In this document: positions 1-43,502 of the stretch, piece by piece
Layout of the letters: every line of letters begins with the position of its first letter
How positions within the stretch are numbered: position 1 is the first letter of the stretch
Origin: Candidatus Micrarchaeia archaeon
Lineage (GTDB): Archaea; Micrarchaeota; Micrarchaeia; Anstonellales; Bilamarchaeaceae
Length of the DNA: 43,502 bases
NCBI GenBank assembly: GCA_041650355.1
Contig: JBAZLI010000001.1
Location: 1-43,502, forward strand
Direction: 5' to 3'
Notes under the pieces: generated by a model
Databases searched by the model: none
What the model saw: the letters and a program-made list of their open reading frames with translations, nothing else
What the model was told of the DNA's origin: nothing
Made by a program: the position numbers and the translations under genes

Positions 1-36
1 AAAGCGCTTTTAAAAAACAACCGCCCAAACCGATTC

Positions 37-513
37 ATGGAGTTCATGCAGCCCACGTGGCAGGAGGTGGACGCGATGTGCGCCGAGCTTGCGTCCATGG
101 TCCGCGAGTTCAGGCCTGACTGGATTGTCGGCATCTCTAGAGGCGGCCTGGTTCCTGCACGGCTTCTCTCGGACGTGCTGGCGAACCACAACGTCACCAC
201 CATACGGATAGAGTTCTACAAGACGATAGGCGAAACCAGCGGGTTCCCTAACATCACCCAGCCGCTCCAGGTCGACGTGAAGGGGAAAAAGGTGCTGCTC
301 GTGGACGATGTCGCGGATACTGGAAGGAGCCTTGCGGTAGCTAAGGAGCACGTGAAAAGGGCAGGAGCCTCGGAGGTGAAGATAGCCGCGCTCCACTGCA
401 AGCCAGGCAGCATAGTGGTTCCTGATTACTGCATAGGGCAAACCACAGCTTGGATAATCTACCCCTGGGAGGTTCGCGAGACCGAGCGGGAGAGGAAAAA
501 AACCGGAAAGTAG
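37..513 (+). CDS. gpt: Purine phosphoribosyltransferase (xanthine-guanine PRT / Gpt-like)
   Basis: 158-aa ORF. It has the PRPP-binding loop VLLVDDVADTGRS. The N-terminal TWQEV...WIVGISRGGLVPARLLS and C-terminal TAWIIYPWE layout parallels E. coli Gpt. Confidence 0.8.
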   Translation: MEFMQPTWQEVDAMCAELASMVREFRPDWIVGISRGGLVPARLLSDVLANHNVTTIRIEFYKTIGETSGFPNITQPLQVDVKGKKVLLVDDVADTGRSLAVAKEHVKRAGASEVKIAALHCKPGSIVVPDYCIGQTTAWIIYPWEVRETERERKKTGK

Positions 514-1107
514 GTGGTGCCCGTGAGGAAATACCTTGGATACGCGCTCTACATGGGCTTGTGCGCCCTTTTCATACTGCCCATATTCATAACCCCGTTC
601 CTGCCTGCGCTCGGGGCGCCCGGGCTGTTCACGATTATGCAGAACCTGTACGCCCCGACCTGCCACCAGCTCGCTTCGCGCTCAATCTGCTATTTCAGCG
701 ACGGAACCATTGACGATTGCGCGAGAAACGGCACTGCGGTTTCAGGAAGGCAGAGCGAGATGCATTTCGACTCCATATATGGGTACAAGTTCCCGGTATG
801 CTCGAGGGATGTCGCGATATACGGAGCGATGCTCCTCGGAGGCCTGCTCTTTCCGTTCGCGAAAAGGATTGACGACAGAATCGTGCCTCCGCTCATCTAT
901 TTCGCGGTTGCGCTCGTGCCCATCGCCCTGGACGGCGGAACGCAGCTCATAGGGCTCAGGGAAAGCACCAACCTGCTCAGGATGATAACCGGGTTCATAG
1001 CTGGTTTCGCTGTCCCTTTCTACATGATACCGATGATAAACACGTTCGTGCTAGGGCCGGGCAGGGAAACGCGCGTAAATCGAAGTCAGGATTCGCAAAT
1101 AAGGTAA
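514..1107 (+). CDS. DUF2085-like integral membrane protein
   Basis: 197-aa ORF that starts (GTG) directly after the gpt stop. It has several hydrophobic helices and an APTCHQLxSRS motif typical of DUF2085 as I recall it. The start codon is uncertain. Confidence 0.6.
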   Translation: MVPVRKYLGYALYMGLCALFILPIFITPFLPALGAPGLFTIMQNLYAPTCHQLASRSICYFSDGTIDDCARNGTAVSGRQSEMHFDSIYGYKFPVCSRDVAIYGAMLLGGLLFPFAKRIDDRIVPPLIYFAVALVPIALDGGTQLIGLRESTNLLRMITGFIAGFAVPFYMIPMINTFVLGPGRETRVNRSQDSQIR

Positions 1108-1177
1108 GAAAACTGAAAAAGCGAAACGAGAAAATTGCGATAAATGAAGGCATTCGAGGTTTAAACAGCTAGAGCAA

Positions 1178-1229
1178 TTTTTTCGGCATTTGTAAATTGC
1201 GAGATACGAACACGATACGATTTACAAAT
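1178..1229. terminator. Convergent-gene terminator region: T6 tract plus 10-bp inverted repeat
   Basis: TTTTTT lies at 1178-1183, downstream of the plus-strand gene. ATTTGTAAAT (1188-1197) pairs with ATTTACAAAT (1220-1229). The 22-nt loop contains GATACGA twice. The region sits between the convergent ends at 1107 and 1241. Confidence 0.4.
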
Positions 1230-1240
1230 ACAATGAAAAT

Positions 1241-3184
1241 CTATCTAAGTCGCACTGATTCCATGTCCAGAGGCGCGCTCACATTGCGCTTGAGCATCAT
1301 GGCCGCGCTTTTCGCGAGGTCGTCGGTCTTGTTCCAGTCGCCGTGCATGGTGAATATGCGCTCCGGCGTGGGCATGGTGTTCTTCAGGAACGCGAGGAGC
1401 TGCCGCCTGTCGCTGTGGCCTGAGAACCCCTCCACGGTCTCGATGCGCATGTTTATCTTCATTATCTCGGTCCTCCCGTCCTCGCCTATCACCGGGATTT
1501 CCTTCATCCCCTTCTGCACCTTAGAACCAAGGGAGAGGGCGCTCTGGTATCCTACGAAAACCATGCTGTTCTTCGGCTCGCCGGCCATCAGCCTGAAATA
1601 CTCGTAGCTCGGGCCGCCGTTGAGCATTCCCGAGGGGGCGAGTATTATGCACGGCTCGCCGCTTTCCACTATCGCCTTCTTGTCCTCCCCTTTCGCGACC
1701 TTTATCATCGGCGACTCGAAGGGGCTCTGGTTTGAGAGTATGCGCTTCTGCAGGCTCTCCCGCAGGTATTCCGGATAGGCGGTGTGTATCGCGCTCGCCT
1801 CGAGCACCATGCCGTCTATGTACAGCGGCACGTTGAAATCAGGGTTCCGCTTGTAGAAATCTTCGAGCACCAGGAGAATCTCCTGGCTCCTCCCCACGGC
1901 GAATACAGGTATGAGCACGTTGCCCTTGTTGTCCGTGGTTTCCTTTATCACGCGCAGTAGCGCGTTCTCGCTCTCTGCCCGCGCGGGCATCATGTCTTCC
2001 CAGCCTCCGTAGGTGCTTTCCACGAACAGGCTCTCCAGCCTCGGGAAGCTTATGTTCGCAGGGTCGAAAAGCCTGGTGAACCCGAATTTTATGTCCCCGG
2101 TGTAAACGAGGTTGTGCAGTCCCTCCCCTATGTGCAGGTGCACCATCGCGCTTCCGAGTATGTGGCCCGCGTTGTAGAGCGTCATCTTTATCTCAGGGGC
2201 TATGTCCACCACTTCCCCGTAATCCACGGGTATGATGTGCTTGAGTTCCTTCTGGATTCCCTTCCGTGTGTACGGCGGGTCCACGTTGAAGCTCTTCTTC
2301 ATCACGTTTATGTAGTCCTGCTGGAGCAGGGCCATGAAATCCCGCGTCGGGGGCGTGGCGTAGACCGGGCCCTCGTAGCCGTACTCGTAAAGATAAGGCA
2401 CGAAGCCCATGTGGTCCATGTGGCCGTGCGAAATTACAACAGCATCAAGCTGGTCCAGCGAAAACCCGAGCATGTTCAGGTACGGGTACGCCTTCGTAGG
2501 CTCCCCTATTACAGGGTTCACGCCGCAGTCCACGAGCACCTTGCTGTGCTGTGTCTGCACGAGCATGCAGCTCCTGCCCACTTCCCTGAACCCGCCCAGG
2601 AACGAGATGCGGAGCCAGTCGCTCTTCGGGAGCTCCTGGCATATGCGCCTGCCTATCTGCGAGAGGAATTTCTTCCTCTCTGCGGCCTCGAGCACGAAGC
2701 TCTTCCTTATCCCTTCTATGGTGGCCGAAGCCATCGTCGGAGTCCTGAGCACCACCGGCGCCCAGTTGGTCTGCAGTATCACTTCCTTGAGCACCACGCC
2801 GCTCTTCCCTATGACGAGTCCGGGCTTCACCGCCTCTATGTGCACCTCGCTGAACTCAGGGACGAAGCGGATGCTCGTGACCTCTGCCTCGGCCGGAAGC
2901 AGCGCCTTTATCTTCTGTATGGCCTGCTCCATGTCCATGAGCACGCTTGGGTCGGCCCTTATGAGGACTTTCTTCTTGATTGCGCCTGCAACGTGCTTTA
3001 TCAGCTGGTCGCTCCCGTAAAACGCCCTGATGTTCCTCAGATAAATCACGACGTTGAGCCCCTCTGGCTCCACTTTCGTGACTTCGCACTCCGGGGGCAT
3101 TATCTCCCCCACTACCTTTTCTATCTCTTTGTAATACAATTCAATCACCGTAATTTTTTCTGTAAGTGGCGCGCTGACGGCCAA
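1241..3184 (-). CDS. fttA: aCPSF1 / FttA: KH-domain beta-CASP metallo-beta-lactamase ribonuclease (archaeal transcription termination factor)
   Basis: 647 aa. It has N-terminal KH-like modules (VIGKSGVVLKEV), the MBL motif VISHGHMDHMG, and beta-CASP C-terminal motifs (FSGHSDRRQL, FTMHGD). This is the canonical archaeal aCPSF1 architecture and length. Confidence 0.93.
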   Translation of the reverse strand: MAVSAPLTEKITVIELYYKEIEKVVGEIMPPECEVTKVEPEGLNVVIYLRNIRAFYGSDQLIKHVAGAIKKKVLIRADPSVLMDMEQAIQKIKALLPAEAEVTSIRFVPEFSEVHIEAVKPGLVIGKSGVVLKEVILQTNWAPVVLRTPTMASATIEGIRKSFVLEAAERKKFLSQIGRRICQELPKSDWLRISFLGGFREVGRSCMLVQTQHSKVLVDCGVNPVIGEPTKAYPYLNMLGFSLDQLDAVVISHGHMDHMGFVPYLYEYGYEGPVYATPPTRDFMALLQQDYINVMKKSFNVDPPYTRKGIQKELKHIIPVDYGEVVDIAPEIKMTLYNAGHILGSAMVHLHIGEGLHNLVYTGDIKFGFTRLFDPANISFPRLESLFVESTYGGWEDMMPARAESENALLRVIKETTDNKGNVLIPVFAVGRSQEILLVLEDFYKRNPDFNVPLYIDGMVLEASAIHTAYPEYLRESLQKRILSNQSPFESPMIKVAKGEDKKAIVESGEPCIILAPSGMLNGGPSYEYFRLMAGEPKNSMVFVGYQSALSLGSKVQKGMKEIPVIGEDGRTEIMKINMRIETVEGFSGHSDRRQLLAFLKNTMPTPERIFTMHGDWNKTDDLAKSAAMMLKRNVSAPLDMESVRLR

Positions 3185-3230
3185 AACCGCGTCTGGAAGC
3201 GCCGGGGAAACATGCGCATACGTGCTCCAA

Positions 3231-3869
3231 TCATGCTAGAAACTGCCTGACTTCCTCCTTGGAGTATCTCCTGAAGCCGTTCTCGTCAACGAGCACCAGG
3301 TCGACGCGCTCGCCGCTCGCAGCGTCCCTTTTCATGGCCGCGGAAACCGCCTTTGCCGCAATCCTGAGATTATCCACGGCGAGCGATTCCTCCTTGTAGA
3401 GCTCCTCGAGCACCCCGTAAGCCACCGGGGAGCCGCTCCCTGTGCTTGCGAGCTTCTCCTCGGTAACTCCGCCGAGCATGTCCACGCTGTACAGTCTCGG
3501 CTTCCCGTTGTCGTAGCCCCCGACAAGGAGCTGGACGAAGAACGGGTAATACTTGTACTGCACGAGTATGTTCGCCAGGAGCGAAGAGGCGGCGGAAACG
3601 GACATCTTCTTGCCCTGCCTCAGGGAATAGAGCTTAATCTCGGCCTGCATCCAGCGCACGAGCGTCTGCGCGTCCCCCACGCCGCCTGCTATGGTCATCG
3701 CTATGCTCTCTGAAAGAGGGTAAATCTTATCTATGTCCTTGCTCGCTATGAGGAAGCCCATTGTGGCGCGCCTGTCGCTCGCGAGCACCACTCCGTTCCT
3801 GCATACGAGGCCCACCGTAGTGGTCCCGGTCTTGAGAGTCTTTGTGTTTTCTTCTTCCATGAGTATCAC
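3231..3869 (-). CDS. psmB: Proteasome subunit beta
   Basis: 212 aa. A short propeptide precedes the catalytic TGTTTVGL, and the Ntn-hydrolase core is typical (GSGS...AYGVLE). The start is either GTG at 3869 or ATG at 3860. Confidence 0.93.
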   Translation of the reverse strand: MILMEEENTKTLKTGTTTVGLVCRNGVVLASDRRATMGFLIASKDIDKIYPLSESIAMTIAGGVGDAQTLVRWMQAEIKLYSLRQGKKMSVSAASSLLANILVQYKYYPFFVQLLVGGYDNGKPRLYSVDMLGGVTEEKLASTGSGSPVAYGVLEELYKEESLAVDNLRIAAKAVSAAMKRDAASGERVDLVLVDENGFRRYSKEEVRQFLA

Positions 3870-3940
3870 CGTTTATTGTGAATGTTTCTCTTTTTCACCC
3901 TGCCTTGACGGCGCTTGGGGTTCTCAGCTTTTATAGTTTT

Positions 3941-3956
3941 TACAAAAAACAAAAGC
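3941..3956 (-). terminator. Oligo-T tract downstream of the tsaC-like gene
   Basis: The minus strand reads TTTTGTTTTTTG about 100 nt after the stop at 4053 and before a TATA-like CTATAAAAG upstream of psmB. It fits archaeal oligo-U termination. Confidence 0.35.
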
Positions 3957-4052
3957 ACGAATAAGTATTCAGGGGACAATGCTATTGGGGCATAACAGTT
4001 TTATAAACCTTTTGCTCGCCCTGCGCGTTTTTGCAGTTCGTTCAATTCAGAA

Positions 4053-4652
4053 TCATTTGAATTCGAACTTCCCTGCGCCTCTTCTCAGCACCTTTCTCTC
4101 CGCCCAGTCTATTACAGTGGAGGGCTTCTTCTCAGCGGTTTCCCCTCCGTCTATGCACAGGCCAGAGGAACGCAGTATCTTCGCGTCTATTTCCTTCACG
4201 CTGACCGGGTCCTTCCCTCCGCTCAGATTGGCGCTGGTTGCTATTATAGGATTTCCGAAATCCAGCACGAGCTTGCGCAGGAAGAAATGGTTCGGAACGC
4301 GGATGCCTATTTTCTCAATCCGCCCTGCGAGCTTTTTCCCTTGCTTCAATTTGAATATGAGCGTGTACGGGCCTGGAAGCAGTTCGGGAAGCGCGAAAGC
4401 CGCATCTGAGGGTATTTCGCACCATTCCCTCAGCATTTCCAATCCGCTCATCACCACTGCAAAAGGTTTCCCGCGGTCGCGCTCCTTCACAGAATATATT
4501 TTTTCGAGCACTTCCGGATTTGTCGCGTCCCCGCCCAATCCGTAAACCGTATCCGTAGGGAAAACCAGCAACTTCCCGGAGCGCAGCGTTTCCAGCCCAC
4601 GCCTGAGCGCTTCGTTATACTCGTTCTCCAGCGCAGCCAGCTTTTTTCCCAT
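4053..4652 (-). CDS. tsaC: L-threonylcarbamoyladenylate synthase, YrdC-domain only (TsaC/Sua5 family)
   Basis: The YrdC signature LLVFPTDTVYGLGGDA and SANLSGG are present. ATG at 4652 gives a canonical N-terminus 14 nt after the pyrI stop. The ORF can extend to GTG at 4712, which would overlap pyrI by 46 nt. Confidence 0.85.
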   Translation of the reverse strand: MGKKLAALENEYNEALRRGLETLRSGKLLVFPTDTVYGLGGDATNPEVLEKIYSVKERDRGKPFAVVMSGLEMLREWCEIPSDAAFALPELLPGPYTLIFKLKQGKKLAGRIEKIGIRVPNHFFLRKLVLDFGNPIIATSANLSGGKDPVSVKEIDAKILRSSGLCIDGGETAEKKPSTVIDWAERKVLRRGAGKFEFK

Positions 4653-4666
4653 CCAAATCCCGAAAA

Positions 4667-5092
4667 TCAGACCAGTTCGGTGCTCCTGAACAGCCGCTCG
4701 CAGTAATTGCACCTGTAATGGCTGCCCTCCAGGGAAAAATCCTCATACCCCTTTTCCGAATTGGTTATGCAATTAGGATTGGGGCATTTTCCCACAGAAA
4801 GCTTCCGCGGAAGCTCGGCGTTGAATTTCCTCTCCACATTCTCGTTCTTTATTATGTTTATGGTCGCGTTAGGAGCCGCGAGCGCTATTATGTTGGCTTT
4901 TGCAGAGTCCACGCATATTCCCTCTATCTTCACTATGTCCTTCCTGCCGGTCTTCTTGCTCGGCACGTTTATCATGAGCGCTACGCGATGCGGATATGTC
5001 TCATCTATTCCGAGAAGGCTGAGCACCCGCCTCCCCATCCCTGCAGTTATGTGGTCTATCACCGTCCCGTTGGAGATTTTCTCAACAATCAT
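4667..5092 (-). CDS. pyrI: Aspartate carbamoyltransferase regulatory subunit
   Basis: 141 aa with the N-terminal VxKIxNGTVIDHI motif and C-terminal zinc cysteines (CPNPNC...CNYC). It lies immediately downstream of pyrB. Confidence 0.92.
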   Translation of the reverse strand: MIVEKISNGTVIDHITAGMGRRVLSLLGIDETYPHRVALMINVPSKKTGRKDIVKIEGICVDSAKANIIALAAPNATINIIKNENVERKFNAELPRKLSVGKCPNPNCITNSEKGYEDFSLEGSHYRCNYCERLFRSTELV

Positions 5093-5101
5093 GCAATCGA
5101 C

Positions 5102-5989
5102 CTATTTCCTGTCCAGGCAGTACTCTATTACAGCCATGCGCACAGGCACCGCGTTCGCGGCCTGCTCGAAGTACCTTGCGTACCTGCTTCCGTCCACGTC
5201 GCTGCTTATCTCGTCTATCTTGGGAAGCGGGTGGAGCACTATGGCGTCCTTCTTCGCCTTCTCCAAATCCGCGAGCCTGAGCCTGAACTTCTCCTTTATC
5301 TTCTTGGCCTCGTACTTGTCCACGAAGCGCTCCTCCTGAACCCTCACGACGTAAACCACGTCCGCGCCCGAAAAGTCAGGTTCGTTGCCGAGCTGCACTT
5401 TCGCCCCGAACTTCCCCTTTATTTCCTCCAATATGTCCTGGCTCACTTCCAGGCCCTGGGGCGCAACCATCCTCATCTTCGCGCCGAACATCGCGAGCCC
5501 GTATATGAGCGAATGCATCGACCGCGCATGCTTCAGGTCCCCAAAGAGCACCACGTTCAGCCCCTCGAGCTTCCCCTTCTCTTTCTGGATGGTGTAAAGG
5601 TCTATGAGCGCCTGAGTAGGATGCTCGTTCGCCCCGTCTCCGCCGTTTATAACCGGATGCCTCGCGAGCCTCGCTGCGAGCCTCGCGCTTCCTTCCTTGG
5701 GATGCCTCACTGCGAGCACGTCGGCGTAATTATCGAACATGCGTATCGTGTCGGAGAAGCTTTCCCCTTTTATCAGGGAGCTGTTCTCAGGGTTGAAATC
5801 TATGATTTTCAGCCCCAGGCGCGAGGCGGCGCTCAGGAAGGAGGTTTTGGTCCTTGTGCTGGGCTCGAAGAAGGTGGTCGCGAGTATCCCTTTCCTTTCC
5901 TTGAAAACGCCCTTCTCTATCTTCGCTGCGCGCCCAAAAATAGCCGTCGCGGTCTTCTTGTCCAAATCCCGCATCGAGATCATGTCCAT
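5102..5989 (-). CDS. pyrB: Aspartate carbamoyltransferase catalytic subunit
   Basis: 295 aa with the carbamoyl-phosphate site STRTKTSF, plus HPTQAL and HPLP motifs. Confidence 0.95.
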   Translation of the reverse strand: MDMISMRDLDKKTATAIFGRAAKIEKGVFKERKGILATTFFEPSTRTKTSFLSAASRLGLKIIDFNPENSSLIKGESFSDTIRMFDNYADVLAVRHPKEGSARLAARLARHPVINGGDGANEHPTQALIDLYTIQKEKGKLEGLNVVLFGDLKHARSMHSLIYGLAMFGAKMRMVAPQGLEVSQDILEEIKGKFGAKVQLGNEPDFSGADVVYVVRVQEERFVDKYEAKKIKEKFRLRLADLEKAKKDAIVLHPLPKIDEISSDVDGSRYARYFEQAANAVPVRMAVIEYCLDRK

Positions 5990-6087
5990 GTATATCGTAA
6001 GCTAAGTGCCGCGTTCAATATTAAATGGTTTCGCATCAGCTTTTTGCGCCCATTCTGCAAATGGGCGATGCAAATCCCAATCAGGCG

Positions 6088-7311
6088 CTATTCGTACCTG
6101 AGCGCCTCCAGAGGCGAGACCTTGGACGCGTTCCAGGAAGGTATGAAGCCGCTCGCGAGCCCTATGAGGAAAGAGAATGCGAATGCACCAGAAACAACGA
6201 ACGGGTCTATGTAAACAGGCACGCTGAAGTTTTTAACCACCAGGAGCAGTGCGATTGCGAACAGCGCGCCGAGCACTCCTCCGACCATCCCTATGGCCCC
6301 GCTCTCGATTAAGAAGATTGAAAGTATTTCCTTCGAGCTCGCGCCTATCGCCTTGAGCGTCCCTATCTCCTTGGTCCTCTCAACCACGGCCATGAACATG
6401 GTGTTCATTATCCCCACTCCCCCCACAACCAGCGAAATGGCGGCTATCGCGCCCAGGAACACAGTGAGCAGGGATGTTATGGTGCCCACGGTGCTGTTTA
6501 TGAAATCCGGGGTTATGAGCCCGAAATCCTCCTCTCCCTCGCGCACGCGGTGCAGGTTCCTCAATTTGTCCTCTATCTCGCCAGCCACAAGTTCCACGTC
6601 AGCATCATCCTTGACTGTGAGCCGGATTGCGCTCACCTCGTCTTTCGCGAGCGTGGACGCGAAGAGGTCCTGGGCATCCTGGAAGTTTACGAAAACCGAG
6701 CTGTCGGTGCTGGCGAAAGAGCTCCCGCTTTTCTTCAAAACGCCTATCACGCGATACTGGTGATTATCTATGTAAACGTAGCTGTTGACGCTCACTACGT
6801 CCTTTCCGAAGCTCTTCTGCGCTATGTCGTTCCCAAGAACCACGACGTTGCGGTCGCTGGATGTGAGCCACCTGCCTGCTTCAACGTCCGCCACTTCCTT
6901 GCTTATCTGCCCGGCTATGTCCGGCTCCACACCGGTTATCGAAGAGGTTATATCCTTGCCCTTGAATCCGAGCGATGCGCGCTGAGTTATTATCGGGGAT
7001 ATCAAATCCACGCTCGCGAGCTTCTTTATTTCCCCTACGTCTTTCATGTAGAGCTTGCCGCTGGTGGCCATTGTGCTCGGACCGAAGCTCACGCCCTGGG
7101 CCCCATCCAGGTTCACCGGTATCACCACTATGGTCTTTGTCCCGAACTGCGCGAGCTGCTCGTTTATGGACACGTTGAGCCCTTGGCCAATGGACACCAG
7201 TATTATGACCGATGAGATGCCGATTATTATTCCAAGTATGGTGAGCCACGTGCGCAAACTGCTGTGGGTGAGGCTCTTGAACGCATATGTCAGCATGTCA
7301 TTTAGCTTCAT
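6088..7311 (-). CDS. ABC transporter permease, MacB/FtsX type
   Basis: 407 aa. An N-terminal TM is followed by a ~230-aa extracytoplasmic domain and a C-terminal FtsX-like 3-TM bundle (TKEIGTLKAIGAS motif). It is the last gene of the padR-ABC operon. Confidence 0.88.
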   Translation of the reverse strand: MKLNDMLTYAFKSLTHSSLRTWLTILGIIIGISSVIILVSIGQGLNVSINEQLAQFGTKTIVVIPVNLDGAQGVSFGPSTMATSGKLYMKDVGEIKKLASVDLISPIITQRASLGFKGKDITSSITGVEPDIAGQISKEVADVEAGRWLTSSDRNVVVLGNDIAQKSFGKDVVSVNSYVYIDNHQYRVIGVLKKSGSSFASTDSSVFVNFQDAQDLFASTLAKDEVSAIRLTVKDDADVELVAGEIEDKLRNLHRVREGEEDFGLITPDFINSTVGTITSLLTVFLGAIAAISLVVGGVGIMNTMFMAVVERTKEIGTLKAIGASSKEILSIFLIESGAIGMVGGVLGALFAIALLLVVKNFSVPVYIDPFVVSGAFAFSFLIGLASGFIPSWNASKVSPLEALRYE

Positions 7312-7419
7312 CGCACATACCTCTCATCAATCAACCGTTGTCCGGGTCTGCATTTACCTCCTGCGGGAAAACGGCGCTCTCCGCCCGTTTCTCCCTTCTT
7401 GCCGACGACCGGAGAATAT

Positions 7420-8877
7420 TCACGCCTGGCTGGGCTTCTTCTTGCGGAAGAACAGCAGGTACGCCGCAACGACCACCACCCCTGCGCCGAGCAGAAGCGG
7501 GAGCGGGCTGCTCTGGTCCGCGGCCTTTTCGCCCACCCTGACCTGGAGCACCTTCTGCCGCTCTATGAAGTTGCCGAAAGTGTCCTTGTACTTCACCCGC
7601 ACGGTGAGGTTGTTCACGGGCTTCGCGTCGTCATTTATCCGTATCTTGAACTGCACGCTGCTGAAATCATCCTTGTTCAGCAGGCCTATGTATTGTTCAT
7701 CCTGCACGCTCAGGAGTTCAAAGAAATCCCCTGAAATTTTGACCGAGCTCGACTCAATTGGATAATCCCAGGTGTTGGCGACCGTGACAGAAAGCGTTTC
7801 CTCCTGCCCGGCTGCGACCGGCAGGGGCTTGGATTCTATGTAAACCTGCACGTCGCTGTCCGAGTCGAAGGTGAGTGCCACCTTTATCGTCTCGGTCTTC
7901 TGTTCGCCCGAATCAGTGTATGTAATCGTGGCGTTCTCGTTCACCGTGCCCGGGGATACGCCCGGATGCATGATGAACGTAACTTCCTTGGTCTGGCCGC
8001 TCGCAAGGTCCCCGATTCTGACCTCTTCCCCTCCCTTGAGTATTATGTCCGGGTTGGAGAACGAAAGCTTCACTCCGCTGAGTTGCTTGGCGCCGTTCAC
8101 GACGCGCAGGGTCACGGTATTGTCCATGCTGGATGTGATTTTGGAAACCTGCAGGAAAGAGATGTCAGGGGTTTCCTTGCTGACCGTGAGCGCTATGTCC
8201 TTGGTCTCGTTCACGCTGTTTCCCAGTTCGTCGTCGTAGGTGATTCTGAACTGGAGGGTGTTCGCACCCTCGTTCACGTCGCCTACATCCAGGTTTATAG
8301 ATGTGTTTTTGCTCATGATTATGTCTCCCAGGTAAATCTCGTTCGCGCCCGCTATGGAGAATGGGGAAAGCGCCATGAGCCGCACGCTCTTTGCGATGCC
8401 GCCCTTGTTGTCAATTTTGAACGAGAACTCGCTGCCCTCGCTGTAATCCTTGCTGTATCCGCTTATGAGCAGGATTGGCGGATTCAAGACGTAAATCGGT
8501 ATGCTGGCCTCCTTGTAGTTGAAGTCCGAGGAGCCGTCCCCCGCGAGCTCAGAGCCGTAAACCCTGAAGTTGAAGACGTACACTCCGCTCGGCGTGCCGG
8601 GCTTGACAGTGAGCGGCACCGTGAGCGTCGTGGACGTGCCGGCGGCCATGTCGCCTATGAGCACGCTGTCCTGGTACGTGAAACCCGGATTCCCGTTTAC
8701 CTCGACCTTCGCTGAGGTTATGGAACTGGACCCTGCGGAATTGCCCACCACCAGAATTATTGCTCCGCTCTCGCCGGGCTTGAAAACAGACTTGCTCGCA
8801 GAAGCGCTGACAGAGAATGCAGCGAACCCCATGCCGGCCATTGCCAGCAGGGCGAAAATCCACATCAGTTTTTTCAT
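7420..8877 (-). CDS. Secreted, C-terminally anchored beta-sandwich repeat protein (COG1361 / CARDB-like, ABC-associated)
   Basis: 485 aa with a signal peptide (MKKLMWIFALLAMAGMGFA). The body is Ser/Thr/Val/Asn-rich with repeated Ig-like segments. The C-terminus has a TM helix plus a basic tail (VVVVAAYLLFFRKKKP). It lies between the ATPase and permease genes. Confidence 0.6.
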   Translation of the reverse strand: MKKLMWIFALLAMAGMGFAAFSVSASASKSVFKPGESGAIILVVGNSAGSSSITSAKVEVNGNPGFTYQDSVLIGDMAAGTSTTLTVPLTVKPGTPSGVYVFNFRVYGSELAGDGSSDFNYKEASIPIYVLNPPILLISGYSKDYSEGSEFSFKIDNKGGIAKSVRLMALSPFSIAGANEIYLGDIIMSKNTSINLDVGDVNEGANTLQFRITYDDELGNSVNETKDIALTVSKETPDISFLQVSKITSSMDNTVTLRVVNGAKQLSGVKLSFSNPDIILKGGEEVRIGDLASGQTKEVTFIMHPGVSPGTVNENATITYTDSGEQKTETIKVALTFDSDSDVQVYIESKPLPVAAGQEETLSVTVANTWDYPIESSSVKISGDFFELLSVQDEQYIGLLNKDDFSSVQFKIRINDDAKPVNNLTVRVKYKDTFGNFIERQKVLQVRVGEKAADQSSPLPLLLGAGVVVVAAYLLFFRKKKPSQA

Positions 8878-8950
8878 AAATCACACCTCATCCACGAACA
8901 TCATCCGTGCTTCCTTCGCGGTTTCCCGGCACGGATTATACTTTCTGTTT

Positions 8951-9661
8951 TCATCCTTTTTTGTCATCCATCTTATCTATCTTTCCGTCCCTTAGGTATA
9001 TAATTCTGTCCGCATTCTTGGCTATGTTCCTGTCATGGGTTATCATCAGTATCGTTTTGCCTGCGGCGTTCAGCTCCCTGAATATGCGCATCACTTCCTC
9101 GCCGCTCCTGCTGTCCAGGTTGCCAGTGGGCTCGTCCGCGAATATTATGTCCGGGTCCAGTGCGAGAGCGCGCGCTATGGCGACGCGCTGCATTTCCCCC
9201 CCGCTTATGTTGTTCGTGTAGTTGTTCATCCTGTGCGCGATGCCGAGGCGCTCCAGCAGCGGGAGCACCTTCTCCATCCTCCTGTGCTCTTCCACTTCGT
9301 CGAGCATGAGCGGCAGCGCCGCGTTCTCGAAGACCGTGAGGTTGTTTATGAGGTTGAACTGCTGGAAGACGAAGCCCAGCCTTTTCCTCCTGAACGCAGT
9401 CACGTCCCCGTTCTTCATCTGCGACACGTGGGCGCCTTCGATGTAGATGTCCCCGCTCGTGGGCCGGTCCAGGAGCCCGAGCATGTGGAGCAGGGTGCTC
9501 TTGCCGCATCCGCTCGGCCCCAGCACGCTCACAAACTCCCCGGATTTTATCGAAATGCTTATCCCGTCCACTGCCCGTATCTCGGCATCGCCGAGCCTGA
9601 ACACCTTGGTCAGGTTTTCGGCGCGCATTATCTCGCCCTGGGGATTCTGTTTGAGTTTCAT
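8951..9661 (-). CDS. ABC transporter ATP-binding protein (MacB/LolD-like)
   Basis: Walker [10 protein letters not shown], signature [14 protein letters not shown], Walker [13 protein letters not shown] and an H-loop ITHD are all present. ATG at 9661 overlaps the padR stop (ATGA). The upstream ORF extension to 9745 was rejected. Confidence 0.93.
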
Positions 9662-10029
9662 CCAACCGCCGTCATTTTCCGATGCAGCATTTCTCTGAAG
9701 AACCTGCCCTTCATGCCCGAGCACAGCAATTTCGAGGCTATGCACAGGTTTTTCCTGCCGGCAGGCGTTATGTTGTATATCCTCACCTTCCGCTTCCCGC
9801 GCGCCTCAGCGAGGCCGGACACCATCCCTTCCTTCTCGAGCTTTGCGAGAAGCGGGTAAACCCTTGACGGAGTCATCGCGTGCATCCCTTCGGCCGAGAA
9901 CGCTTTTATCACTTCGTAGCCGGTGTGGGGCTTCTTGCTTATCATCCAGAGGGTCATGAGCGCAACTGTCTTCTTCACGATGAATTTTCCCAAATCCCCC
10001 ATCTTGAGCTTCCTGAGCATGTTCAACAC
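9658..10029 (-). CDS. PadR-family transcriptional regulator
   Basis: 123 aa. The winged-helix core ...LWMISKKPHTGYEVIKAF...SRVYPLLAKLEKEGMV... is typical of PadR. Alternative starts are GTG 10029, ATG 10020 and ATG 10002. Confidence 0.85.
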   Translation of the reverse strand: MLNMLRKLKMGDLGKFIVKKTVALMTLWMISKKPHTGYEVIKAFSAEGMHAMTPSRVYPLLAKLEKEGMVSGLAEARGKRKVRIYNITPAGRKNLCIASKLLCSGMKGRFFREMLHRKMTAVG

Positions 10030-10062
10030 TTGTGCTAGACAAATATAGATAGGTACATATTT

Positions 10063-10084
10063 GTATCTATTTATAAATAGATAC
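10063..10084. promoter_or_regulatory. Perfect 22-bp palindrome overlapping a TATA-like element, likely a PadR operator / divergent promoter
   Basis: GTATCTATTTATAAATAGATAC is its own reverse complement. A third half-site, ATAGATA, lies at 10045-10051. The central TTTATAAATA looks like an archaeal TATA box, 34-55 nt upstream of padR. Confidence 0.6.
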
Positions 10085-10085
10085 G

Positions 10086-10136
10086 CTGCCGCGCCGGACC
10101 GAAACTCACGCTAGGACACTGCTGTCCGCGCGGCAG
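10086..10136. other. GC-rich imperfect hairpin in the padR-marC intergenic region
   Basis: CTGCCGCGCCGGAC (10086-10099) pairs with GTCCGCGCGGCAG (10124-10136), with one bulge and a ~24-nt loop. On the plus strand GGGGAATTTTCTC follows it. Confidence 0.4.
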
Positions 10137-10218
10137 GGGGAATTTTCTCATGGATAGGAATAAAAAGGTGGACGATATAGGTTAAGCAGGCGATGCAGGA
10201 CCGGAAAAAGGAGATTGG

Positions 10219-10800
10219 ATGATGGAGCAGTTGGTTGCGCTAGTATCGGCCTTTGTATACGTATTTGTGATAATCGATCCGCTTGCAAGCCTTCCCATGT
10301 TTATTTCCCTCACCGAGAAGATGAAGGAACGTGAGATAAGGAAATCCGCGCGGGATGCGGTGATAATCGCCGGAATAGTCGCCACGGTTTTCCTGATTGG
10401 CGGAACCTTCATACTCGATTTAATGAAGATAGACATGAGCTCGTTCAGGATTGCAGGGGGCATCGTGCTCGGCCTGCTCGGGCTGGAAACCGTGCTCGGA
10501 TTCCACGGCTCGAACGAGAAGAACGGGGACAAGAGCGCAGTCGTGACCCTCATAGCGACCCCGATGCTCACCGGCCCTGGGCTGATAACCGCGCTCATAG
10601 TGATGAGCTCCGAGGAAGGGATGATTGTGCCGTTCGTGGCAATGGTGCTTGCGCTTTTGGCTTCCTGGATTGTGTTCGACCGCGCGGTTTCCATAAGGAA
10701 CCTCCTCGGCCGCAGGACGATAGACATATTCTCGAAAGTTTTCGGGCTGTTCCTGGTCGCGATGGGGGTCTCGTTCATAAAGGCAGGACTCGGCGCCTGA
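10219..10800 (+). CDS. MarC-family (UPF0056) integral membrane protein
   Basis: 193 aa and about 6 TM helices. The N-terminus FVYVFVIIDPLASLPMFISLT is typical of the family. A GGAG Shine-Dalgarno-like element lies ~7 nt upstream. Confidence 0.8.
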   Translation: MMEQLVALVSAFVYVFVIIDPLASLPMFISLTEKMKEREIRKSARDAVIIAGIVATVFLIGGTFILDLMKIDMSSFRIAGGIVLGLLGLETVLGFHGSNEKNGDKSAVVTLIATPMLTGPGLITALIVMSSEEGMIVPFVAMVLALLASWIVFDRAVSIRNLLGRRTIDIFSKVFGLFLVAMGVSFIKAGLGA

Positions 10801-11296
10801 AGTCAGTATTTTGCCCTGAGGACGCATTTTGCGGATTCTGAATTTCCTGCCCGAAAACACGCGCCTTTTTCCATGAAGGGTCAAGTTTTGCCTGCACTTT
10901 TGAGCGCTCAGGGACAGGTTTAACGAATCTGGTCTCAACCTGTATTTTCCTGACACTCAGCCATTCAACGCCGGCTTGCATAGCAGCATTTTCTTCTTTT
11001 CCGAACACCAGGATGCCGGCTTCAGTAGTCTTAAGCAATCCTGATCTCCCTCTGAAGAGCCGTTCGAGCGCTTCCTGGACACTGAAGCTTCCGTAGCCGG
11101 GTTTGGGCACGTCCAGATGCGCAATCCCGCACCATCTGGTCATCGTGCAGAGCGCGAGCACGAGCATTTCATCCGGCGAAAGCACTGCGCACAGCGTTTC
11201 CTCGGAACCCACCTCAAAGCGCGCTGGGATTATCATCCTATTGTTTATCCCCTCGTCCATCACCGGCGTATCGCTGAATTTGAAGTTCATAATCAT
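10775..11296 (-). CDS. Hypothetical protein (weak CheD-like Cys...His pattern)
   Basis: This 173-aa ORF is the only long frame here, and an AT-rich promoter-like stretch lies upstream. I recognise no confident family. The 3' end overlaps the marC 3' end by 26 nt. Confidence 0.45.
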   Translation of the reverse strand: MIMNFKFSDTPVMDEGINNRMIIPARFEVGSEETLCAVLSPDEMLVLALCTMTRWCGIAHLDVPKPGYGSFSVQEALERLFRGRSGLLKTTEAGILVFGKEENAAMQAGVEWLSVRKIQVETRFVKPVPERSKVQAKLDPSWKKARVFGQEIQNPQNASSGQNTDFRRRVLPL

Positions 11297-11383
11297 ATTA
11301 TATGTTGTAGATTATTAAATAATTCGGATTACTTGAAACGGGGCCATGAACAGTTATTTTAATCCGGCCGCGGAAATCTGTTT

Positions 11384-12700
11384 ATGGGTTTCGCGGAATT
11401 CGAGGAGGCTGCGCGTGAAGCGAAAAAGATAGCGTTCAGCTTCTCTGACCCTCTTATCGTGCACCATTACGACGCGGACGGGCTTTCCTCAGGGGCGATA
11501 GTGAAGAGCGCTTTCCTCGGGCGCGAGCACAGGATGCGAGGCATAAAAAAGCTCGACGATGCGGCGATAGAGAAATTGATGGGGGAAAAGGAGGTAATTT
11601 TCGTGGACTTGGGCAACAACGAGAGGGTGCGCGAACTGAAAGACGTGCTCATAATAGACCACCACCAAATCAAGGAAACAGGGAAGCCGCAGATAAACCC
11701 GATGCTCTATGGGGTGGACGGAGGTTCCGAGCTCAGCTCGAGCGGAACCGCGTATTTCGTGTTCGGAAAGAACGCGGATTTGGGCTTGGTTGGCGCGCTC
11801 GGGGACATGCAATATCCGCTCATAGGCGCGAACAGAATCATGTGCGAGCGCGGAATCGCGGGCGGGGAAATAAAAAAGGAGATTGATTTGCGCTTTTACG
11901 GGCGCTTCTCCAGGCCGCTCGTGCAATTCCTGGCTTACAGCGACGAGCCTTCTATCCCAGGGGTAGCGTACAGCGAGGAGCGCGCCCAGAAATTGCTTGA
12001 GGATTTGGGAATTTCCATAAGGAAAGGGGAGGAATGGCGCGTTTACGCGGATTTGGACCTGGACGAAAAGAAAAAACTCGTATCGGCGATAGCGGAACTT
12101 CTTTCCGCAAGGCGCAGGACTGAGAATCTGGTGGGCGAGGTTTACGACCTGCCCAAACGTCCGAGAAAGAGCGCGCTTTACGATGCGCACGAATTCTCCA
12201 CCGTTCTGAATGCTTGCGGAAGGCACGGGAAGCCGGAATTGGGAATCGCTGTCTGCCTTGGGGACGAGGCCGCGTACCTGGAAGCTTCTTCGTTCCTCGC
12301 CCTGCACAAGAGGATGATAAGGGAGGGGGTTTTGTTCGCAAGGGCCAGCATGGCTGACTTGGGCTCCTTTCTCTTTTTGGACGCGCGGGGAACAATAGAT
12401 GAGGGCATAATAGGAGTCGTGTGCGGGATGGTGCTCCAGGGCGCCCAGAAGCCGTTCATCGGAATCGCGGATGGAGAGGCAGGGGACATAAAGGTTTCTT
12501 CCAGGGTCGGCAGGAAGACCGGCATAAACCTGGGAAACGTCATGAGCTGCGCTGCCGGAAAAGTCGGCGGGATAGGGGGCGGGCACAGCGTGGCCGCAGG
12601 GGCAAGCATCCCGAAGGAAAGGCTGGATGAGTTTCTAATTCAGGCCAGGGATTTCATCGAGATGGAAAAGGAAGCGATTCGTCAAAAAGCGAAGGACTGA
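11384..12700 (+). CDS. DHH/DHHA1 phosphoesterase, archaeal RecJ-like nuclease
   Basis: 438 aa with DHH motifs HHYDADGLSS, FVDLG and IIDHHQ, and the DHHA1 motif GGGHSVAAGA. Confidence 0.8.
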   Translation: MGFAEFEEAAREAKKIAFSFSDPLIVHHYDADGLSSGAIVKSAFLGREHRMRGIKKLDDAAIEKLMGEKEVIFVDLGNNERVRELKDVLIIDHHQIKETGKPQINPMLYGVDGGSELSSSGTAYFVFGKNADLGLVGALGDMQYPLIGANRIMCERGIAGGEIKKEIDLRFYGRFSRPLVQFLAYSDEPSIPGVAYSEERAQKLLEDLGISIRKGEEWRVYADLDLDEKKKLVSAIAELLSARRRTENLVGEVYDLPKRPRKSALYDAHEFSTVLNACGRHGKPELGIAVCLGDEAAYLEASSFLALHKRMIREGVLFARASMADLGSFLFLDARGTIDEGIIGVVCGMVLQGAQKPFIGIADGEAGDIKVSSRVGRKTGINLGNVMSCAAGKVGGIGGGHSVAAGASIPKERLDEFLIQARDFIEMEKEAIRQKAKD

Positions 12701-12705
12701 TAGAA

Positions 12706-12716
12706 ATATATTTAAA
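12706..12716 (+). promoter_or_regulatory. TATA-like box for the 12739 ORF (leaderless spacing)
   Basis: ATATATTTAAA is centred ~28 nt upstream of ATG 12739. Confidence 0.45.
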
Positions 12717-12738
12717 CACTATTTTTGATTGAACAAGC

Positions 12739-13233
12739 ATGGGGGCTCAGCGATTGAACTACATTTCCAATGCGAGTGCTAGGGCCAGTTCTGCCCCTGC
12801 TTCGCAGAAAAACGAAAATGGCAGGCGTGCATTTGGAAAGTGGTTTGAACCTAAAGTTAACACACGCAAAACTCCTGCGGCCAGGCAGGCGGAAAAAATT
12901 GCCTGCGTCGTAGTTCAGGAACAAAAATCCAGTTTTTCAGGGCTTGCGGCAAAAGTCCAGCCATGGATAAAGGAACTTGTCGCATACGTAAAATATAGCC
13001 CGTTCAATCGCTGGTACCGCGTTTACAAGGTGAGAAAGAAATGGCTCCAGGAAAAGATAGGGCCCGCGGTTCAGGCCCAGGTGCTGAACAAAGTCCAGTT
13101 CTGCATGAAGCCCGAAGTGGCGTTCAGGAAGATGCAGGAGATGTGGGAGGCATTAAAGAGCATGAAATTTGAGATAAAGCTTCCGAAAGTTCCAGAACTG
13201 GCATTTGCGAACGGAAACACTGGAAAGTTGTGA
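12739..13233 (+). CDS. Hypothetical small basic protein
   Basis: 164-aa ORF with a well-placed TATA-like box. The protein is Lys/Arg/Trp-rich. I recognise no family. Confidence 0.45.
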   Translation: MGAQRLNYISNASARASSAPASQKNENGRRAFGKWFEPKVNTRKTPAARQAEKIACVVVQEQKSSFSGLAAKVQPWIKELVAYVKYSPFNRWYRVYKVRKKWLQEKIGPAVQAQVLNKVQFCMKPEVAFRKMQEMWEALKSMKFEIKLPKVPELAFANGNTGKL

Positions 13234-13245
13234 ACCTTCTGCCAA

Positions 13246-13800
13246 TCAGAATAAGAACACTGCTGTCGCGATTACAGTGGTCCATTTGCCGCCCTTGTCG
13301 CAAACCGCTGACTGCGTCATGTTCGTGGTTTTTACTATCTCCCTGCTCATCTTGAAATATTCTTCCTTCTCGTTCCACGCCTGCTCGGGGCTGAACGGGA
13401 GCCCGAGCGTGGTCGCGAGCATGGAAGCCGCGAGGTCCTCTGCGTATTCCCCTGCCTTCTCGTCCGTCTGCCCGAACGCGTGGTGCTCGCTCAGGTAACC
13501 GTACTTCTTCCTGTCCTTCGGCAGCGCGCAGCCTATGCTTGACGCGATGAGCCGGTTGGGCTCGTCGGAAGCTATGCGCGCCATCACGCAGAAGAGTATC
13601 TGCCCCTTCTTCAGCTTCTTCAGCCCTTTCTCACGCGAGATCATCTTGCACCCCGGAGGGAATATGCTGGAAACCGAAACGATGTTGTAGGGCGCTATTC
13701 CTGCGTCCCGCAGCGCTGCCTCGAACGAGGACAGGTAGTCCCTGTGCTGCCCTACTCCCTTCGTGAAAAACACTTCCTTAGGTACCAAAGCTGAAGCCAT
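13246..13800 (-). CDS. pdaD: Pyruvoyl-dependent arginine decarboxylase
   Basis: [10 protein letters not shown]...[13 protein letters not shown] contains the Ser-Ser self-cleavage site typical of the PvlArgDC family. ATG at 13800 is preferred over TTG at 13815. Confidence 0.85.
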
Positions 13801-13911
13801 CCAATCGCCACCCAATTAAAAATTCATCGTTCCTATTTTCTTAACAGAATTTATAAATCTTACATCACTTCCGAAGATTTTTTTCGCGCGGAAGCTAACG
13901 CAGGTACTGGC

Positions 13912-15057
13912 ATGTCGATTTCGATTGGCGTTGTAGGCAAGCCGAACGCAGGGAAGAGCACGCTGTTCTCAGCGCTCACCATGGCGGACGCGAAAATAGC
14001 GCCGTTCCCCTTCACCACGATAGAGCCGAACAGGGCCGTGGCGTACATAAGGAAGCCGTGCCCGCACACCGAAATAGGGAAACAGTGCACGCCGCGCGAC
14101 TCGAGCTGCGTGCAGGGCACCAGGTTCATACCCATCCAGATAACCGATGTCGCGGGGCTCGTGCCTGACGCGCATCTGGGGAGAGGGCTGGGGCTCCAGT
14201 TCCTCGATGACATAAGGCAGGCGGACGCCCTCATTCAGGTGGTTGACGCGAGCGGACGGACAGACTTGGAGGGCAACCCATCCGAGGGCTCAGACCCTTC
14301 GCTAGAAGTTGAATTCCTGGAAAAGGAGATGACCCACTGGATTGCCGGCATTTTAGAAAGGAACTGGAACAAGGTGAGCGGCAGGCCCGCGTCCGCGCTT
14401 TACGATTTGTTCAGCTCGATGAAGATTGGCCACGCGCACGTGGAAGCTGCAGTAAGGAAGCTCGGGCTGGCCGAAACGCTCAACTGGAAGCAGGAGGAGC
14501 GGCTCGCTTTCGCGGATGAGATGAGGAAGGTGAAGCCGGTGCTCGTGGCTGCGAACAAGTGGGATTCGGCGAGCGGGACCAAGAGGCTCATGGAGCGCTA
14601 CGCAGGCAGGGTGGTGAAGTGCGCGTCAGCCTACGAGCTTGCGCTCAGGAAAGCCGCTAAGGCAGGGGCGATAGAGTACACGCCGGGCGCAGGGGAATTC
14701 AAAATCGCGAATGCGACCGAGGAGCAGCGCCGGGCGCTCTCCACCATAGACGCTTACATGAAGGTGAATGGGAGCACCGGCGTGCAGCAGGTGCTCGAGC
14801 AGGTCGTGAACGGCACTCTCGGGCTGGTGGCAGTGTATCCGGTTGAAGACGAGCACAAATGGAGCGACAGGAAGGGGAATGTGCTTCCGAACGTGTTCCT
14901 GCTCCCGAAAGGCTCCACGGCGCTCCAGGTTGCGGAAAGGGTGCACACCGACCTCGCCAAGAACTTCATCTCCGCGGTGGACGCGCGCAGGAAGCTGCGC
15001 ATAGGCAAGGATTATATTATTAATGATGGAGATATAATGCGGATAATTTCGGGTTAG
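13912..15057 (+). CDS. ychF: YchF/OLA1-type Obg-family GTPase/ATPase with C-terminal TGS-like domain
   Basis: 381 aa with the P-loop GKPNAGKST, FPFTTIEPN, the G3 motif DVAGLV and the G4-like motif ANKWD. The C-terminal beta-grasp region reads LPKGSTALQVAERVHTDL. Confidence 0.85.
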   Translation: MSISIGVVGKPNAGKSTLFSALTMADAKIAPFPFTTIEPNRAVAYIRKPCPHTEIGKQCTPRDSSCVQGTRFIPIQITDVAGLVPDAHLGRGLGLQFLDDIRQADALIQVVDASGRTDLEGNPSEGSDPSLEVEFLEKEMTHWIAGILERNWNKVSGRPASALYDLFSSMKIGHAHVEAAVRKLGLAETLNWKQEERLAFADEMRKVKPVLVAANKWDSASGTKRLMERYAGRVVKCASAYELALRKAAKAGAIEYTPGAGEFKIANATEEQRRALSTIDAYMKVNGSTGVQQVLEQVVNGTLGLVAVYPVEDEHKWSDRKGNVLPNVFLLPKGSTALQVAERVHTDLAKNFISAVDARRKLRIGKDYIINDGDIMRIISG

Positions 15058-15094
15058 TCCGTGCCCTGAACCAGCACATTCTAATGGTGATTTT

Positions 15095-16465
15095 ATGGAG
15101 GCCAAAAACTACGCGCTCACGTTCGCTGCCGTTGTTGCAGCGGCAATTTTCTGCTATGCGGTATTCGTGGTCGGCACGGCCCTGCTCCCGAAGGAGCACG
15201 GTGAAGGGGCAAACGAGAGCAGCCCGTACGAAATTTTGCTCAGGGCTGCTGAAAAGCCGGCCGGATACGACACTTACACGTACGCATACGTAGACGACAT
15301 AGACGGCTATCCCATAGAGACGAGGATGGTGAAGTCCCGGCTTTTCAGCACTCTAAAGGTGCAAAGCCCGGTGTTCGAGAAGGCCATATACTCCGCAGGC
15401 GGCGCGGACGCGCTCTGCATAAGCTTTTACGGGAACACCAGCTGTTCCCAGGTCGATGCGAACTCTTCGCTAGCCCAGTCCTTCAGTTCCATGAACAGTT
15501 CCTTCCTGGGCGGAAGGACCGAGAGGAACGTGAATGCCCTGGCCATATACAACAGGAGCGGCGCGATGGCCTTCGAAGGCGGGGTGGGTGAAAGCGAGGT
15601 GGGCGGAAAGAAGTGCCAGCTGATAAAATACGTGCTGGATTATTCCAAGCTCACGCTGGTGGACCTGCGCGACCTCGGAATGAGCCCGAACGACCCGGTG
15701 CTCCTCTACTCCAAGGATTACACTTTCGAGTACTGCATAGACAACGAGAGCAACACCCTCTCTGCGAAGCTTGATTACACCTACCTCGGGGAGCCGAGGG
15801 AAACGATCACCCTGATAAAGGAGGCCTTATGGGGCTCGGCTGACGCGGCTGAAGCCGTGCATCCTGCGCTCGGGAACACGAACGAAACCGAAGCGCTCTT
15901 CCTTGAAGCGATAAACGTCGAGAAGAACGTGCTGAGCTGCGCCAGGAACGCAACCACCAAGGATGCGTGCGTAAGGAATTACGCTGTCTCCAACGACTTG
16001 CCTGACCTGTGCCTGCTCGCAGGAGGGGCCAAGGACAGGTGCATACTCACTCTCGCGCCCCAGGCGCTCAGGAGCGACCTCTGCCCGAGCGTGGACAACG
16101 CTTCGTTCAGGGACGACTGCTGGATAGAGATGGGCGCGAGGAAAAAGAATGCGAGCTTCTGCGAAAACGTCCTGGACGTGGAGAAAAGGAGCTACTGCGC
16201 GTCCTTGCTCGCGAACTCCACGAATTCCACGGCAAATGCGAGCGTTTGTGCCGCGGATTCGCAGTGCTTCACTGCGGGCTGCTCGGCGCAATTGTGCGTA
16301 CCTGAAAGCGGCAAGGGCACGATAACAACCTGCGAGATGCGGCCCGAGTTCGAGTGCCTCAAGTTCACCACGTGCGGATGCGTGCAGAATAGGTGCGAGT
16401 GGAAAAACAATGAGAACTACATGGCATGCATGCAAAGCATGACAGGTGCCAACGCGAGCAGCTGA
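15095..16465 (+). CDS. N-terminally anchored extracellular protein with C-terminal compact multi-Cys module
   Basis: 456 aa with a single N-terminal TM (YALTFAAVVAAAIFCYAVFVVGTALL) and many N-x-S/T sequons. The Cys-rich C-terminus ends in CxxDSQCx4GCx4Cx11Cx7Cx5CxCx4CxW. Confidence 0.65.
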   Translation: MEAKNYALTFAAVVAAAIFCYAVFVVGTALLPKEHGEGANESSPYEILLRAAEKPAGYDTYTYAYVDDIDGYPIETRMVKSRLFSTLKVQSPVFEKAIYSAGGADALCISFYGNTSCSQVDANSSLAQSFSSMNSSFLGGRTERNVNALAIYNRSGAMAFEGGVGESEVGGKKCQLIKYVLDYSKLTLVDLRDLGMSPNDPVLLYSKDYTFEYCIDNESNTLSAKLDYTYLGEPRETITLIKEALWGSADAAEAVHPALGNTNETEALFLEAINVEKNVLSCARNATTKDACVRNYAVSNDLPDLCLLAGGAKDRCILTLAPQALRSDLCPSVDNASFRDDCWIEMGARKKNASFCENVLDVEKRSYCASLLANSTNSTANASVCAADSQCFTAGCSAQLCVPESGKGTITTCEMRPEFECLKFTTCGCVQNRCEWKNNENYMACMQSMTGANASS

Positions 16466-16501
16466 ACAAAGGGCGAACCGCAGGGCGCAGGAACCAGGGA
16501 A

Positions 16502-16909
16502 TTAAATTTTGATTAAGTCGCACACCGGCTGGGCGTTGTACCCGAGCTTGAGGAACTGCAGCTCCCCGGGCGTCACCCATTTGCCGGTTTCGTGCTCTGG
16601 CCCGAGCCTGAACTCTTCCCCTGAAACGTCGCCCTTGTAAACCACGTAAACCGAATGCTTTTCCGCGCCGTCTTTCCTGTAAACCGCCGAAGTAACGCCG
16701 AGAAGCGAGAGATTGGCCGCCTTCAGGCCGGTTTCCTCCTCGGTTTCCCTCGCGGCCGCATGTTCGGGGTTCTCCCCGAATTCCACGCCCCCGCCCGGAA
16801 ACTCCCAGAATCCGTTCTTCCTCTTGAGCACAAGCACCTTCCCGCCCCGGAATGGCACGAGATAGGCGTTCAATTCAGGCTTGAATTCGTTGAGAGACAT
16901 GAAAACCAA
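16502..16909 (-). CDS. NUDIX hydrolase
   Basis: The Nudix box GGGVEFGENPEHAAARETEEETG is present. The likely ATG start is at 16900; the ORF opens at TTG 16909, abutting the TFE stop. Confidence 0.88.
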   Translation of the reverse strand: MVFMSLNEFKPELNAYLVPFRGGKVLVLKRKNGFWEFPGGGVEFGENPEHAAARETEEETGLKAANLSLLGVTSAVYRKDGAEKHSVYVVYKGDVSGEEFRLGPEHETGKWVTPGELQFLKLGYNAQPVCDLIKI

Positions 16910-17863
16910 TCAGGGCATCTTCGGCTTCCTGAGCTGCGAGAACTTGTCGTCGTCAAGGAAATCCAGCGAAGTGTTGCAGCTCTGGCATCTGAAGGCGCAA
17001 TCCGAGGCGTCTGCGAAAGCCAGCACGCTCTCGAGGCCGCAGTTCTTGCAGAAATAGAATGCCGTGCCTTCCTTCGGGGCGCACGAGTCCTGCATGCTGT
17101 AGTGCTCGCACACCCAGTTCTTGATGCGGTCCTCGTTTATCACCCACGCGTACGAGTACCATCCGGTTTCGCTGTTCTTGTCCCGCACGTAGGTTACGAG
17201 GCCCTCGTTGTGCATCTTGTTGAGCGAGGCCCGCACGTCCGAAACCTTTATCTTGAGCTTCTTCGCGAGTTCCTCGTCGTTTGGAATCAAGGGGAGGCCG
17301 CGTATCACGTCTATGGCGTTCTCGCCGCCCAGCTCTATTATCCAGTGCCTGGCTTCGGCCTTTGCGAGCACGTCCTGAAGCTCTCTGGAGAGCGCCTTTT
17401 TCTGGGGCTGCACAGCCTTGGCCTCAATGACGCTGGTTTTTGCGGGCGCCTTGCGTGGTTTTGCTTTCGAACCGGCGCTTTTCTTCAGCTTCATTTTCAG
17501 CTTCGCGTTAGTCTTAAGCTTCATCTTCAGGGTTTTGGAGGATTTTGGCATGAGCTTGGGTTTTTTGAAAAGCTTCCTCTTGGACTTCATTGAAAGCCTT
17601 GAAAGTTGGGACTTTGAAGATTTGCCGGCGCGGGCACGCACGCGCGCTCGGGACTTCGCCATTTTCGGGTCGCGCTTGAAGTGGGCGAAACTCCTTGCCC
17701 GCGCCCCGGTGCGAATCCTGGAAGCAGGTTTTTTCCGGGTTATTCTGGCTTTGCCGCCCTTGCTGAGCTTCCCGGGAGTGACCCTGGCTTTCCCGGTTTT
17801 CCTGGCCTTTGCAGATACAGCCCTGGATTTGGATTTAGATTTGGAACCTGACATAAAGACCAC
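16910..17863 (-). CDS. tfe: Transcription factor E alpha (TFIIE-alpha homolog) with long Lys/Ser/Ala/Arg-rich N-terminal extension
   Basis: The C-terminal ~160 aa form a winged helix (DEELAKKLKIKVSDVRASLNKMHNEGLV) plus a zinc ribbon (CKNC...CQSC). The N-terminal ~155 aa are a basic low-complexity region. The start is GTG 17863 or ATG 17854. Confidence 0.85.
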   Translation of the reverse strand: MVFMSGSKSKSKSRAVSAKARKTGKARVTPGKLSKGGKARITRKKPASRIRTGARARSFAHFKRDPKMAKSRARVRARAGKSSKSQLSRLSMKSKRKLFKKPKLMPKSSKTLKMKLKTNAKLKMKLKKSAGSKAKPRKAPAKTSVIEAKAVQPQKKALSRELQDVLAKAEARHWIIELGGENAIDVIRGLPLIPNDEELAKKLKIKVSDVRASLNKMHNEGLVTYVRDKNSETGWYSYAWVINEDRIKNWVCEHYSMQDSCAPKEGTAFYFCKNCGLESVLAFADASDCAFRCQSCNTSLDFLDDDKFSQLRKPKMP

Positions 17864-17880
17864 ATATTTTCTGCGCGTTC

Positions 17881-17893
17881 TTTATATTTAAAG
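17881..17893 (-). promoter_or_regulatory. TATA-like box upstream of tfe
   Basis: The minus strand reads CTTTAAATATAAA. Its centre is ~24-33 nt upstream of the GTG 17863 / ATG 17854 starts, consistent with a leaderless or short-leader mRNA that includes the basic extension. Confidence 0.5.
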
Positions 17894-17917
17894 CTATTGG
17901 GTTTTAGGGGGAGAAAG

Positions 17918-18057
17918 TGGTTTGCATTTAAGTGTCTTTTGGTGGTTTATCGTATAAATAGACCAAATGATGGTTTGCAGGCGCTGAATGAGCAAAAACG
18001 GATGGTTTGGGAAAAGCGCGCTGGAAAATCGTGGAAAGGGCGAAAGGGCTGGAAAAT
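17918..18057. repeat. Intergenic cluster of short direct repeats
   Basis: (G/A)TGGTTT(G/A) starts at about 17918, 17942, 17970 and 18002. GAAAGGGC occurs in tandem at 18033-18048. GCTGGAAAAT occurs at 18020-18029 and 18048-18057. Confidence 0.6.
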
Positions 18058-18068
18058 GCCAGAACGAA

Positions 18069-18076
18069 TTTAAATA
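18069..18076 (+). promoter_or_regulatory. TATA box of the antiporter gene (leaderless spacing)
   Basis: TTTAAATA is centred ~26 nt upstream of ATG 18098. Confidence 0.5.
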
Positions 18077-18097
18077 TTCCATTAAATAGAGAGATGC

Positions 18098-19897
18098 ATG
18101 GCCGACATGATAACCCAGCTCGGGCTGATTTTGCTCGCTTCGGTCGTTTTCATGCTGCTCGCGCTGAGGCTGAAGCTCCCGCCGGTGGTGGGGCTGCTGC
18201 TGGCCGGCGCCATAATCGGGCCGAACATGCTCGGAATAGTGGACCAGAGCGAATACATAAACATATTCGCGGACATAGGCGCCATACTGCTCCTGTTTTT
18301 CGTCGGCATAAAGTTCAGCGTCGGCAAGATAGCTAACGTCGGCCTGCGTTCATTCATAATATGGCTCGTGAAGGACGGCTTTGTTTTCATAGTGGTCTAC
18401 GAGGCCTCGCTGCTCCTCGGCTTGAACGGCCTGACTTCGATAATACTCGCATCCACGCTGGCCATTTCGAGCACAACTTTCTTCATCAAGCTCGTGGACG
18501 AGAAAAACGCGGCTGGAAGCCCTGAGGCGAACCTGGTGTTCGTGGTGCTCATAATAGAGGACCTGCTGGCGATATTCCTGCTCGCTGTTTATTCGGGCAT
18601 GACTACCGGCAAGACCGAGGACGGCGGGACCGTCCTGATATCCATCCTGAAGGCCACTCTGGTGCTCGCCGTAACCACTTACTTCGTGCTCCAGAAAGTC
18701 ACCAAGGTGCTCTTCGAAAGGCTGGTGCGGTGGAATTCCGATGAGGTGGTGCTGTTCTTCTCCATGAGCTTCGCGATACTGCTCAGCCTCTTCGCGTCTT
18801 ATATAGGACTCGCGCCCAGCATAGGCGCTTTCCTCGCTGGCAATCTCCTGTCCTCGGTGAAGGGGTTCAACGCAAAGACCCAGGAAACGCTCTCGAACTT
18901 CAGCATGCTGTTCTCGGCGTTCTTCTTCATCTCCATAGGCATGCTGGTGAACCCGGAATCCATGGTGCAAAACATAGCAATCATCGGCGTGCTGTACGTG
19001 CTCGTGACAGGGGGCGTATTCATGTCGACCTTTACCTCTTCCTACCTGCTCGGATACAAGGGAAGCTCCGCGGTGCGGGCCGGGCTTTTCATACTCGCAA
19101 TAGGGGAATTCTCGCTCCTGATAGCCAAGCAGACCAAGACCCTTGTCGCGCCTTTCGACATAGTCAGCGTGACTTCCGCGCTCGTGTTCCTCACCGCGCT
19201 GAGCGGAGGCATACTGATGCAGTACGACAAGGCTATAGACGTGTTCTTGAGGAAGTTCGCGCCGAGGAGGATATACGACTCGGGAAAGAGCATCTCGCTG
19301 TACCTGAACAAGGTGCTCGGGGAGTTCGAGCCGCCCCACGGCTCGGTTTACAGCACTTTCGCAAGAGAGGCCAGCAGGAGCGTGCTTGCACTCGTATTCC
19401 TGGTGATAATAGCCGGGTGCGCGATACTCGGGTACAACATCTCCAGGGACGTAGCGCCCGAGTACTCGGCTTACGTGGCAGGGTTCGCAGCGCTCGTGCT
19501 CGCGGTCCCGCTGGCTGGAATAATCCTTTCGGCGAAGAAGGTCGTAAGCAGCCTTGCGGGCGCGTTCCACCATGCTATGGGCGACGCACTGGACCTGGAC
19601 GACATGGCGATGCTGTACAGCGCGGTCGCGCTCTTCATGTTCATCGTGGCATTCATAATACCGCTGGCGGTGGCCTTCCTCAACCTGCCCAGCGTGTTCG
19701 GGCTGGTGTTCCTGGTTCCGCTCGTGCTTTCGCTGCTCTTCATATGGAATCTCGCGGTCACAGTGAAGAAGATAATGTTCAGGCAGTACGTGCACCATTA
19801 CGAGATGAAAAGGGCCAGCTTCAAGCCGCCGTACAGGCACATGATAGGCGAAATGAGGACGATAAACCAGCCGGTTTACAGGGGGCACAGGAAATGA
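18098..19897 (+). CDS. Cation:proton antiporter (CPA2 / Kef-type Na+/H+ exchanger family)
   Basis: 599 aa and more than 12 TM helices. The N-terminus LKLPPVVGLLLAGAIIGPNMLG and IGAILLLFFVGIKF are typical of Na_H_Exchanger proteins. I see no obvious TrkA-N domain; the C-terminus has extra TM helices. Confidence 0.85.
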   Translation: MADMITQLGLILLASVVFMLLALRLKLPPVVGLLLAGAIIGPNMLGIVDQSEYINIFADIGAILLLFFVGIKFSVGKIANVGLRSFIIWLVKDGFVFIVVYEASLLLGLNGLTSIILASTLAISSTTFFIKLVDEKNAAGSPEANLVFVVLIIEDLLAIFLLAVYSGMTTGKTEDGGTVLISILKATLVLAVTTYFVLQKVTKVLFERLVRWNSDEVVLFFSMSFAILLSLFASYIGLAPSIGAFLAGNLLSSVKGFNAKTQETLSNFSMLFSAFFFISIGMLVNPESMVQNIAIIGVLYVLVTGGVFMSTFTSSYLLGYKGSSAVRAGLFILAIGEFSLLIAKQTKTLVAPFDIVSVTSALVFLTALSGGILMQYDKAIDVFLRKFAPRRIYDSGKSISLYLNKVLGEFEPPHGSVYSTFAREASRSVLALVFLVIIAGCAILGYNISRDVAPEYSAYVAGFAALVLAVPLAGIILSAKKVVSSLAGAFHHAMGDALDLDDMAMLYSAVALFMFIVAFIIPLAVAFLNLPSVFGLVFLVPLVLSLLFIWNLAVTVKKIMFRQYVHHYEMKRASFKPPYRHMIGEMRTINQPVYRGHRK

Positions 19898-20364
19898 GAA
19901 GGACCAAGGAGGCAAGTTTCAGGAACGGGGACTGGTGGTTCTGGCTCAAGAACAGGAGCGTGCCCAGGGTCGCGTTCAACTTCGCGCTGTGCTCGCTTTC
20001 CATGCTGATTCCGTTTCCAGGAATCAAGAATGCCCTGTTGCGCCTCACCGGCATGAAGGTCGGGAAAAACGCGTTCATAGCGATGGGTGTCGCGCTTGAT
20101 ATTTTTTATCCGGAACTGGTTGAGATAGGGGAAAACGCGATTGTCGGGTACGGGTGCGTGATAAGCGCGCACGAGCTGCTGCCAGGGAAGCTCAGGGTTG
20201 GAAACGTGAGGGTGGGCGCGAGCGCCCTGCTCGGGACGCGGTCGGTGGTCCTCCCTGGGGTAGAAATAGGGGATGGGGCGGTGGTCGGGGCGATGAGCCT
20301 GGTGAACTCCGACGTGCCGGCGAAAGGCTTTTATGCAGGCGTGCCTGCCAAAAGAATGAGGTAA
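19894..20364 (+). CDS. Hexapeptide-repeat (left-handed beta-helix) acyltransferase, WcaF-like
   Basis: ATG 19894 overlaps the antiporter stop (ATGA). Hexapeptide repeats are visible (IGENAIVGYGCVI..., VGASALLGTRSVVLPGVEIGDGAVVGAMSLV). The longer upstream ORF portion from 19417 overlaps the antiporter and was rejected. Confidence 0.8.
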   Translation: MRRTKEASFRNGDWWFWLKNRSVPRVAFNFALCSLSMLIPFPGIKNALLRLTGMKVGKNAFIAMGVALDIFYPELVEIGENAIVGYGCVISAHELLPGKLRVGNVRVGASALLGTRSVVLPGVEIGDGAVVGAMSLVNSDVPAKGFYAGVPAKRMR

Positions 20365-20368
20365 TCGG

Positions 20369-20938
20369 ATGAATTTTCGCATACTCCTACTCTTGCTCAT
20401 AGGGGCGAACATGTTCGGCTTCCTGGTCGGGATGCTGACTTACTACGACCAGATGGTGAAAATCAGCCCGCTCCTGTGGATTTTCATACCTGACTGCCCG
20501 CTCTACGTGCTCCTCGCAAGCCTGTTCTACATAGGGGTTTTCAAAAACGACCTGCTCAGGTGCATAACCGCGATGGGGCTCCTGAAGTACGGGATATGGA
20601 CCGAGTTCGTGCTCCTTGGATACGGGAAATACATGGATTCCCAGGGATTCGGAATGCTCCTTGCAGTGGAGCACGTTGGGATGATATTGCAATTCTTCCT
20701 GATTTCCAAGAATTTCGACAAAAAAATACTGCTGCTCGCAACCGGATGGTTCCTGCTGAACGACTACATGGATTATGGGATTGGGCTGCACCCGTACGTG
20801 CCGAACATCGACCTTCAGCTTGTGATGGCGTTCACCATCGCGCTCTCGCTCCTGATCCCGGTATTCACTTACGCTACAGGAAAGTGGATTGAAAAGAGCG
20901 CGTTCATCGCCAATGCAAAAAGCCTTATAGGAATCTAG
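20369..20938 (+). CDS. Integral membrane protein, DUF1405-like
   Basis: 189 aa with about 5-6 TM helices and a PDCPLY motif. The family assignment is from memory only. Confidence 0.45.
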   Translation: MNFRILLLLLIGANMFGFLVGMLTYYDQMVKISPLLWIFIPDCPLYVLLASLFYIGVFKNDLLRCITAMGLLKYGIWTEFVLLGYGKYMDSQGFGMLLAVEHVGMILQFFLISKNFDKKILLLATGWFLLNDYMDYGIGLHPYVPNIDLQLVMAFTIALSLLIPVFTYATGKWIEKSAFIANAKSLIGI

Positions 20939-21468
20939 AGCCTCCTCAGATTCTTACTCTTTTCACTTGGCATTATTTCCAGCTTCCCGGAAAAGCGCGA
21001 GGAAAATGCCCTGGAAAGCTCCCTTCCCGCCATAATCCTGTCGAGCGCTACTGCCAGTGCAGCGACTTCGCTGTGCGGCTGCGAGGTTACCGCGACATTG
21101 TAATCCGCGATTCCGTAGAAATCCGCAGGCACCTGCTCTGCGCCTACTATTACCAAAAGGTTGAGGCTTTTCCTGAGCTCATCCTCTTTCTCCTGGAGCG
21201 GGATGCCGTACATCGTGAGATGCGCTATCCTGTATCCGGACTTCTTGTACTCCTTTGCGGTCTTGAGCGGATTCTTAGAATACTCGGCCGTGAAATCCCC
21301 GCCCCAGTTGGAAACGATTTTCTTCACGCTGTCCTCGAAGCCTGAATCGTGCTGGCCCGCGTACACCAGCTTGTCTGCTCCGAACGCCCTTGCCACGAGC
21401 GCCACATGGGTAGTTATGCGCTCGTCCCTCGGAAGCCTGTGGCCAAGTCTCAGCACAACCAGCATCAC
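20935..21468 (-). CDS. trm56: tRNA (cytidine56-2'-O)-methyltransferase aTrm56 (SPOUT)
   Basis: The N-terminus VVLRLGHRLPRDERITTHVALVARAFGA is the hallmark of archaeal Trm56. Length is ~175 aa. The ATG at 21465 overlaps the upstream stop. Confidence 0.85.
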   Translation of the reverse strand: MMLVVLRLGHRLPRDERITTHVALVARAFGADKLVYAGQHDSGFEDSVKKIVSNWGGDFTAEYSKNPLKTAKEYKKSGYRIAHLTMYGIPLQEKEDELRKSLNLLVIVGAEQVPADFYGIADYNVAVTSQPHSEVAALAVALDRIMAGRELSRAFSSRFSGKLEIMPSEKSKNLRRL

Positions 21469-22034
21469 ACCAGCCTTTTCACTGCAAACGTCCCGTCCTT
21501 TCCCTGCACGAACGAATAGCCCAGTCCGAGGTACTCCTTCTCAGTCTTGTTCCCGCGCTCCCGTATCATTTCCGAAATGTTCCCTTTCCAGTCCGGGCTT
21601 ATGAGCGCTATCGCGTACTGGAACCCCGCTGCCCGCGCGGCCTTCTCGCGCTCGGCCGTGAGCATCCTCCTTATCCCCCTGCCCTCGTACGCGAGAAGGA
21701 GCGCCACGTCCTCGAAATAGAGCGCGTTGGGCTCTGCATTGCTCATCGCGGCCTTTTCCCCGTCGAAGTTGGTGGGCCACGCCAGGCCTGCGCCTACGAG
21801 CATCCGCTCCACGTAAGCCCCGTAGCTGAATCCGGATTTTATCACTTCCGCGGCCTGCTGTTCGGTCGCTTCCCACAGGGTTTTCAGCATTATCCTGTGC
21901 ACGTCTTTCGCGTCCCCGCCTTCAAGTTTCTTTATTTCCACGCTCTCGAAGTCGCTGAGCAGGTCCATTTTCTTGAGGCGCATCGCCTCCGGCTCCTTCT
22001 GCTCAACTGTTTTTTCCTTGAATGGCAGGCTCAT
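21465..22034 (-). CDS. GNAT-family N-acetyltransferase (putative)
   Basis: 189 aa with an acetyl-CoA motif A-like segment, LLLAYEGRGIRRMLTAEREKAARAAGF. Confidence 0.55.
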   Translation of the reverse strand: MSLPFKEKTVEQKEPEAMRLKKMDLLSDFESVEIKKLEGGDAKDVHRIMLKTLWEATEQQAAEVIKSGFSYGAYVERMLVGAGLAWPTNFDGEKAAMSNAEPNALYFEDVALLLAYEGRGIRRMLTAEREKAARAAGFQYAIALISPDWKGNISEMIRERGNKTEKEYLGLGYSFVQGKDGTFAVKRLV

Positions 22035-22071
22035 GCTGATAAATTCCGTGGAAAAGGTTTAAAATGACTAA

Positions 22072-22395
22072 TCAGGAGAACCTCGTGTTGCAGGCCGGGC
22101 ATCGGAGCATGTAGTAATCCGCCCTATACCCGCATATCGGGCACACGTAGATTGTTTTCTTGGCGCGCGCGAGCTCGGCCGCGAAATCGTACTTGCACTT
22201 CACGCACCTTTCCACGTCCAGCTCGTTGAGTTCTTTGCATTTCGGGCATTTCTTCTTGAACATGCTCTTCACGTGCACGCCGCAGTGCGGGCAGCGCTCT
22301 ACATCTAAAGTTATTTCTTTTCCGCAATTCGGGCATTTGGCCTTCCAGCCCTTTCCGCCGGTTTCCTTGCCAGTTACAAGGTCCATCAAACCCAT
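22072..22395 (-). CDS. Triple zinc-ribbon protein
   Basis: 107 aa with three CxxC...CxxC pairs (CPNC/CPHC, CPKC/CVKC, CPIC/CPAC). It starts 11 nt after the stop of the giant gene. Confidence 0.7.
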   Translation of the reverse strand: MGLMDLVTGKETGGKGWKAKCPNCGKEITLDVERCPHCGVHVKSMFKKKCPKCKELNELDVERCVKCKYDFAAELARAKKTIYVCPICGYRADYYMLRCPACNTRFS

Positions 22396-22406
22396 GGGAA
22401 CCCCCG

Positions 22407-25400
22407 CTACTTACCCTTTGGAGACTGGGTTATTGTCGGCTTTGCAGATGCAGCAGGCTGCGCCGAAGGCGTTTCTGCTTGGGGCGGTTGGGGCGGCCTG
22501 GATTTTGGTTGGACTAGGTTCACCATGTTTATTTCAAAATCCGGCATGCGCGAAGCAGGTTGCTTGAAAAGCTCTTCGTTGTCCAGCGAGCCGATTCCCA
22601 TGTGGGCAAGGTAGGAGCGCTTCTTTTCCCTTTCAGACTCGTACTCGTAAGCGAGCCTGGCTGAATCGTAGGCCGCAGACGCCTTGTACAGGGCGCCCAC
22701 AGGAGCGCTTTGTTCTATGGCAGCGCTTTCTTCTTTGGAAGGCTTGTGCCCGTGCACCAGATTGAAGCCGGCGCGCGTGTAATCCGCACTTTCCGGGTTC
22801 GAAACAGGGCCGCTCTTGCCCACTGTCACGGGCGCAAGCGTTTCCCCAGCTGGAGAGGAAAGATTGATTGTAAATGTCTCGGGGGCAGTTACAAATTCAA
22901 CCGCAGAATTGAACAGTTTCCGGTCTTTCAGCCGTTCTGCAAGTATCGCAACGTCCACGGCGGGCTTGGGTTCAGGTTCGGCTCCCTTAACCGTTTTGGC
23001 TTCCTTGACCAAGTTCGCCAGCAAGAACCTGTCCCCGGCATCGTCCCTTTCCAAGCGCCTCCCCCTGGAACCTTCGAAAACAGTGATTTTTTCTGGTTCG
23101 AGACGAACCGGGACATCGCCTGATTGCTCTCCTTTATCGGTGTAATTCTCCGTAACTATCGTCCTTGCAAGCGCCTCGGGTTTTGGGAGCTGGCCTCTGG
23201 AATTGAGGTTTACCGCGCTGGCCAAGGCGTCGCGATGGGAAGAGTTTTTTAGGTCGTATTGCTCGCCACCAATGTAGATAATTGGAGGTTCTTCTGGTTT
23301 AAGGTATTGGATTTCCACTTCGGGCCCAACTACGAGCTTATCTCTTTCATATCTGTAGGATTGGGCGTGGAACTGCGGTGAAATCGAAATTGGTTTTGCT
23401 GATTCGCTTTTCGGATCGAGCATCTGCTTGAGAATATCCCCGAAAGTGGGAACTCCCGCAAGCTTGGGCGCAAATAAATCGGTCTTCGGCATTCCGGCAG
23501 CTGAAAGCACGCTCTGTATAAGTCCGGAATTCTCGGCCTTCAGTTCCTCAGCGTTCTGCCACTCCGCCTTGCCTTTCGCATCCTGAGGAACGAGGAATTC
23601 CAAAATTCCGCCATTATTCCTTATTCTGACTTCCGATTTTTCATCTGGCTTAGAATTATCCAGGGCGATATCTACGGCCATTTCCAATGAAGTGGTCTGG
23701 GCAGACTGGTTCACTTTCTGTTCTATCCGCGCAGCAGCGGAGTGTGGAACCGAGTAAGTGATAGTTTCTTCGTGCGCGTCCGAAGCGTGCTTTTCCATAT
23801 ACTTGCGCGCAGCGTCGCGCGCCTCGTCCTTCAGCATTGCCGCAGCCATGTTCGGGGCATTTTCCGCAAGCCATTCCACACTCAAGTAGTTTTGGAGCGC
23901 TGCCTTATCTTTCTTCTCATCCCCGTAATTCCACATCCTCTGAGCCATGTGGGCGTTCGCAGAAGTGTAATCCGGTTCGGCATGACGCTCCACTGAAAGT
24001 TGTTGGGAGAGATACTGCTCTGGCTCCTTTTGGAGCGGTACGATGTATTGCTGGCTTCCTGACGCCTCGGTAAGTTTTTTGGAAAGCTCTTTCGCACTTT
24101 GCGTTGAATACAACACGCTGTCGGCGAGACCGTGGCTCAGTCCATAGAGCGCTGCCTGCAACTTAGAGTCCTCGTCCTTTGTCTGCTTCATGGCCTGATC
24201 AATAGCGCCAGTAAGATTTTGGGGGTTTTCCTTTATGCGCTCGTCATAAGTATTGAAGAATTCCTTGCTCCTAGTGCGCATGCCGTCTTCAATTTGTTCT
24301 ATCCGATTTCCTATCTCGATTTTTGAGAATCCCTGTGTCTTCAATTCCTGCTCTATGGCTGTTTGTTCGTCCTTTGTCAGGCTGGTCCTGAAGAAGGCGC
24401 TGAACACGGCAGTTTCGAACTTGGTCCTCTGGGTTTTAGGCAAACGCGCCCCCATTGCAAGCAGATCAACAAAGGTTGTTACGATCTTCTGATTTACGCG
24501 GGTTTCGGATATGCTGTGGTTTGCGGCATCGGCCATCATGCGACCGACGGTTTCGGAATCTTTTTCATCCAGTTGCTGAGACATAGATTTTACCAAACCA
24601 TCTATGACGCTTCTAGCGCCCTCGTTCGGATAAGAATAATCCGCCTTTGCTTGCCCTGCCGTGACAAGCTGCTGAACAAGCGCCTCAGAAGCTTTTTGGA
24701 ATTCCTGGTAGCTGATGCCGCGGGACTGTAGGAAGGACCTTGATTCCTGCTCGAAAATAATCCTGCTTTGTTCTGCCGGGCTGGCAGTCAATATTTCATC
24801 CACGCGCTTCTTTAGCCCGGATGAAACCGCGTCAAGTGCCGGGCTTTCTATTCCAAGGGCTTTCTGGGCTACAGACAACTGTTCGAACTGCCTGATTGTT
24901 ATGGGCTCCTGCCTCATGAGGCTGAATGAAATCCTGGCAAAATTGGCTTCGGTTTCGTTCAGCTTGGCAGTTGCTATTTTTGACTCCAGTTCGCTCTGTG
25001 CAGGTATTTTTTCTGCGACGATGTCTTTTATTATTGAGATGAGGGGCTTGCTCGCTTTGCTACGCACTAAGGAAGCGTTCAAAACCGAACTTTCCAGTCT
25101 GAGCTCGGGTTTGATGAGCAGTTCTGGGAGCATGATTTCATTCAGCACAGGAGTGGCTTCCTGCCTCGCCTTCTTGAAGTTCTCTGAGAAAACGTCGAAC
25201 GCCTGCGCAACCTGACCCAGGTAAAGCCCGTGCTTTTTCGCATACACTGCAGGATCAGCCAGGAAATCCCTGATTTTTTCCGAATCGGCAATTCCGTCTT
25301 TGCCAATGAGTTTTGCATCGCGCATTATTTTCTCCGCCTGTGCCTCGTTCATGCTCCGATTGTATATTTTGTTTGCGACCGAAGATGCGAGCATGGTTCC

Positions 25401-28400
25401 GAATATCGAGCCCACGGCAGTAGTGGCGAACACGCTGCCGAACGCCCTGCCGAAGGAAAGTCCCTGCATGTACGCCCTCTGGTTCAGGAGCTCCTGCGCG
25501 ACCCGGTAAACATTATCGCTGACCATCCCTGAGCCGCCCTTATTCGTTTGATTATAGCGCATTTGGAGGGCTTCTAAATGGGTGATTGGGTCCTCCCCCG
25601 CCTTAATCCTAGCCAGTTGTTCGGAATTTAACTTCTCTGGTGTCTGTTTTGCCTCGATGAGTTTCTGGTTGACGTCTCGGTCTATGCTGTTCACAAGGCG
25701 CACTGCTTTTACCGTGTCCTTCATTTCCATCAGGCTGGAGAATCCAGTCAGCGCAGTGATGAACCTGAATATCTGCCTTGAGAAGCTGGCTTGCTCCTGG
25801 ACACGTATTTTCCCGCCTTTTGCAAGGGACGCGATGTAAGTGGTTCCCCTTGGGCCGGCAAGAGTTATGCTCCTATTACTTTTCAGCCCCAGATTGCCAA
25901 GCTCGCTGCGCTGCTTGTCCGAGAGCTTCACGCCTATTGCTCCCAGCTGTTTTTCAATCTCCGTAGTATCCCCATATGCAACGGATTTCTTCCTGGCCGC
26001 GTCCATGCTCTGATAGACTATCCCTGCGAGCGAGCTGAGCGCCGCGCCCCGCATTCCCAGGAATCCCAGCATGCCAATCCATCCTGCTCCTGCTCCGGTT
26101 CCCATGCCGAACTGACGCGCCATGTTCGGATCCACCCTGAGCTGGGATGCTGCGGAATCCTGGACTTTTGAAACCGGCTTCGCTGGCCCGCCTTGCGCAA
26201 TCTTCGCGCCTGCGGCGGATATGTCCCCGCCGAAAAGGGTCATCGCGAGTCTGCTGCCCAGGCCGACGCCCTTGGATTCCGCGCTGGGCGCAACAAGGTT
26301 CTTTATGTTTCTGAAAGGTGCGGATTCCTGCTTTATTGTCTGCTTCACGAAGCGCACGAAGAAGCCCGGGCCTTTTGCCTGCGTTCCAGCGGCTTGCTTG
26401 CCAGCACCTGCGTCCTGTTTTGAGGCGGCCGCGCTGTCTTTTGATTTGGACTTGTCGCCCCCTATTCCGAAACTGGCGATTCTCCCCATCGTCTTGCCGA
26501 CGCTCATCATCGTCTTGCCTAAGCCGCTAGTCGGACCGGCCATCGGCTTCACTGCGGAACTCCCGACTCTGGTTCCGACTCCGGCCATGGTCTGGGTGCT
26601 CACCCTGAACCCAGTCATCATCCCCCTCGGGCTGTACCTGATGTGCCGCCCTACCCTGAGCGGGGAAAGGTCCAGGAACCCGAACGGGTTCCGTCCTGTG
26701 TAGTAAAGCGCGGCCATGAGCAGGCCGAAGAGTATGAATATCGGTATACACAGGCTCTGCTGGAGCTGCGCGTACAAGTCCTGCGCATCCGGGGATATGT
26801 CTATCTTCTTCAGCGCAGGGAGAAGGTAGTGCCTTTCCATGCTCGCCTCGGGCTGGTTGGGCATGGTTGGTATGGTGTCCACGCTGTAAATCCCGTTGGC
26901 GTCCCTGTACGCATCGTCAACTCCAGAAGCGTTGAGGCACATCTCGAAGCCGCACTCCTCGTAGAAACAGCAGTATATGAAAGAGTATTCTTTCCTAGCG
27001 TCCTTCCATCCAGAATAGTCTAAATAAGCTACGCCCTGGCCGTCGGTCACTATCTTGGTTAGGTACCTGTCAGTTGAATTCCGTATCCAAACGGCTATTG
27101 GCGCTCCAGGGACAGGCTGGCGCGTGCCGGTGCTCGCGTTGTCGAAATACAGCACTGCTTTTATCTTGTTCGCGCCGGACTGCGTGGTGAGGAGTATTGT
27201 GCTCGGATCGAAATCGTTCACGTTCTCGCACTCGTCGCAGCCGGACGGGTGGCCGTTCACAATCACGGTGCGGTATCCAGTCCCATCGTAATTCTCGGCA
27301 GAATCCAGGGCGAACACGCGGTAGCGGAACTCCCCGTTGCCGAGCTTCACGTTTATACTGCAATATTGGAATGCGCCGGAATTGGTGGGCTCGAAGCTCA
27401 TGTTGCCCATGAGCTCAGAGCTTGTCTGGTTCCAGACTTCAATTACGCAAGCGGATATGAAAGTGTGCCTGTTGTTGTCGCTTGCGCTCAGGTTGAGTGT
27501 GAAGGTGCTGGAATTCACGGTTTCGCCGTCGTAGGGATTGTAAATGCGGCTCTTGGCCTGGGAGCGCTGGCCGAACTCTATAGTGGGAACCGTGCGGTCC
27601 ACGCAGAAGTAGGCGGGTTTCGAAAGCTTGGAGACTGTGGGTGCCGGCGAATAGGAGCAGTTCACCACGAGCGGGTAGCAGCCTTCGGCGCGCGCGGTGC
27701 TTATGCCCCCTATGCCCACGGTCTCGTTCACGCCCAGCGAATCCGAGCCGGAGAGCGGCGGCATCAGGTGGCATGCGTAATTACCTGGAACCTTAGTGAG
27801 GATGGAGAACGTTATGAGCTGGTTCGGCTCCTGCGTCGCGGCTACGTATTCCTTGCGGTCGTAGCGCTCCCTTGCGTCCAGAGCCCTTCCGTTCATCGAG
27901 TCAGGGCGCACAGTGAAATCCGAGCCCTCGTGCACCGCGAGCGGGTGGGAATCGTTAAGATATTCTCCTGCGGCCACGCTGGGCGGATAGTCGCAGAAAC
28001 AGTCTCCGTCAAGGTTCTCGCACGTGTCTGAAACTCCGGTGCTGCTTGAGCTGGTCCACGCGTTCCCGCCTTTCGTGCCGCAGCCCAGTATGTTGGTACC
28101 CCCGGAGGGAGTTATGCTCGCGGCCATGTCCGTGCTTTCGTTGTCCACGAAAACCCTGCAGTCGTTGAAACGGTTGTCGTAAAAAGACGAATGGGAGCAG
28201 TTGAATAGCGACATGCACGTTCCTGCCATGGAGAAGTTGTTGCTCCACAAATCCGAGTCCGGGCAATCGAAAAGCTGGACTGCTCCGTCCCAGAAGTTCT
28301 CCATCACCGTGTTCCTGCTCACCACGAGGCGCGGGGAGTAGGAGGCGAATATGCCTGCCGCAAGGATGTTTTCAGGCTCGAACTCCGGGTTGCCGTATTT

Positions 28401-30386
28401 TGGCGGAAAATAATCGAAATTTATTATCCTGTTTTTGTTTATCGTGGCGTCTTGGGAGTTGTTGAGCAGAATCCCAATGTCAACGCTGGAGATGTTGTTG
28501 AAGCTTACACCCAGGTTGGAGGAATCGGAGCCTGCGATCGCTATCCACGCGCGGTCGATGACATTGGAGGTTACTTCGCTCTGGGAAGAGAGGTTGAGGA
28601 GCACGCTTATGTTCGAGATGTTCATTATGGAGTTCGAGCGCACGTAGACTTTCGAGCGGAAGGCGCTGATGCCTGCTTTGCTCAGCCCCACCTCACTGCT
28701 GGAGATGGTGCTGGTTCCTGAATCCGTGAGGTTCACGGCTATTTCGCTGTTGTTGTAAAGCGCTGACGAATCCACCGTGAGCTGGGACTGCTCGGCGTAA
28801 ATCCCTACTACGCTCTTCGTTATGGTGCTTCCGTTTACCATGCTGCCCCCGGAATCCAGCAGAACTAGCGAATGCTGCGGAAAGACAGGGGAAAGCATGG
28901 ACATATGGTCGGTAACGGTTGTTCTCATCATTTTGAAGCCCGGGGAGTTGTTCACTAAAACCCCCAGGGAGCTGTGGTTCACCAGGGTGTCGTTAAGGTC
29001 GAAATCCGCGGAATCCTGTATGCGCACGTTTATTGCAGGCACGTTCGCAACCGTGGAGGATGAAAGCGAGGATTGCGGCGAATCAACAGCAACAAATCCC
29101 TCCGTGGAGCCGTTCAGCCACGCGCCGGAAACGCTGGTTTTTAGTGAATTGTTAAGCAAGATCGTATAGCAGATGCCCGGCCCTGTCGGCATCGGAATCC
29201 TGACTTTGGAAATTGCTCCTTCCTGGGAATCCGCCGAATATATGCCAGAGCTAAAAGGCTGAGTGCTGCAAGGCACCCCTGAGATATTGGTGTTGATTAC
29301 GAAAAACTTATTTGAAGATATGATTGAAAAGCCGAAATCCGCGGAGCTCGCATTTGAATCGGAAATTCCGCAATTTTCGCAACTGTACAAAAGGCCGAAC
29401 GCGGACGGCGCTTCCGTGTATTGCAGGTTAAAAATTTTGGAACCCGAGATATGGACATTCTCGGAATCTTCCGTAACAAAGCCGTAAGCGCTTTGGGAGA
29501 TGCTGCTTGCTGAAACCGAAACGCCTTTGGAGGATCGGATGTTCAGCCCTGAAAAAATATTGAGCGAGAGGTTGCAGGATGACATTGCAATTCCATCATA
29601 GTTAAGGACGTAAACTCCGGTTTCCTCATTGGAATAGAAGCTTGAGCGGGCTATTTCCGCGTCCGAGCCAGAACCTGACAGACGCAGGCCCTCCTTGTTT
29701 TCATAAAATTGTGAGTCGTATATTTTTAGGCTCGACATGCCGTTTATGTCTGCACCGGCAAAGGTGCTATGGAAGAACGATGAACGGGATATCGTAAGGC
29801 CGCTGAGGTCGCCAGAAAACGTCGAAAGGCCGTACCTGAAACCGGACACGCTGCAGTTCTCAACGGTGACCCCTGAGCCTCGGACAAATATGCCGTAGCC
29901 GCACGAGCCGGAGCAGGCAATTTGTTTGTTGTTGCAGTTCAATGTCAAATCAGTGGCGTTTATTTCAAGGCAGGTTCCGCTGTCTGCAGACAAACTGTTG
30001 GCCAGCGTGCACGTCCTTCCGCTGCTTGAAGATTCTATCTTTCCGCAGGAAGTGAGCGGAACGTCGAAGTGGTTGGAGCTGCTATAGCCCATTATATTCT
30101 GCCCTCCGGAATCGGTGTAATTGCACACCACCTCCCATTCGTGGCGGCACGGCCCTATATTGCTGTAGTTGAACGTGCAATTCTGGCTCACGTTGCACAC
30201 CTGATATGCAGATATCACCGTTCCGTCCAGGGTTAGGTTGCATGTAACGTTGGTGGCCCCTGGAAAATCCATGGGGGTCCAGTTGAACGCCACGTCAGCG
30301 CCCTGCGCAGGGCTGCCAGGGGTTGTGAATGTCCTGGCCACGTATGCCGAGTGGGAAAACGCGCAAAGCAGTATGAGCAAGAGCAA
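22407..30386 (-). CDS. Giant single-pass membrane protein: signal peptide, Cys-rich parallel beta-helix ectodomain, one TM, 1428-aa Cys-free cytoplasmic domain
   Basis: 2659-aa uninterrupted ORF with a TTG start and a hydrophobic leader. PbH1/NosD-like repeats span about aa 140-760. Further beta-rich Cys-containing modules run to aa ~1190. The TM is LCIPIFILFGLLMAALYYTG (nt 26694-26753). The tail begins Gly/Met/Lys-rich, continues as a long helical K/E/Q-rich domain and ends in a Pro/Gln-rich terminus. Confidence 0.85.
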   Translation of the reverse strand: MLLLILLCAFSHSAYVARTFTTPGSPAQGADVAFNWTPMDFPGATNVTCNLTLDGTVISAYQVCNVSQNCTFNYSNIGPCRHEWEVVCNYTDSGGQNIMGYSSSNHFDVPLTSCGKIESSSSGRTCTLANSLSADSGTCLEINATDLTLNCNNKQIACSGSCGYGIFVRGSGVTVENCSVSGFRYGLSTFSGDLSGLTISRSSFFHSTFAGADINGMSSLKIYDSQFYENKEGLRLSGSGSDAEIARSSFYSNEETGVYVLNYDGIAMSSCNLSLNIFSGLNIRSSKGVSVSASSISQSAYGFVTEDSENVHISGSKIFNLQYTEAPSAFGLLYSCENCGISDSNASSADFGFSIISSNKFFVINTNISGVPCSTQPFSSGIYSADSQEGAISKVRIPMPTGPGICYTILLNNSLKTSVSGAWLNGSTEGFVAVDSPQSSLSSSTVANVPAINVRIQDSADFDLNDTLVNHSSLGVLVNNSPGFKMMRTTVTDHMSMLSPVFPQHSLVLLDSGGSMVNGSTITKSVVGIYAEQSQLTVDSSALYNNSEIAVNLTDSGTSTISSSEVGLSKAGISAFRSKVYVRSNSIMNISNISVLLNLSSQSEVTSNVIDRAWIAIAGSDSSNLGVSFNNISSVDIGILLNNSQDATINKNRIINFDYFPPKYGNPEFEPENILAAGIFASYSPRLVVSRNTVMENFWDGAVQLFDCPDSDLWSNNFSMAGTCMSLFNCSHSSFYDNRFNDCRVFVDNESTDMAASITPSGGTNILGCGTKGGNAWTSSSSTGVSDTCENLDGDCFCDYPPSVAAGEYLNDSHPLAVHEGSDFTVRPDSMNGRALDARERYDRKEYVAATQEPNQLITFSILTKVPGNYACHLMPPLSGSDSLGVNETVGIGGISTARAEGCYPLVVNCSYSPAPTVSKLSKPAYFCVDRTVPTIEFGQRSQAKSRIYNPYDGETVNSSTFTLNLSASDNNRHTFISACVIEVWNQTSSELMGNMSFEPTNSGAFQYCSINVKLGNGEFRYRVFALDSAENYDGTGYRTVIVNGHPSGCDECENVNDFDPSTILLTTQSGANKIKAVLYFDNASTGTRQPVPGAPIAVWIRNSTDRYLTKIVTDGQGVAYLDYSGWKDARKEYSFIYCCFYEECGFEMCLNASGVDDAYRDANGIYSVDTIPTMPNQPEASMERHYLLPALKKIDISPDAQDLYAQLQQSLCIPIFILFGLLMAALYYTGRNPFGFLDLSPLRVGRHIRYSPRGMMTGFRVSTQTMAGVGTRVGSSAVKPMAGPTSGLGKTMMSVGKTMGRIASFGIGGDKSKSKDSAAASKQDAGAGKQAAGTQAKGPGFFVRFVKQTIKQESAPFRNIKNLVAPSAESKGVGLGSRLAMTLFGGDISAAGAKIAQGGPAKPVSKVQDSAASQLRVDPNMARQFGMGTGAGAGWIGMLGFLGMRGAALSSLAGIVYQSMDAARKKSVAYGDTTEIEKQLGAIGVKLSDKQRSELGNLGLKSNRSITLAGPRGTTYIASLAKGGKIRVQEQASFSRQIFRFITALTGFSSLMEMKDTVKAVRLVNSIDRDVNQKLIEAKQTPEKLNSEQLARIKAGEDPITHLEALQMRYNQTNKGGSGMVSDNVYRVAQELLNQRAYMQGLSFGRAFGSVFATTAVGSIFGTMLASSVANKIYNRSMNEAQAEKIMRDAKLIGKDGIADSEKIRDFLADPAVYAKKHGLYLGQVAQAFDVFSENFKKARQEATPVLNEIMLPELLIKPELRLESSVLNASLVRSKASKPLISIIKDIVAEKIPAQSELESKIATAKLNETEANFARISFSLMRQEPITIRQFEQLSVAQKALGIESPALDAVSSGLKKRVDEILTASPAEQSRIIFEQESRSFLQSRGISYQEFQKASEALVQQLVTAGQAKADYSYPNEGARSVIDGLVKSMSQQLDEKDSETVGRMMADAANHSISETRVNQKIVTTFVDLLAMGARLPKTQRTKFETAVFSAFFRTSLTKDEQTAIEQELKTQGFSKIEIGNRIEQIEDGMRTRSKEFFNTYDERIKENPQNLTGAIDQAMKQTKDEDSKLQAALYGLSHGLADSVLYSTQSAKELSKKLTEASGSQQYIVPLQKEPEQYLSQQLSVERHAEPDYTSANAHMAQRMWNYGDEKKDKAALQNYLSVEWLAENAPNMAAAMLKDEARDAARKYMEKHASDAHEETITYSVPHSAAARIEQKVNQSAQTTSLEMAVDIALDNSKPDEKSEVRIRNNGGILEFLVPQDAKGKAEWQNAEELKAENSGLIQSVLSAAGMPKTDLFAPKLAGVPTFGDILKQMLDPKSESAKPISISPQFHAQSYRYERDKLVVGPEVEIQYLKPEEPPIIYIGGEQYDLKNSSHRDALASAVNLNSRGQLPKPEALARTIVTENYTDKGEQSGDVPVRLEPEKITVFEGSRGRRLERDDAGDRFLLANLVKEAKTVKGAEPEPKPAVDVAILAERLKDRKLFNSAVEFVTAPETFTINLSSPAGETLAPVTVGKSGPVSNPESADYTRAGFNLVHGHKPSKEESAAIEQSAPVGALYKASAAYDSARLAYEYESEREKKRSYLAHMGIGSLDNEELFKQPASRMPDFEINMVNLVQPKSRPPQPPQAETPSAQPAASAKPTITQSPKGK
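28107..29969 (-). repeat. Right-handed parallel beta-helix (PbH1-type) repeat region within the giant protein
   Basis: Segments of ~22-25 aa recur with the pattern (N/S)xx(I/V)xxSx(I/F/V)xxNxxxG(I/V), for example ENCSVSGFRYGLS, ISRSSFFHSTFAGADI and IARSSFYSNEETGVYV. Confidence 0.7.
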
Positions 30387-30402
30387 TATTTTCTTTATGT
30401 CA

Positions 30403-33400
30403 TCACCCGGTCTTGCATTCTATAAGGTAATCCTTTATCGGGAGCTGGACGCCGCAGAACTCGCCGCTGTCTTTGTTGAGCCCGCAGTCCAGAGACTCAT
30501 TCCCGGATTTCGGGAAGCGCACAGGTGTCACGGTCATGCCCTCCCCGACGCTCTTGCTGTAAGTGTAATTGTAGATCTGGCTGGTCTGTGGGTCCACATA
30601 GCTCAGGCAGCATCTTTGCTCCTTGGGCATGCTCGCGATTATGTCCCCGTAGAGCTGGTCGAGCTCATTTATCTGGAACAGGGCGGTGCTGGTGCTGTCG
30701 TCCGGGTATGTGTAGGTGCAGCTGAGTTTCGCGTCGCCGTAGTTTGCGCAAGGCGTGCACGGCTCAACCGCGGTGTTGAACTGGCATCTGTAGCCGTCGT
30801 GGGAAGCTGCGCCCGCGGGAAGCGTGCATTCCACTCCGTTCTCGCAGGCCGGGTCGCACTGGCCGAATTGGATTTCAGTGTCCGTGCACTTGACGCACTT
30901 CGCCTCGTCGCTGGTGCTCGCGACCGTTGCTATCTCGTTTACCAGCGTCTTCCTCTTTATCGGATTGAGGTAGATGTTTATGGCTTTCTGGATTGCGCAG
31001 AACTTTTCATCCTTGAACGTGGGCGGCCTGCCGGAAGAGCCGGCCATGGGGGTTACGAGAGATTCGTTGTCGTTCCTGAACCATTTCTTGTAAAAGAGCG
31101 CGAACTGCCCGCTGTTCACCAAGTCGGTTTGGTTGCCCAGCAGGTATTTCATCGCACTTAGGGTATCGTTGTACGCTTCCCAGCCATTGGCACTGTCGTC
31201 TATAACGAAGTTGTACGGGAAGCTTGGCTTCCCGAAATTGGCGAGCATGTTCCTGCTAGTCTCTGTGGAGGCGTCCAGTATGGCCTTTTCCCTGTCCGCG
31301 CCAGCGGCATCGTTGGCCCTGAAATCGTACACTATGACGTCTACGTAATATCCGGCCGGGACGCTGGTTGCAGAGCAGGAGTACGGGCTGTTGCATCCGA
31401 GCGCCTTCGCGAGCTTGGTCACGTTCGCGTTTTGGGAATACACTGCTGCAAGGCAGTTCGGGCAGTTCCCCTGCTCCTTGAGCATGATGGAGCGGTTCCT
31501 GAGCACGAGCTGGTCCATGTCGTCCGTGCCTATTATGACTATGGATGCGCTGTTGCCTATCGCGCGGCCGAGGAAATGGTAGTAGCCGGTCCAGTTGCAG
31601 GTCATATGCTTAACGTTGTAGGACCACCATCCCAGTTCAACGGCCTGCTCTCCTTCAGTCCCTTCTGGCGGGTCCGCGTAAGAATCGCCCCCGGGCGAGC
31701 CGAACTCGCCCATGTCGTAATTGCTTTCTGCCCCTGACGCGGTTATTGGGGAGGGGCATTTGATTTTCTCGTCGTATTTGCGCGGGTTCCTGTTGGTGGC
31801 GCAGTCGGTTTCCTCATCCTCGAAGAAAGGAGATGCGTCAGGGACATAGTAGAAATAGTTCCCGAGAAGGATGTTCCTGATGGAGCTTTCCATGTCATCC
31901 ACATAGGGCTCTATGTCCTGGGCGCGTATGCGGCAGTTGTGGTAAGTCTCGTAGGTGCCTGACTGGGCTTCCGCATAACCCAGGGTTCCGTTCACGTACC
32001 AGACCACTGGTATAACTCCTGCTTTGTGGTAGTTGTCCACCCGGTTCCTGAGCAGTGCCAGGTTCTCCATGTAATCATTTACCTTCTTTCCGCAGAGCTC
32101 GCAGCCGCCCATGTCGTCCATCACTCCCACTGCTACTCCCTGCATGTCGTTGCACGTGGTCGCAGGGCAGTTGAAGACATAGGGGAGCGTCTGCCCTGTG
32201 GAAGGAATGACGCGCTGGTATTTCTTGAAATAGTAATCCAGGTCTATCCCAACCATGGTGGCGAGGGTGCATGAGTCGCACCAGCCGTATGTGTTGTCCA
32301 GCTTCAGGAAGCTGTCTATCGCGAGGCCGAAAACCCCATCATCGGGCTTGCACGCCCCTAAATCCGAGATGTTTATTTTCTGCCCGCCTTCGCCGGCCGC
32401 CACATTGTACCCGGGATGGCAGGAGCGGTAGAGGAACGTCTGGGTGAAATTGTCCTCGTTCATGTACGCTTCCCCTATCGCGTTGCCGTGTTCGCTCTTG
32501 TTCGTGAAAAACAAGATGGGGTCCGCGTCCTTTACCGTGCCGTCCGCGGAGGTGTACGTGGCGCGCTCGACGCCCCACGTGTCGTTCACCATGTAGGGCT
32601 CGCAGTAAACTGCGTTTCCAGGCCTGGCCCTCATTCCAACTTCGTAGCAGAGGCAGTTTTTTAGGCCGTTGCTGCTGTCTACGCAGAAGGAGCGCTCGTA
32701 GCCTGAATCTTCTTTCATGCACAGCCCGGAAAGGCAGTCCCCGGAACTGCTGCACTCGAAGTCCATCATTTCAGTGGAATCCATGCTGGAGGCATCCGCA
32801 AGATAGGCTTCGAGAAGGTTTTCCTTGTAGAACCTGTTGGCTGGCATCACGTAAGAGGTAGCGAACTGACCTGTGCCCTCGGTGAACGTGGTCATCACGT
32901 ACTGGCCGCTGGGCGCAGGTGCGAAATCCAGGTTTCCATCCTGGCTGCATACTGAGCGGTTGTTGAGCGTGCACGGGTCGAAGCGCCTCGGGTCTCCGGA
33001 AAAGTCCAGGCGGAAGCCGTCGTACGAGTAGGAGAAGGTGCCTGACTGGGCGCCACTGGCACTGCACTGCCCCGGAAGCTGGATTGCACCGCCTGTTGTC
33101 GAGGCTGAACCAAGGCTGCAGGCGCCGCCGCTGAAGCCAGCAGTGAGCGTCAGCGAACCCGGCTCGAAATGACCTGGAAGGACTTCCAATTCGTGCCATT
33201 CGCCGTGCTGGAAGTCCCCGGAAGTAGTGGACGGCCCCTTGCCGCCGATAAACGAGGGGTTGCTTGCCTGGCAGTTGTCGTGCCACCATTTTTCATCCAG
33301 CGGCGTGTCGCCGGTGTTGAACGCGGTATCCGTAACGAGGAGATGCGCCCCGTCAGCTTTGTAATCGACCATTATGTATATCAGTTCATCTGTGCAGAGC

Positions 33401-34281
33401 TGGCCGTTCCCGCTTCCGCTCACGTGCGTCTGTGTGTAGGATGCGCCCGCGCCAGCACTAAGGTTCAGATAGTTCATGTACCTGTCTCTTATGCTGCACA
33501 TAGCATCCTCGGCTGCCCCCGGCAGGTCAGGCACGAAGCCGCACCACCTGTCGCTTAGAGGGAAATAGTACCTTCCCTCTTCAAAATCGGAAATGCTTTC
33601 CCCGATTCCGAACCTGTATGAGTTTACGAATATCCCGCTCCCCTTCTTGAGTTTCTTCATGGTCTTGTTGTCTAAAGTGTAGAAGTTGCACATCGCGTTA
33701 TATAGATTAATAGTGTACGAAGAGCCGAGGTTCTGGTACATGGGGTTCTTCGCGGGCTCTGGAAGGAAGGAGTGCTGGGGCGAGTATTTTATGTTCCCGC
33801 ACAGCATGGTCTTGCAATCCGTATCAATGCCCATCTCGCTGCGCTCGGTGCAAATCGGAACCGAGTAATTGTAACTCTGGTCCGGCGCGCTCTCGTTCAC
33901 CGCGTTTATGAAGCAATAGCCGATGTTGTTGCACGGGTGCGAAGTGTTCGAGGGGGAATAGTTGCTGCAGTCCAGCACGCTGTATCCTGAAGTGGTGTAT
34001 TTGATGTATATTGTTTCGTTGCGCCCAGGGGTGGAATTCGCGAGCGTGCAGAACCGCGTCGTGCATTTCAGCCCGTTCGAGAGCGTGTTCCCGTTGCACA
34101 ATTCCTCAGACCCTGAGGAATCAGGAGGGTCGTCAGGGCCTGGCTGTGTGTAGAGGTTGCACGTGCCCTGGAGCGCGTCCGCGAGCTTGCAGCACGGGCC
34201 GTTCATGTTCGGCGTGAAACAGCCCAGGAGCAGGAGCAGGGCGAAAGCCGAAACTGCGAGCGCAATCCTTCCCATGGTCAT
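30403..34281 (-). CDS. Large Cys-rich secreted protein with lipobox-like signal
   Basis: ATG 34281 overlaps the upstream stop (ATGA). The N-terminus MTMGRIALAVSAFALLLLLGC looks like a signal peptide with a lipobox-like Cys. The protein is ~1292 aa with about 60 Cys by manual count, many N-x-S/T sequons and no other TM. The 80 upstream ORF codons were rejected. Confidence 0.8.
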   Translation of the reverse strand: MTMGRIALAVSAFALLLLLGCFTPNMNGPCCKLADALQGTCNLYTQPGPDDPPDSSGSEELCNGNTLSNGLKCTTRFCTLANSTPGRNETIYIKYTTSGYSVLDCSNYSPSNTSHPCNNIGYCFINAVNESAPDQSYNYSVPICTERSEMGIDTDCKTMLCGNIKYSPQHSFLPEPAKNPMYQNLGSSYTINLYNAMCNFYTLDNKTMKKLKKGSGIFVNSYRFGIGESISDFEEGRYYFPLSDRWCGFVPDLPGAAEDAMCSIRDRYMNYLNLSAGAGASYTQTHVSGSGNGQLCTDELIYIMVDYKADGAHLLVTDTAFNTGDTPLDEKWWHDNCQASNPSFIGGKGPSTTSGDFQHGEWHELEVLPGHFEPGSLTLTAGFSGGACSLGSASTTGGAIQLPGQCSASGAQSGTFSYSYDGFRLDFSGDPRRFDPCTLNNRSVCSQDGNLDFAPAPSGQYVMTTFTEGTGQFATSYVMPANRFYKENLLEAYLADASSMDSTEMMDFECSSSGDCLSGLCMKEDSGYERSFCVDSSNGLKNCLCYEVGMRARPGNAVYCEPYMVNDTWGVERATYTSADGTVKDADPILFFTNKSEHGNAIGEAYMNEDNFTQTFLYRSCHPGYNVAAGEGGQKINISDLGACKPDDGVFGLAIDSFLKLDNTYGWCDSCTLATMVGIDLDYYFKKYQRVIPSTGQTLPYVFNCPATTCNDMQGVAVGVMDDMGGCELCGKKVNDYMENLALLRNRVDNYHKAGVIPVVWYVNGTLGYAEAQSGTYETYHNCRIRAQDIEPYVDDMESSIRNILLGNYFYYVPDASPFFEDEETDCATNRNPRKYDEKIKCPSPITASGAESNYDMGEFGSPGGDSYADPPEGTEGEQAVELGWWSYNVKHMTCNWTGYYHFLGRAIGNSASIVIIGTDDMDQLVLRNRSIMLKEQGNCPNCLAAVYSQNANVTKLAKALGCNSPYSCSATSVPAGYYVDVIVYDFRANDAAGADREKAILDASTETSRNMLANFGKPSFPYNFVIDDSANGWEAYNDTLSAMKYLLGNQTDLVNSGQFALFYKKWFRNDNESLVTPMAGSSGRPPTFKDEKFCAIQKAINIYLNPIKRKTLVNEIATVASTSDEAKCVKCTDTEIQFGQCDPACENGVECTLPAGAASHDGYRCQFNTAVEPCTPCANYGDAKLSCTYTYPDDSTSTALFQINELDQLYGDIIASMPKEQRCCLSYVDPQTSQIYNYTYSKSVGEGMTVTPVRFPKSGNESLDCGLNKDSGEFCGVQLPIKDYLIECKTG

Positions 34282-35354
34282 ATCACTCTCGATGCAAGCC
34301 TGTAAATCTCCTGGCTCTCCCCTCCGAACAACGTCGTTAGATAGCGCACGAATATCAGCGTTATGCTTAAAATCACTATTGGCTGGAGTATGAGGCCGTA
34401 ATAGAGCTTGGACAGTTCCGCGGCGCCCTCGTTTATGCTCACTGCACCGAAAAAGTCCGAGCCGGTCTGGGTCTGGGGCGCCATGGTAATTATGGATACC
34501 GCGCCGCTGAAGGTGGGCCACGGGAAAGTGATTGCCGAGGGGTCGGAAAGGTCCACGTACATGCCCGGCACCTTGATGAAGCTCGGGTCGGTTATCACGA
34601 ACAGGAACGGGAAGATTATGTAGAAGCCCAGGGCTAGCGCTATGAAGAACGCGCCTATGCCCCGCGTGAACGGTATCGCGCGCAGCACTATCCCTATGGG
34701 GAGGAACATTGTGAGCATGTTCGCTGAGATGTAATGTATCGCTCCTATATAGGCGTTCAGCGCTATCAGGAGGAGCACGGATATGTGCGCCAGCATGCGG
34801 TAGCTTTCAATCTGGGTATAAAGCTGCGAGATTTGGGTCTGCCAGATGTAGGCGCCCTGCATGTATATCGGTATCCCGAAAAGGCCCCACATGAGCCCGA
34901 ATTTCTTGAACGGGTCGCGGGCTGAGAAATATATGCGCTCGTAGAGCATGGTCATGTAGGTCGCTTTCTCGGTGAGCTTGCATTCCACGAAGTCGAACGG
35001 ATTGACTCCGCTGGAAAGCTCTATCTTGCCGTACATGTCGCAGCTCACGCTGGCTCCGCTGAAATAGAGCAGCATGACCTGGAAAATGCCGTTCAGTATC
35101 ACGAGCACCATCACCGCGAGGAGCGCGGTGAAGAGCGCGTCGTAGAGGTGGCTCTTCGTGCTCCGCTTGAGCTCCTCCACGTTGAACGCGTAGGCCAGCA
35201 TGTACACGAGCCCGTAGAAGAAAATCACCACCATCATGGACAGCACTACCATGGTGCCCCAGCCGCCCATCCAGTCCACGAACTCGGTGCCTGAAAACCC
35301 GGTTATCACACCGCCAAGGCCGGTTTCTGGACTAGGGTAATAAGACATAATCAC
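34278..35354 (-). CDS. Polytopic membrane protein, paralog F of the cluster family
   Basis: 358 aa and multi-TM. It has the family signature LPIGIVLRAIPFTRGIGAFFIALALGFYIIFP and the C-terminal tail GGESQEIYRLASRVI. GTG 35354 overlaps the upstream stop; an alternative ATG is at 35348. Confidence 0.8.
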   Translation of the reverse strand: MIMSYYPSPETGLGGVITGFSGTEFVDWMGGWGTMVVLSMMVVIFFYGLVYMLAYAFNVEELKRSTKSHLYDALFTALLAVMVLVILNGIFQVMLLYFSGASVSCDMYGKIELSSGVNPFDFVECKLTEKATYMTMLYERIYFSARDPFKKFGLMWGLFGIPIYMQGAYIWQTQISQLYTQIESYRMLAHISVLLLIALNAYIGAIHYISANMLTMFLPIGIVLRAIPFTRGIGAFFIALALGFYIIFPFLFVITDPSFIKVPGMYVDLSDPSAITFPWPTFSGAVSIITMAPQTQTGSDFFGAVSINEGAAELSKLYYGLILQPIVILSITLIFVRYLTTLFGGESQEIYRLASRVI

Positions 35355-38300
35355 ACCATTTGGGTAAGCCTGCTCAAATCTATTTCCTCTCCCATCAGGC
35401 GCCCCACATACGCTGCCGCTGCAGCGGCTCCGAGAAGCGCCATCGTTGGGAGAAGCACAGAGTAGAAGAAAGCTTTCATCGAGATTCCTGCAGCGAACGC
35501 CATGTCGCCTGGCTGCACTTCAGGGCCGTTGTAGCCGCCTCCGCTGAATGCGTTCGCGGAAACCTTGAGGCTGCTCTCCAGGTGCGGGGCAGGTATATTG
35601 ATTAGGTCAGGGTCCGTGGAGCCCACGGTCGCGTAGAGCACTGCAAGGATTGACGGATACACTACGTAGAGCGCGAAGAGCACTGCCAGAAGTATCGAGC
35701 CGAAGCCGCGCATGAACGGGAGCGAGCGCGTCACTATGGCTATGGGGAACATGAACAGGAACAGCCCGCTTCCCACATACTTGAGGAAGAATATGTGCAT
35801 GAACGCCGAGAAGAATGAGAGCGTCGCGGAATTCATCAGGAGCATGAAGCCCGAAGACATGTAGGAAGCGCCGGCCTGGGGGGACGTGGACGCTCCTGTG
35901 CCGCCTATGGAAAGGAAGCACCAGAGCGGGCATTTCCATGTCGAGTAAACCTCTTCTATATTTATCGCGCCCAAGTAGTACCTGTTCTCCAGTATGGCGA
36001 CGTGCGAGAGCTTCGCGGCCCTGAGCAGGTACGCCTCCGCGCCTTCATAAACTGACGCAGAGGAGGTGGAAGCGGCGCCCACTATGGAGGCCATGTCAGC
36101 AACCGTGAACAGGCAGAACGAGTTGAGCAGCACTATCATTATGAATATGAACGCTGCGGACATCACGAGCTGCACTGCCTCGGTCCTTGACCATACTGAA
36201 AGTTTGGGGTCGCTCAGCGCCTGGGAAGCAGCGAACACCAGCCCTATAATCATCGCGGCAAGTATTCCTGCTAAAAGCGAAACCGGGTAGATGTTCTCGT
36301 TGAGCACAGTGTAGAAGTCCTGGGAGCAGAAGAAGCCCGAGCCGCCTGGCTGGCCTGAGCTGCTGACCTCGAAAACCACTTCCCGCTGCATCATGCCGCC
36401 TGCAGCGCTGAACGCGTAAACGTGCAGGGTGTGCGTTCCATCGGAAGGGTCCAGCGTAATCGGCCCGCCGCATTCCACGTCTGTTTCAGGGCCGCTGTTG
36501 AGCTTCCACGAGCAGCGCACCGCCCCGCTTACATCGTAGTCCACGTGCACCGGCGTTGAAGTTACGTTCTGTCCTGAGACCGGGCTGTTTATTGTGAGCG
36601 CGAGGGGAGCCGCAGTGTCCACAACGAAAGAGACGCTCGCGCTTGCTGTGTTGCCTGCGCTATCCCTTGCTGAAACGGTCACTGTGTGGGGAAGCGAGGA
36701 AAGCGAGCCGAGCGTAATGTTCATGCAGCTGGGAAGAGGAATTGGCCCCCCTGAATCGAGCGCATAGCTGCACGAGGCGTTCTCGGAAATCGAATATTGG
36801 AGCGGTATTGAAGATTGATAATACGTCTTGCCCTCAGGGCTGGCTATGCTGATTGCCGGCGGAACGCTGTCCACCGTGAAATTGACCGTAACGTTCACTA
36901 TGGTGGTGCCGTTGGTCGCGTAAACCGCGAGCGCGTGCCTGCCTTCTGCGAGGGACGCGAGGGTGGCGTTCCAGCAATTCGGAAGGTTAACGCTCGCTCC
37001 CCCGTCCAGGGTGTACCAGCAGGAGCTCGCGAGCTTCACAGTGTAGTTCAGCCTCGCTGCAGTGACGTTGTAAACTTTCTGGACAGGGCTCTGCACCTGG
37101 AGCGAGAGTGCGTTGCTGGTTATCTGGAATGTAACGTTCACTATTGCTGAATGGCAGTTTTGGTCCCTTGCATGCACCTTTACGGTGTGGTTGCCCACAC
37201 CCAAGCCAGTTGGGGTAGCATTCGAGCAGTTAGCCAAACTTTTGTAAGGGCCGTTGTCCACGGCGTATTCGCATATATTGAATCCCGCGGCAGTGTAGTT
37301 GAGCTCGATGGGGGTAAACGGAGGATATACACCGGCTTCGAGCGGGCTCTGTATGGTGAGGTTCGGGTCAGGATACGTGTTTATGCCTGCGAGCCACATG
37401 GAATACGGGGTTGGTGATGAATAAGAAGTTGCGCCTGCCGCCACGTAGCTGGTGTCGGACAGCGGAATCACCGCGGAGATGCTGTTCACGCCCCTGAACG
37501 TCTCGTTAGCGGTCATGTTCCCTTCCGAATCCAGTTTTGAAATCATAGCCCCGGTCCCGCTGCAGCCTGCTCCTTGCCCGCCTAGCACATAGCCGCCGTC
37601 CGGGATCTGCGTGATTGAGTTGGCCCGCGTGGCAGAAGAAAATTCATATGCTTTCTCCCAAACCACGTCGCCGTTGCCGGCTGTTTTTACAATGTATATT
37701 CCTAGATACTTGTCGCCGGCGAGCACGAATCCGCCTGGAATTGAAATCAGGGAATTGCCGTATTCCCACCCGTCGCTTTCGCCATAGGTCCTGTTCCAAA
37801 GGTGCGTGCCGGCAAGGTCGGTCCTTATGAGCCAGAAGTCAGAATTGAAGGAACCTGGAGGAGTGATGTCCCCGAGCACGGCGTAGCCGTCGGGAAGCGC
37901 GACAATTTCCCTGGCCAGGTCGCTTTGGCTCCCTCCGAACGTTTTGCTCCAGTCCACCGCGTGGCTGCTTTCGTCAACTTTGAAGAGCAAAACGTCACTG
38001 TAGAATGCCGGGGCCGTGTATCCAACAGCCACGTAGCCGCCCGGGCCGGCCACGACTGAAATTGCTGCCTGTCCCCCTGCGCCGCCGTAAGTGACGTTCC
38101 ACAAGTGGTTGCCGTTCCGGTCAAGAGCGATTATCCACGCGTCACTGCCCACGGCGCCGAAAGATTCCGTGGAGCCGGCCACCACGTAGCCGCCGGGAGT
38201 TTCTATTATGCCGTTTCCCTGGTCTATTCCTGAGCCGCCGAACGTCTTCTGCCAAACGAGGTTGCCGCTCAGGTCTGTCTTTACCACGTAAATGTCCGAC

Positions 38301-38506
38301 GGCGCGCTGTAGTCGCTCGGGCTGGTGCTTCCGGCCAGCAGGTAAGCGTCTGATGTTTTTATCATGGTTGAAAGCGAAGATGCACCTGAACCCGGGAACG
38401 TCCTGTTCCACTCCACGCCGAAAATGGCGAACGAGGATGAGGAGAGCAGGGCCGCGGCTAGCAGGAGCACGAATGCCTTTCCGCCTGCAAACTCCGTTGT
38501 CATCAT
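35351..38506 (-). CDS. Paralog E: signal peptide, 7-blade beta-propeller-like repeats, 4 Ig-like repeats and the family membrane module
   Basis: ATG 38506 overlaps the upstream stop (ATGA). The protein is 1051 aa. The C-terminal ~315 aa carry the signature FPIAIVTRSLPFMRGFGSILLAVLFALYVVYP and the tail GEEIDLSRLTQMV. The upstream 191 ORF codons overlap paralog D and were rejected. Confidence 0.85.
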   Translation of the reverse strand: MMTTEFAGGKAFVLLLAAALLSSSSFAIFGVEWNRTFPGSGASSLSTMIKTSDAYLLAGSTSPSDYSAPSDIYVVKTDLSGNLVWQKTFGGSGIDQGNGIIETPGGYVVAGSTESFGAVGSDAWIIALDRNGNHLWNVTYGGAGGQAAISVVAGPGGYVAVGYTAPAFYSDVLLFKVDESSHAVDWSKTFGGSQSDLAREIVALPDGYAVLGDITPPGSFNSDFWLIRTDLAGTHLWNRTYGESDGWEYGNSLISIPGGFVLAGDKYLGIYIVKTAGNGDVVWEKAYEFSSATRANSITQIPDGGYVLGGQGAGCSGTGAMISKLDSEGNMTANETFRGVNSISAVIPLSDTSYVAAGATSYSSPTPYSMWLAGINTYPDPNLTIQSPLEAGVYPPFTPIELNYTAAGFNICEYAVDNGPYKSLANCSNATPTGLGVGNHTVKVHARDQNCHSAIVNVTFQITSNALSLQVQSPVQKVYNVTAARLNYTVKLASSCWYTLDGGASVNLPNCWNATLASLAEGRHALAVYATNGTTIVNVTVNFTVDSVPPAISIASPEGKTYYQSSIPLQYSISENASCSYALDSGGPIPLPSCMNITLGSLSSLPHTVTVSARDSAGNTASASVSFVVDTAAPLALTINSPVSGQNVTSTPVHVDYDVSGAVRCSWKLNSGPETDVECGGPITLDPSDGTHTLHVYAFSAAGGMMQREVVFEVSSSGQPGGSGFFCSQDFYTVLNENIYPVSLLAGILAAMIIGLVFAASQALSDPKLSVWSRTEAVQLVMSAAFIFIMIVLLNSFCLFTVADMASIVGAASTSSASVYEGAEAYLLRAAKLSHVAILENRYYLGAINIEEVYSTWKCPLWCFLSIGGTGASTSPQAGASYMSSGFMLLMNSATLSFFSAFMHIFFLKYVGSGLFLFMFPIAIVTRSLPFMRGFGSILLAVLFALYVVYPSILAVLYATVGSTDPDLINIPAPHLESSLKVSANAFSGGGYNGPEVQPGDMAFAAGISMKAFFYSVLLPTMALLGAAAAAAYVGRLMGEEIDLSRLTQMV
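36365..37366 (-). repeat. Four tandem ~83-aa Ig-like repeats with a conserved Cys pair
   Basis: Each unit opens with L(T/S)(I/V)xSP, contains C(E/W/S)(Y/W)x(L/V)(D/N)xG...(N/S/E)C, and ends with V(T/N/S/V)F. Confidence 0.75.
37382..38419 (-). repeat. Seven ~50-aa beta-propeller-type (SBBP-like) repeats
   Basis: The pattern W(N/Q/S/E)(R/K/V)T(F/Y)GG...GGY(V/A)(V/L)AG recurs at WNRTF, WQKTF, WNVTY, WSKTF, WNRTY and WEKAY, plus a degenerate seventh (ANETF). Confidence 0.7.
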
Positions 38507-39435
38507 ATCAGCCTGCCCAAAGCGTGAACGTCCACCTCTGCCCCCGCGATGGAGGAAAGGTACCTTATGGAAATGACCGCGACCGCGAGCGAAACCACCA
38601 CGCACAGCGTGGCGTCCATTATCGCGTAGTACAGGAGCGGGCGTATTATGGCGTCGCGGTTTTGTATCGCGCCCTGGAACGTCGCTATGGCCGCGTTCTC
38701 GTTGCCTGTCCCCTGGATCGCGTAGTGATCGCACGATTGGACGTTTATGGGCGAGGGGTCCGAGACTGGAACGCTCGGGTCCGCAATTATGCCGTGAAGG
38801 TAGCTGTAAGTTATGGGCATCACGACGTAAAACGCGAGCCCCACCGCCATCAGGAGCCCGCCTGCGCCCCGCGTGTACTTGAACGTGCGCATGAAGAGGC
38901 CGAGCGGGAAGAAGAGCGTGAATATGTACGTCTCGGCGAAATCCATCAGGAACATCATGCCCTGGAGCTCTGCGAGCGCGGTCGCGGTGAGCTGGAAGCC
39001 CAGTGAAAGCGCCGGGCCAAGCATCCTGAATCCCGAGCAGGAGCTGACGCCGAAGCCCGCGGCAGAGAAGCTGCACCATATGGACTTGCTCCCTTCCTTC
39101 CCGAGTTCCATCGCGGCTTTTCCGAGTATGCCGTTTATATCGGTTATCTTGTCTATCGTGGCGCCCACGTCCGCAGTGGCGCTTATGTGCGCGCCCTGCA
39201 CGATGGGCTGCACCACTGCTATGAATCCGGCCACCATGACCGCGGTGATCATCACCTGGAACAGTTCCTCTTTTGCAAGGAATTTCAATTCGTTGGATTC
39301 AATGCCATAGCCTACTGCGAACAATATGCCGAGCGCAGCGACCGACGCGAGTATCGCCACTATGCTGAGGTCCTGCCACGCAGACTGGGCAAAGGCAAGC
39401 GGAACCAGCAGGAGCGCGAGCATCAGTTTTTTCAT
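38503..39435 (-). CDS. Polytopic membrane protein, paralog D
   Basis: 310 aa with the signal peptide MKKLMLALLLVPLAFA. The signature is FPLGLFMRTFKYTRGAGGLLMAVGLAFYVVMP and the tail is GAEVDVHALGRLI. The ATG abuts the upstream TGA. Confidence 0.85.
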   Translation of the reverse strand: MKKLMLALLLVPLAFAQSAWQDLSIVAILASVAALGILFAVGYGIESNELKFLAKEELFQVMITAVMVAGFIAVVQPIVQGAHISATADVGATIDKITDINGILGKAAMELGKEGSKSIWCSFSAAGFGVSSCSGFRMLGPALSLGFQLTATALAELQGMMFLMDFAETYIFTLFFPLGLFMRTFKYTRGAGGLLMAVGLAFYVVMPITYSYLHGIIADPSVPVSDPSPINVQSCDHYAIQGTGNENAAIATFQGAIQNRDAIIRPLLYYAIMDATLCVVVSLAVAVISIRYLSSIAGAEVDVHALGRLI

Positions 39436-41673
39436 TCACAGCACCTTCGCGTAGCCCGGAATTTCGAAGTCCCCTCCGAATATGGGCGAGAATCCCCTGA
39501 TGAACATGAGCGTGACCGCGATGTTGATGAGCGGCAGCAAATAGGCCGGAAGGAGCATCCGGCTCACGTTCTTTATGTCCTCCCTCCCGAACATGCCTTC
39601 GCTGGATTTTTTCGCGAATTCGGCAGCGGTGAGGAGCGCGGGCTTGAGGAACGTCCCGGTAGTGCAGTCTTCGGCGCAGCTGAGCGCCACGTAGGGCTTG
39701 AAGAAGCAGTAGTCCTTGGGAACGTCCAGGCAGGAATTGCACCTCGCGCTAGGCTTGGAGCAGTTGCGCCCGTAGCACTGGCACGTGTGCGTGTTGTTGT
39801 TCCAGAACCTGTCGCTCGGGTGGTTGAGGCACGTACCCGCGGTGTTCGAGGAGCACTCGTAGTGCCGCACCACCTGCAGGTCGGTCCCAGTCACCACTTC
39901 CTCGTTGTCAGGGCTTTCGTCCACGCTCGGCTGCTGGGAAACCGTGACGTTGCCTCCGCTCGTGGTCGCGTAAAAATTCGCGCAGTCGCTCACCCCTTCC
40001 ACGAAAATGCAGCACTCCGGACCCGAGCACTCACAGTCCGGCATCTCGGGAACTATGTAGGCGCAGGATTCCGCAGGGTCCATGTCGGCCTTGCAGTTCA
40101 TCGTTGCCTGCGAGTAATCGTTCGTGTAGGTTGCCCCGGTCGTAGGGTCGGTAAGGCTGGATTGGGTGCAGCTTTCTGGCCTTCCGGAAATGTCGCTCAC
40201 CACCTGGCCCTGCGCGTCGAGCGTCTGTCTCAGAAGCGCAATCCGGCAGTTGAACGGCGCGGAAACCGGGCTGGAATAGCTGAAACCCGGCTCGAAGCAG
40301 GACGTGCAGTCCGCGTTGAGCGGCGCAATCACCTTGCAGTCGTCGGGGCAGATAGGGGTATTGTCTGCATTAAGGCAAACGTCCGAAGACCCGCCCGCTA
40401 TTGCCACTTCCCGGACTATTTTGCACCCACGGGGCATTTCCATGCACGCGAGCTCGACTTTCGCGTTGGAGCATTCATAGATTGAGTAGGGATATGGAAG
40501 TTCCCTGCAATAGTCCGGGCAATAGTAGTCCCCGAACTCGTTGTTGTGCCCGTTCCGGGCATGGGTGGAATTTATTTCAATGGAGATGTTCTCGCACGAG
40601 CCTGCGTTCCCGTACGAAAAGCGCGAGCCGTTCTCCAATCCTTCCAGGATGGCGCGGCGCTCAGATTCGGATATTGTGCTCCCGGAAGGCTTGTTATCCT
40701 CTATTATCTCGGTTATATTGTAATATCCGGTACTTTGGTCCGAAATGGAATACGCAATCGGCGCCTCCATCCCGCATTCCTTCGGGCAGTCCGGGTTCGG
40801 CATCGCGAAAAGCCGGTCGCCGTAAACGGCAACATTGAGCGTTATCATGTTCCACAGGTACATCATCGGGAAGACGAACATTATGCCCAGCGCGACAGCC
40901 ATGAGCATGCCGCCGGCGCGCCTGGTGAGGAAGAAGCCGCGCCCCACTATCCCTATCAGCAGGAGCACCGGCCCGACCAAGTAAGCAACCTTGTTCACGA
41001 AGAACTGCTGCACCCCGAGCGCGTATATTATCGAGCCGAACATCTCTATTTCCTGGTTGTAGCGCTCCACGTCCAGTATGAGGAAGCCGTTGTTCGCCCA
41101 GCTTATGTAGCCCCAGAGGCAGGGCGGAATCAGGAGCGTGCCGCAGGAAAACGTCTGCCTTTCCGATGCTGTGGAGCCTGCGCTCACGCTCGCGGTGAAA
41201 GCTGAACGCGAGCTTTCCTGGGAAAGGTTGATGAGGCCGTCTAAGTAGACATTGGAGACCTTTATCAGGCAGAATTCAGAAGAGTCGCACTGCACCGGGC
41301 TTCCGGGCGACCTGTTCACCTCGTCCGCGACCGCCATGTCCACGAAAACCAGGCATCCTATTGTGGCTAGCACTATCACCACAGTCACTATCGTCTGGGC
41401 CCACTCCACGTTCGCCCATGCCTTGAGGTCGGGAAGGTTGAGCGGGTCTGCAATCATGCGCGCGAACCCCACGAGGAACACCATTATCAGCGCTAATGTT
41501 ACCGAAAGCTCCTTCCACTGGTTGAGAATCCCGGTGGAGTAGAAGGGCGAGCCTGCTTCCACAGCGCCCAGGCCCTGCTCGGTCTCCTTCACGACTTCGC
41601 TCACGTTGGATGCAGCGGCAAACGCGGAGCCTGCCAGAACGGCAAACAGCAGGAGCAATAGTATCCTTCTCAT
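39436..41673 (-). CDS. Paralog C: family membrane module split by a ~400-aa Cys-rich extracytoplasmic insertion
   Basis: ATG 41673 overlaps the upstream stop (ATGA). The protein is 745 aa. The signature is LIGIVGRGFFLTRRAGGMLMAVALGIMFVFP. An insertion at aa ~290-690 holds ~32 Cys, including CPKEC, CPDYC and CPDDC. A final TM follows, then the tail GGDFEIPGYAKVL. Confidence 0.85.
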   Translation of the reverse strand: MRRILLLLLFAVLAGSAFAAASNVSEVVKETEQGLGAVEAGSPFYSTGILNQWKELSVTLALIMVFLVGFARMIADPLNLPDLKAWANVEWAQTIVTVVIVLATIGCLVFVDMAVADEVNRSPGSPVQCDSSEFCLIKVSNVYLDGLINLSQESSRSAFTASVSAGSTASERQTFSCGTLLIPPCLWGYISWANNGFLILDVERYNQEIEMFGSIIYALGVQQFFVNKVAYLVGPVLLLIGIVGRGFFLTRRAGGMLMAVALGIMFVFPMMYLWNMITLNVAVYGDRLFAMPNPDCPKECGMEAPIAYSISDQSTGYYNITEIIEDNKPSGSTISESERRAILEGLENGSRFSYGNAGSCENISIEINSTHARNGHNNEFGDYYCPDYCRELPYPYSIYECSNAKVELACMEMPRGCKIVREVAIAGGSSDVCLNADNTPICPDDCKVIAPLNADCTSCFEPGFSYSSPVSAPFNCRIALLRQTLDAQGQVVSDISGRPESCTQSSLTDPTTGATYTNDYSQATMNCKADMDPAESCAYIVPEMPDCECSGPECCIFVEGVSDCANFYATTSGGNVTVSQQPSVDESPDNEEVVTGTDLQVVRHYECSSNTAGTCLNHPSDRFWNNNTHTCQCYGRNCSKPSARCNSCLDVPKDYCFFKPYVALSCAEDCTTGTFLKPALLTAAEFAKKSSEGMFGREDIKNVSRMLLPAYLLPLINIAVTLMFIRGFSPIFGGDFEIPGYAKVL

Positions 41674-42749
41674 CCGAGCACCTTCAGCGCCTTGTTCACA
41701 GAGGTCATGAACGCGATGAATATTATTATGGTTATGTTGGGCAGCAGGAACGCCTGGGGGTAGAGCCTTGCGACAGCGAGCAGGTTCGCAGGGGAGTCGC
41801 ACGCGAGCGCCTGGTTCGGGCCGCCCGTGGTTTCTGCTTCCCCGCCCCAGATGGAAACCGGGTCTGCTATCACGTCTTTGTACCTGTCGCAGTCCTGCGG
41901 GGTGAACGTGTACTGGTACATTATCGCGTTCAGCGCCACGAACACCGGTATTATCAGGTAAATCCCCACGGAGAACGCGATGAGCATGTTCCCTATCTGG
42001 CGTGTGGGCGCGAAGAAGCGGAGCACGAACGCGCCGGGCAGGAGAAGCCCGAGGATTGCGGAGGTGTTCACACCCTCCGGGCCCTCCGTCTTGTAGCCCA
42101 CGAAGTAGCGCATGAATATGTCCTGCGTGTATATGCTCACGTAGGCGGGTATCACGAACATGTTGTTCACGTTGTCTATGAACGCGGCTTGGGAGCGCAT
42201 GTACGCCTTGGGCGCGAACGTGGTCCCGGAAAGAAGGCCGTAATAGCTCACGTAACCCGAGGCCTTGAGCTGCAGGTCTATGTTGGCTTTCGTGTATGTG
42301 TTGATTATCTCCTTCGCGTCGGATTCCATCAGGCGCATGTAGCACACGGAAACGGACTGCACGTCCGTGCTTTCCCCGTAGCACGGGTCGTTGAGCGAGC
42401 CTTTGTTTATGTTCTCGTAGGCGAAGTTGAACGCGCTCCCGACGAGCGCGCAGCTCACGCTCATTATCATTCCGAACAGGACGAGTATCGCTATTGAAAC
42501 GCCCAGATGGAAAAATTCATCCTTCACGAGCAGGATGTACTCCTGCCTGTTCAGGGCGTAGGCAACCATGTATATGAGCGCGAGCGCCGCGATGGTTGTG
42601 AATATTATGAGCGCAATCAAGCCCCCTGCACCGTCGTCTATCATCCTGCGCACTGAATCGGCTGCGCACTGACCTGCGCCTACTTCAAGGGTTGGGGCTG
42701 CGCTGGCGAGGGCGATGAAAAGCAGGAGCAGGAGCGCGGATTTTCTCAT
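41670..42749 (-). CDS. Polytopic membrane protein, paralog B
   Basis: ATG 42749 overlaps the upstream stop (ATGA). The protein is 359 aa with the signal peptide MRKSALLLLLFIALASA. The signature is LPGAFVLRFFAPTRQIGNMLIAFSVGIYLIIP. The tail has diverged (NKALKVLG). Confidence 0.85.
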   Translation of the reverse strand: MRKSALLLLLFIALASAAPTLEVGAGQCAADSVRRMIDDGAGGLIALIIFTTIAALALIYMVAYALNRQEYILLVKDEFFHLGVSIAILVLFGMIMSVSCALVGSAFNFAYENINKGSLNDPCYGESTDVQSVSVCYMRLMESDAKEIINTYTKANIDLQLKASGYVSYYGLLSGTTFAPKAYMRSQAAFIDNVNNMFVIPAYVSIYTQDIFMRYFVGYKTEGPEGVNTSAILGLLLPGAFVLRFFAPTRQIGNMLIAFSVGIYLIIPVFVALNAIMYQYTFTPQDCDRYKDVIADPVSIWGGEAETTGGPNQALACDSPANLLAVARLYPQAFLLPNITIIIFIAFMTSVNKALKVLG

Positions 42750-43502
42750 ATCAATCTCTCCAGGCCCGCTATGGCCAGCTCCCCGCCAAGGGCTGATGAA
42801 AGGCTCCTTGCAACGAGGATTGTGAATCCGCCCACGAACACCGCTTCCATTATGGGGAGCGCGGACGCGCTGCTCACCGGTATTATCAAATGGTTCATTA
42901 CTATGTCGTGTATCGCGCCCGCGTCTGCCCCTATCGCGCTCTGCATCCGCTGGGAAGCCGAAACCATCGCAGCCGAGGATACGAGCATGAGCGCCATCTG
43001 GGTGAAATTGTAGAACTGGTACGAGATTCCCCACCAGCACCACCCTGCTATGGGCGCGAGGCAATGCCACAGGCCGGTCAGCAGACAGCACGCGAGGCAG
43101 AGCGGGATGCATATTATTGCCCACCAGCCCCATTCGCTCAAAGATGTGAACACTCTTATGAAATCGTTGGTGCACAAGCCCACGAGGAAAGATGGGAGGT
43201 GGAGGGAAACTTTCCCCAGGTCCTCGGCGGTTATCATCGAGTGCTGAACATCCACGTTGTCGTGAATTTCCGCAGCTAGCGCCATCGCGAACGGGTACGC
43301 GAATATTCCTGCTATCGCGAGGCCGAGCAGGGTCCCGCCTATCTTCCTGGTGAAAGGTATGAAACGGAGCGCGAAGCCTATGGGCAGTATCGCGGTGATG
43401 GATATGCTGAACAGGAAGCGCATGAAAAGAATCATCGCCTCGTAGACCAGGATTCCTGTGGAGATGTTGGACGCGAGCACAGAAAGGGACTGCATGAGCC
43501 CG
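42746..43502 (-). CDS. Polytopic membrane protein, paralog A (5'-truncated by the window edge)
   Basis: The frame stays open to the window end. The signature is LPIGFALRFIPFTRKIGGTLLGLAIAGIFAYP and the tail is GGELAIAGLERLI. The other paralogs have 230+ aa before the signature, so the true start lies beyond 43502. Confidence 0.8.
   Translation of the reverse strand, partial: GLMQSLSVLASNISTGILVYEAMILFMRFLFSISITAILPIGFALRFIPFTRKIGGTLLGLAIAGIFAYPFAMALAAEIHDNVDVQHSMITAEDLGKVSLHLPSFLVGLCTNDFIRVFTSLSEWGWWAIICIPLCLACCLLTGLWHCLAPIAGWCWWGISYQFYNFTQMALMLVSSAAMVSASQRMQSAIGADAGAIHDIVMNHLIIPVSSASALPIMEAVFVGGFTILVARSLSSALGGELAIAGLERLI

Follow-up and report, generated by a model that had tools for sequence, protein, structure and literature searches.

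What might be built in the cell envelope of a Candidatus Micrarchaeia archaeon by a long run of closely packed genes for membrane and surface proteins? The genes in question occupy much of the window, that is, the whole stretch of 43,502 nucleotides analyzed here. An earlier note on this DNA suggested a multi-subunit membrane machine with an energizing ATPase nearby. It pictured a channel or platform for display or export and an apparatus for contact or transfer, which are putative roles of the cluster. The evidence set out below indicates that the cluster probably encodes an undescribed cell-envelope complex.

Organization of the Gene Cluster

From 43502 down to 22072, the minus strand carries every gene (Table 1). 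The junctions listed in the earlier note were recovered from the open reading frames: start and stop codons overlap as ATGA at A/B, B/C, D/E, and F/Lipo and as GTGA at E/F, TGA abuts ATG at C/D, and the cluster contains two gaps, of 16 nt (Lipo/Giant) and 11 nt (Giant/Zn). The public gene call for F uses an ATG two codons downstream, which gives a protein of 356 aa and a 2-nt spacer without overlap. Across 34 independent loci, the median inter-gene distance is -4 nt at A/B and B/C and 0 to 2 nt at C/D, D/E, E/F, and F/Lipo. The genome is compact in general, and the neighboring genes for ScpB, AAA_18, and PadR are packed equally tightly. Close packing by itself is nothing special in this genome, but in the cluster it is conserved across the 34 independent loci.

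Table 1. Genes of the cluster (positions in the window) and regions of the Giant protein (positions in amino acids).
Feature	Position	Strand	Description
A	42746 to beyond window edge	-	partial in window, C-terminal 251 codons
B	41670-42749	-	359 aa
C	39436-41673	-	745 aa
D	38503-39435	-	310 aa
E	35351-38506	-	1051 aa
F	34278-35354	-	358 aa from GTG
Lipo	30403-34281	-	1292 aa, 60 Cys, LLGC lipobox
Giant	22407-30386	-	2659 aa, TTG start
Zn	22072-22395	-	107 aa, 12 Cys, DZR (Pfam, 1.8e-10)
GNAT-like protein gene	21465-22034	-	189 aa
Giant beta-helix ectodomain	aa ~1-1040		lineage-specific
Giant juxtamembrane module	aa ~1045-1210		conserved
Giant cytoplasmic juxtamembrane stretch	~110-130 aa after TM		predicted cytoplasmic; conserved
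Giant tail	to aa 2659		fast-evolving, Cys-free

The cluster had been expected to continue past the window and to meet an ATPase there. It does continue, but only with the remaining 151 codons of A, whose start lies 455 nt past the window edge and whose full length is 403 aa (8793-10004 on the source contig). A is the first gene of the operon, as are its orthologs in all 25 complete loci. Upstream of it, in place of an energizing ATPase, the source contig carries a promoter-like spacer of ~50 nt, a divergent PadR gene, AAA_18 (small and kinase-like), and ScpB. A TATA-like box is found in the PadR-A spacer of six loci, and PadR would control transcription from the promoter directly upstream of A.

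At the other end, the triple zinc-ribbon protein reported earlier is upheld by its Pfam match. This protein is cytoplasmic, and its gene accompanies the cluster in 14 of the 34 loci, either downstream or divergently upstream. The GNAT-like gene beyond it, which lay outside the coordinates first considered, probably closes the module. Its match to Acetyltransf_1 is weak (E 0.005, below the Pfam cut-off), and the gene always travels with the Zn gene, the pair being seen in 12 loci. The next gene (20935-21468) encodes the housekeeping protein aTrm56.

An origin as a mobile element or virus is ruled out by the housekeeping genes on the flanks, the even G+C across the cluster, and the conserved synteny. 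No tRNA or Rfam elements were found in the window. A MacB-type operon at 6088-9745, separate from the cluster, is the sole ABC system of the window.

A Family of Six Polytopic Membrane Proteins

The proposal that A-F belong to one membrane family is borne out by profile comparison. BLASTP matches between the six proteins are weak, the best pair being D/F at 1e-12. When profiles of positional orthologs are aligned with hhalign, all 15 pairs are joined at 98.7-99.9% probability, with E-values from 1.6e-16 to 5e-32 (the latter for D/F). On this sequence evidence, A-F are true, ancient paralogs of one polytopic membrane family. Their membrane cores are highly conserved, and the motif LPxGxxLRxFPFTRxxG is common to all six. 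The only residues invariant across 70 family members are R225, G234, and P249, which suggests that conservation is structural rather than catalytic. Among F orthologs, the invariant residues include W32, C105, C125, R225, R231, G234, and P249.

Signal peptides are found in A-E and not in F. Cys-rich insertions fall in the predicted outer loops of the paralogs and Arg residues in their predicted inner loops. Every paralog would have five transmembrane (TM) helices and run from an outer N-terminus to an inner C-terminus, an orientation proposed because the ectodomain of E precedes TM1. The cytoplasmic face would bear the invariant Arg-rich turn (LRxFPFTRxxG) and the C-terminal tail (GGExxxLxRLI).

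D is the minimal form of the family, and B has a signal peptide and five predicted TM segments. In C, the outward loop that joins TM4 to TM5 holds a Cys-rich insertion of ~400 aa, and the whole protein contains 37 Cys. It is always the largest family member, with 572-1603 aa in the 25 complete loci and about 1760 aa (longest ORF) in locus L027. In E, a signal peptide is followed by a 735-aa ectodomain with weak matches to SBBP beta-propellers and Ig-like domains and then by the family core (aa 735-1051). E orthologs in other loci measure 332-437 aa, and the N-terminal ectodomain of E is, as judged by sequence comparison, a lineage-specific addition outside the conserved core.

These features bear on the idea that A-F form a hetero-oligomeric pore, passive or driven by an ion gradient, through which host lipids or metabolites would be imported while the outer proteins capture or dock. 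Such a pore would suit a module with ~30 TM helices and no ATPase, and its gate could be the conserved Arg/Pro/Gly turn at the cytoplasmic side. Micrarchaeota, moreover, lack complete lipid synthesis and share the lipids of their host (PMC8975820). However, no conserved polar or charged TM residues pointing to a substrate path were found across family members, the family bears no likeness to any transporter family or fold, and the argument for uptake is purely circumstantial. Import through such a channel is rather improbable.

The Lipobox Protein and the Giant Protein

The lipobox and the roughly 60 Cys attributed to Lipo were both found. Its gene follows F in 30 of the 34 loci. The protein has two conserved parts, an N-module (aa ~115-280) and a C-module (aa ~1000-1290), and a variable middle. 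No Pfam, NCBIfam, or PDB sequence match was found for Lipo, and none of significance for the tail of Giant in PDB sequences; the search of both against PDB sequences returned one chance match (E 0.83). The AF2 model of Lipo aa 93-1292, built from a 10-sequence alignment, was poor (pLDDT 42). Foldseek returned weak TIM-barrel matches for the middle of this model (best E 1e-3, query TM-score <=0.12), which give no more than a hint of a TIM-barrel glycoside hydrolase in this region; Pfam and PDB sequences lent it no support.

Giant contains 39 Cys and a signal-like N-terminus, and its single TM segment (aa 1212-1230) agrees with the earlier description of a single-pass protein. The accompanying picture of a large ectodomain does not extend to its second half. 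The C-terminal 1430 aa contain 0 Cys, few sequons, and a K/R-rich start just after the TM segment, and for these reasons they are placed in the cytoplasm. Giant is, to judge from these features, a type I membrane protein that is half cytoplasmic. Its N-terminal half, and only that half, shows the parallel beta-helix repeats of beta-helix/NosD-like surface proteins, with matches to the Pfam families NosD (7.3e-24) and Beta_helix (9.7e-29) that exceed the curated cut-offs. The beta-helix is also present in a close ortholog (locus L007) and is missing from distant orthologs, which marks it as an accessory domain.

Conservation across Micrarchaeota

Co-conservation in related genomes, on which the earlier proposal was made to depend, is clear. 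All 25 complete loci keep the order A-B-C-D-E-F-lipoprotein. They span F identities from 59% down to 25% and come from metagenome-assembled genomes, two of which bear the label 'Candidatus ainarchaeum sp.' and the rest the label Micrarchaeota. In these loci, the best match is the positional ortholog for A, C, D, E, and F in every case and for B in 20 of 25. Giant, the zinc-ribbon protein, the weakly GNAT-like protein, and PadR remain linked to the A-F-lipoprotein block. Of the 32 loci that belong to GTDB species representatives, every one carries a Micrarchaeota or Micrarchaeia label (Micrarchaeales and Bilamarchaeaceae are among them) except L019, which is labelled 'Candidatus ainarchaeum sp.'. 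The F profile matches 2393 cluster representatives at 50% identity (E <= 1e-3), and the named matches sampled were all Micrarchaeota. One divergent locus (L038) has only four family members, and the number six is therefore not absolute.

The outward-facing parts behave differently from the cores. They differ several-fold in length and have recruited beta-helix, beta-propeller, Ig-like, and Cys-rich modules, and ectodomains with adhesin-type modules differ even among close relatives.

Arrays of paralogs often arise by tandem duplication, and tight spacing is found genome-wide. The six genes could on these grounds be duplicates that act independently, for example as redundant membrane receptors, with their clustering reflecting duplication history only. 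Independent duplicates would, however, undergo gain, loss, and shuffling, whereas each position here is a separate orthologous lineage held in the same order over the full range of F identity, and copy number is stable apart from the four-member locus. This explanation is very improbable.

Comparison with Known Systems

Confident placement of the paralogs in a characterized transporter or secretion family was sought and not obtained. A-F have no Pfam (E <= 0.1) or NCBIfam match. When 70 family members were compared with Pfam at E <= 1, 31 different families were matched by one member each, which identifies these matches as noise. Two family profiles gave zero matches against all PDB sequences at E <= 10. 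The AF2 model of F is of moderate confidence (pLDDT 74, pTM 0.69), and Foldseek searches with it against PDB and BFVD returned chance-level helical matches only (best E against PDB 0.65, TM-score below 0.3). The absence of any profile or fold match or Pfam family agrees with the view that the cluster cannot be assigned to Sec, Tat, ABC, the archaellum, or an S-layer. A description of this six-paralog cluster was likewise not found in the literature searched.

The search for a motor was equally negative. The pattern [AG]xxxxGK[ST] occurs in the cluster proteins only as a lone APVTVGKS at aa 2518 of Giant, in a non-P-loop context, and the statement that no true Walker A is present holds. No VirB4, VirD4, HerA, FtsK, or PilT-type gene was found upstream or in the 34 related neighborhoods, and no recurrent extra neighbor, ATPase included, among 35 loci. 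An ATPase is not part of the module.

Known machines were compared with the cluster one class at a time. For type IV secretion and Ced/Ted systems, no VirB4/HerA-type ATPase lies beside the cluster, including in loci L003-L006, and Pfam at E <= 1 yields neither TrbL/VirB6 nor any other secretion family among the 70 members. For ABC transporters, no ABC_tran gene lies in or adjoining the cluster and no permease Pfam match occurs in the family. For type IV pili and the archaellum, no T2SSE or T2SSF match was found in Pfam. The N-termini in the cluster show either a Sec-type signal peptide, Ala-rich around the cleavage site, or a lipobox; judged by eye, none has the class III motif, as had been stated before.

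The Rickettsiales rvh type IV secretion system (T4SS) has several tandem VirB6 paralogs with large extensions. The cluster may be likened to it and to Ced/Ted in its operon-encoded polytopic membrane proteins and in the dependence of the organisms on another cell. It differs in having no VirB4/HerA-type ATPase, TrbL/VirB6 match, structural match in PDB, or VirB2/B5-like pilins. A second analogy is offered by mycobacterial Mce systems, in which six paralogs, MceA-F, form a heterohexamer with one lipoprotein member, and the ATPase (MceG) is encoded outside the mce operons. The likeness would lie in six paralogs in fixed order in one operon, thought to form one asymmetric assembly, in a lipoprotein member, in a lipid-dependent lifestyle, and in an ATPase encoded elsewhere. 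In contrast to single-pass MCE-domain proteins, the cluster paralogs are 5-TM polytopic proteins; no MlaD/MCE Pfam match was found, and the cluster has no MCE domain, YrbE permeases, or sequence or fold similarity to Mce.

With mce/MceG and the Rickettsiales VirB6 paralogs as possible precedents, and with a multi-subunit membrane cluster accompanied by large exported proteins, the machine favored in the earlier note could be rescued as a secretion or transfer system, T4SS/Ced-like or other, with the gene for its motor ATPase lying at another place in the genome. Against this stand the missing motor genes, the missing secretion-family matches, and the insignificant Foldseek result for F. In addition, Lipo and Giant carry ordinary Sec-type signal peptides and so need no dedicated exporter. 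A secretion machine is, on balance, improbable.

The large proteins were also compared with the Micrarchaeota S-layer protein SLP_Mh (Micr_00292; PF05123), which is large, glycosylated, and almost devoid of sulfur-containing residues (bioRxiv 10.1101/2021.04.28.441871). The likeness is that of a large surface protein from the same phylum. SLP_Mh, however, has an S-layer N-terminal domain and few Cys, whereas the large proteins of the cluster are Cys-rich and give no Pfam match to S-layer N- or C-terminal domains such as PF05123. The Cys content of Lipo and Giant and the lack of PF05123 rule out their identity as S-layer proteins.

Most lineage-specific families of DPANN are without functional prediction, and their predicted location is in the membrane or outside the cell, according to the main text of Castelle et al. 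2021 (PMC8204110). The cluster fits the profile outlined in that text, in which the six-paralog cluster, its fixed order, and its partners are not described. Only one mention of Micrarchaeota was found in this main text.

Proposed Envelope Complex

The explanation preferred here, with a probability of about 0.45, is a Micrarchaeota-specific envelope complex in which a hetero-oligomeric membrane base carries variable surface proteins and which has no dedicated motor. A-F would assemble into this base in fixed stoichiometry, most simply one each, although this stoichiometry and any ring geometry are guessed from the number of genes and their coupling. The conserved modules of Lipo and Giant would dock on the base, and from there their variable distal domains would extend through the pseudo-periplasm in the direction of the S-layer and the cell exterior. 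The cytoplasmic side would consist of the juxtamembrane stretch of Giant, the zinc-ribbon protein, and the GNAT-like protein. The role of the complex is likely surface organization or contact with the host or surroundings, rather than ATP-driven secretion.

Presence everywhere beside housekeeping genes fits a basic role in the envelope or cell biology as well as it fits host contact. A complex without any host contact could serve housekeeping envelope biogenesis or anchoring, as an S-layer tether or in pseudo-periplasm upkeep, cell shape, or division. This would agree with the phylum-wide distribution, the conserved chromosomal position beside ScpB, AAA_18, and aTrm56, and the highly conserved membrane cores. 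Micrarchaeota possess an S-layer and a pseudo-periplasm of 20-25 nm, which must be spanned (bioRxiv 10.1101/2021.04.28.441871). Hypervariable adhesin-type ectodomains would nevertheless be unusual for a pure scaffold, and the S-layer protein already known comes from another family. A purely housekeeping function is unlikely.

A more specific version of host contact can also be considered, in which A-F would build a heterohexamer that serves as a large-pore channel or docking port with a connexon-like logic and, together with the variable Lipo and Giant, would recognize the host surface and receive or stabilize intercellular connections. These connections would bring lipids and metabolites to the symbiont. 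One connection of this kind would be the host-derived nanotube that cryo-ET revealed in the ARM-1/Metallosphaera co-culture (PMC11329633). This reading is quite doubtful.

Significance for Micrarchaeota Biology

Almost no symbiont-side components are known for the attachment of DPANN archaea to their hosts or for their uptake of lipids and other compounds that they cannot make. The envelope complex proposed here would comprise ten co-inherited genes with envelope-located products and fast-evolving outer parts, apparently phylum-wide. Its core is a large new membrane protein family, which comprises 2393 cluster representatives matched by the F profile and for which there is neither a Pfam model nor a structural relative. 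At least one locus belongs to Micrarchaeales, the order of the cultivated Ca. Micrarchaeum, which makes the prediction directly testable in existing co-cultures. If the connexon-like reading were true, the cluster would provide the first symbiont-side molecular component of a DPANN-host conduit. If it is a basic scaffold instead, it would still represent a new kind of archaeal envelope complex, built around six differentiated paralogs.

Gene organization and limits of the cluster

The ORF list and direct translation bear out the gene map of the earlier note, including all of its junctions, the protein sizes, the 60 cysteines and LLGC lipobox of the 1292-aa lipoprotein, and the three zinc ribbons of the Zn-ribbon protein. 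Its statement that a true Walker A motif is lacking also holds, as a P-loop in a plausible context is absent from all cluster proteins. Junction distances are kept across related loci: the A/B and B/C medians are both -4 nt, and those of the remaining junctions lie between 0 and 2 nt. In two related loci, L024 and L033, F is set apart from the lipoprotein gene by approximately 0.9-1.1 kb of additional sequence, compared with 0 to 4 nt elsewhere.

Features of the window and of the adjoining source contig (L001)
Feature	Coordinates	Strand	Remarks
ATGA overlaps	42746-42749, 41670-41673, 38503-38506, 34278-34281	-	Direct translation
GTGA overlap	35351-35354	-	
TGA abutting ATG	39433-39438	-	
Two remaining spacers in cluster			16 nt and 11 nt
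189-aa gene	21465-22034		Downstream of Zn-ribbon gene; GNAT match below threshold
aTrm56			Housekeeping; next after 189-aa gene
Rest of window			Housekeeping: FttA, proteasome subunit, Sua5, aspartate carbamoyltransferase, DHH-family protein, Obg-like GTPase, Na+/H+ exchanger
MacB-type ABC system	6088-9745	-	Separate from cluster
ABC ATPase of this system	8951-9745	-	
485-aa secreted protein of this system	7420-8877	-	Ig-like, CARDB, NEW3 matches
MacB_PCD/FtsX permease of this system	6088-7311	-	
ORFs without Pfam match, 164-456 aa	15095-16465	+	Predicted; outside cluster
	16655-17593	+	
	10182-11296	-	
	12739-13233	+	
PadR-A spacer	L001:8743-8792		Upstream of window
428-aa protein adjoining ScpB	L001:6042-7328	-	Upstream of window; marginal PP2C phosphatase (E 1e-4, 22.5 bits vs cut-off 20.3)

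The expectation that an ATPase would lie upstream of the window proved wrong. The source contig, a 64,998-bp metagenome sequence in ENA identified by an exact protein match, contains there only the rest of A (403 aa in full, 151 of its codons beyond the window edge), followed by a spacer of ~50 nt and divergent PadR, AAA_18, and ScpB genes; A is therefore the first gene of the cluster, and the predicted ATPase does not exist. Clustering of all flanking ORFs of the related loci revealed neither an ATPase nor any other recurrent neighbour, and a secretion machine driven by a remotely encoded ATPase is considered improbable. The PadR-A spacer holds a central TATA-like box (e.g. AATATAAATATT) ~25 nt before the ATG of A. 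Equivalent spacers with such a box occur in five further loci (L003, L014, L019, L024, and L033), and the arrangement suggests a bidirectional archaeal promoter with short or leaderless mRNAs.

Since the surroundings are ordinary archaeal housekeeping genes and G+C is even over the whole window, the cluster region is chromosomal, and a mobile element was rejected. The 189-aa gene is paired with the Zn-ribbon gene in 12 loci, and in other loci the MacB-type system shows no linkage to the cluster. One lineage (L003/L004:18265-21011) carries a Lon_C protease-like gene of 548 aa after the module, a gene present in 5 loci; a second PadR and an ABC ATPase also follow.

Paralogy, fixed order, and distribution

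Pairwise similarity within A-F is weak (best pair 1e-12). With six profiles built from positional orthologs in 25 related loci, hhalign returned probabilities of 98.7-99.9% for all 15 pairs; the single paralogous family is thus upheld by profile comparison rather than by pairwise strength. When the window proteins were mapped to every ORF in 34 independent loci, 25 of the 34 contained all six members, most others being cut by contig ends. The best match was the positional ortholog in 25/25 cases each for A, C, D, E, and F, and in 20/25 for B. The lipoprotein gene follows F in 30/34 loci, and the giant lies either after it or divergently upstream. PadR and the pair formed by the Zn-ribbon and 189-aa genes keep their association with the cluster in several arrangements. 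Because positional orthology and order are kept across loci, the six paralogs must have split before the sampled Micrarchaeota radiated and have stayed fixed as a collinear set ever since. That they are merely independent duplicates is highly improbable.

In a divergent Micrarchaeota MAG (LacPavin; L038:4386-9866), only four members (A-like, D-like, C-like, F-like) are seen before the contig runs out; this array may represent a reduced or an ancestral state. The MAG CSMAG_931 (DAOUYQ01) contains two cluster copies, L023 and L034, with identities of 59% for E, 53% for F, and 39% for the lipoprotein, reflecting either whole-module duplication or the joint binning of two populations.

The database contains 35 orthologs of F, and all named ones are from Micrarchaeota. 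A scan with one genome per GTDB species gave 32 loci, of which 31 belong to MAGs carrying a Micrarchaeota or Micrarchaeia label, Micrarchaeales and Bilamarchaeaceae (Anstonellales) among them; the exception, L019, is labelled 'Candidatus ainarchaeum sp.'. The closest relative of A (83% identity) bears the same label, and another is labelled Micrarchaeota. This label, found on two cluster-bearing MAGs (P0001 and L019), does not occur in the copy of the NCBI taxonomy consulted; it may be a garbled spelling of Iainarchaeum, another DPANN phylum. Searching exhaustively with an HMM of the F orthologs yielded 2393 representatives (of clusters at 50% identity) with E <= 1e-3, of which 1018 reached E <= 1e-10. 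From the more divergent part of this set, ten were checked, and those with names were all Micrarchaeota.

Anatomy of the membrane and surface proteins

Hydropathy, the signal peptides found in A-E, the 735-aa ectodomain preceding the first TM of E, the Cys-rich insertions, and the positions of arginines indicate five TM helices with the N-terminus outside and the C-terminus inside. Over 70 family members, invariance is limited to R225, G234, and P249 (F numbering), with P219 and R231 nearly invariant. The conserved residues make up the LRxFPFTRxxG turn that joins TM3 to TM4 on the predicted cytoplasmic face, and a C-terminal tail, GGExxxLxRLI, is common to the family, in which no catalytic-looking pattern is conserved. 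The AF2 model of F (pLDDT 74, pTM 0.69) is all-helical; several of its helices (60-97, 119-159, and 177-226) are very long, and a small outer beta-hairpin bears the Cys pair that is invariant among F orthologs. Across loci, the length of C varies between 572 and ~1760 aa and that of E between 332 and 1051 aa.

The lipoprotein (~1130 to 2180 aa across loci) combines conserved N- and C-terminal modules with a variable middle. Its model is too poor for use, and weak TIM-barrel glycosidase matches are a lead only. The giant (2659 aa) is predicted to be a type I membrane protein whose conserved core comprises a juxtamembrane ecto-module of ~170 aa, the TM, and ~110-130 cytoplasmic residues. Its single internal TM agrees with the earlier note; the picture of an all-ectodomain protein needs correcting, as its tail of 1430 aa evolves fast, contains 0 Cys, and is poor in sequons. 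A beta-helix/NosD region covering the first ~1040 aa is limited to close relatives. Among the modules that the size-variable proteins of the cluster have taken up in other loci are Ig-like domains and Cys-rich repeats of the DUF7107 type.

Comparison with known systems and interpretation

No Pfam or NCBIfam model fits A-F or the lipoprotein, PDB sequences gave no match to the family profiles, and a Foldseek search of PDB and BFVD with the F model came back empty. The cluster was checked for the features that define T4SS/Ced, ABC transporters, the type IV pilus/archaellum, Mce, and S-layer proteins, and these are absent. No description of it was found in the searchable literature, nor any mention in reports on cultivated Micrarchaeota and DPANN protein families. 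The cluster, accurately described in the earlier note and reasonably labelled an 'envelope machine', is real, lies outside every family tested, and is undescribed as far as the tools used and the searchable literature show.

As a structural statement, the best explanation, with a probability of roughly 0.45, is a hetero-oligomeric membrane base of A-F that would carry and organise variable surface proteins; its assembly, stoichiometry, and function are what we infer. This reading is favoured because six differentiated paralogs are kept in order, because membrane-proximal parts are conserved while distal ectodomains are hypervariable with adhesin-type folds, and because there is a bitopic partner reaching the cytoplasm, small cytoplasmic partners, and a dedicated regulator, with no motor. 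A housekeeping envelope scaffold is an unlikely alternative account of the same cluster, and an uptake pore a rather improbable one. Within the reading as a hetero-oligomeric base, a contact or surface role is weakly favoured over a purely housekeeping one.

Follow-up and report, generated by a model that had tools for sequence, protein, structure and literature searches.

A predicted 2659-residue type-I membrane protein with a large cysteine-free cytoplasmic tail closes a conserved eight-gene module of Micrarchaeota and Iainarchaeum

Gene content of the locus

The window, i.e. the whole stretch of DNA analysed, comprises 43,502 nucleotides of contig JBAZLI010000001.1 (Candidatus Micrarchaeia archaeon, assembly GCA_041650355.1). 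On its reverse strand we find eight genes, here referred to as A to H, of which H closes a conserved module, and one small gene downstream of H:

42746..43502, (-): gene A, paralog cut by the window end (orthologs about 385-395 aa)
41670..42749, (-): gene B, 359-aa paralog (paralogy, orthologs)
39436..41673, (-): gene C, 745-aa paralog whose extracellular insert is large and rich in Cys (paralogy, orthologs)
38503..39435, (-): gene D, 310-aa paralog (paralogy, orthologs)
35351..38506, (-): gene E, 1051 aa; paralog core in the C-terminal ~330 aa, N-terminal beta-propeller-like and Ig-like extension
34278..35354, (-): gene F, 358-aa polytopic membrane protein (BLAST paralogy; AF2 model all-helical, pLDDT 74)
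30403..34281, (-): gene G, 1292-aa Cys-rich lipoprotein-like protein, N-terminus MTMGRIALAVSAFALLLLLGC (start refined; orthologs adjoin the H family in L003, L004, L007 and L008)
22407..30386, (-): gene H, predicted 2659-aa type-I membrane protein (ORF; identical protein on two assemblies; ~200 family representatives)
22072..22395, (-): 107-aa soluble zinc-ribbon protein (Pfam DZR, E=1.8e-10), 11 nt downstream of H

Genes A to F, which encode polytopic membrane proteins, are six paralogs according to BLAST and share the motif P.G...R..PFTRG.G. The extension of E gave weak Ig and beta-propeller matches and is missing from other loci, where the E orthologs or positional counterparts have 328-513 aa, while G measures approximately 1300-1800 aa across the module loci and matched nothing in Pfam, NCBIfam or PHROGs. 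Gene F has 35 homologs, all annotated as 'hypothetical' and all from Micrarchaeota or uncultured archaea, and Foldseek found no match for its model in the PDB (best E 0.65). Searches of the module proteins against Pfam, NCBIfam, PHROGs and the PDB, and with Foldseek for the F model, returned no match beyond the beta-helix of H, the weak E matches and similarity in composition to designed helical proteins. A VirB6/TrbL-type or other secretion-system subunit was considered for A-F and rejected, since the scanned paralogs had no Pfam or NCBIfam match and Foldseek gave none in the PDB at E<0.6. An ATPase gene was found inside the module in none of the loci examined.

L003, L006, L007 and L008 have one-to-one orthologs of A-H with the gene order unchanged, and L004 has those of F-G-H; in L009 and the P0007 locus the genes match the module by size and order. 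These loci derive from metagenome-assembled genomes labelled Micrarchaeota or Iainarchaeum and from metagenome contigs. Within the window A-G are linked by 4-nt gene overlaps (refined starts) and a gap of 16 nt precedes H. On the grounds of synteny, the products of A-H probably form a complex.

Alternatively, H could be a stand-alone surface adhesin with a tail under little constraint, a mostly disordered spacer without a specific partner, the neighbouring membrane genes being functionally unrelated. This would suit the finding that the position and orientation of H relative to A-G vary between loci (H is divergently oriented in L003 and L008, and A-E are not adjacent in L004). However, all examined loci with sufficient flanking sequence have H adjoining A-F or F-G, and both the overlaps through A-G and the short gap to H speak against this reading as well.

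Reading frame and composition of H

The H reading frame opens with TTG at 30386. Immediately before it stand four codons in the same frame, ATA AAG AAA ATA (I-K-K-I), which would give a canonical signal-peptide n-region, so that the ATA at 30398 is possibly the true start; orthologs of H begin MRKSILFLVALFALSFA and MMIKKILALALLLVASAYA. The protein can be divided as follows:

30336..30398, (-): signal-peptide-like N-terminus, (I/M)KKI-LLLLILLCAFSHSAYVA (sequence, hydropathy 1.63, ortholog N-termini)
30042..30335, (-): N-terminal Cys-rich, sequon-rich module, aa 18-115 (translation and ortholog sequences; P0003, P0005 and P0007 have it too)
28107..30041, (-): right-handed parallel beta-helix, about aa 116-760 (Pfam matches; lineage-specific extension)
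27240..28106, (-): middle ectodomain, aa 761-1049, Cys-containing, without database match, well conserved with the ortholog P0001 from aa 875
26754..27239, (-): family-core ectodomain, aa 1050-1211, the best-matched profile region in almost all of the 150 relatives listed
26694..26753, (-): single predicted transmembrane (TM) helix, aa 1212-1231, with Cys1213 at its outer boundary (Kyte-Doolittle, KD, 19-residue mean 2.15)
26553..26693, (-): predicted cytoplasmic juxtamembrane signature G-R-N-P-F-G-F-x-D-x-S-P-L-R-V-G-R-H-I-R-Y-S-P-R-G (motif and invariant columns)
26091..26552, (-): low-complexity linker rich in Gly/Ser/Ala/Lys/Met, aa 1279-1432 (alignments; net charge +0.10 per residue)
26010..26090, (-): hydrophobic (G-x-x)n segment GAGAGWIGMLGFLGMRGAALSSLAGIV, aa 1433-1459 (KD 1.48 at aa 1439-1457; conserved in P0001, P0003 and P0007)
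25371..25466, (-): second hydrophobic Gly-rich segment QGLSFGRAFGSVFATTAVGSIFGTMLASSV, aa 1641-1672 (KD 1.50 at aa 1652-1670; conserved with P0001)
22410..25370, (-): distal tail, aa 1673-2659, with a Pro/Gln/Ala/Lys-rich basic C-terminus (AF2 secondary structure, low confidence)

A reading of the same DNA made from the sequence only had described an ORF of 2659 aa, rich in Cys and sequons outside and with a Cys-free tail inside, and our counts agree with this. Of 39 Cys in total, 38 fall between aa 8 and 1150 and the last, aa 1213, is within the TM helix; the 1428 residues from aa 1232 to 2659 have none. Assuming uniform placement, the probability that all 39 fall within the first 1213 residues is P = 5e-14; with the 0.81% Cys of nine cytoplasmic proteins of the window as reference, the probability of a Cys-free stretch of 1428 aa is 9e-6. 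The ectodomain has 38 sequons, a number that none of 2000 shuffled sequences attained (19.1 +/- 3.8), and the tail has 11, where 6.7 are expected (P = 0.06).

The tail-coding DNA had also been read as lower in GC and as having shorter antisense ORFs. This is true in part, and the GC drop makes a weak argument: GC at 23-26 kb goes down to 0.50-0.51 and GC3 is 0.60 in the tail vs 0.69 in the ectodomain, but GC of the whole tail (0.532) is near that of the ectodomain (0.540), where a stretch at 29-30 kb likewise falls to 0.497, and the antisense difference is marginal (longest ORF 193 aa across the tail and 260 aa across the ectodomain).

The sharp change in composition at the TM helix, together with the step in GC3, is what a frameshift, a mis-assembly or a gene fusion near 26.7 kb might produce. 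Against such an artefact, no part of the protein is better conserved than the junction (stalk, TM helix and juxtamembrane region), which is continuous in P0001, P0003, P0005, P0007 and ~200 others. P0001 can be aligned without a break through ectodomain, TM helix and tail, its seeming split being a stretch of Ns in its scaffold, and two independent assemblies contain the identical protein (P0002, JGI; P0151, NCBI/ENA). The chimeric join that the sequence-only reading had named as its own counter-evidence is thus effectively refuted, and we give an artefact next to no weight. The comparison with orthologs that it had proposed has the same outcome: ectodomain and tail occur together in one protein throughout the ~200 relatives.

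Transmembrane helix and topology

The TM helix, which had been placed correctly, is the sole segment of H past the N-terminus with KD above 1.6. Its Cys1213 column is invariant in alignments A4, A7 and A8, and the junction in the window protein reads C1213 ... GRNPFGFLDLSPLRVGRHIRYSPRG. In the juxtamembrane signature the G, N and P are invariant and a basic cluster is present; 139 of 151 retrieved family proteins have G-[RK]-N-P-[FLM] combined with R.G[RK]H[IV][RK]Y. No K/R is found in the 15 residues preceding the helix and six R in the 30 that follow. Hydropathy, charge, Cys, sequons and the signal-peptide-like N-terminus support a type-I orientation with the tail inside. Given this topology and the confinement of Cys and sequons, the split in composition of H appears to be mainly an outside-versus-inside signature.

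That the TM/juxtamembrane signature is near-invariant over ~200 clusters implies a specific membrane-embedded partner of H, which argues against a stand-alone adhesin.

Ectodomain

The PbH1/NosD-like beta-helix of the sequence-only reading is borne out by Pfam, where Beta_helix (PF13229) scores 100.5 bits over six stretches (cutoff 25.9) and NosD (PF05048) 84.8 bits over four (cutoff 23.6), both above the gathering score; an additional beta-helix stretch lies at aa 677-751. Identity as a NosD nitrous-oxide-reductase maturation protein was rejected (TIGR04247, 39.4 bits vs a cutoff of 300), and no nos genes are present among the window ORFs scanned. For the suggested CarboxypepD_reg-like (or Cna-B-type) beta-sandwich at aa ~1080-1125, Pfam gave no confirmation, with zero matches on residues 663-1211 even at E<=1.

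The family-core ectodomain consists of a CxxC, a beta-sandwich-like element ('YFDN.S...RQP...TD..G.A...Y'), a Cys knot ('YCC/YCPF...CGF..C') and a stalk, and its Cys columns are invariant or near-invariant in alignments A4 (the window protein being row 1) and A8. Searched against the PDB, the A4 family profile gave a weak match, motif-level and 25 residues long, to the Cna-type collagen adhesin 6fwv (E=0.01).

Most members of the H family are without a beta-helix. In the window lineage the ectodomain is extended by ~1000 aa comprising the sequon-rich beta-helix and other modules. From the distribution of these parts, we consider the beta-helix an accessory, lineage-specific N-terminal add-on and the TM/juxtamembrane core plus the long tail as what defines the family.

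Predicted cytoplasmic tail

The cytoplasmic tail is unusually large, as had been noted, and unannotated: it matched nothing in Pfam (E<=0.01), NCBIfam, PHROGs or the PDB (best E=0.83). When three pieces of the tail were run against Pfam at E<=1 the best result was DUF445 with 21 bits, the cutoff being 34. A match of the tail to a common domain such as SMC or a tape-measure protein had been named as counter-evidence; an SMC protein, a coiled-coil ATPase and a phage tape-measure protein were all rejected, having no match in Pfam, PHROGs or the PDB.

Within the linker the motif FVKQTIKQESAPFRNIKNLVAP...LFGGDISA (aa 1343-1392) is conserved with P0001. Both Gly-rich hydrophobic stretches reported earlier exist, and the first (aa 1433-1459) is possibly a membrane-associated helix. 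Since both are conserved with P0001 at KD 1.48-1.50, and most relatives of H have a comparable hydrophobic segment 150-210 residues past the TM helix, they might be extra spans or a re-entrant hairpin that would place about aa 1460-1640 (~190 aa) outside, where two sequons occur (aa 1504 and 1612). This polytopic arrangement is in our view improbable: both segments stay below the usual KD threshold of 1.6 for a TM helix, a conserved Arg interrupts the first, no segment above KD 1.2 occurs in 25 of the 124 relatives with long tails, the stretch separating the two is free of Cys, and family-wide the tails have sequons at chance density.

The AF2 model of the tail is mostly helix to about aa 2135 followed by mainly coil with a few strands, but with a mean pLDDT of 34.6 from a two-sequence alignment the model is unreliable and the helical character expected from composition is weakly supported. 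Matches of a tail to designed helical repeats in the PDB are composition-level and were obtained for the major subfamily rather than for the H of the window. Charge-hydropathy analysis did not indicate clear disorder and no internal repeats were found.

No similarity is detectable between the tails of the window clade and the major subfamily; the second Gly-rich segment is the sole stretch of H aligned to the major-subfamily tail profile and the alignment is not significant (hhalign E=0.06). Consequently, 'one tail family' is an architectural claim and not a demonstrated homology. Within the largest (major) subfamily the tail is homologous across ~900 aa in 48 of 131 members, and this conservation indicates that the tail is a real domain rather than junk. 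It also contradicts the unconstrained spacer of the adhesin alternative. That alternative can still point to a distal tail that diverges extremely fast and has neither internal repeats nor a known domain, and to the very low AF2 confidence; weighing both sides we consider it unlikely.

A family of GRNPF-tail proteins

Relatives of H were gathered by an exhaustive HMMER search, which resulted in ~200 sequence clusters (200 matches at E<=1e-3, of which 132 at E<=1e-10) with the best-matched region at aa ~1050-1335. Motif, tail length and Cys counts were tabulated for 139 members. The shared plan opens with a signal peptide and a small ectodomain core rich in Cys; next come a TM helix whose boundary Cys is invariant, G-[RK]-N-P-F, a basic R.GRHIRY.ARG patch and a tail of 700-1400 aa. 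The H of the window has all of these characteristics: the Cys-rich core (CxxC, YC..F...CGF..C), the TM helix with the motif, a low-Cys tail of at least 600 aa, and A-G as neighbours. Among 119 relatives Cys accounts for 4.69% of ectodomains vs 0.15% of tails, and sequons per 100 aa number 1.90 and 0.45, respectively; the extra Cys depletion of the tail is a family-wide property. By these shared features, the tail of H marks what appears to be an undescribed protein family, for which we use the name 'GRNPF-tail' proteins.

Rates of divergence and the downstream zinc-ribbon gene

Comparing the window with its close relative P0001, the beta-helix is 36% identical and the tail ~24-28% (~24% across the aligned aa 1420-2619), whereas six neighbouring genes of the same genome pair are 75-93% identical. 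Beta-helix and distal tail evolve far faster than the neighbouring genes.

The zinc-ribbon protein has six CxxC pairs (about three zinc ribbons) and is 93% identical to its L001 ortholog. In each of the four loci of the beta-helix clade (window, L001, L009 and the P0007 locus) its gene comes next after H, and in three loci of other clades a PadR-like gene takes its place. The sequence-only reading had proposed the zinc-ribbon protein as a partner of the tail: the adjacency is conserved in the clade, but the conserved partners of H are primarily the seven upstream genes. For the cytoskeleton-like partner also proposed, nothing was found that points to one.

The same genes might suggest a membrane-tethered signalling device in which the main task of the tail is to hold or release the nucleic-acid-binding protein encoded downstream, relaying surface contact to gene expression like anti-sigma factors. 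Consistent with this are the two kinds of gene found after H and the soluble, six-CxxC, strongly conserved zinc-ribbon protein beside a tail with ~24-28% identity. Yet a tail of 700-1400 aa far exceeds any known tethering domain, its fast divergence would be odd for a partner conserved at 93% unless the membrane-proximal motifs alone bind, and the adjacency may reflect a mere operon regulator. We therefore think a signalling device improbable; it would be a specialised version of the envelope-module explanation given below.

A putative envelope module

From sequence, we infer for H the following function. The account that we favour, with somewhat better than even confidence, is that the H ORF is one real gene encoding a single-pass type-I subunit of an undescribed eight-gene envelope module, A-H, of DPANN archaea (Micrarchaeota/Iainarchaeum). 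As the family occurs beside seven other unknown membrane-protein genes, H probably belongs to a cell-envelope machine not characterised so far. In such a module A-F would form a hetero-oligomeric membrane core. H would dock there by means of the TM helix and the basic patch next to it, with the acidic C-termini of A-F ('GGE.D...L.R.I') as a possible contact site. G would make up the outward-facing part together with the C, E and H ectodomains, with the beta-helix as a fast-evolving ligand- or host-binding surface (host-binding by analogy). Inside, the tail may constitute a long, mainly helical and rapidly diverging cytoplasmic arm, its conserved Gly-rich hydrophobic helices lying on or in the inner leaflet, and may join the surface structure to cytoplasmic partners, candidates being the zinc-ribbon protein in the window clade and the PadR-like protein in other clades.

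Comparison with known systems

In its ~650-aa Pfam-scoring ectodomain H is like PbH1/NosD beta-helix surface proteins, including bacterial adhesins, and like adhesin passenger domains its beta-helix is predicted to be extracellular, is sequon-rich and evolves fast. It differs from beta-helix adhesins in having one TM helix and a 1428-aa cytoplasmic tail in place of a beta-barrel, a sortase signal or a short anchor, and from NosD proteins in lacking a nos operon context.

In TolQ-TolR-TolA and ExbB-ExbD-TonB a single-pass protein with a long Ala/Lys/Glu-rich helical extension stands beside oligomeric polytopic subunits, and H is similar in being single-pass with a long extension beside polytopic A-F. 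The polarity is opposite, however, the extension of H being on the positive-inside face and its N-terminal domain outside, and A-F are six distinct paralogs rather than the homo-pentamer of TolQ/ExbB. A TolA/TonB-type tether was rejected, as A-G have no MotA_ExbB or ExbD Pfam match and Foldseek of F vs TolQ is not significant (E=3.7).

Integrin beta4 is one of the eukaryotic type-I adhesion receptors with a very large cytoplasmic tail. The outline is alike, a single TM helix joining an ectodomain that in H is predicted to be glycosylated and rich in disulfides to a ~1000-aa tail possibly coupling outside to inside, but H has no sequence or domain relationship with such receptors and the likeness is an analogy only. 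The SPEARE proteins of Nanohaloarchaeota are giant DPANN surface proteins with protease, adhesion and nuclease domains. H resembles them in being very large, predicted to be surface-exposed, lineage-specific and from host-dependent DPANN archaea, and differs in that the Pfam scan found no protease, adhesion or nuclease domain; the A-G module, the GRNPF signature and the Cys-free tail are not known to have a counterpart among SPEARE proteins.

The S-layer proteins of Micrarchaeota have an MSTP-like beta-sandwich lattice domain (bioRxiv 10.1101/2024.05.28.596244), and by that description the TM helix and huge inner tail set H apart. H was also rejected as an S-layer protein on the grounds that no S-layer family matched, SlpA_D2 reaching E=0.12 in the tail only.

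By cryo-ET, Micrarchaeota ARM-1 has a barrel-shaped platform under its S-layer, the components of which are unnamed in the available portion of the report (bioRxiv 10.1101/2024.05.20.594898), and Nanobdellota YN1 has an attachment organelle whose component proteins are stated there to be unknown (PMC11420986). A-H represents a conserved multi-subunit envelope candidate from the same organism group. A-H could be a Micrarchaeota/Iainarchaeota-specific trans-envelope machine for host-cell contact, with the ARM-1 platform or a cytoplasmic-bridge pore as candidate roles, a speculation to which we attach low probability. If it were correct, A-F would form a pseudo-hexameric membrane ring and G plus the variable ectodomains an outward structure, while the H beta-helix would set host specificity and the tail would act as an internal scaffold or a relay to the zinc-ribbon or PadR-like protein.

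Integrity of the giant gene

The giant gene, H, encodes a predicted type-I membrane protein with an ectodomain (residues 1-1211), one transmembrane (TM) helix (1212-1231) and a tail (1232-2659), and occupies the following position.

22407-30386, minus strand: gene H, 2659 codons, TTG start at 30386

A word-indexed protein search with the tail as query returned one relative, P0001, whose MAG carries the label 'Candidatus ainarchaeum sp.' (NCBI taxon: genus Iainarchaeum, DPANN group), and a scan of genome contigs gave the same MAG contig and no other. The sequence-only reading had named a frameshift or chimeric join near 26.7 kb as the finding that would speak against a single protein. Such an assembly artefact is rejected: the alignment with P0001 runs unbroken from residue 875 through the stalk, the TM helix and the tail, and an identical copy of the H protein is present on a second assembly (65 kb). 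H is thus one real gene. A beta-helix gene fragment lies upstream of P0001 on the same contig (locus L001); since the two gene calls are separated by a run of ten Ns (a scaffold gap, L001 1860-1880), the P0001 ortholog is one gene as well.

The TTG start is separated by 16 nt from the end of the preceding gene (G), and directly 5' of it is an in-frame ATA-AAG-AAA-ATA (I-K-K-I) at 30387-30398. Read from the ATA at 30398, the N-terminus is a textbook signal peptide, (M)KKI-LLLLILLCAFSHSAYVA, and the H orthologs have N-termini of similar style. Because I-K-K-I is a typical signal-peptide n-region, H may start at this non-canonical ATA, 4 nt past the gene G stop.

Composition and topology of H

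The sharp division of H that had been noticed from the sequence is far beyond chance. Among its 39 cysteines, 38 are at residues 8-1150, one is at 1213 and none is in residues 1232-2659 (P = 5e-14 under an even spread); at the 0.81% Cys of nine cytoplasmic proteins in the window, zero in 1428 residues has P = 9e-6. The ectodomain has 38 N-x-S/T sequons vs 19.1 +/- 3.8 after shuffling, a number reached in 0 of 2000 shuffles, and the tail 11 vs 6.7 (P = 0.06). Residues 1212-1231 constitute the sole strongly hydrophobic internal segment (Kyte-Doolittle hydropathy 2.15), as expected for the single TM helix that had been proposed; the two Gly-rich stretches in the tail reach only 1.48 and 1.50. For 119 members of the H family, the ectodomains have 4.69% Cys and 1.90 sequons per 100 residues vs 0.15% and 0.45 for the tails (118,522 residues), i.e. 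a tail Cys content roughly five times below that of ordinary cytoplasmic proteins of the window. Since the split recurs over these 119 members, it is a family trait and mainly the signature of outside versus inside.

The suggested lower GC content of the tail-coding DNA turned out to be weak (0.532 vs 0.540 for the ectodomain, with dips to about 0.50 in both halves); GC3 is 0.60 in the tail vs 0.69 in the ectodomain. Among 17 genes or segments in the window the tail has the second-lowest GC3 after gene G (30403-34281; 0.495), the others ranging between 0.60 and 0.80; the low value of gene G could be due to composition, expression level or fast evolution.

The H family and its ectodomains

An exhaustive HMMER search with a profile built from H residues 875-1690 and P0001 gave 200 cluster representatives when cut at E<=1e-3, of which 132 reach E<=1e-10. 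The matched region in nearly all of these corresponds to H residues ~1050-1335 and to residues ~20-320 of the match. A typical member is 950-1400 aa long, with a signal peptide, an ectodomain of ~200 aa, one TM helix and a long tail. The ectodomain core comprises a CxxC, a beta-sandwich-like segment ('YYEN.S...RQP...TD..G.A.F') and a 'YCPF...CGF..C' knot, and the TM region follows the consensus '..C(L/F)PL..IF.LL.G.LY.TG(R/K)NPF.GF....R.GRHIRY.ARGRG', in which a Cys, a Gly, an Asn and a Pro are invariant in our alignments. Relatives carry the database names 'hypothetical', 'Uncharacterised protein', 'NosD domain-containing' or 'parallel beta-helix repeat protein', and the organisms named are Ca. 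Micrarchaeota and, for P0001, 'ainarchaeum'.

The parallel beta-helix that had been predicted in H was borne out by Pfam (Beta_helix 100.5 bits, NosD 84.8 bits), which did not return the CarboxypepD_reg-like segment also predicted there. This beta-helix is a true member of the PbH1/NosD superfamily and not a NosD equivalog; a NosD function was rejected by a membership test. The big beta-helix extension is limited to a small clade (H, P0001, P0003 and P0005-P0008), and another group of the family has an ectodomain of 415-500 aa with ~10% Cys.

The tail of H

No match to the tail was found in Pfam at E<=0.01 (sub-threshold noise alone at E<=1), nor in NCBIfam, PHROGs or PDB, so that it shows none of the resemblance to a standard SMC or tape-measure protein that would have made it commonplace; both identities were also rejected for H by membership tests. 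No Pfam domain is common to the tails of 33 diverse full-length relatives, and self-BLAST revealed no internal repeats. H and P0001 share the following conserved segments in the tail.

The juxtamembrane stretch
The motif FVKQT.KQE.APFRN.KNLVAP...LFGGDISA
The hydrophobic (G-x-x)n segment GWIG.LGF.GMR.AA..SLA
SRQIF.F..ALTG and the second Gly-rich hydrophobic segment

Identity is low past residue ~1700, and the alignment of residues 1420-2619 has 24% identity overall. Both hydrophobic stretches described earlier as glycine-zipper-like are present and Gly-rich, but the first (residues 1433-1459; 26010-26090) has Gly at every third position, G-WI-G-ML-G-FL-G-MR-G with a conserved Arg, and is not a GxxxG zipper. 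The same period-3 pattern is found in P0001, P0003 and P0007, and in most relatives the TM helix is followed, 150-210 residues on, by a Gly-rich segment of moderate hydrophobicity.

AlphaFold2 modelling of residues 1420-2619 from a two-sequence alignment (mean pLDDT 34.6, pTM 0.25; too poor for a fold search) hints at helices to residue ~2135 and mostly coil thereafter, and charge-hydropathy and TOP-IDP statistics did not point clearly to or away from disorder. In the largest subfamily at least 48 of 131 tails are homologous over ~900 residues, which argues against the tail being an unconstrained spacer in all members. The PDB profile search for this subfamily returned designed helical-repeat proteins alone (E >= 0.005), compatible with a generic helical architecture. 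When compared with 130 family tails using jackhmmer and BLAST, the tail of H matched P0001 and, weakly, P0008 and nothing else, and hhalign of the window-clade tail against the major-subfamily profile gave E 0.06 over 26 residues, short of significance; no kinship between the two is thus detectable. The last 30 residues of family members have a median net charge of +2 (at least +3 in 35%); a polybasic C-terminus is therefore only a tendency.

The genome of the window and that of P0001 are close relatives, and their proteins differ widely in identity.

Identity between the window genome and the P0001 genome
Zinc-ribbon protein: 93%
aTrm56: 82%
Na+/H+ antiporter: 82%
189-aa protein: 78%
Hexapeptide transferase: 76%
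DUF1405: 75%
H, beta-helix: 36%
H, stalk to juxtamembrane: 60-77%
H, distal tail: 24-28%

That a presumed cytoplasmic tail diverges as fast as the exposed surface domain is unexpected. Relaxed constraint or diversifying selection may account for it, and these data do not separate the two.

An eight-gene module

The large minus-strand ORFs upstream of H all belong together.

42746-43502+, minus strand: gene A, cut by the window end (orthologs ~385-395 aa)
41670-42749, minus strand: gene B, 359 aa
39436-41673, minus strand: gene C, 745 aa
38503-39435, minus strand: gene D, 310 aa
35351-38506, minus strand: gene E, 1051 aa
34278-35354, minus strand: gene F, 358 aa
30403-34281, minus strand: gene G, 1292 aa, Cys-rich, lipobox-like N-terminus

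Genes A-G are joined by 4-nt overlaps or abut each other once spurious Arg-rich 5' extensions are trimmed. These extensions in the ORF list (34282-34521, 38507-39079, 41674-42384 and 42750-43175 for G, E, C and B, respectively) consist of 80-240 Arg/His-rich codons; they lie over the preceding gene and resemble read-through in another frame rather than coding sequence, and the refined starts give signal peptides and 4-nt overlaps.

A-F are paralogous polytopic membrane proteins that have the motif 'P.G...R..PFTRG.GG.L.A...G.Y...P' in common and end in the acidic sequence 'GGE.D...L.R(L/V)I'. Five further loci with DNA (L003, taken from a 404-kb contig, L004, L006, L007 and L008) show one best-matching ortholog per window gene. 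The order A-B-C-D-E-F(-G) is retained in L003, L006, L007 and L008 with H adjoining, and L004 has F-G-H only; L009 and the P0007 locus match in gene size and order, the comparison there being by size and order and not by sequence. The placement of H relative to A-G varies between loci: H is divergent in some, and in others it shares the strand of A-G and lies either downstream or upstream of them. In L004, one distant locus, an STT3/AglB-type oligosaccharyltransferase gene (1-2846) lies close upstream of F-G-H, which fits sequon-rich ectodomains.

All 35 homologs detected for F are named 'hypothetical', their sources being Micrarchaeota, Micrarchaeia or uncultured archaea. AlphaFold2 predicts F as a bundle of very long helices (pLDDT 74, pTM 0.69), and Foldseek found no match for this model in PDB (best E 0.65, TM ~0.2). 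Searches of A-G against Pfam, NCBIfam and PHROGs gave nothing significant except weak Ig-like/beta-propeller signals in the N-terminal extension of E, and no ATPase gene is present inside the module in any locus examined. The extension of E (~720 aa) is beta-propeller-like (SBBP-type repeats) plus Ig-like, and in six other loci the E orthologs or positional counterparts reach only 328-513 aa. Two subunits, E and H, have thus grown on their outward side in this lineage.

The gene downstream of H encodes a soluble 107-aa protein with six CxxC pairs, which had been suggested as an internal partner of the tail. A zinc-ribbon gene follows H in 4/4 loci of the beta-helix clade but is not family-wide: in L003, L007 and L008 (other clades) a PadR-family gene (~105 aa) directly follows the H homolog. 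H is thus regularly followed by the gene of a small, probably nucleic-acid-binding protein, which may be a partner or a regulator; the constant neighbours of H across the family are the A-G genes, not the zinc ribbon.

Proposed working of the module and relation to known systems

On sequence and synteny, we consider it slightly on the probable side that A-H is an envelope assembly with H as a single-pass subunit; any specific cellular role is considerably less probable. A-F would assemble into a hetero-oligomeric membrane core; the constant order of the six distinct paralogs suggests that each has a fixed position in one assembly. H would be inserted beside or within this core via its near-invariant TM helix, with the boundary Cys possibly serving for a disulfide or lipid attachment and the basic inner patch possibly bound to the acidic C-terminal ends of A-F. 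An outward structure would be built by G together with the ectodomains of C, E and H, enlarged in this lineage by the beta-helix on H and the beta-propeller and Ig-like domains on E. The tail might be a long, mainly helical cytoplasmic arm, its Gly-rich helices hugging the membrane, that connects the complex with cytoplasmic components.

TolQRA/ExbBD-TonB likewise have a long helical tether next to oligomeric membrane subunits, with a polarity opposite to that of H, and some eukaryotic type-I adhesion receptors bear very large cytoplasmic tails, as H is predicted to do; these two come closest to H in mode of action, as analogies and not homologies. The identity of H as a TolA/TonB-type tether or as an S-layer protein, and that of A-F as VirB6-type secretion subunits, was rejected by membership tests; the Micrarchaeota S-layer protein is reported to be MSTP-like (bioRxiv 10.1101/2024.05.28.596244). 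Beyond the accessory beta-helix and the weak Ig/beta-propeller signals in E, no relatives of A-H were found in Pfam, NCBIfam, PHROGs or PDB, and no description of the family or module was found in the open full-text literature. By all libraries searched, the H core, the tail and A-G are thus unrelated to described systems, their function being read from synteny and sequence features, and A-H is an undescribed conserved module.

DPANN archaea live on other archaea, to which they are attached. Large envelope structures have been revealed at the contact site in cultured members by cryo-ET (PMC11420986; bioRxiv 10.1101/2024.05.20.594898), the one in ARM-1 being a 21-nm barrel beneath the S-layer; the component proteins of the YN1 organelle are stated as unknown (PMC11420986), and the part of the ARM-1 report considered here names none (bioRxiv 10.1101/2024.05.20.594898). 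A-H may be considered a candidate for a structure of this kind. The window supplies a candidate set of eight co-encoded envelope proteins whose order is conserved across the MAG/metagenome loci examined, and several of these loci bear a Micrarchaeota or Iainarchaeum label. The design of H, a predicted-glycosylated, disulfide-rich surface domain, one helix and a cytoplasmic tail of ~1000-1400 aa evolving as fast as the exposed surface, was not found described for other prokaryotes in the open literature searched. If the module is a host-contact apparatus, host recognition and specificity in the phylum become directly testable; if not, it would still be a phylum-wide membrane complex in genomes with very few spare genes. 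A composition split that is mostly topology has in this way led to a set of envelope genes, widely conserved and completely unannotated, in reduced archaea that depend on a host.

The remainder of the window

The window overall is ordinary archaeal chromosome. Its other genes include FttA/aCPSF1, a proteasome subunit, Sua5, pyruvoyl arginine decarboxylase and aTrm56, and tRNA and Rfam scans of the window gave no match. Synteny with the P0001 contig covers the zinc-ribbon gene, a 190-aa gene, aTrm56, DUF1405 and the hexapeptide transferase. Three minus-strand genes at 6088-9745 look like a second, unrelated envelope-associated transporter cluster.

6088-7311, minus strand: MacB/FtsX-type permease
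7420-8877, minus strand: 485-aa protein with CARDB/NPCBM-associated Ig-like domains
8951-9745, minus strand: ABC ATPase

Follow-up and report, generated by a model that had tools for sequence, protein, structure and literature searches.

Six tightly packed paralogous genes, here termed A to F, were identified by ORF calls at positions 34278-43502 on the minus strand of the window (the whole 43,502-nucleotide stretch of DNA that was analysed). They are six ancient paralogs, in an uncultured DPANN archaeon of the Micrarchaeota, of an unannotated family of polytopic membrane proteins, and the six-gene set is a conserved unit in which the order of A-F is fixed. In our judgement the chances are about even that A-F serve as the VirB6-like platform or pore of a chromosomal apparatus derived from a type IV secretion system (T4SS), that is, of a hetero-oligomeric machine for host contact.

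Adjacent genes overlap by 4 nt or abut directly at each junction. Paralog A (42746..43502, minus strand, as are all genes described below) is represented in the window by its C-terminal 251 aa, the 5' end being cut by the window edge; the full-length protein on the parent contig has 403 aa. It carries the tail GGELAIAGLERLI and has orthologs L002_A, L003_A and L005_A. Paralog B (41670..42749) encodes 359 aa with a signal-peptide-like N-terminus, and paralog D (38503..39435; 310 aa) is a minimal core form. Paralog C (39436..41673; 745 aa) is an "extended" form, with a 433-aa insert between TM4 and TM5 that contains 32 Cys and 8 N-glycosylation sequons, is retained in C orthologs and is probably extracellular. 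Paralog E (35351..38506; 1051 aa) has a signal peptide and the family core at residues 742-1051. Its N-terminal ectodomain of ~710 aa, with beta-propeller-like repeats, Ig-like domains and 20 sequons, is lineage-specific, L005_E being just 332 aa long. Paralog F (34278..35354) has 358 aa (356 aa in the public gene call), and its AF2 model (pLDDT 76, pTM 0.70) is all-helical with two small hairpins. Pairwise BLAST, with E-values computed on a six-sequence database, gave D with F (5e-13), E with F (2.5e-9) and D with E (1.3e-8) as the closest pairs, followed by F with A (1.5e-6), C (1.2e-5) and B (5.9e-5). Each of the six forms a separate orthologous group across other genomes, which argues that their similarity is not due to chance or composition.

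The shared block and the C-terminal tails quoted in the initial annotation match the sequence exactly. Common to all six proteins is a loop R-x4-[T/M]-R-x2-G, present in F as PIGIVLRAIPFTRGIG (34653..34700) and in the others at 43337-43384 (A), 41991-42038 (B), 40912-40959 (C), 38860-38907 (D) and 35699-35746 (E), all on the minus strand. The motif as first written, P-x-G-x3-R-x4-T-R-x2-G, demands slightly too much: C has L for the first P, and E has A for the G and M for the T. R225, R231, G234 and P249 (F numbering) are invariant in A-F, and across 133 homologs the same two loop Arg, the Gly and two Pro are invariant. No invariant or near-invariant Trp was found in the family core in either alignment, W32 being conserved among F orthologs only. 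An acidic/amphipathic C-terminal tail is present in five of the six paralogs. Paralog B, the sole member without the GGE-type tail, terminates in NKALKVLG, and as the tail is likewise missing from its orthologs this is a conserved trait.

An N-out, 5-TM, C-in topology is predicted for the family from its signal peptides, from the 32 Cys in the insert of C and from the many sequons in the N-terminal ectodomain of E. Additional support comes from the basic loops and from a Cys pair conserved between TM2 and TM3, and the AF2 helix pattern agrees. The earlier suggestion of a short cytoplasmic loop is backed by this predicted topology. Reading from the N-terminus, which would lie outside, each subunit would begin with a hairpin of TM1 and TM2 around a basic cytoplasmic loop, followed by an ectodomain that contains the conserved Cys pair; then would come TM3, the invariant cytoplasmic R-x5-R loop and TM4, next a variable ecto-loop that is in many cases glycosylated or enlarged, and finally TM5 with a short cytoplasmic acidic/amphipathic tail.

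The family had been described as new-looking, and it is indeed without Pfam, NCBIfam, PHROG or PDB-sequence matches; the PDB-sequence search returned nothing but spurious ABC-TMD matches (E ~2e-3), and all homologs are annotated as "hypothetical protein". The HMM search that had been proposed for homologs beyond this genome revealed ~3,000 representative clusters (3,049 representatives at E<=1e-3 in the exhaustive search, counted at 50% identity). All named homologs are from Micrarchaeota, three genome loci carrying the label "ainarchaeum", which probably denotes Iainarchaeum, and the family is so far known only from Micrarchaeota and close DPANN relatives. Exactly six genes are present in 35 of 57 contig-internal arrays and none of the 57 holds more, and the gene order ABCDEF was found in 26 complete loci. 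Six-gene sets of a second type are collinear with A-F according to group HMMs.

The operon of A-F in the window also includes the genes for G, a Cys-rich lipoprotein, and for H, a giant beta-helix protein. G (30403..34281, minus; 1,292 aa) has the lipobox-like signal MTMGRIALAV..LLLGC, overlaps the F stop by 4 nt and, in at least 25 loci, comes after the six genes; neither a Pfam nor a PDB match was found for it. H (22407..30380, minus; 2,657 aa) consists of N-terminal right-handed beta-helix/NosD repeats, a TM near residue 1140 and a final ~1,500 aa in which a domain search detected none. The 107-aa double zinc-ribbon protein I (22072..22395, minus) and the 189-aa protein J (21465..22034, minus), which has a weak GNAT match, are each kept downstream of the cluster in 10 loci, and it is uncertain whether J is part of the A-F system. 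No pilin or VirB4-like gene is found beside the cluster in the window or its 65-kb parent contig, or at the other type-1 loci. The majority of six-gene sets (type 1 and type 2b) are surrounded by housekeeping genes and have no ATPase with them.

In the sister loci, VirB2-like pilin genes stand on one side, and genes for a 2-TM protein and a VirB4/HerA-like ATPase on the other, of either a lone family gene or six collinear ones. Ten sister loci (of types 2 and 3, and L087) encode a family protein alongside a VirB2-type pilin and a VirB4 ATPase. The chromosomal triad of pilin, polytopic protein and VirB4/HerA-like ATPase is seen in L062, L071, L073, L074, L082, L083 and L087 (type-3), with no relaxase among the annotated flanking genes. 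The pilins, which in type-3 loci have a cleavable signal peptide, match PF18895 (10 of 15) and PF04956 (5 of 15), every one below Pfam gathering thresholds, and the top match of the pilin profile in the PDB was TrwL/VirB2. The ATPase matches DUF87, AAA_10 and the TraG P-loop, and its alignment with 4AG5, a VirB4 C-terminal domain, is almost full-length. Near one type-3 locus, a transposase and PIN toxins were observed.

Some family members carry two pilin domains fused N-terminally (domain E-values 1e-12). Comparison of the pilin profile with the family by hhalign gave E-values of 2.6e-4 (family profile A7) and 1.6e-3 (family profile A4), with scores of 32.6 and 27.8; reversed controls scored 12-16, and none of 20 column-shuffled ones exceeded 15.5. 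Both alignments cover TM1-loop-TM2, at a probability of 16-43%, which is weak in absolute terms. Judged by sequence profiles, the first TM hairpin of the family resembles the pilin above controls.

Homology to VirB6/TrbL, which had been raised in the initial annotation, failed in sequence, profile and fold tests alike. PF04610 was not detected by hmmscan at E<=1 in the six window proteins or in three type-3 members, and the precomputed Pfam field was empty for all homologs from two large searches; TrwI relatives all carry PF04610 in that field. A profile comparison by hhalign with 39 TrwI homologs, a set that represents the TrwI-like subfamily of VirB6 alone, gave a probability of 0.1-0.4%, with reversed controls equal or higher. 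The FxxTR-like loop named in the initial annotation aligns ungapped with VirB6 "GPLFI..WQPT.R", but not significantly, and the invariant W199 of the VirB6 alignment has no counterpart in the A-F family. Foldseek searches of the PDB with two AF2 models (pLDDT 76 and 87) returned nothing at E<0.1 and no T4SS entry in the top 50, with the caveats that Foldseek performs poorly on membrane proteins with long helices and that the solved TrwI is an unusual, largely extra-membrane pentamer. The predicted topology does have a VirB6-like layout, with ~5 hydrophobic helices, N-out/C-in orientation and a large extracytoplasmic loop after TM2. Homology of the family to VirB6 is unproven, but a functional analogy has gained in support: the pilins and ATPases flanking the genes in sister loci, the pilin fusions and the pilin-like N-terminal hairpin all favour a VirB6-like role. 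A T2SS/type IV pilus platform (GspF/PilC/FlaJ) was also considered and rejected, with no T2SSF or any other Pfam match and with neighbouring ATPases of the HerA/VirB4 clade, not PilB/FlaI.

As membrane platform or pore, one copy each of A-F would form a hetero-oligomeric ring or stalk base, as the constant number of six genes, their constant order and tails specific to each position suggest; gene order alone points to hetero-oligomerisation and to any part played by G and H. At the window locus, where G and H belong to the same operon and C and E expose large ectodomains, A-F would most likely build the membrane core of a machine at the cell surface, one that binds a host cell and moves DNA, protein or lipid across the contact. 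The genes for its pilin and ATPase would then lie elsewhere in the genome, or the machine would do without them. A more far-reaching speculation is that of a T4SS-derived nanomachine present throughout the Micrarchaeota and fixed in the chromosome, with a hetero-hexameric core of six anciently diverged VirB6-analogous subunits that, at loci like that of the window, would form the host-contact and transfer apparatus together with G/H-type adhesins; this we put forward tentatively, as possible but not probable. Its subunit fold could be a VirB6 diverged beyond tool recognition or could have arisen independently from a pilin hairpin, and other DPANN perhaps share it.

The lack of an ATPase or pilin in or beside the cluster (window, parent contig and ~26 syntenic loci), and the large extracellular proteins that are the specific partners of the window locus type, would also suit a stand-alone envelope scaffold, adhesive or S-layer-like, in which A-F, as a hetero-oligomeric membrane anchor, hold and display G, H and the C/E ectodomains without any secretion or transfer. 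The T4SS-like neighbours elsewhere would then reflect shared ancestry and not current function. However, every locus type retains the invariant cytoplasmic loop and the tail, suggesting that a cytoplasmic partner is conserved as well; the six-gene sets follow the same gene order as those between pilins and ATPase; and T4SS genes can be scattered over a genome, as in Rickettsia. We regard such a scaffold as unlikely, albeit deserving of serious consideration.

An uptake channel or permease for nutrients or lipids, for example a hetero-hexamer like the six-paralog Mce systems and unrelated to T4SS, seems distinctly improbable. Six paralogs would suit a hetero-hexamer, the proteins are polytopic with long hydrophobic helices that exceed one membrane thickness in the AF2 models, and lipid and nucleotide synthesis is not known from DPANN archaea. 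Nevertheless, no likeness to a transporter family or fold was found beyond the spurious ABC-TMD matches, and the consistent neighbours, where present, are a pilin and a VirB4/HerA-like ATPase, with pilin fusions in existence. It is scarcely credible that the cluster is part of an integrated conjugative or mobile element, as the T4SS-like gene content of sister loci and the transposase and PIN toxins by one type-3 locus might suggest. Synteny with housekeeping genes (PadR, ScpB, Trm56, AspRS, RuBisCO) is kept across divergent genomes, GC content is uniform over the window, where a tRNA gene search found none, no integrase or relaxase was found among the annotated flanking genes, and some contigs with family genes are as long as 1.05 Mb.

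For the attachment of DPANN archaea to their hosts, and for their acquisition of host DNA, lipids and metabolites, we know of no molecular machine that has been assigned in Micrarchaeota. Defined here is a large unannotated family that moves as a strictly conserved six-gene unit and is tied to VirB2-like pilins and VirB4-like ATPases by gene order, domain fusion and a pilin-like hairpin; A-F and the type-3 genes are concrete candidates for the contact apparatus. The type-3 loci are on contigs labelled Micrarchaeales/Micrarchaeaceae, an order that includes the cultivated strains, so that cryo-ET, proteomics and pilus purification look feasible. Should the VirB6-like role of A-F prove true, the archaeal reach of T4SS-derived systems would extend past Ced/Ted and plasmids, and Rickettsiales would be joined by another, independent example of a reduced, host-dependent genome in which the polytopic T4SS component has multiplied massively. 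A hetero-hexameric nanomachine would correspond, in archaea, to the T4SS on which the epibiotic growth of Patescibacteria depends.

VirB6/TrbL proteins (e.g. TrwI of R388) share with the family a length of ~300-350 aa and an arrangement of 2 + 3 helices around a large extracytoplasmic loop, and the 5-TMS model of A. tumefaciens VirB6 is N-out/C-in, as predicted here. Both have pilin and VirB4-like ATPase genes as neighbours (for the family, in sister loci only), a pilin-resembling N-terminal hairpin and "extended" forms with large hydrophilic inserts; "extended VirB6" proteins carry large hydrophilic domains (PMC12857230). Unlike VirB6, the family has its own invariant R-x5-R-x2-G loop, an acidic C-terminal tail and no conserved essential Trp, and whereas the solved VirB6 is a homopentamer, and the solved DotA assembly also a pentamer and not a hexamer, the family has six fixed paralogs. 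This mismatch counts against the VirB6-like reading, and the six paralogs suggest a different, or hetero-oligomeric, stoichiometry.

In both VirB2/VirB6 and CedA1/CedA, the pilin is reported to be related to the N-terminal hairpin of the channel protein (PMC9905601), and a pilin-like N-terminus is likewise seen in our family. The archaeal Ced/Ted DNA-import systems (CedA/TedA, the pilin CedA1/TedC and the ATPase CedB/TedB; PMC9905601) are minimal chromosomal triads as in the type-3 loci, whose pilin resembles TedC in its cleavable signal peptide. CedA/TedA have 6-7 TMs and belong to Thermoproteota, whereas the family has 5 TMs and belongs to DPANN. The family is moreover six-fold multiplied and tied to giant surface proteins, and the window cluster itself differs from Ced/Ted in that pilin and ATPase are not at the locus.

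Rickettsia possesses five tandem, enlarged and divergent VirB6 copies, with its vir islets scattered (PMC2653234). Like A-F, the paralogs of the Rickettsiales Rvh T4SS are tandem, highly divergent, partly enlarged and polytopic, and are found in a reduced-genome, host-dependent organism; the other Rvh genes can lie elsewhere in the genome, which is possible for A-F too. The Rickettsia copies are recognisable as PF04610 and number five, with losses, whereas A-F number six in a phylum-wide fixed order and escape recognition as PF04610. Other ultra-small episymbionts, namely Patescibacteria (CPR) and nanohaloarchaea with SPEARE/VirB4 (PMC12102498, PMC10266531), also have relaxase-free T4SS-like genes on the chromosome, and in Nanohaloarchaeota giant proteins are linked to VirB4 (PMC10266531). 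The CPR components are detectable by standard VirB6 or PrgH profiles, whereas the A-F family is not VirB6-detectable, and in SPEARE proteins the ATPase domain is part of the giant protein, while domain searches of H detected no P-loop. Giant membrane-anchored surface proteins adjoin the T4SS-like genes of those episymbionts, as G and H adjoin A-F, and for these genes a role in host interaction has been proposed or shown (PMC12102498, PMC10266531).

Six minus-strand paralogs make up the cluster: A (42746-43501, its 5' end truncated by the window edge), B (41670-42749), C (39436-41673), D (38503-39435), E (35351-38506) and F (34278-35354), all on the minus strand and with neighbouring genes overlapping by 4 nt or directly abutting throughout. 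On the 65-kb parent metagenomic contig, A is 403 aa at full length. Pairwise BLAST supports the paralogy, with E-values, relative to a six-sequence database, of 5e-13 (D-F), 2.5e-9 (E-F), 1.3e-8 (D-E), 1.5e-6 (A-F), 1.2e-5 (C-F) and 5.9e-5 (B-F). The shared block and C-terminal tails quoted in the initial annotation match the A-F sequences exactly. The proposed loop motif, P-x-G-x3-R-x4-T-R-x2-G, is slightly too strict as a description of the block shared by the six proteins: C has L at the first P and E has A at G and M at T. Two Arg, one Gly and one Pro are invariant in the A-F alignment and remain so among 133 aligned distant homologs. The GGE-type tail is found in five of the paralogs and is missing from B, as it is from all B orthologs. 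Many long ORFs of the plus strand or of alternative frames overlap the six genes at 35360-43279, e.g. 39187-40485 (+, 432 aa) and 41610-42497 (+, 295 aa); these were not treated as genes, since their Arg/His/Val-rich translations are typical of non-coding frames in GC-rich DNA.

The impression that these proteins represent a new family was borne out. Scans of A-F and of the two downstream operon genes, G and H, against Pfam, NCBIfam and PHROG gave no match for A-G and only beta-helix/NosD for H. A-F matched no PDB sequence, and PDB sequence searches with two family profiles returned either nothing or spurious ABC-TMD matches at E ~2e-3. When 1.84 billion representatives were searched exhaustively with an HMM, 3,049 proteins were recovered at E<=1e-3 (2,316 at E<=1e-10), and all named homologs are from Candidatus Micrarchaeota. 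A scan covering a single genome for each GTDB species returned 79 loci, labelled as Micrarchaeota, Micrarchaeia, Bilamarchaeaceae, Anstonellaceae or Burarchaeum apart from a few archaea and three 'Candidatus ainarchaeum' (probably Iainarchaeum, phylum Iainarchaeota), a narrow taxonomy that applies within F-motif reach, the scan having used only F orthologs as query and being biased toward F-like motifs.

The six genes behave as a unit. The six positions correspond, across three syntenic contigs, to six separate reciprocal-best orthologous groups, each marked by a tail specific to its position, and the complete order ABCDEF was found in 26 of all loci compared. Of the 57 arrays that lie clear of contig ends, 35 contain exactly six family genes, nine contain one and none contains more than six; the few with two to five probably reflect missed gene calls. 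Per-position HMMs show collinearity with A-F also for second six-gene sets, which are more divergent and occur either in the same genomes or in different ones. Because six anciently diverged paralogs keep a fixed order across the phylum, we infer that A-F form an obligate hetero-oligomer.

The N-termini of B, C, D and E resemble signal peptides. The first TM helix of E is preceded by an N-terminal domain of ~710 aa with 20 N-glycosylation sequons; in C, hydrophobic helices four and five are separated by a 433-aa insert that contains 32 Cys and 8 sequons. A conserved Cys pair lies in the loop after TM2. Provided that the large domains of C and E are extracellular, an N-out, five-TM, C-in arrangement is the sole consistent model, and it would put three segments in the cytoplasm: the loop between TM1 and TM2, the loop with the invariant R-x5-R, and the C-terminal tail. 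The helix pattern of the AF2 models agrees with this topology (F, pLDDT 76 and pTM 0.70; a single-copy relative, pLDDT 87 and pTM 0.80), so that the short loop around the invariant arginines is probably cytoplasmic, as had been suggested. The beta-propeller/Ig ectodomain of E (710 aa; 36300-38506, minus strand) is lineage-specific, the E ortholog of a related MAG (L005:8950-9948) being just 332 aa long. The extracellular decorations of A-F appear to evolve fast.

Kinship with VirB6/TrbL, raised in the initial annotation as an unverified analogy, was not supported as homology. The family had no match to PF04610 at E<=1, and hhalign against a 39-sequence TrwI/VirB6 alignment built from R388 gave probabilities of 0.1-0.4%. 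The top local hhalign alignment sets the family motif without gaps on the VirB6 'GPLFI..WQPT.R', as 'LPLGIILRSFYPTRKL' / 'GPLFILALIWQPTHRF' with the same P-x9-PT spacing; it was not counted as evidence, since reversed-sequence controls score as high or higher. Foldseek searches of the PDB with the two AF2 models found nothing below E = 0.18, the top 50 containing generic helical bundles only and no T4SS protein.

As a statement about role, the analogy fares better. Clustering the neighbours of all loci revealed two further locus kinds, types 2 and 3. In type 3 (seven loci, one on a 1.05-Mb contig) a gene of ~125 aa is followed by one family gene, a ~240-aa protein with two TM helices and an ATPase of 375-460 aa, with a second ATPase of ~735 aa farther downstream. 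Type 2 (L056, L059, L067 and partly L053) has, in this order, two or three of the small genes, a six-gene set, two copies of the 2-TM protein and the ATPase. The small proteins of both types have a signal peptide and two hydrophobic helices linked by a basic loop. Of 15, ten match PF18895 (T4SS_pilin; best 1.7e-4) and five match PF04956 (TrbC/VirB2; best 1.3e-4), all below the gathering threshold, and among PDB sequences their profile matches TrwL, which is the R388 VirB2 pilin, best (E = 0.044). The ATPases match DUF87/HerA, AAA_10, TraG P-loop and TrwB_AAD_bind, and one aligns over nearly its full length with the VirB4 C-terminal domain 4AG5 (1.8e-8). No relaxase was found among the annotated flanking genes.

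The 2-TM protein (~240-275 aa; L083:1822-2544, L067:11515-13155, L087:11052-11786) is in every case encoded immediately upstream of the VirB4-like ATPase. It consists of two N-terminal TM helices and a coiled, charged domain, is duplicated in type-2 loci and has no Pfam match; it may serve as a partner resembling VirB3 or the N-terminal domain of VirB4. An intein that contains a LAGLIDADG homing endonuclease (Intein_splicing 1.7e-20, LAGLIDADG_3 8.7e-24) splits the VirB4/HerA-like ATPase adjoining the six-gene set of one Micrarchaeia genome (L059:14647-17790).

Pilin domains are also fused to members of the family. In five further six-gene sets, the product of the second gene combines a signal peptide and two pilin domains in tandem with the family core (L075:4242-5771, L068:9071-10612, L077:4183-5748, L079:4248-5777 and L076:5174-6721), each of the fused VirB2-like domains ('AAYAIGQIFGAETRA') scoring E ~1e-12. 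Furthermore, the pilin profile aligns on the TM1-loop-TM2 hairpin of the family itself with scores of 32.6 and 27.8, compared with 12-16 for reversed profiles and at most 15.5 for 20 column-shuffled ones. An equivalent relation between pilin and polytopic protein has been reported for VirB2-VirB6 and CedA1-CedA (PMC9905601). A VirB6-like role is supported by independent evidence from gene context, pilin fusions and the pilin-like hairpin. In our interpretation, a chromosomal T4SS-derived apparatus has this family as its polytopic component, in the position of VirB6, CedA or TedA.

The window locus differs from types 2 and 3 in that A-F, G and H form one operon, and neither the window nor the parent contig has a pilin or VirB4-like gene beside the cluster. 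G (30403-34281, minus strand) encodes a Cys-rich protein of 1,292 aa whose signal is lipobox-like (LLLGC), and at least 25 loci have it after the six-gene set. It has no detectable domain and a PDB sequence search found nothing; the protein may act outside the cell as a lipid-anchored partner of the complex. H (22407-30380, minus strand; 2,657 aa) has N-terminal right-handed beta-helix/NosD repeats, a TM segment near residue 1140 and a C-terminal region of ~1,500 aa without Pfam or PDB match, in which neither a Walker-A motif (by eye) nor a P-loop domain (by Pfam) was seen. The operon continues with a double zinc-ribbon protein and a ~190-aa protein. Upstream of A, the parent contig carries a divergent PadR regulator, a kinase and ScpB; a divergent PadR-family gene lies directly 5' of A in at least eight or nine loci (e.g. 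L086:1018-1341, L002:3155-3481) and is a candidate regulator of the operon.

In the proposed model, A-F would assemble as a hetero-oligomer into the core, within the membrane, of a surface machine to which C, E, G and H would supply host-binding ectodomains, while the invariant cytoplasmic loop and the tails would dock a cytoplasmic partner, possibly a VirB4-like ATPase encoded elsewhere. That window-like (type-1) sets are instead pure adhesins or envelope scaffolds whose transfer function has been lost is a reading that we consider rather unlikely; type-1 A-F are collinear with sets that do adjoin pilin and ATPase genes. An uptake channel unrelated to T4SS we regard as improbable, given the pilin fusions.

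We give hardly any credence to a mobile conjugative element, which is contradicted by conserved housekeeping synteny. A mobile-element origin of the cluster was rejected, as GC content is uniform over the window, tRNA genes are absent and the flanks are housekeeping. Elsewhere the window holds housekeeping genes of an archaeon, among them aTrm56, a TFIIE-like factor, a Na+/H+ exchanger and a MacB-type ABC system, and six-gene sets of a further kind (type 2b) are also flanked by housekeeping genes, e.g. AspRS, RuBisCO and L7Ae. In two Bilamarchaeaceae MAGs the RuBisCO large-subunit gene lies directly downstream of second-type six-gene sets (L077:10530-11996, L079:10536-11948). The ABC genes of the window (6088-9745, minus strand) comprise a MacB/FtsX-type permease (6088-7311) and an ATPase (8951-9745) around a secreted protein of 485 aa whose Ig folds are CARDB/NPCBM_assoc-like (7420-8877), and look like a separate surface or export module.

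We found no prior description of the family or cluster in the literature on Micrarchaeota/DPANN, and a cryo-ET paper on ARM-1 ascribes the nanotubes to the host, without naming genes of Micrarchaeota. As far as our literature search shows, no T4SS-like system has previously been described with a fixed set of six paralogs from an unrecognised family as its polytopic component. The hetero-oligomeric core proposed here has precedents in its parts. T4SS are near-universal in Patescibacteria (PMC12102498), 'extended VirB6' proteins carry large hydrophilic domains (PMC12857230), and giant proteins of nanohaloarchaea are coupled to VirB4-like ATPases (PMC10266531). The layout of H recalls these nanohaloarchaeal SPEARE proteins although, unlike in SPEARE, no P-loop domain was detected in H. 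Rickettsia possess five tandem, enlarged and ~80% divergent VirB6 copies together with scattered vir islets (PMC2653234), and these islets resemble the proposed arrangement of A-F with the ATPase encoded elsewhere.
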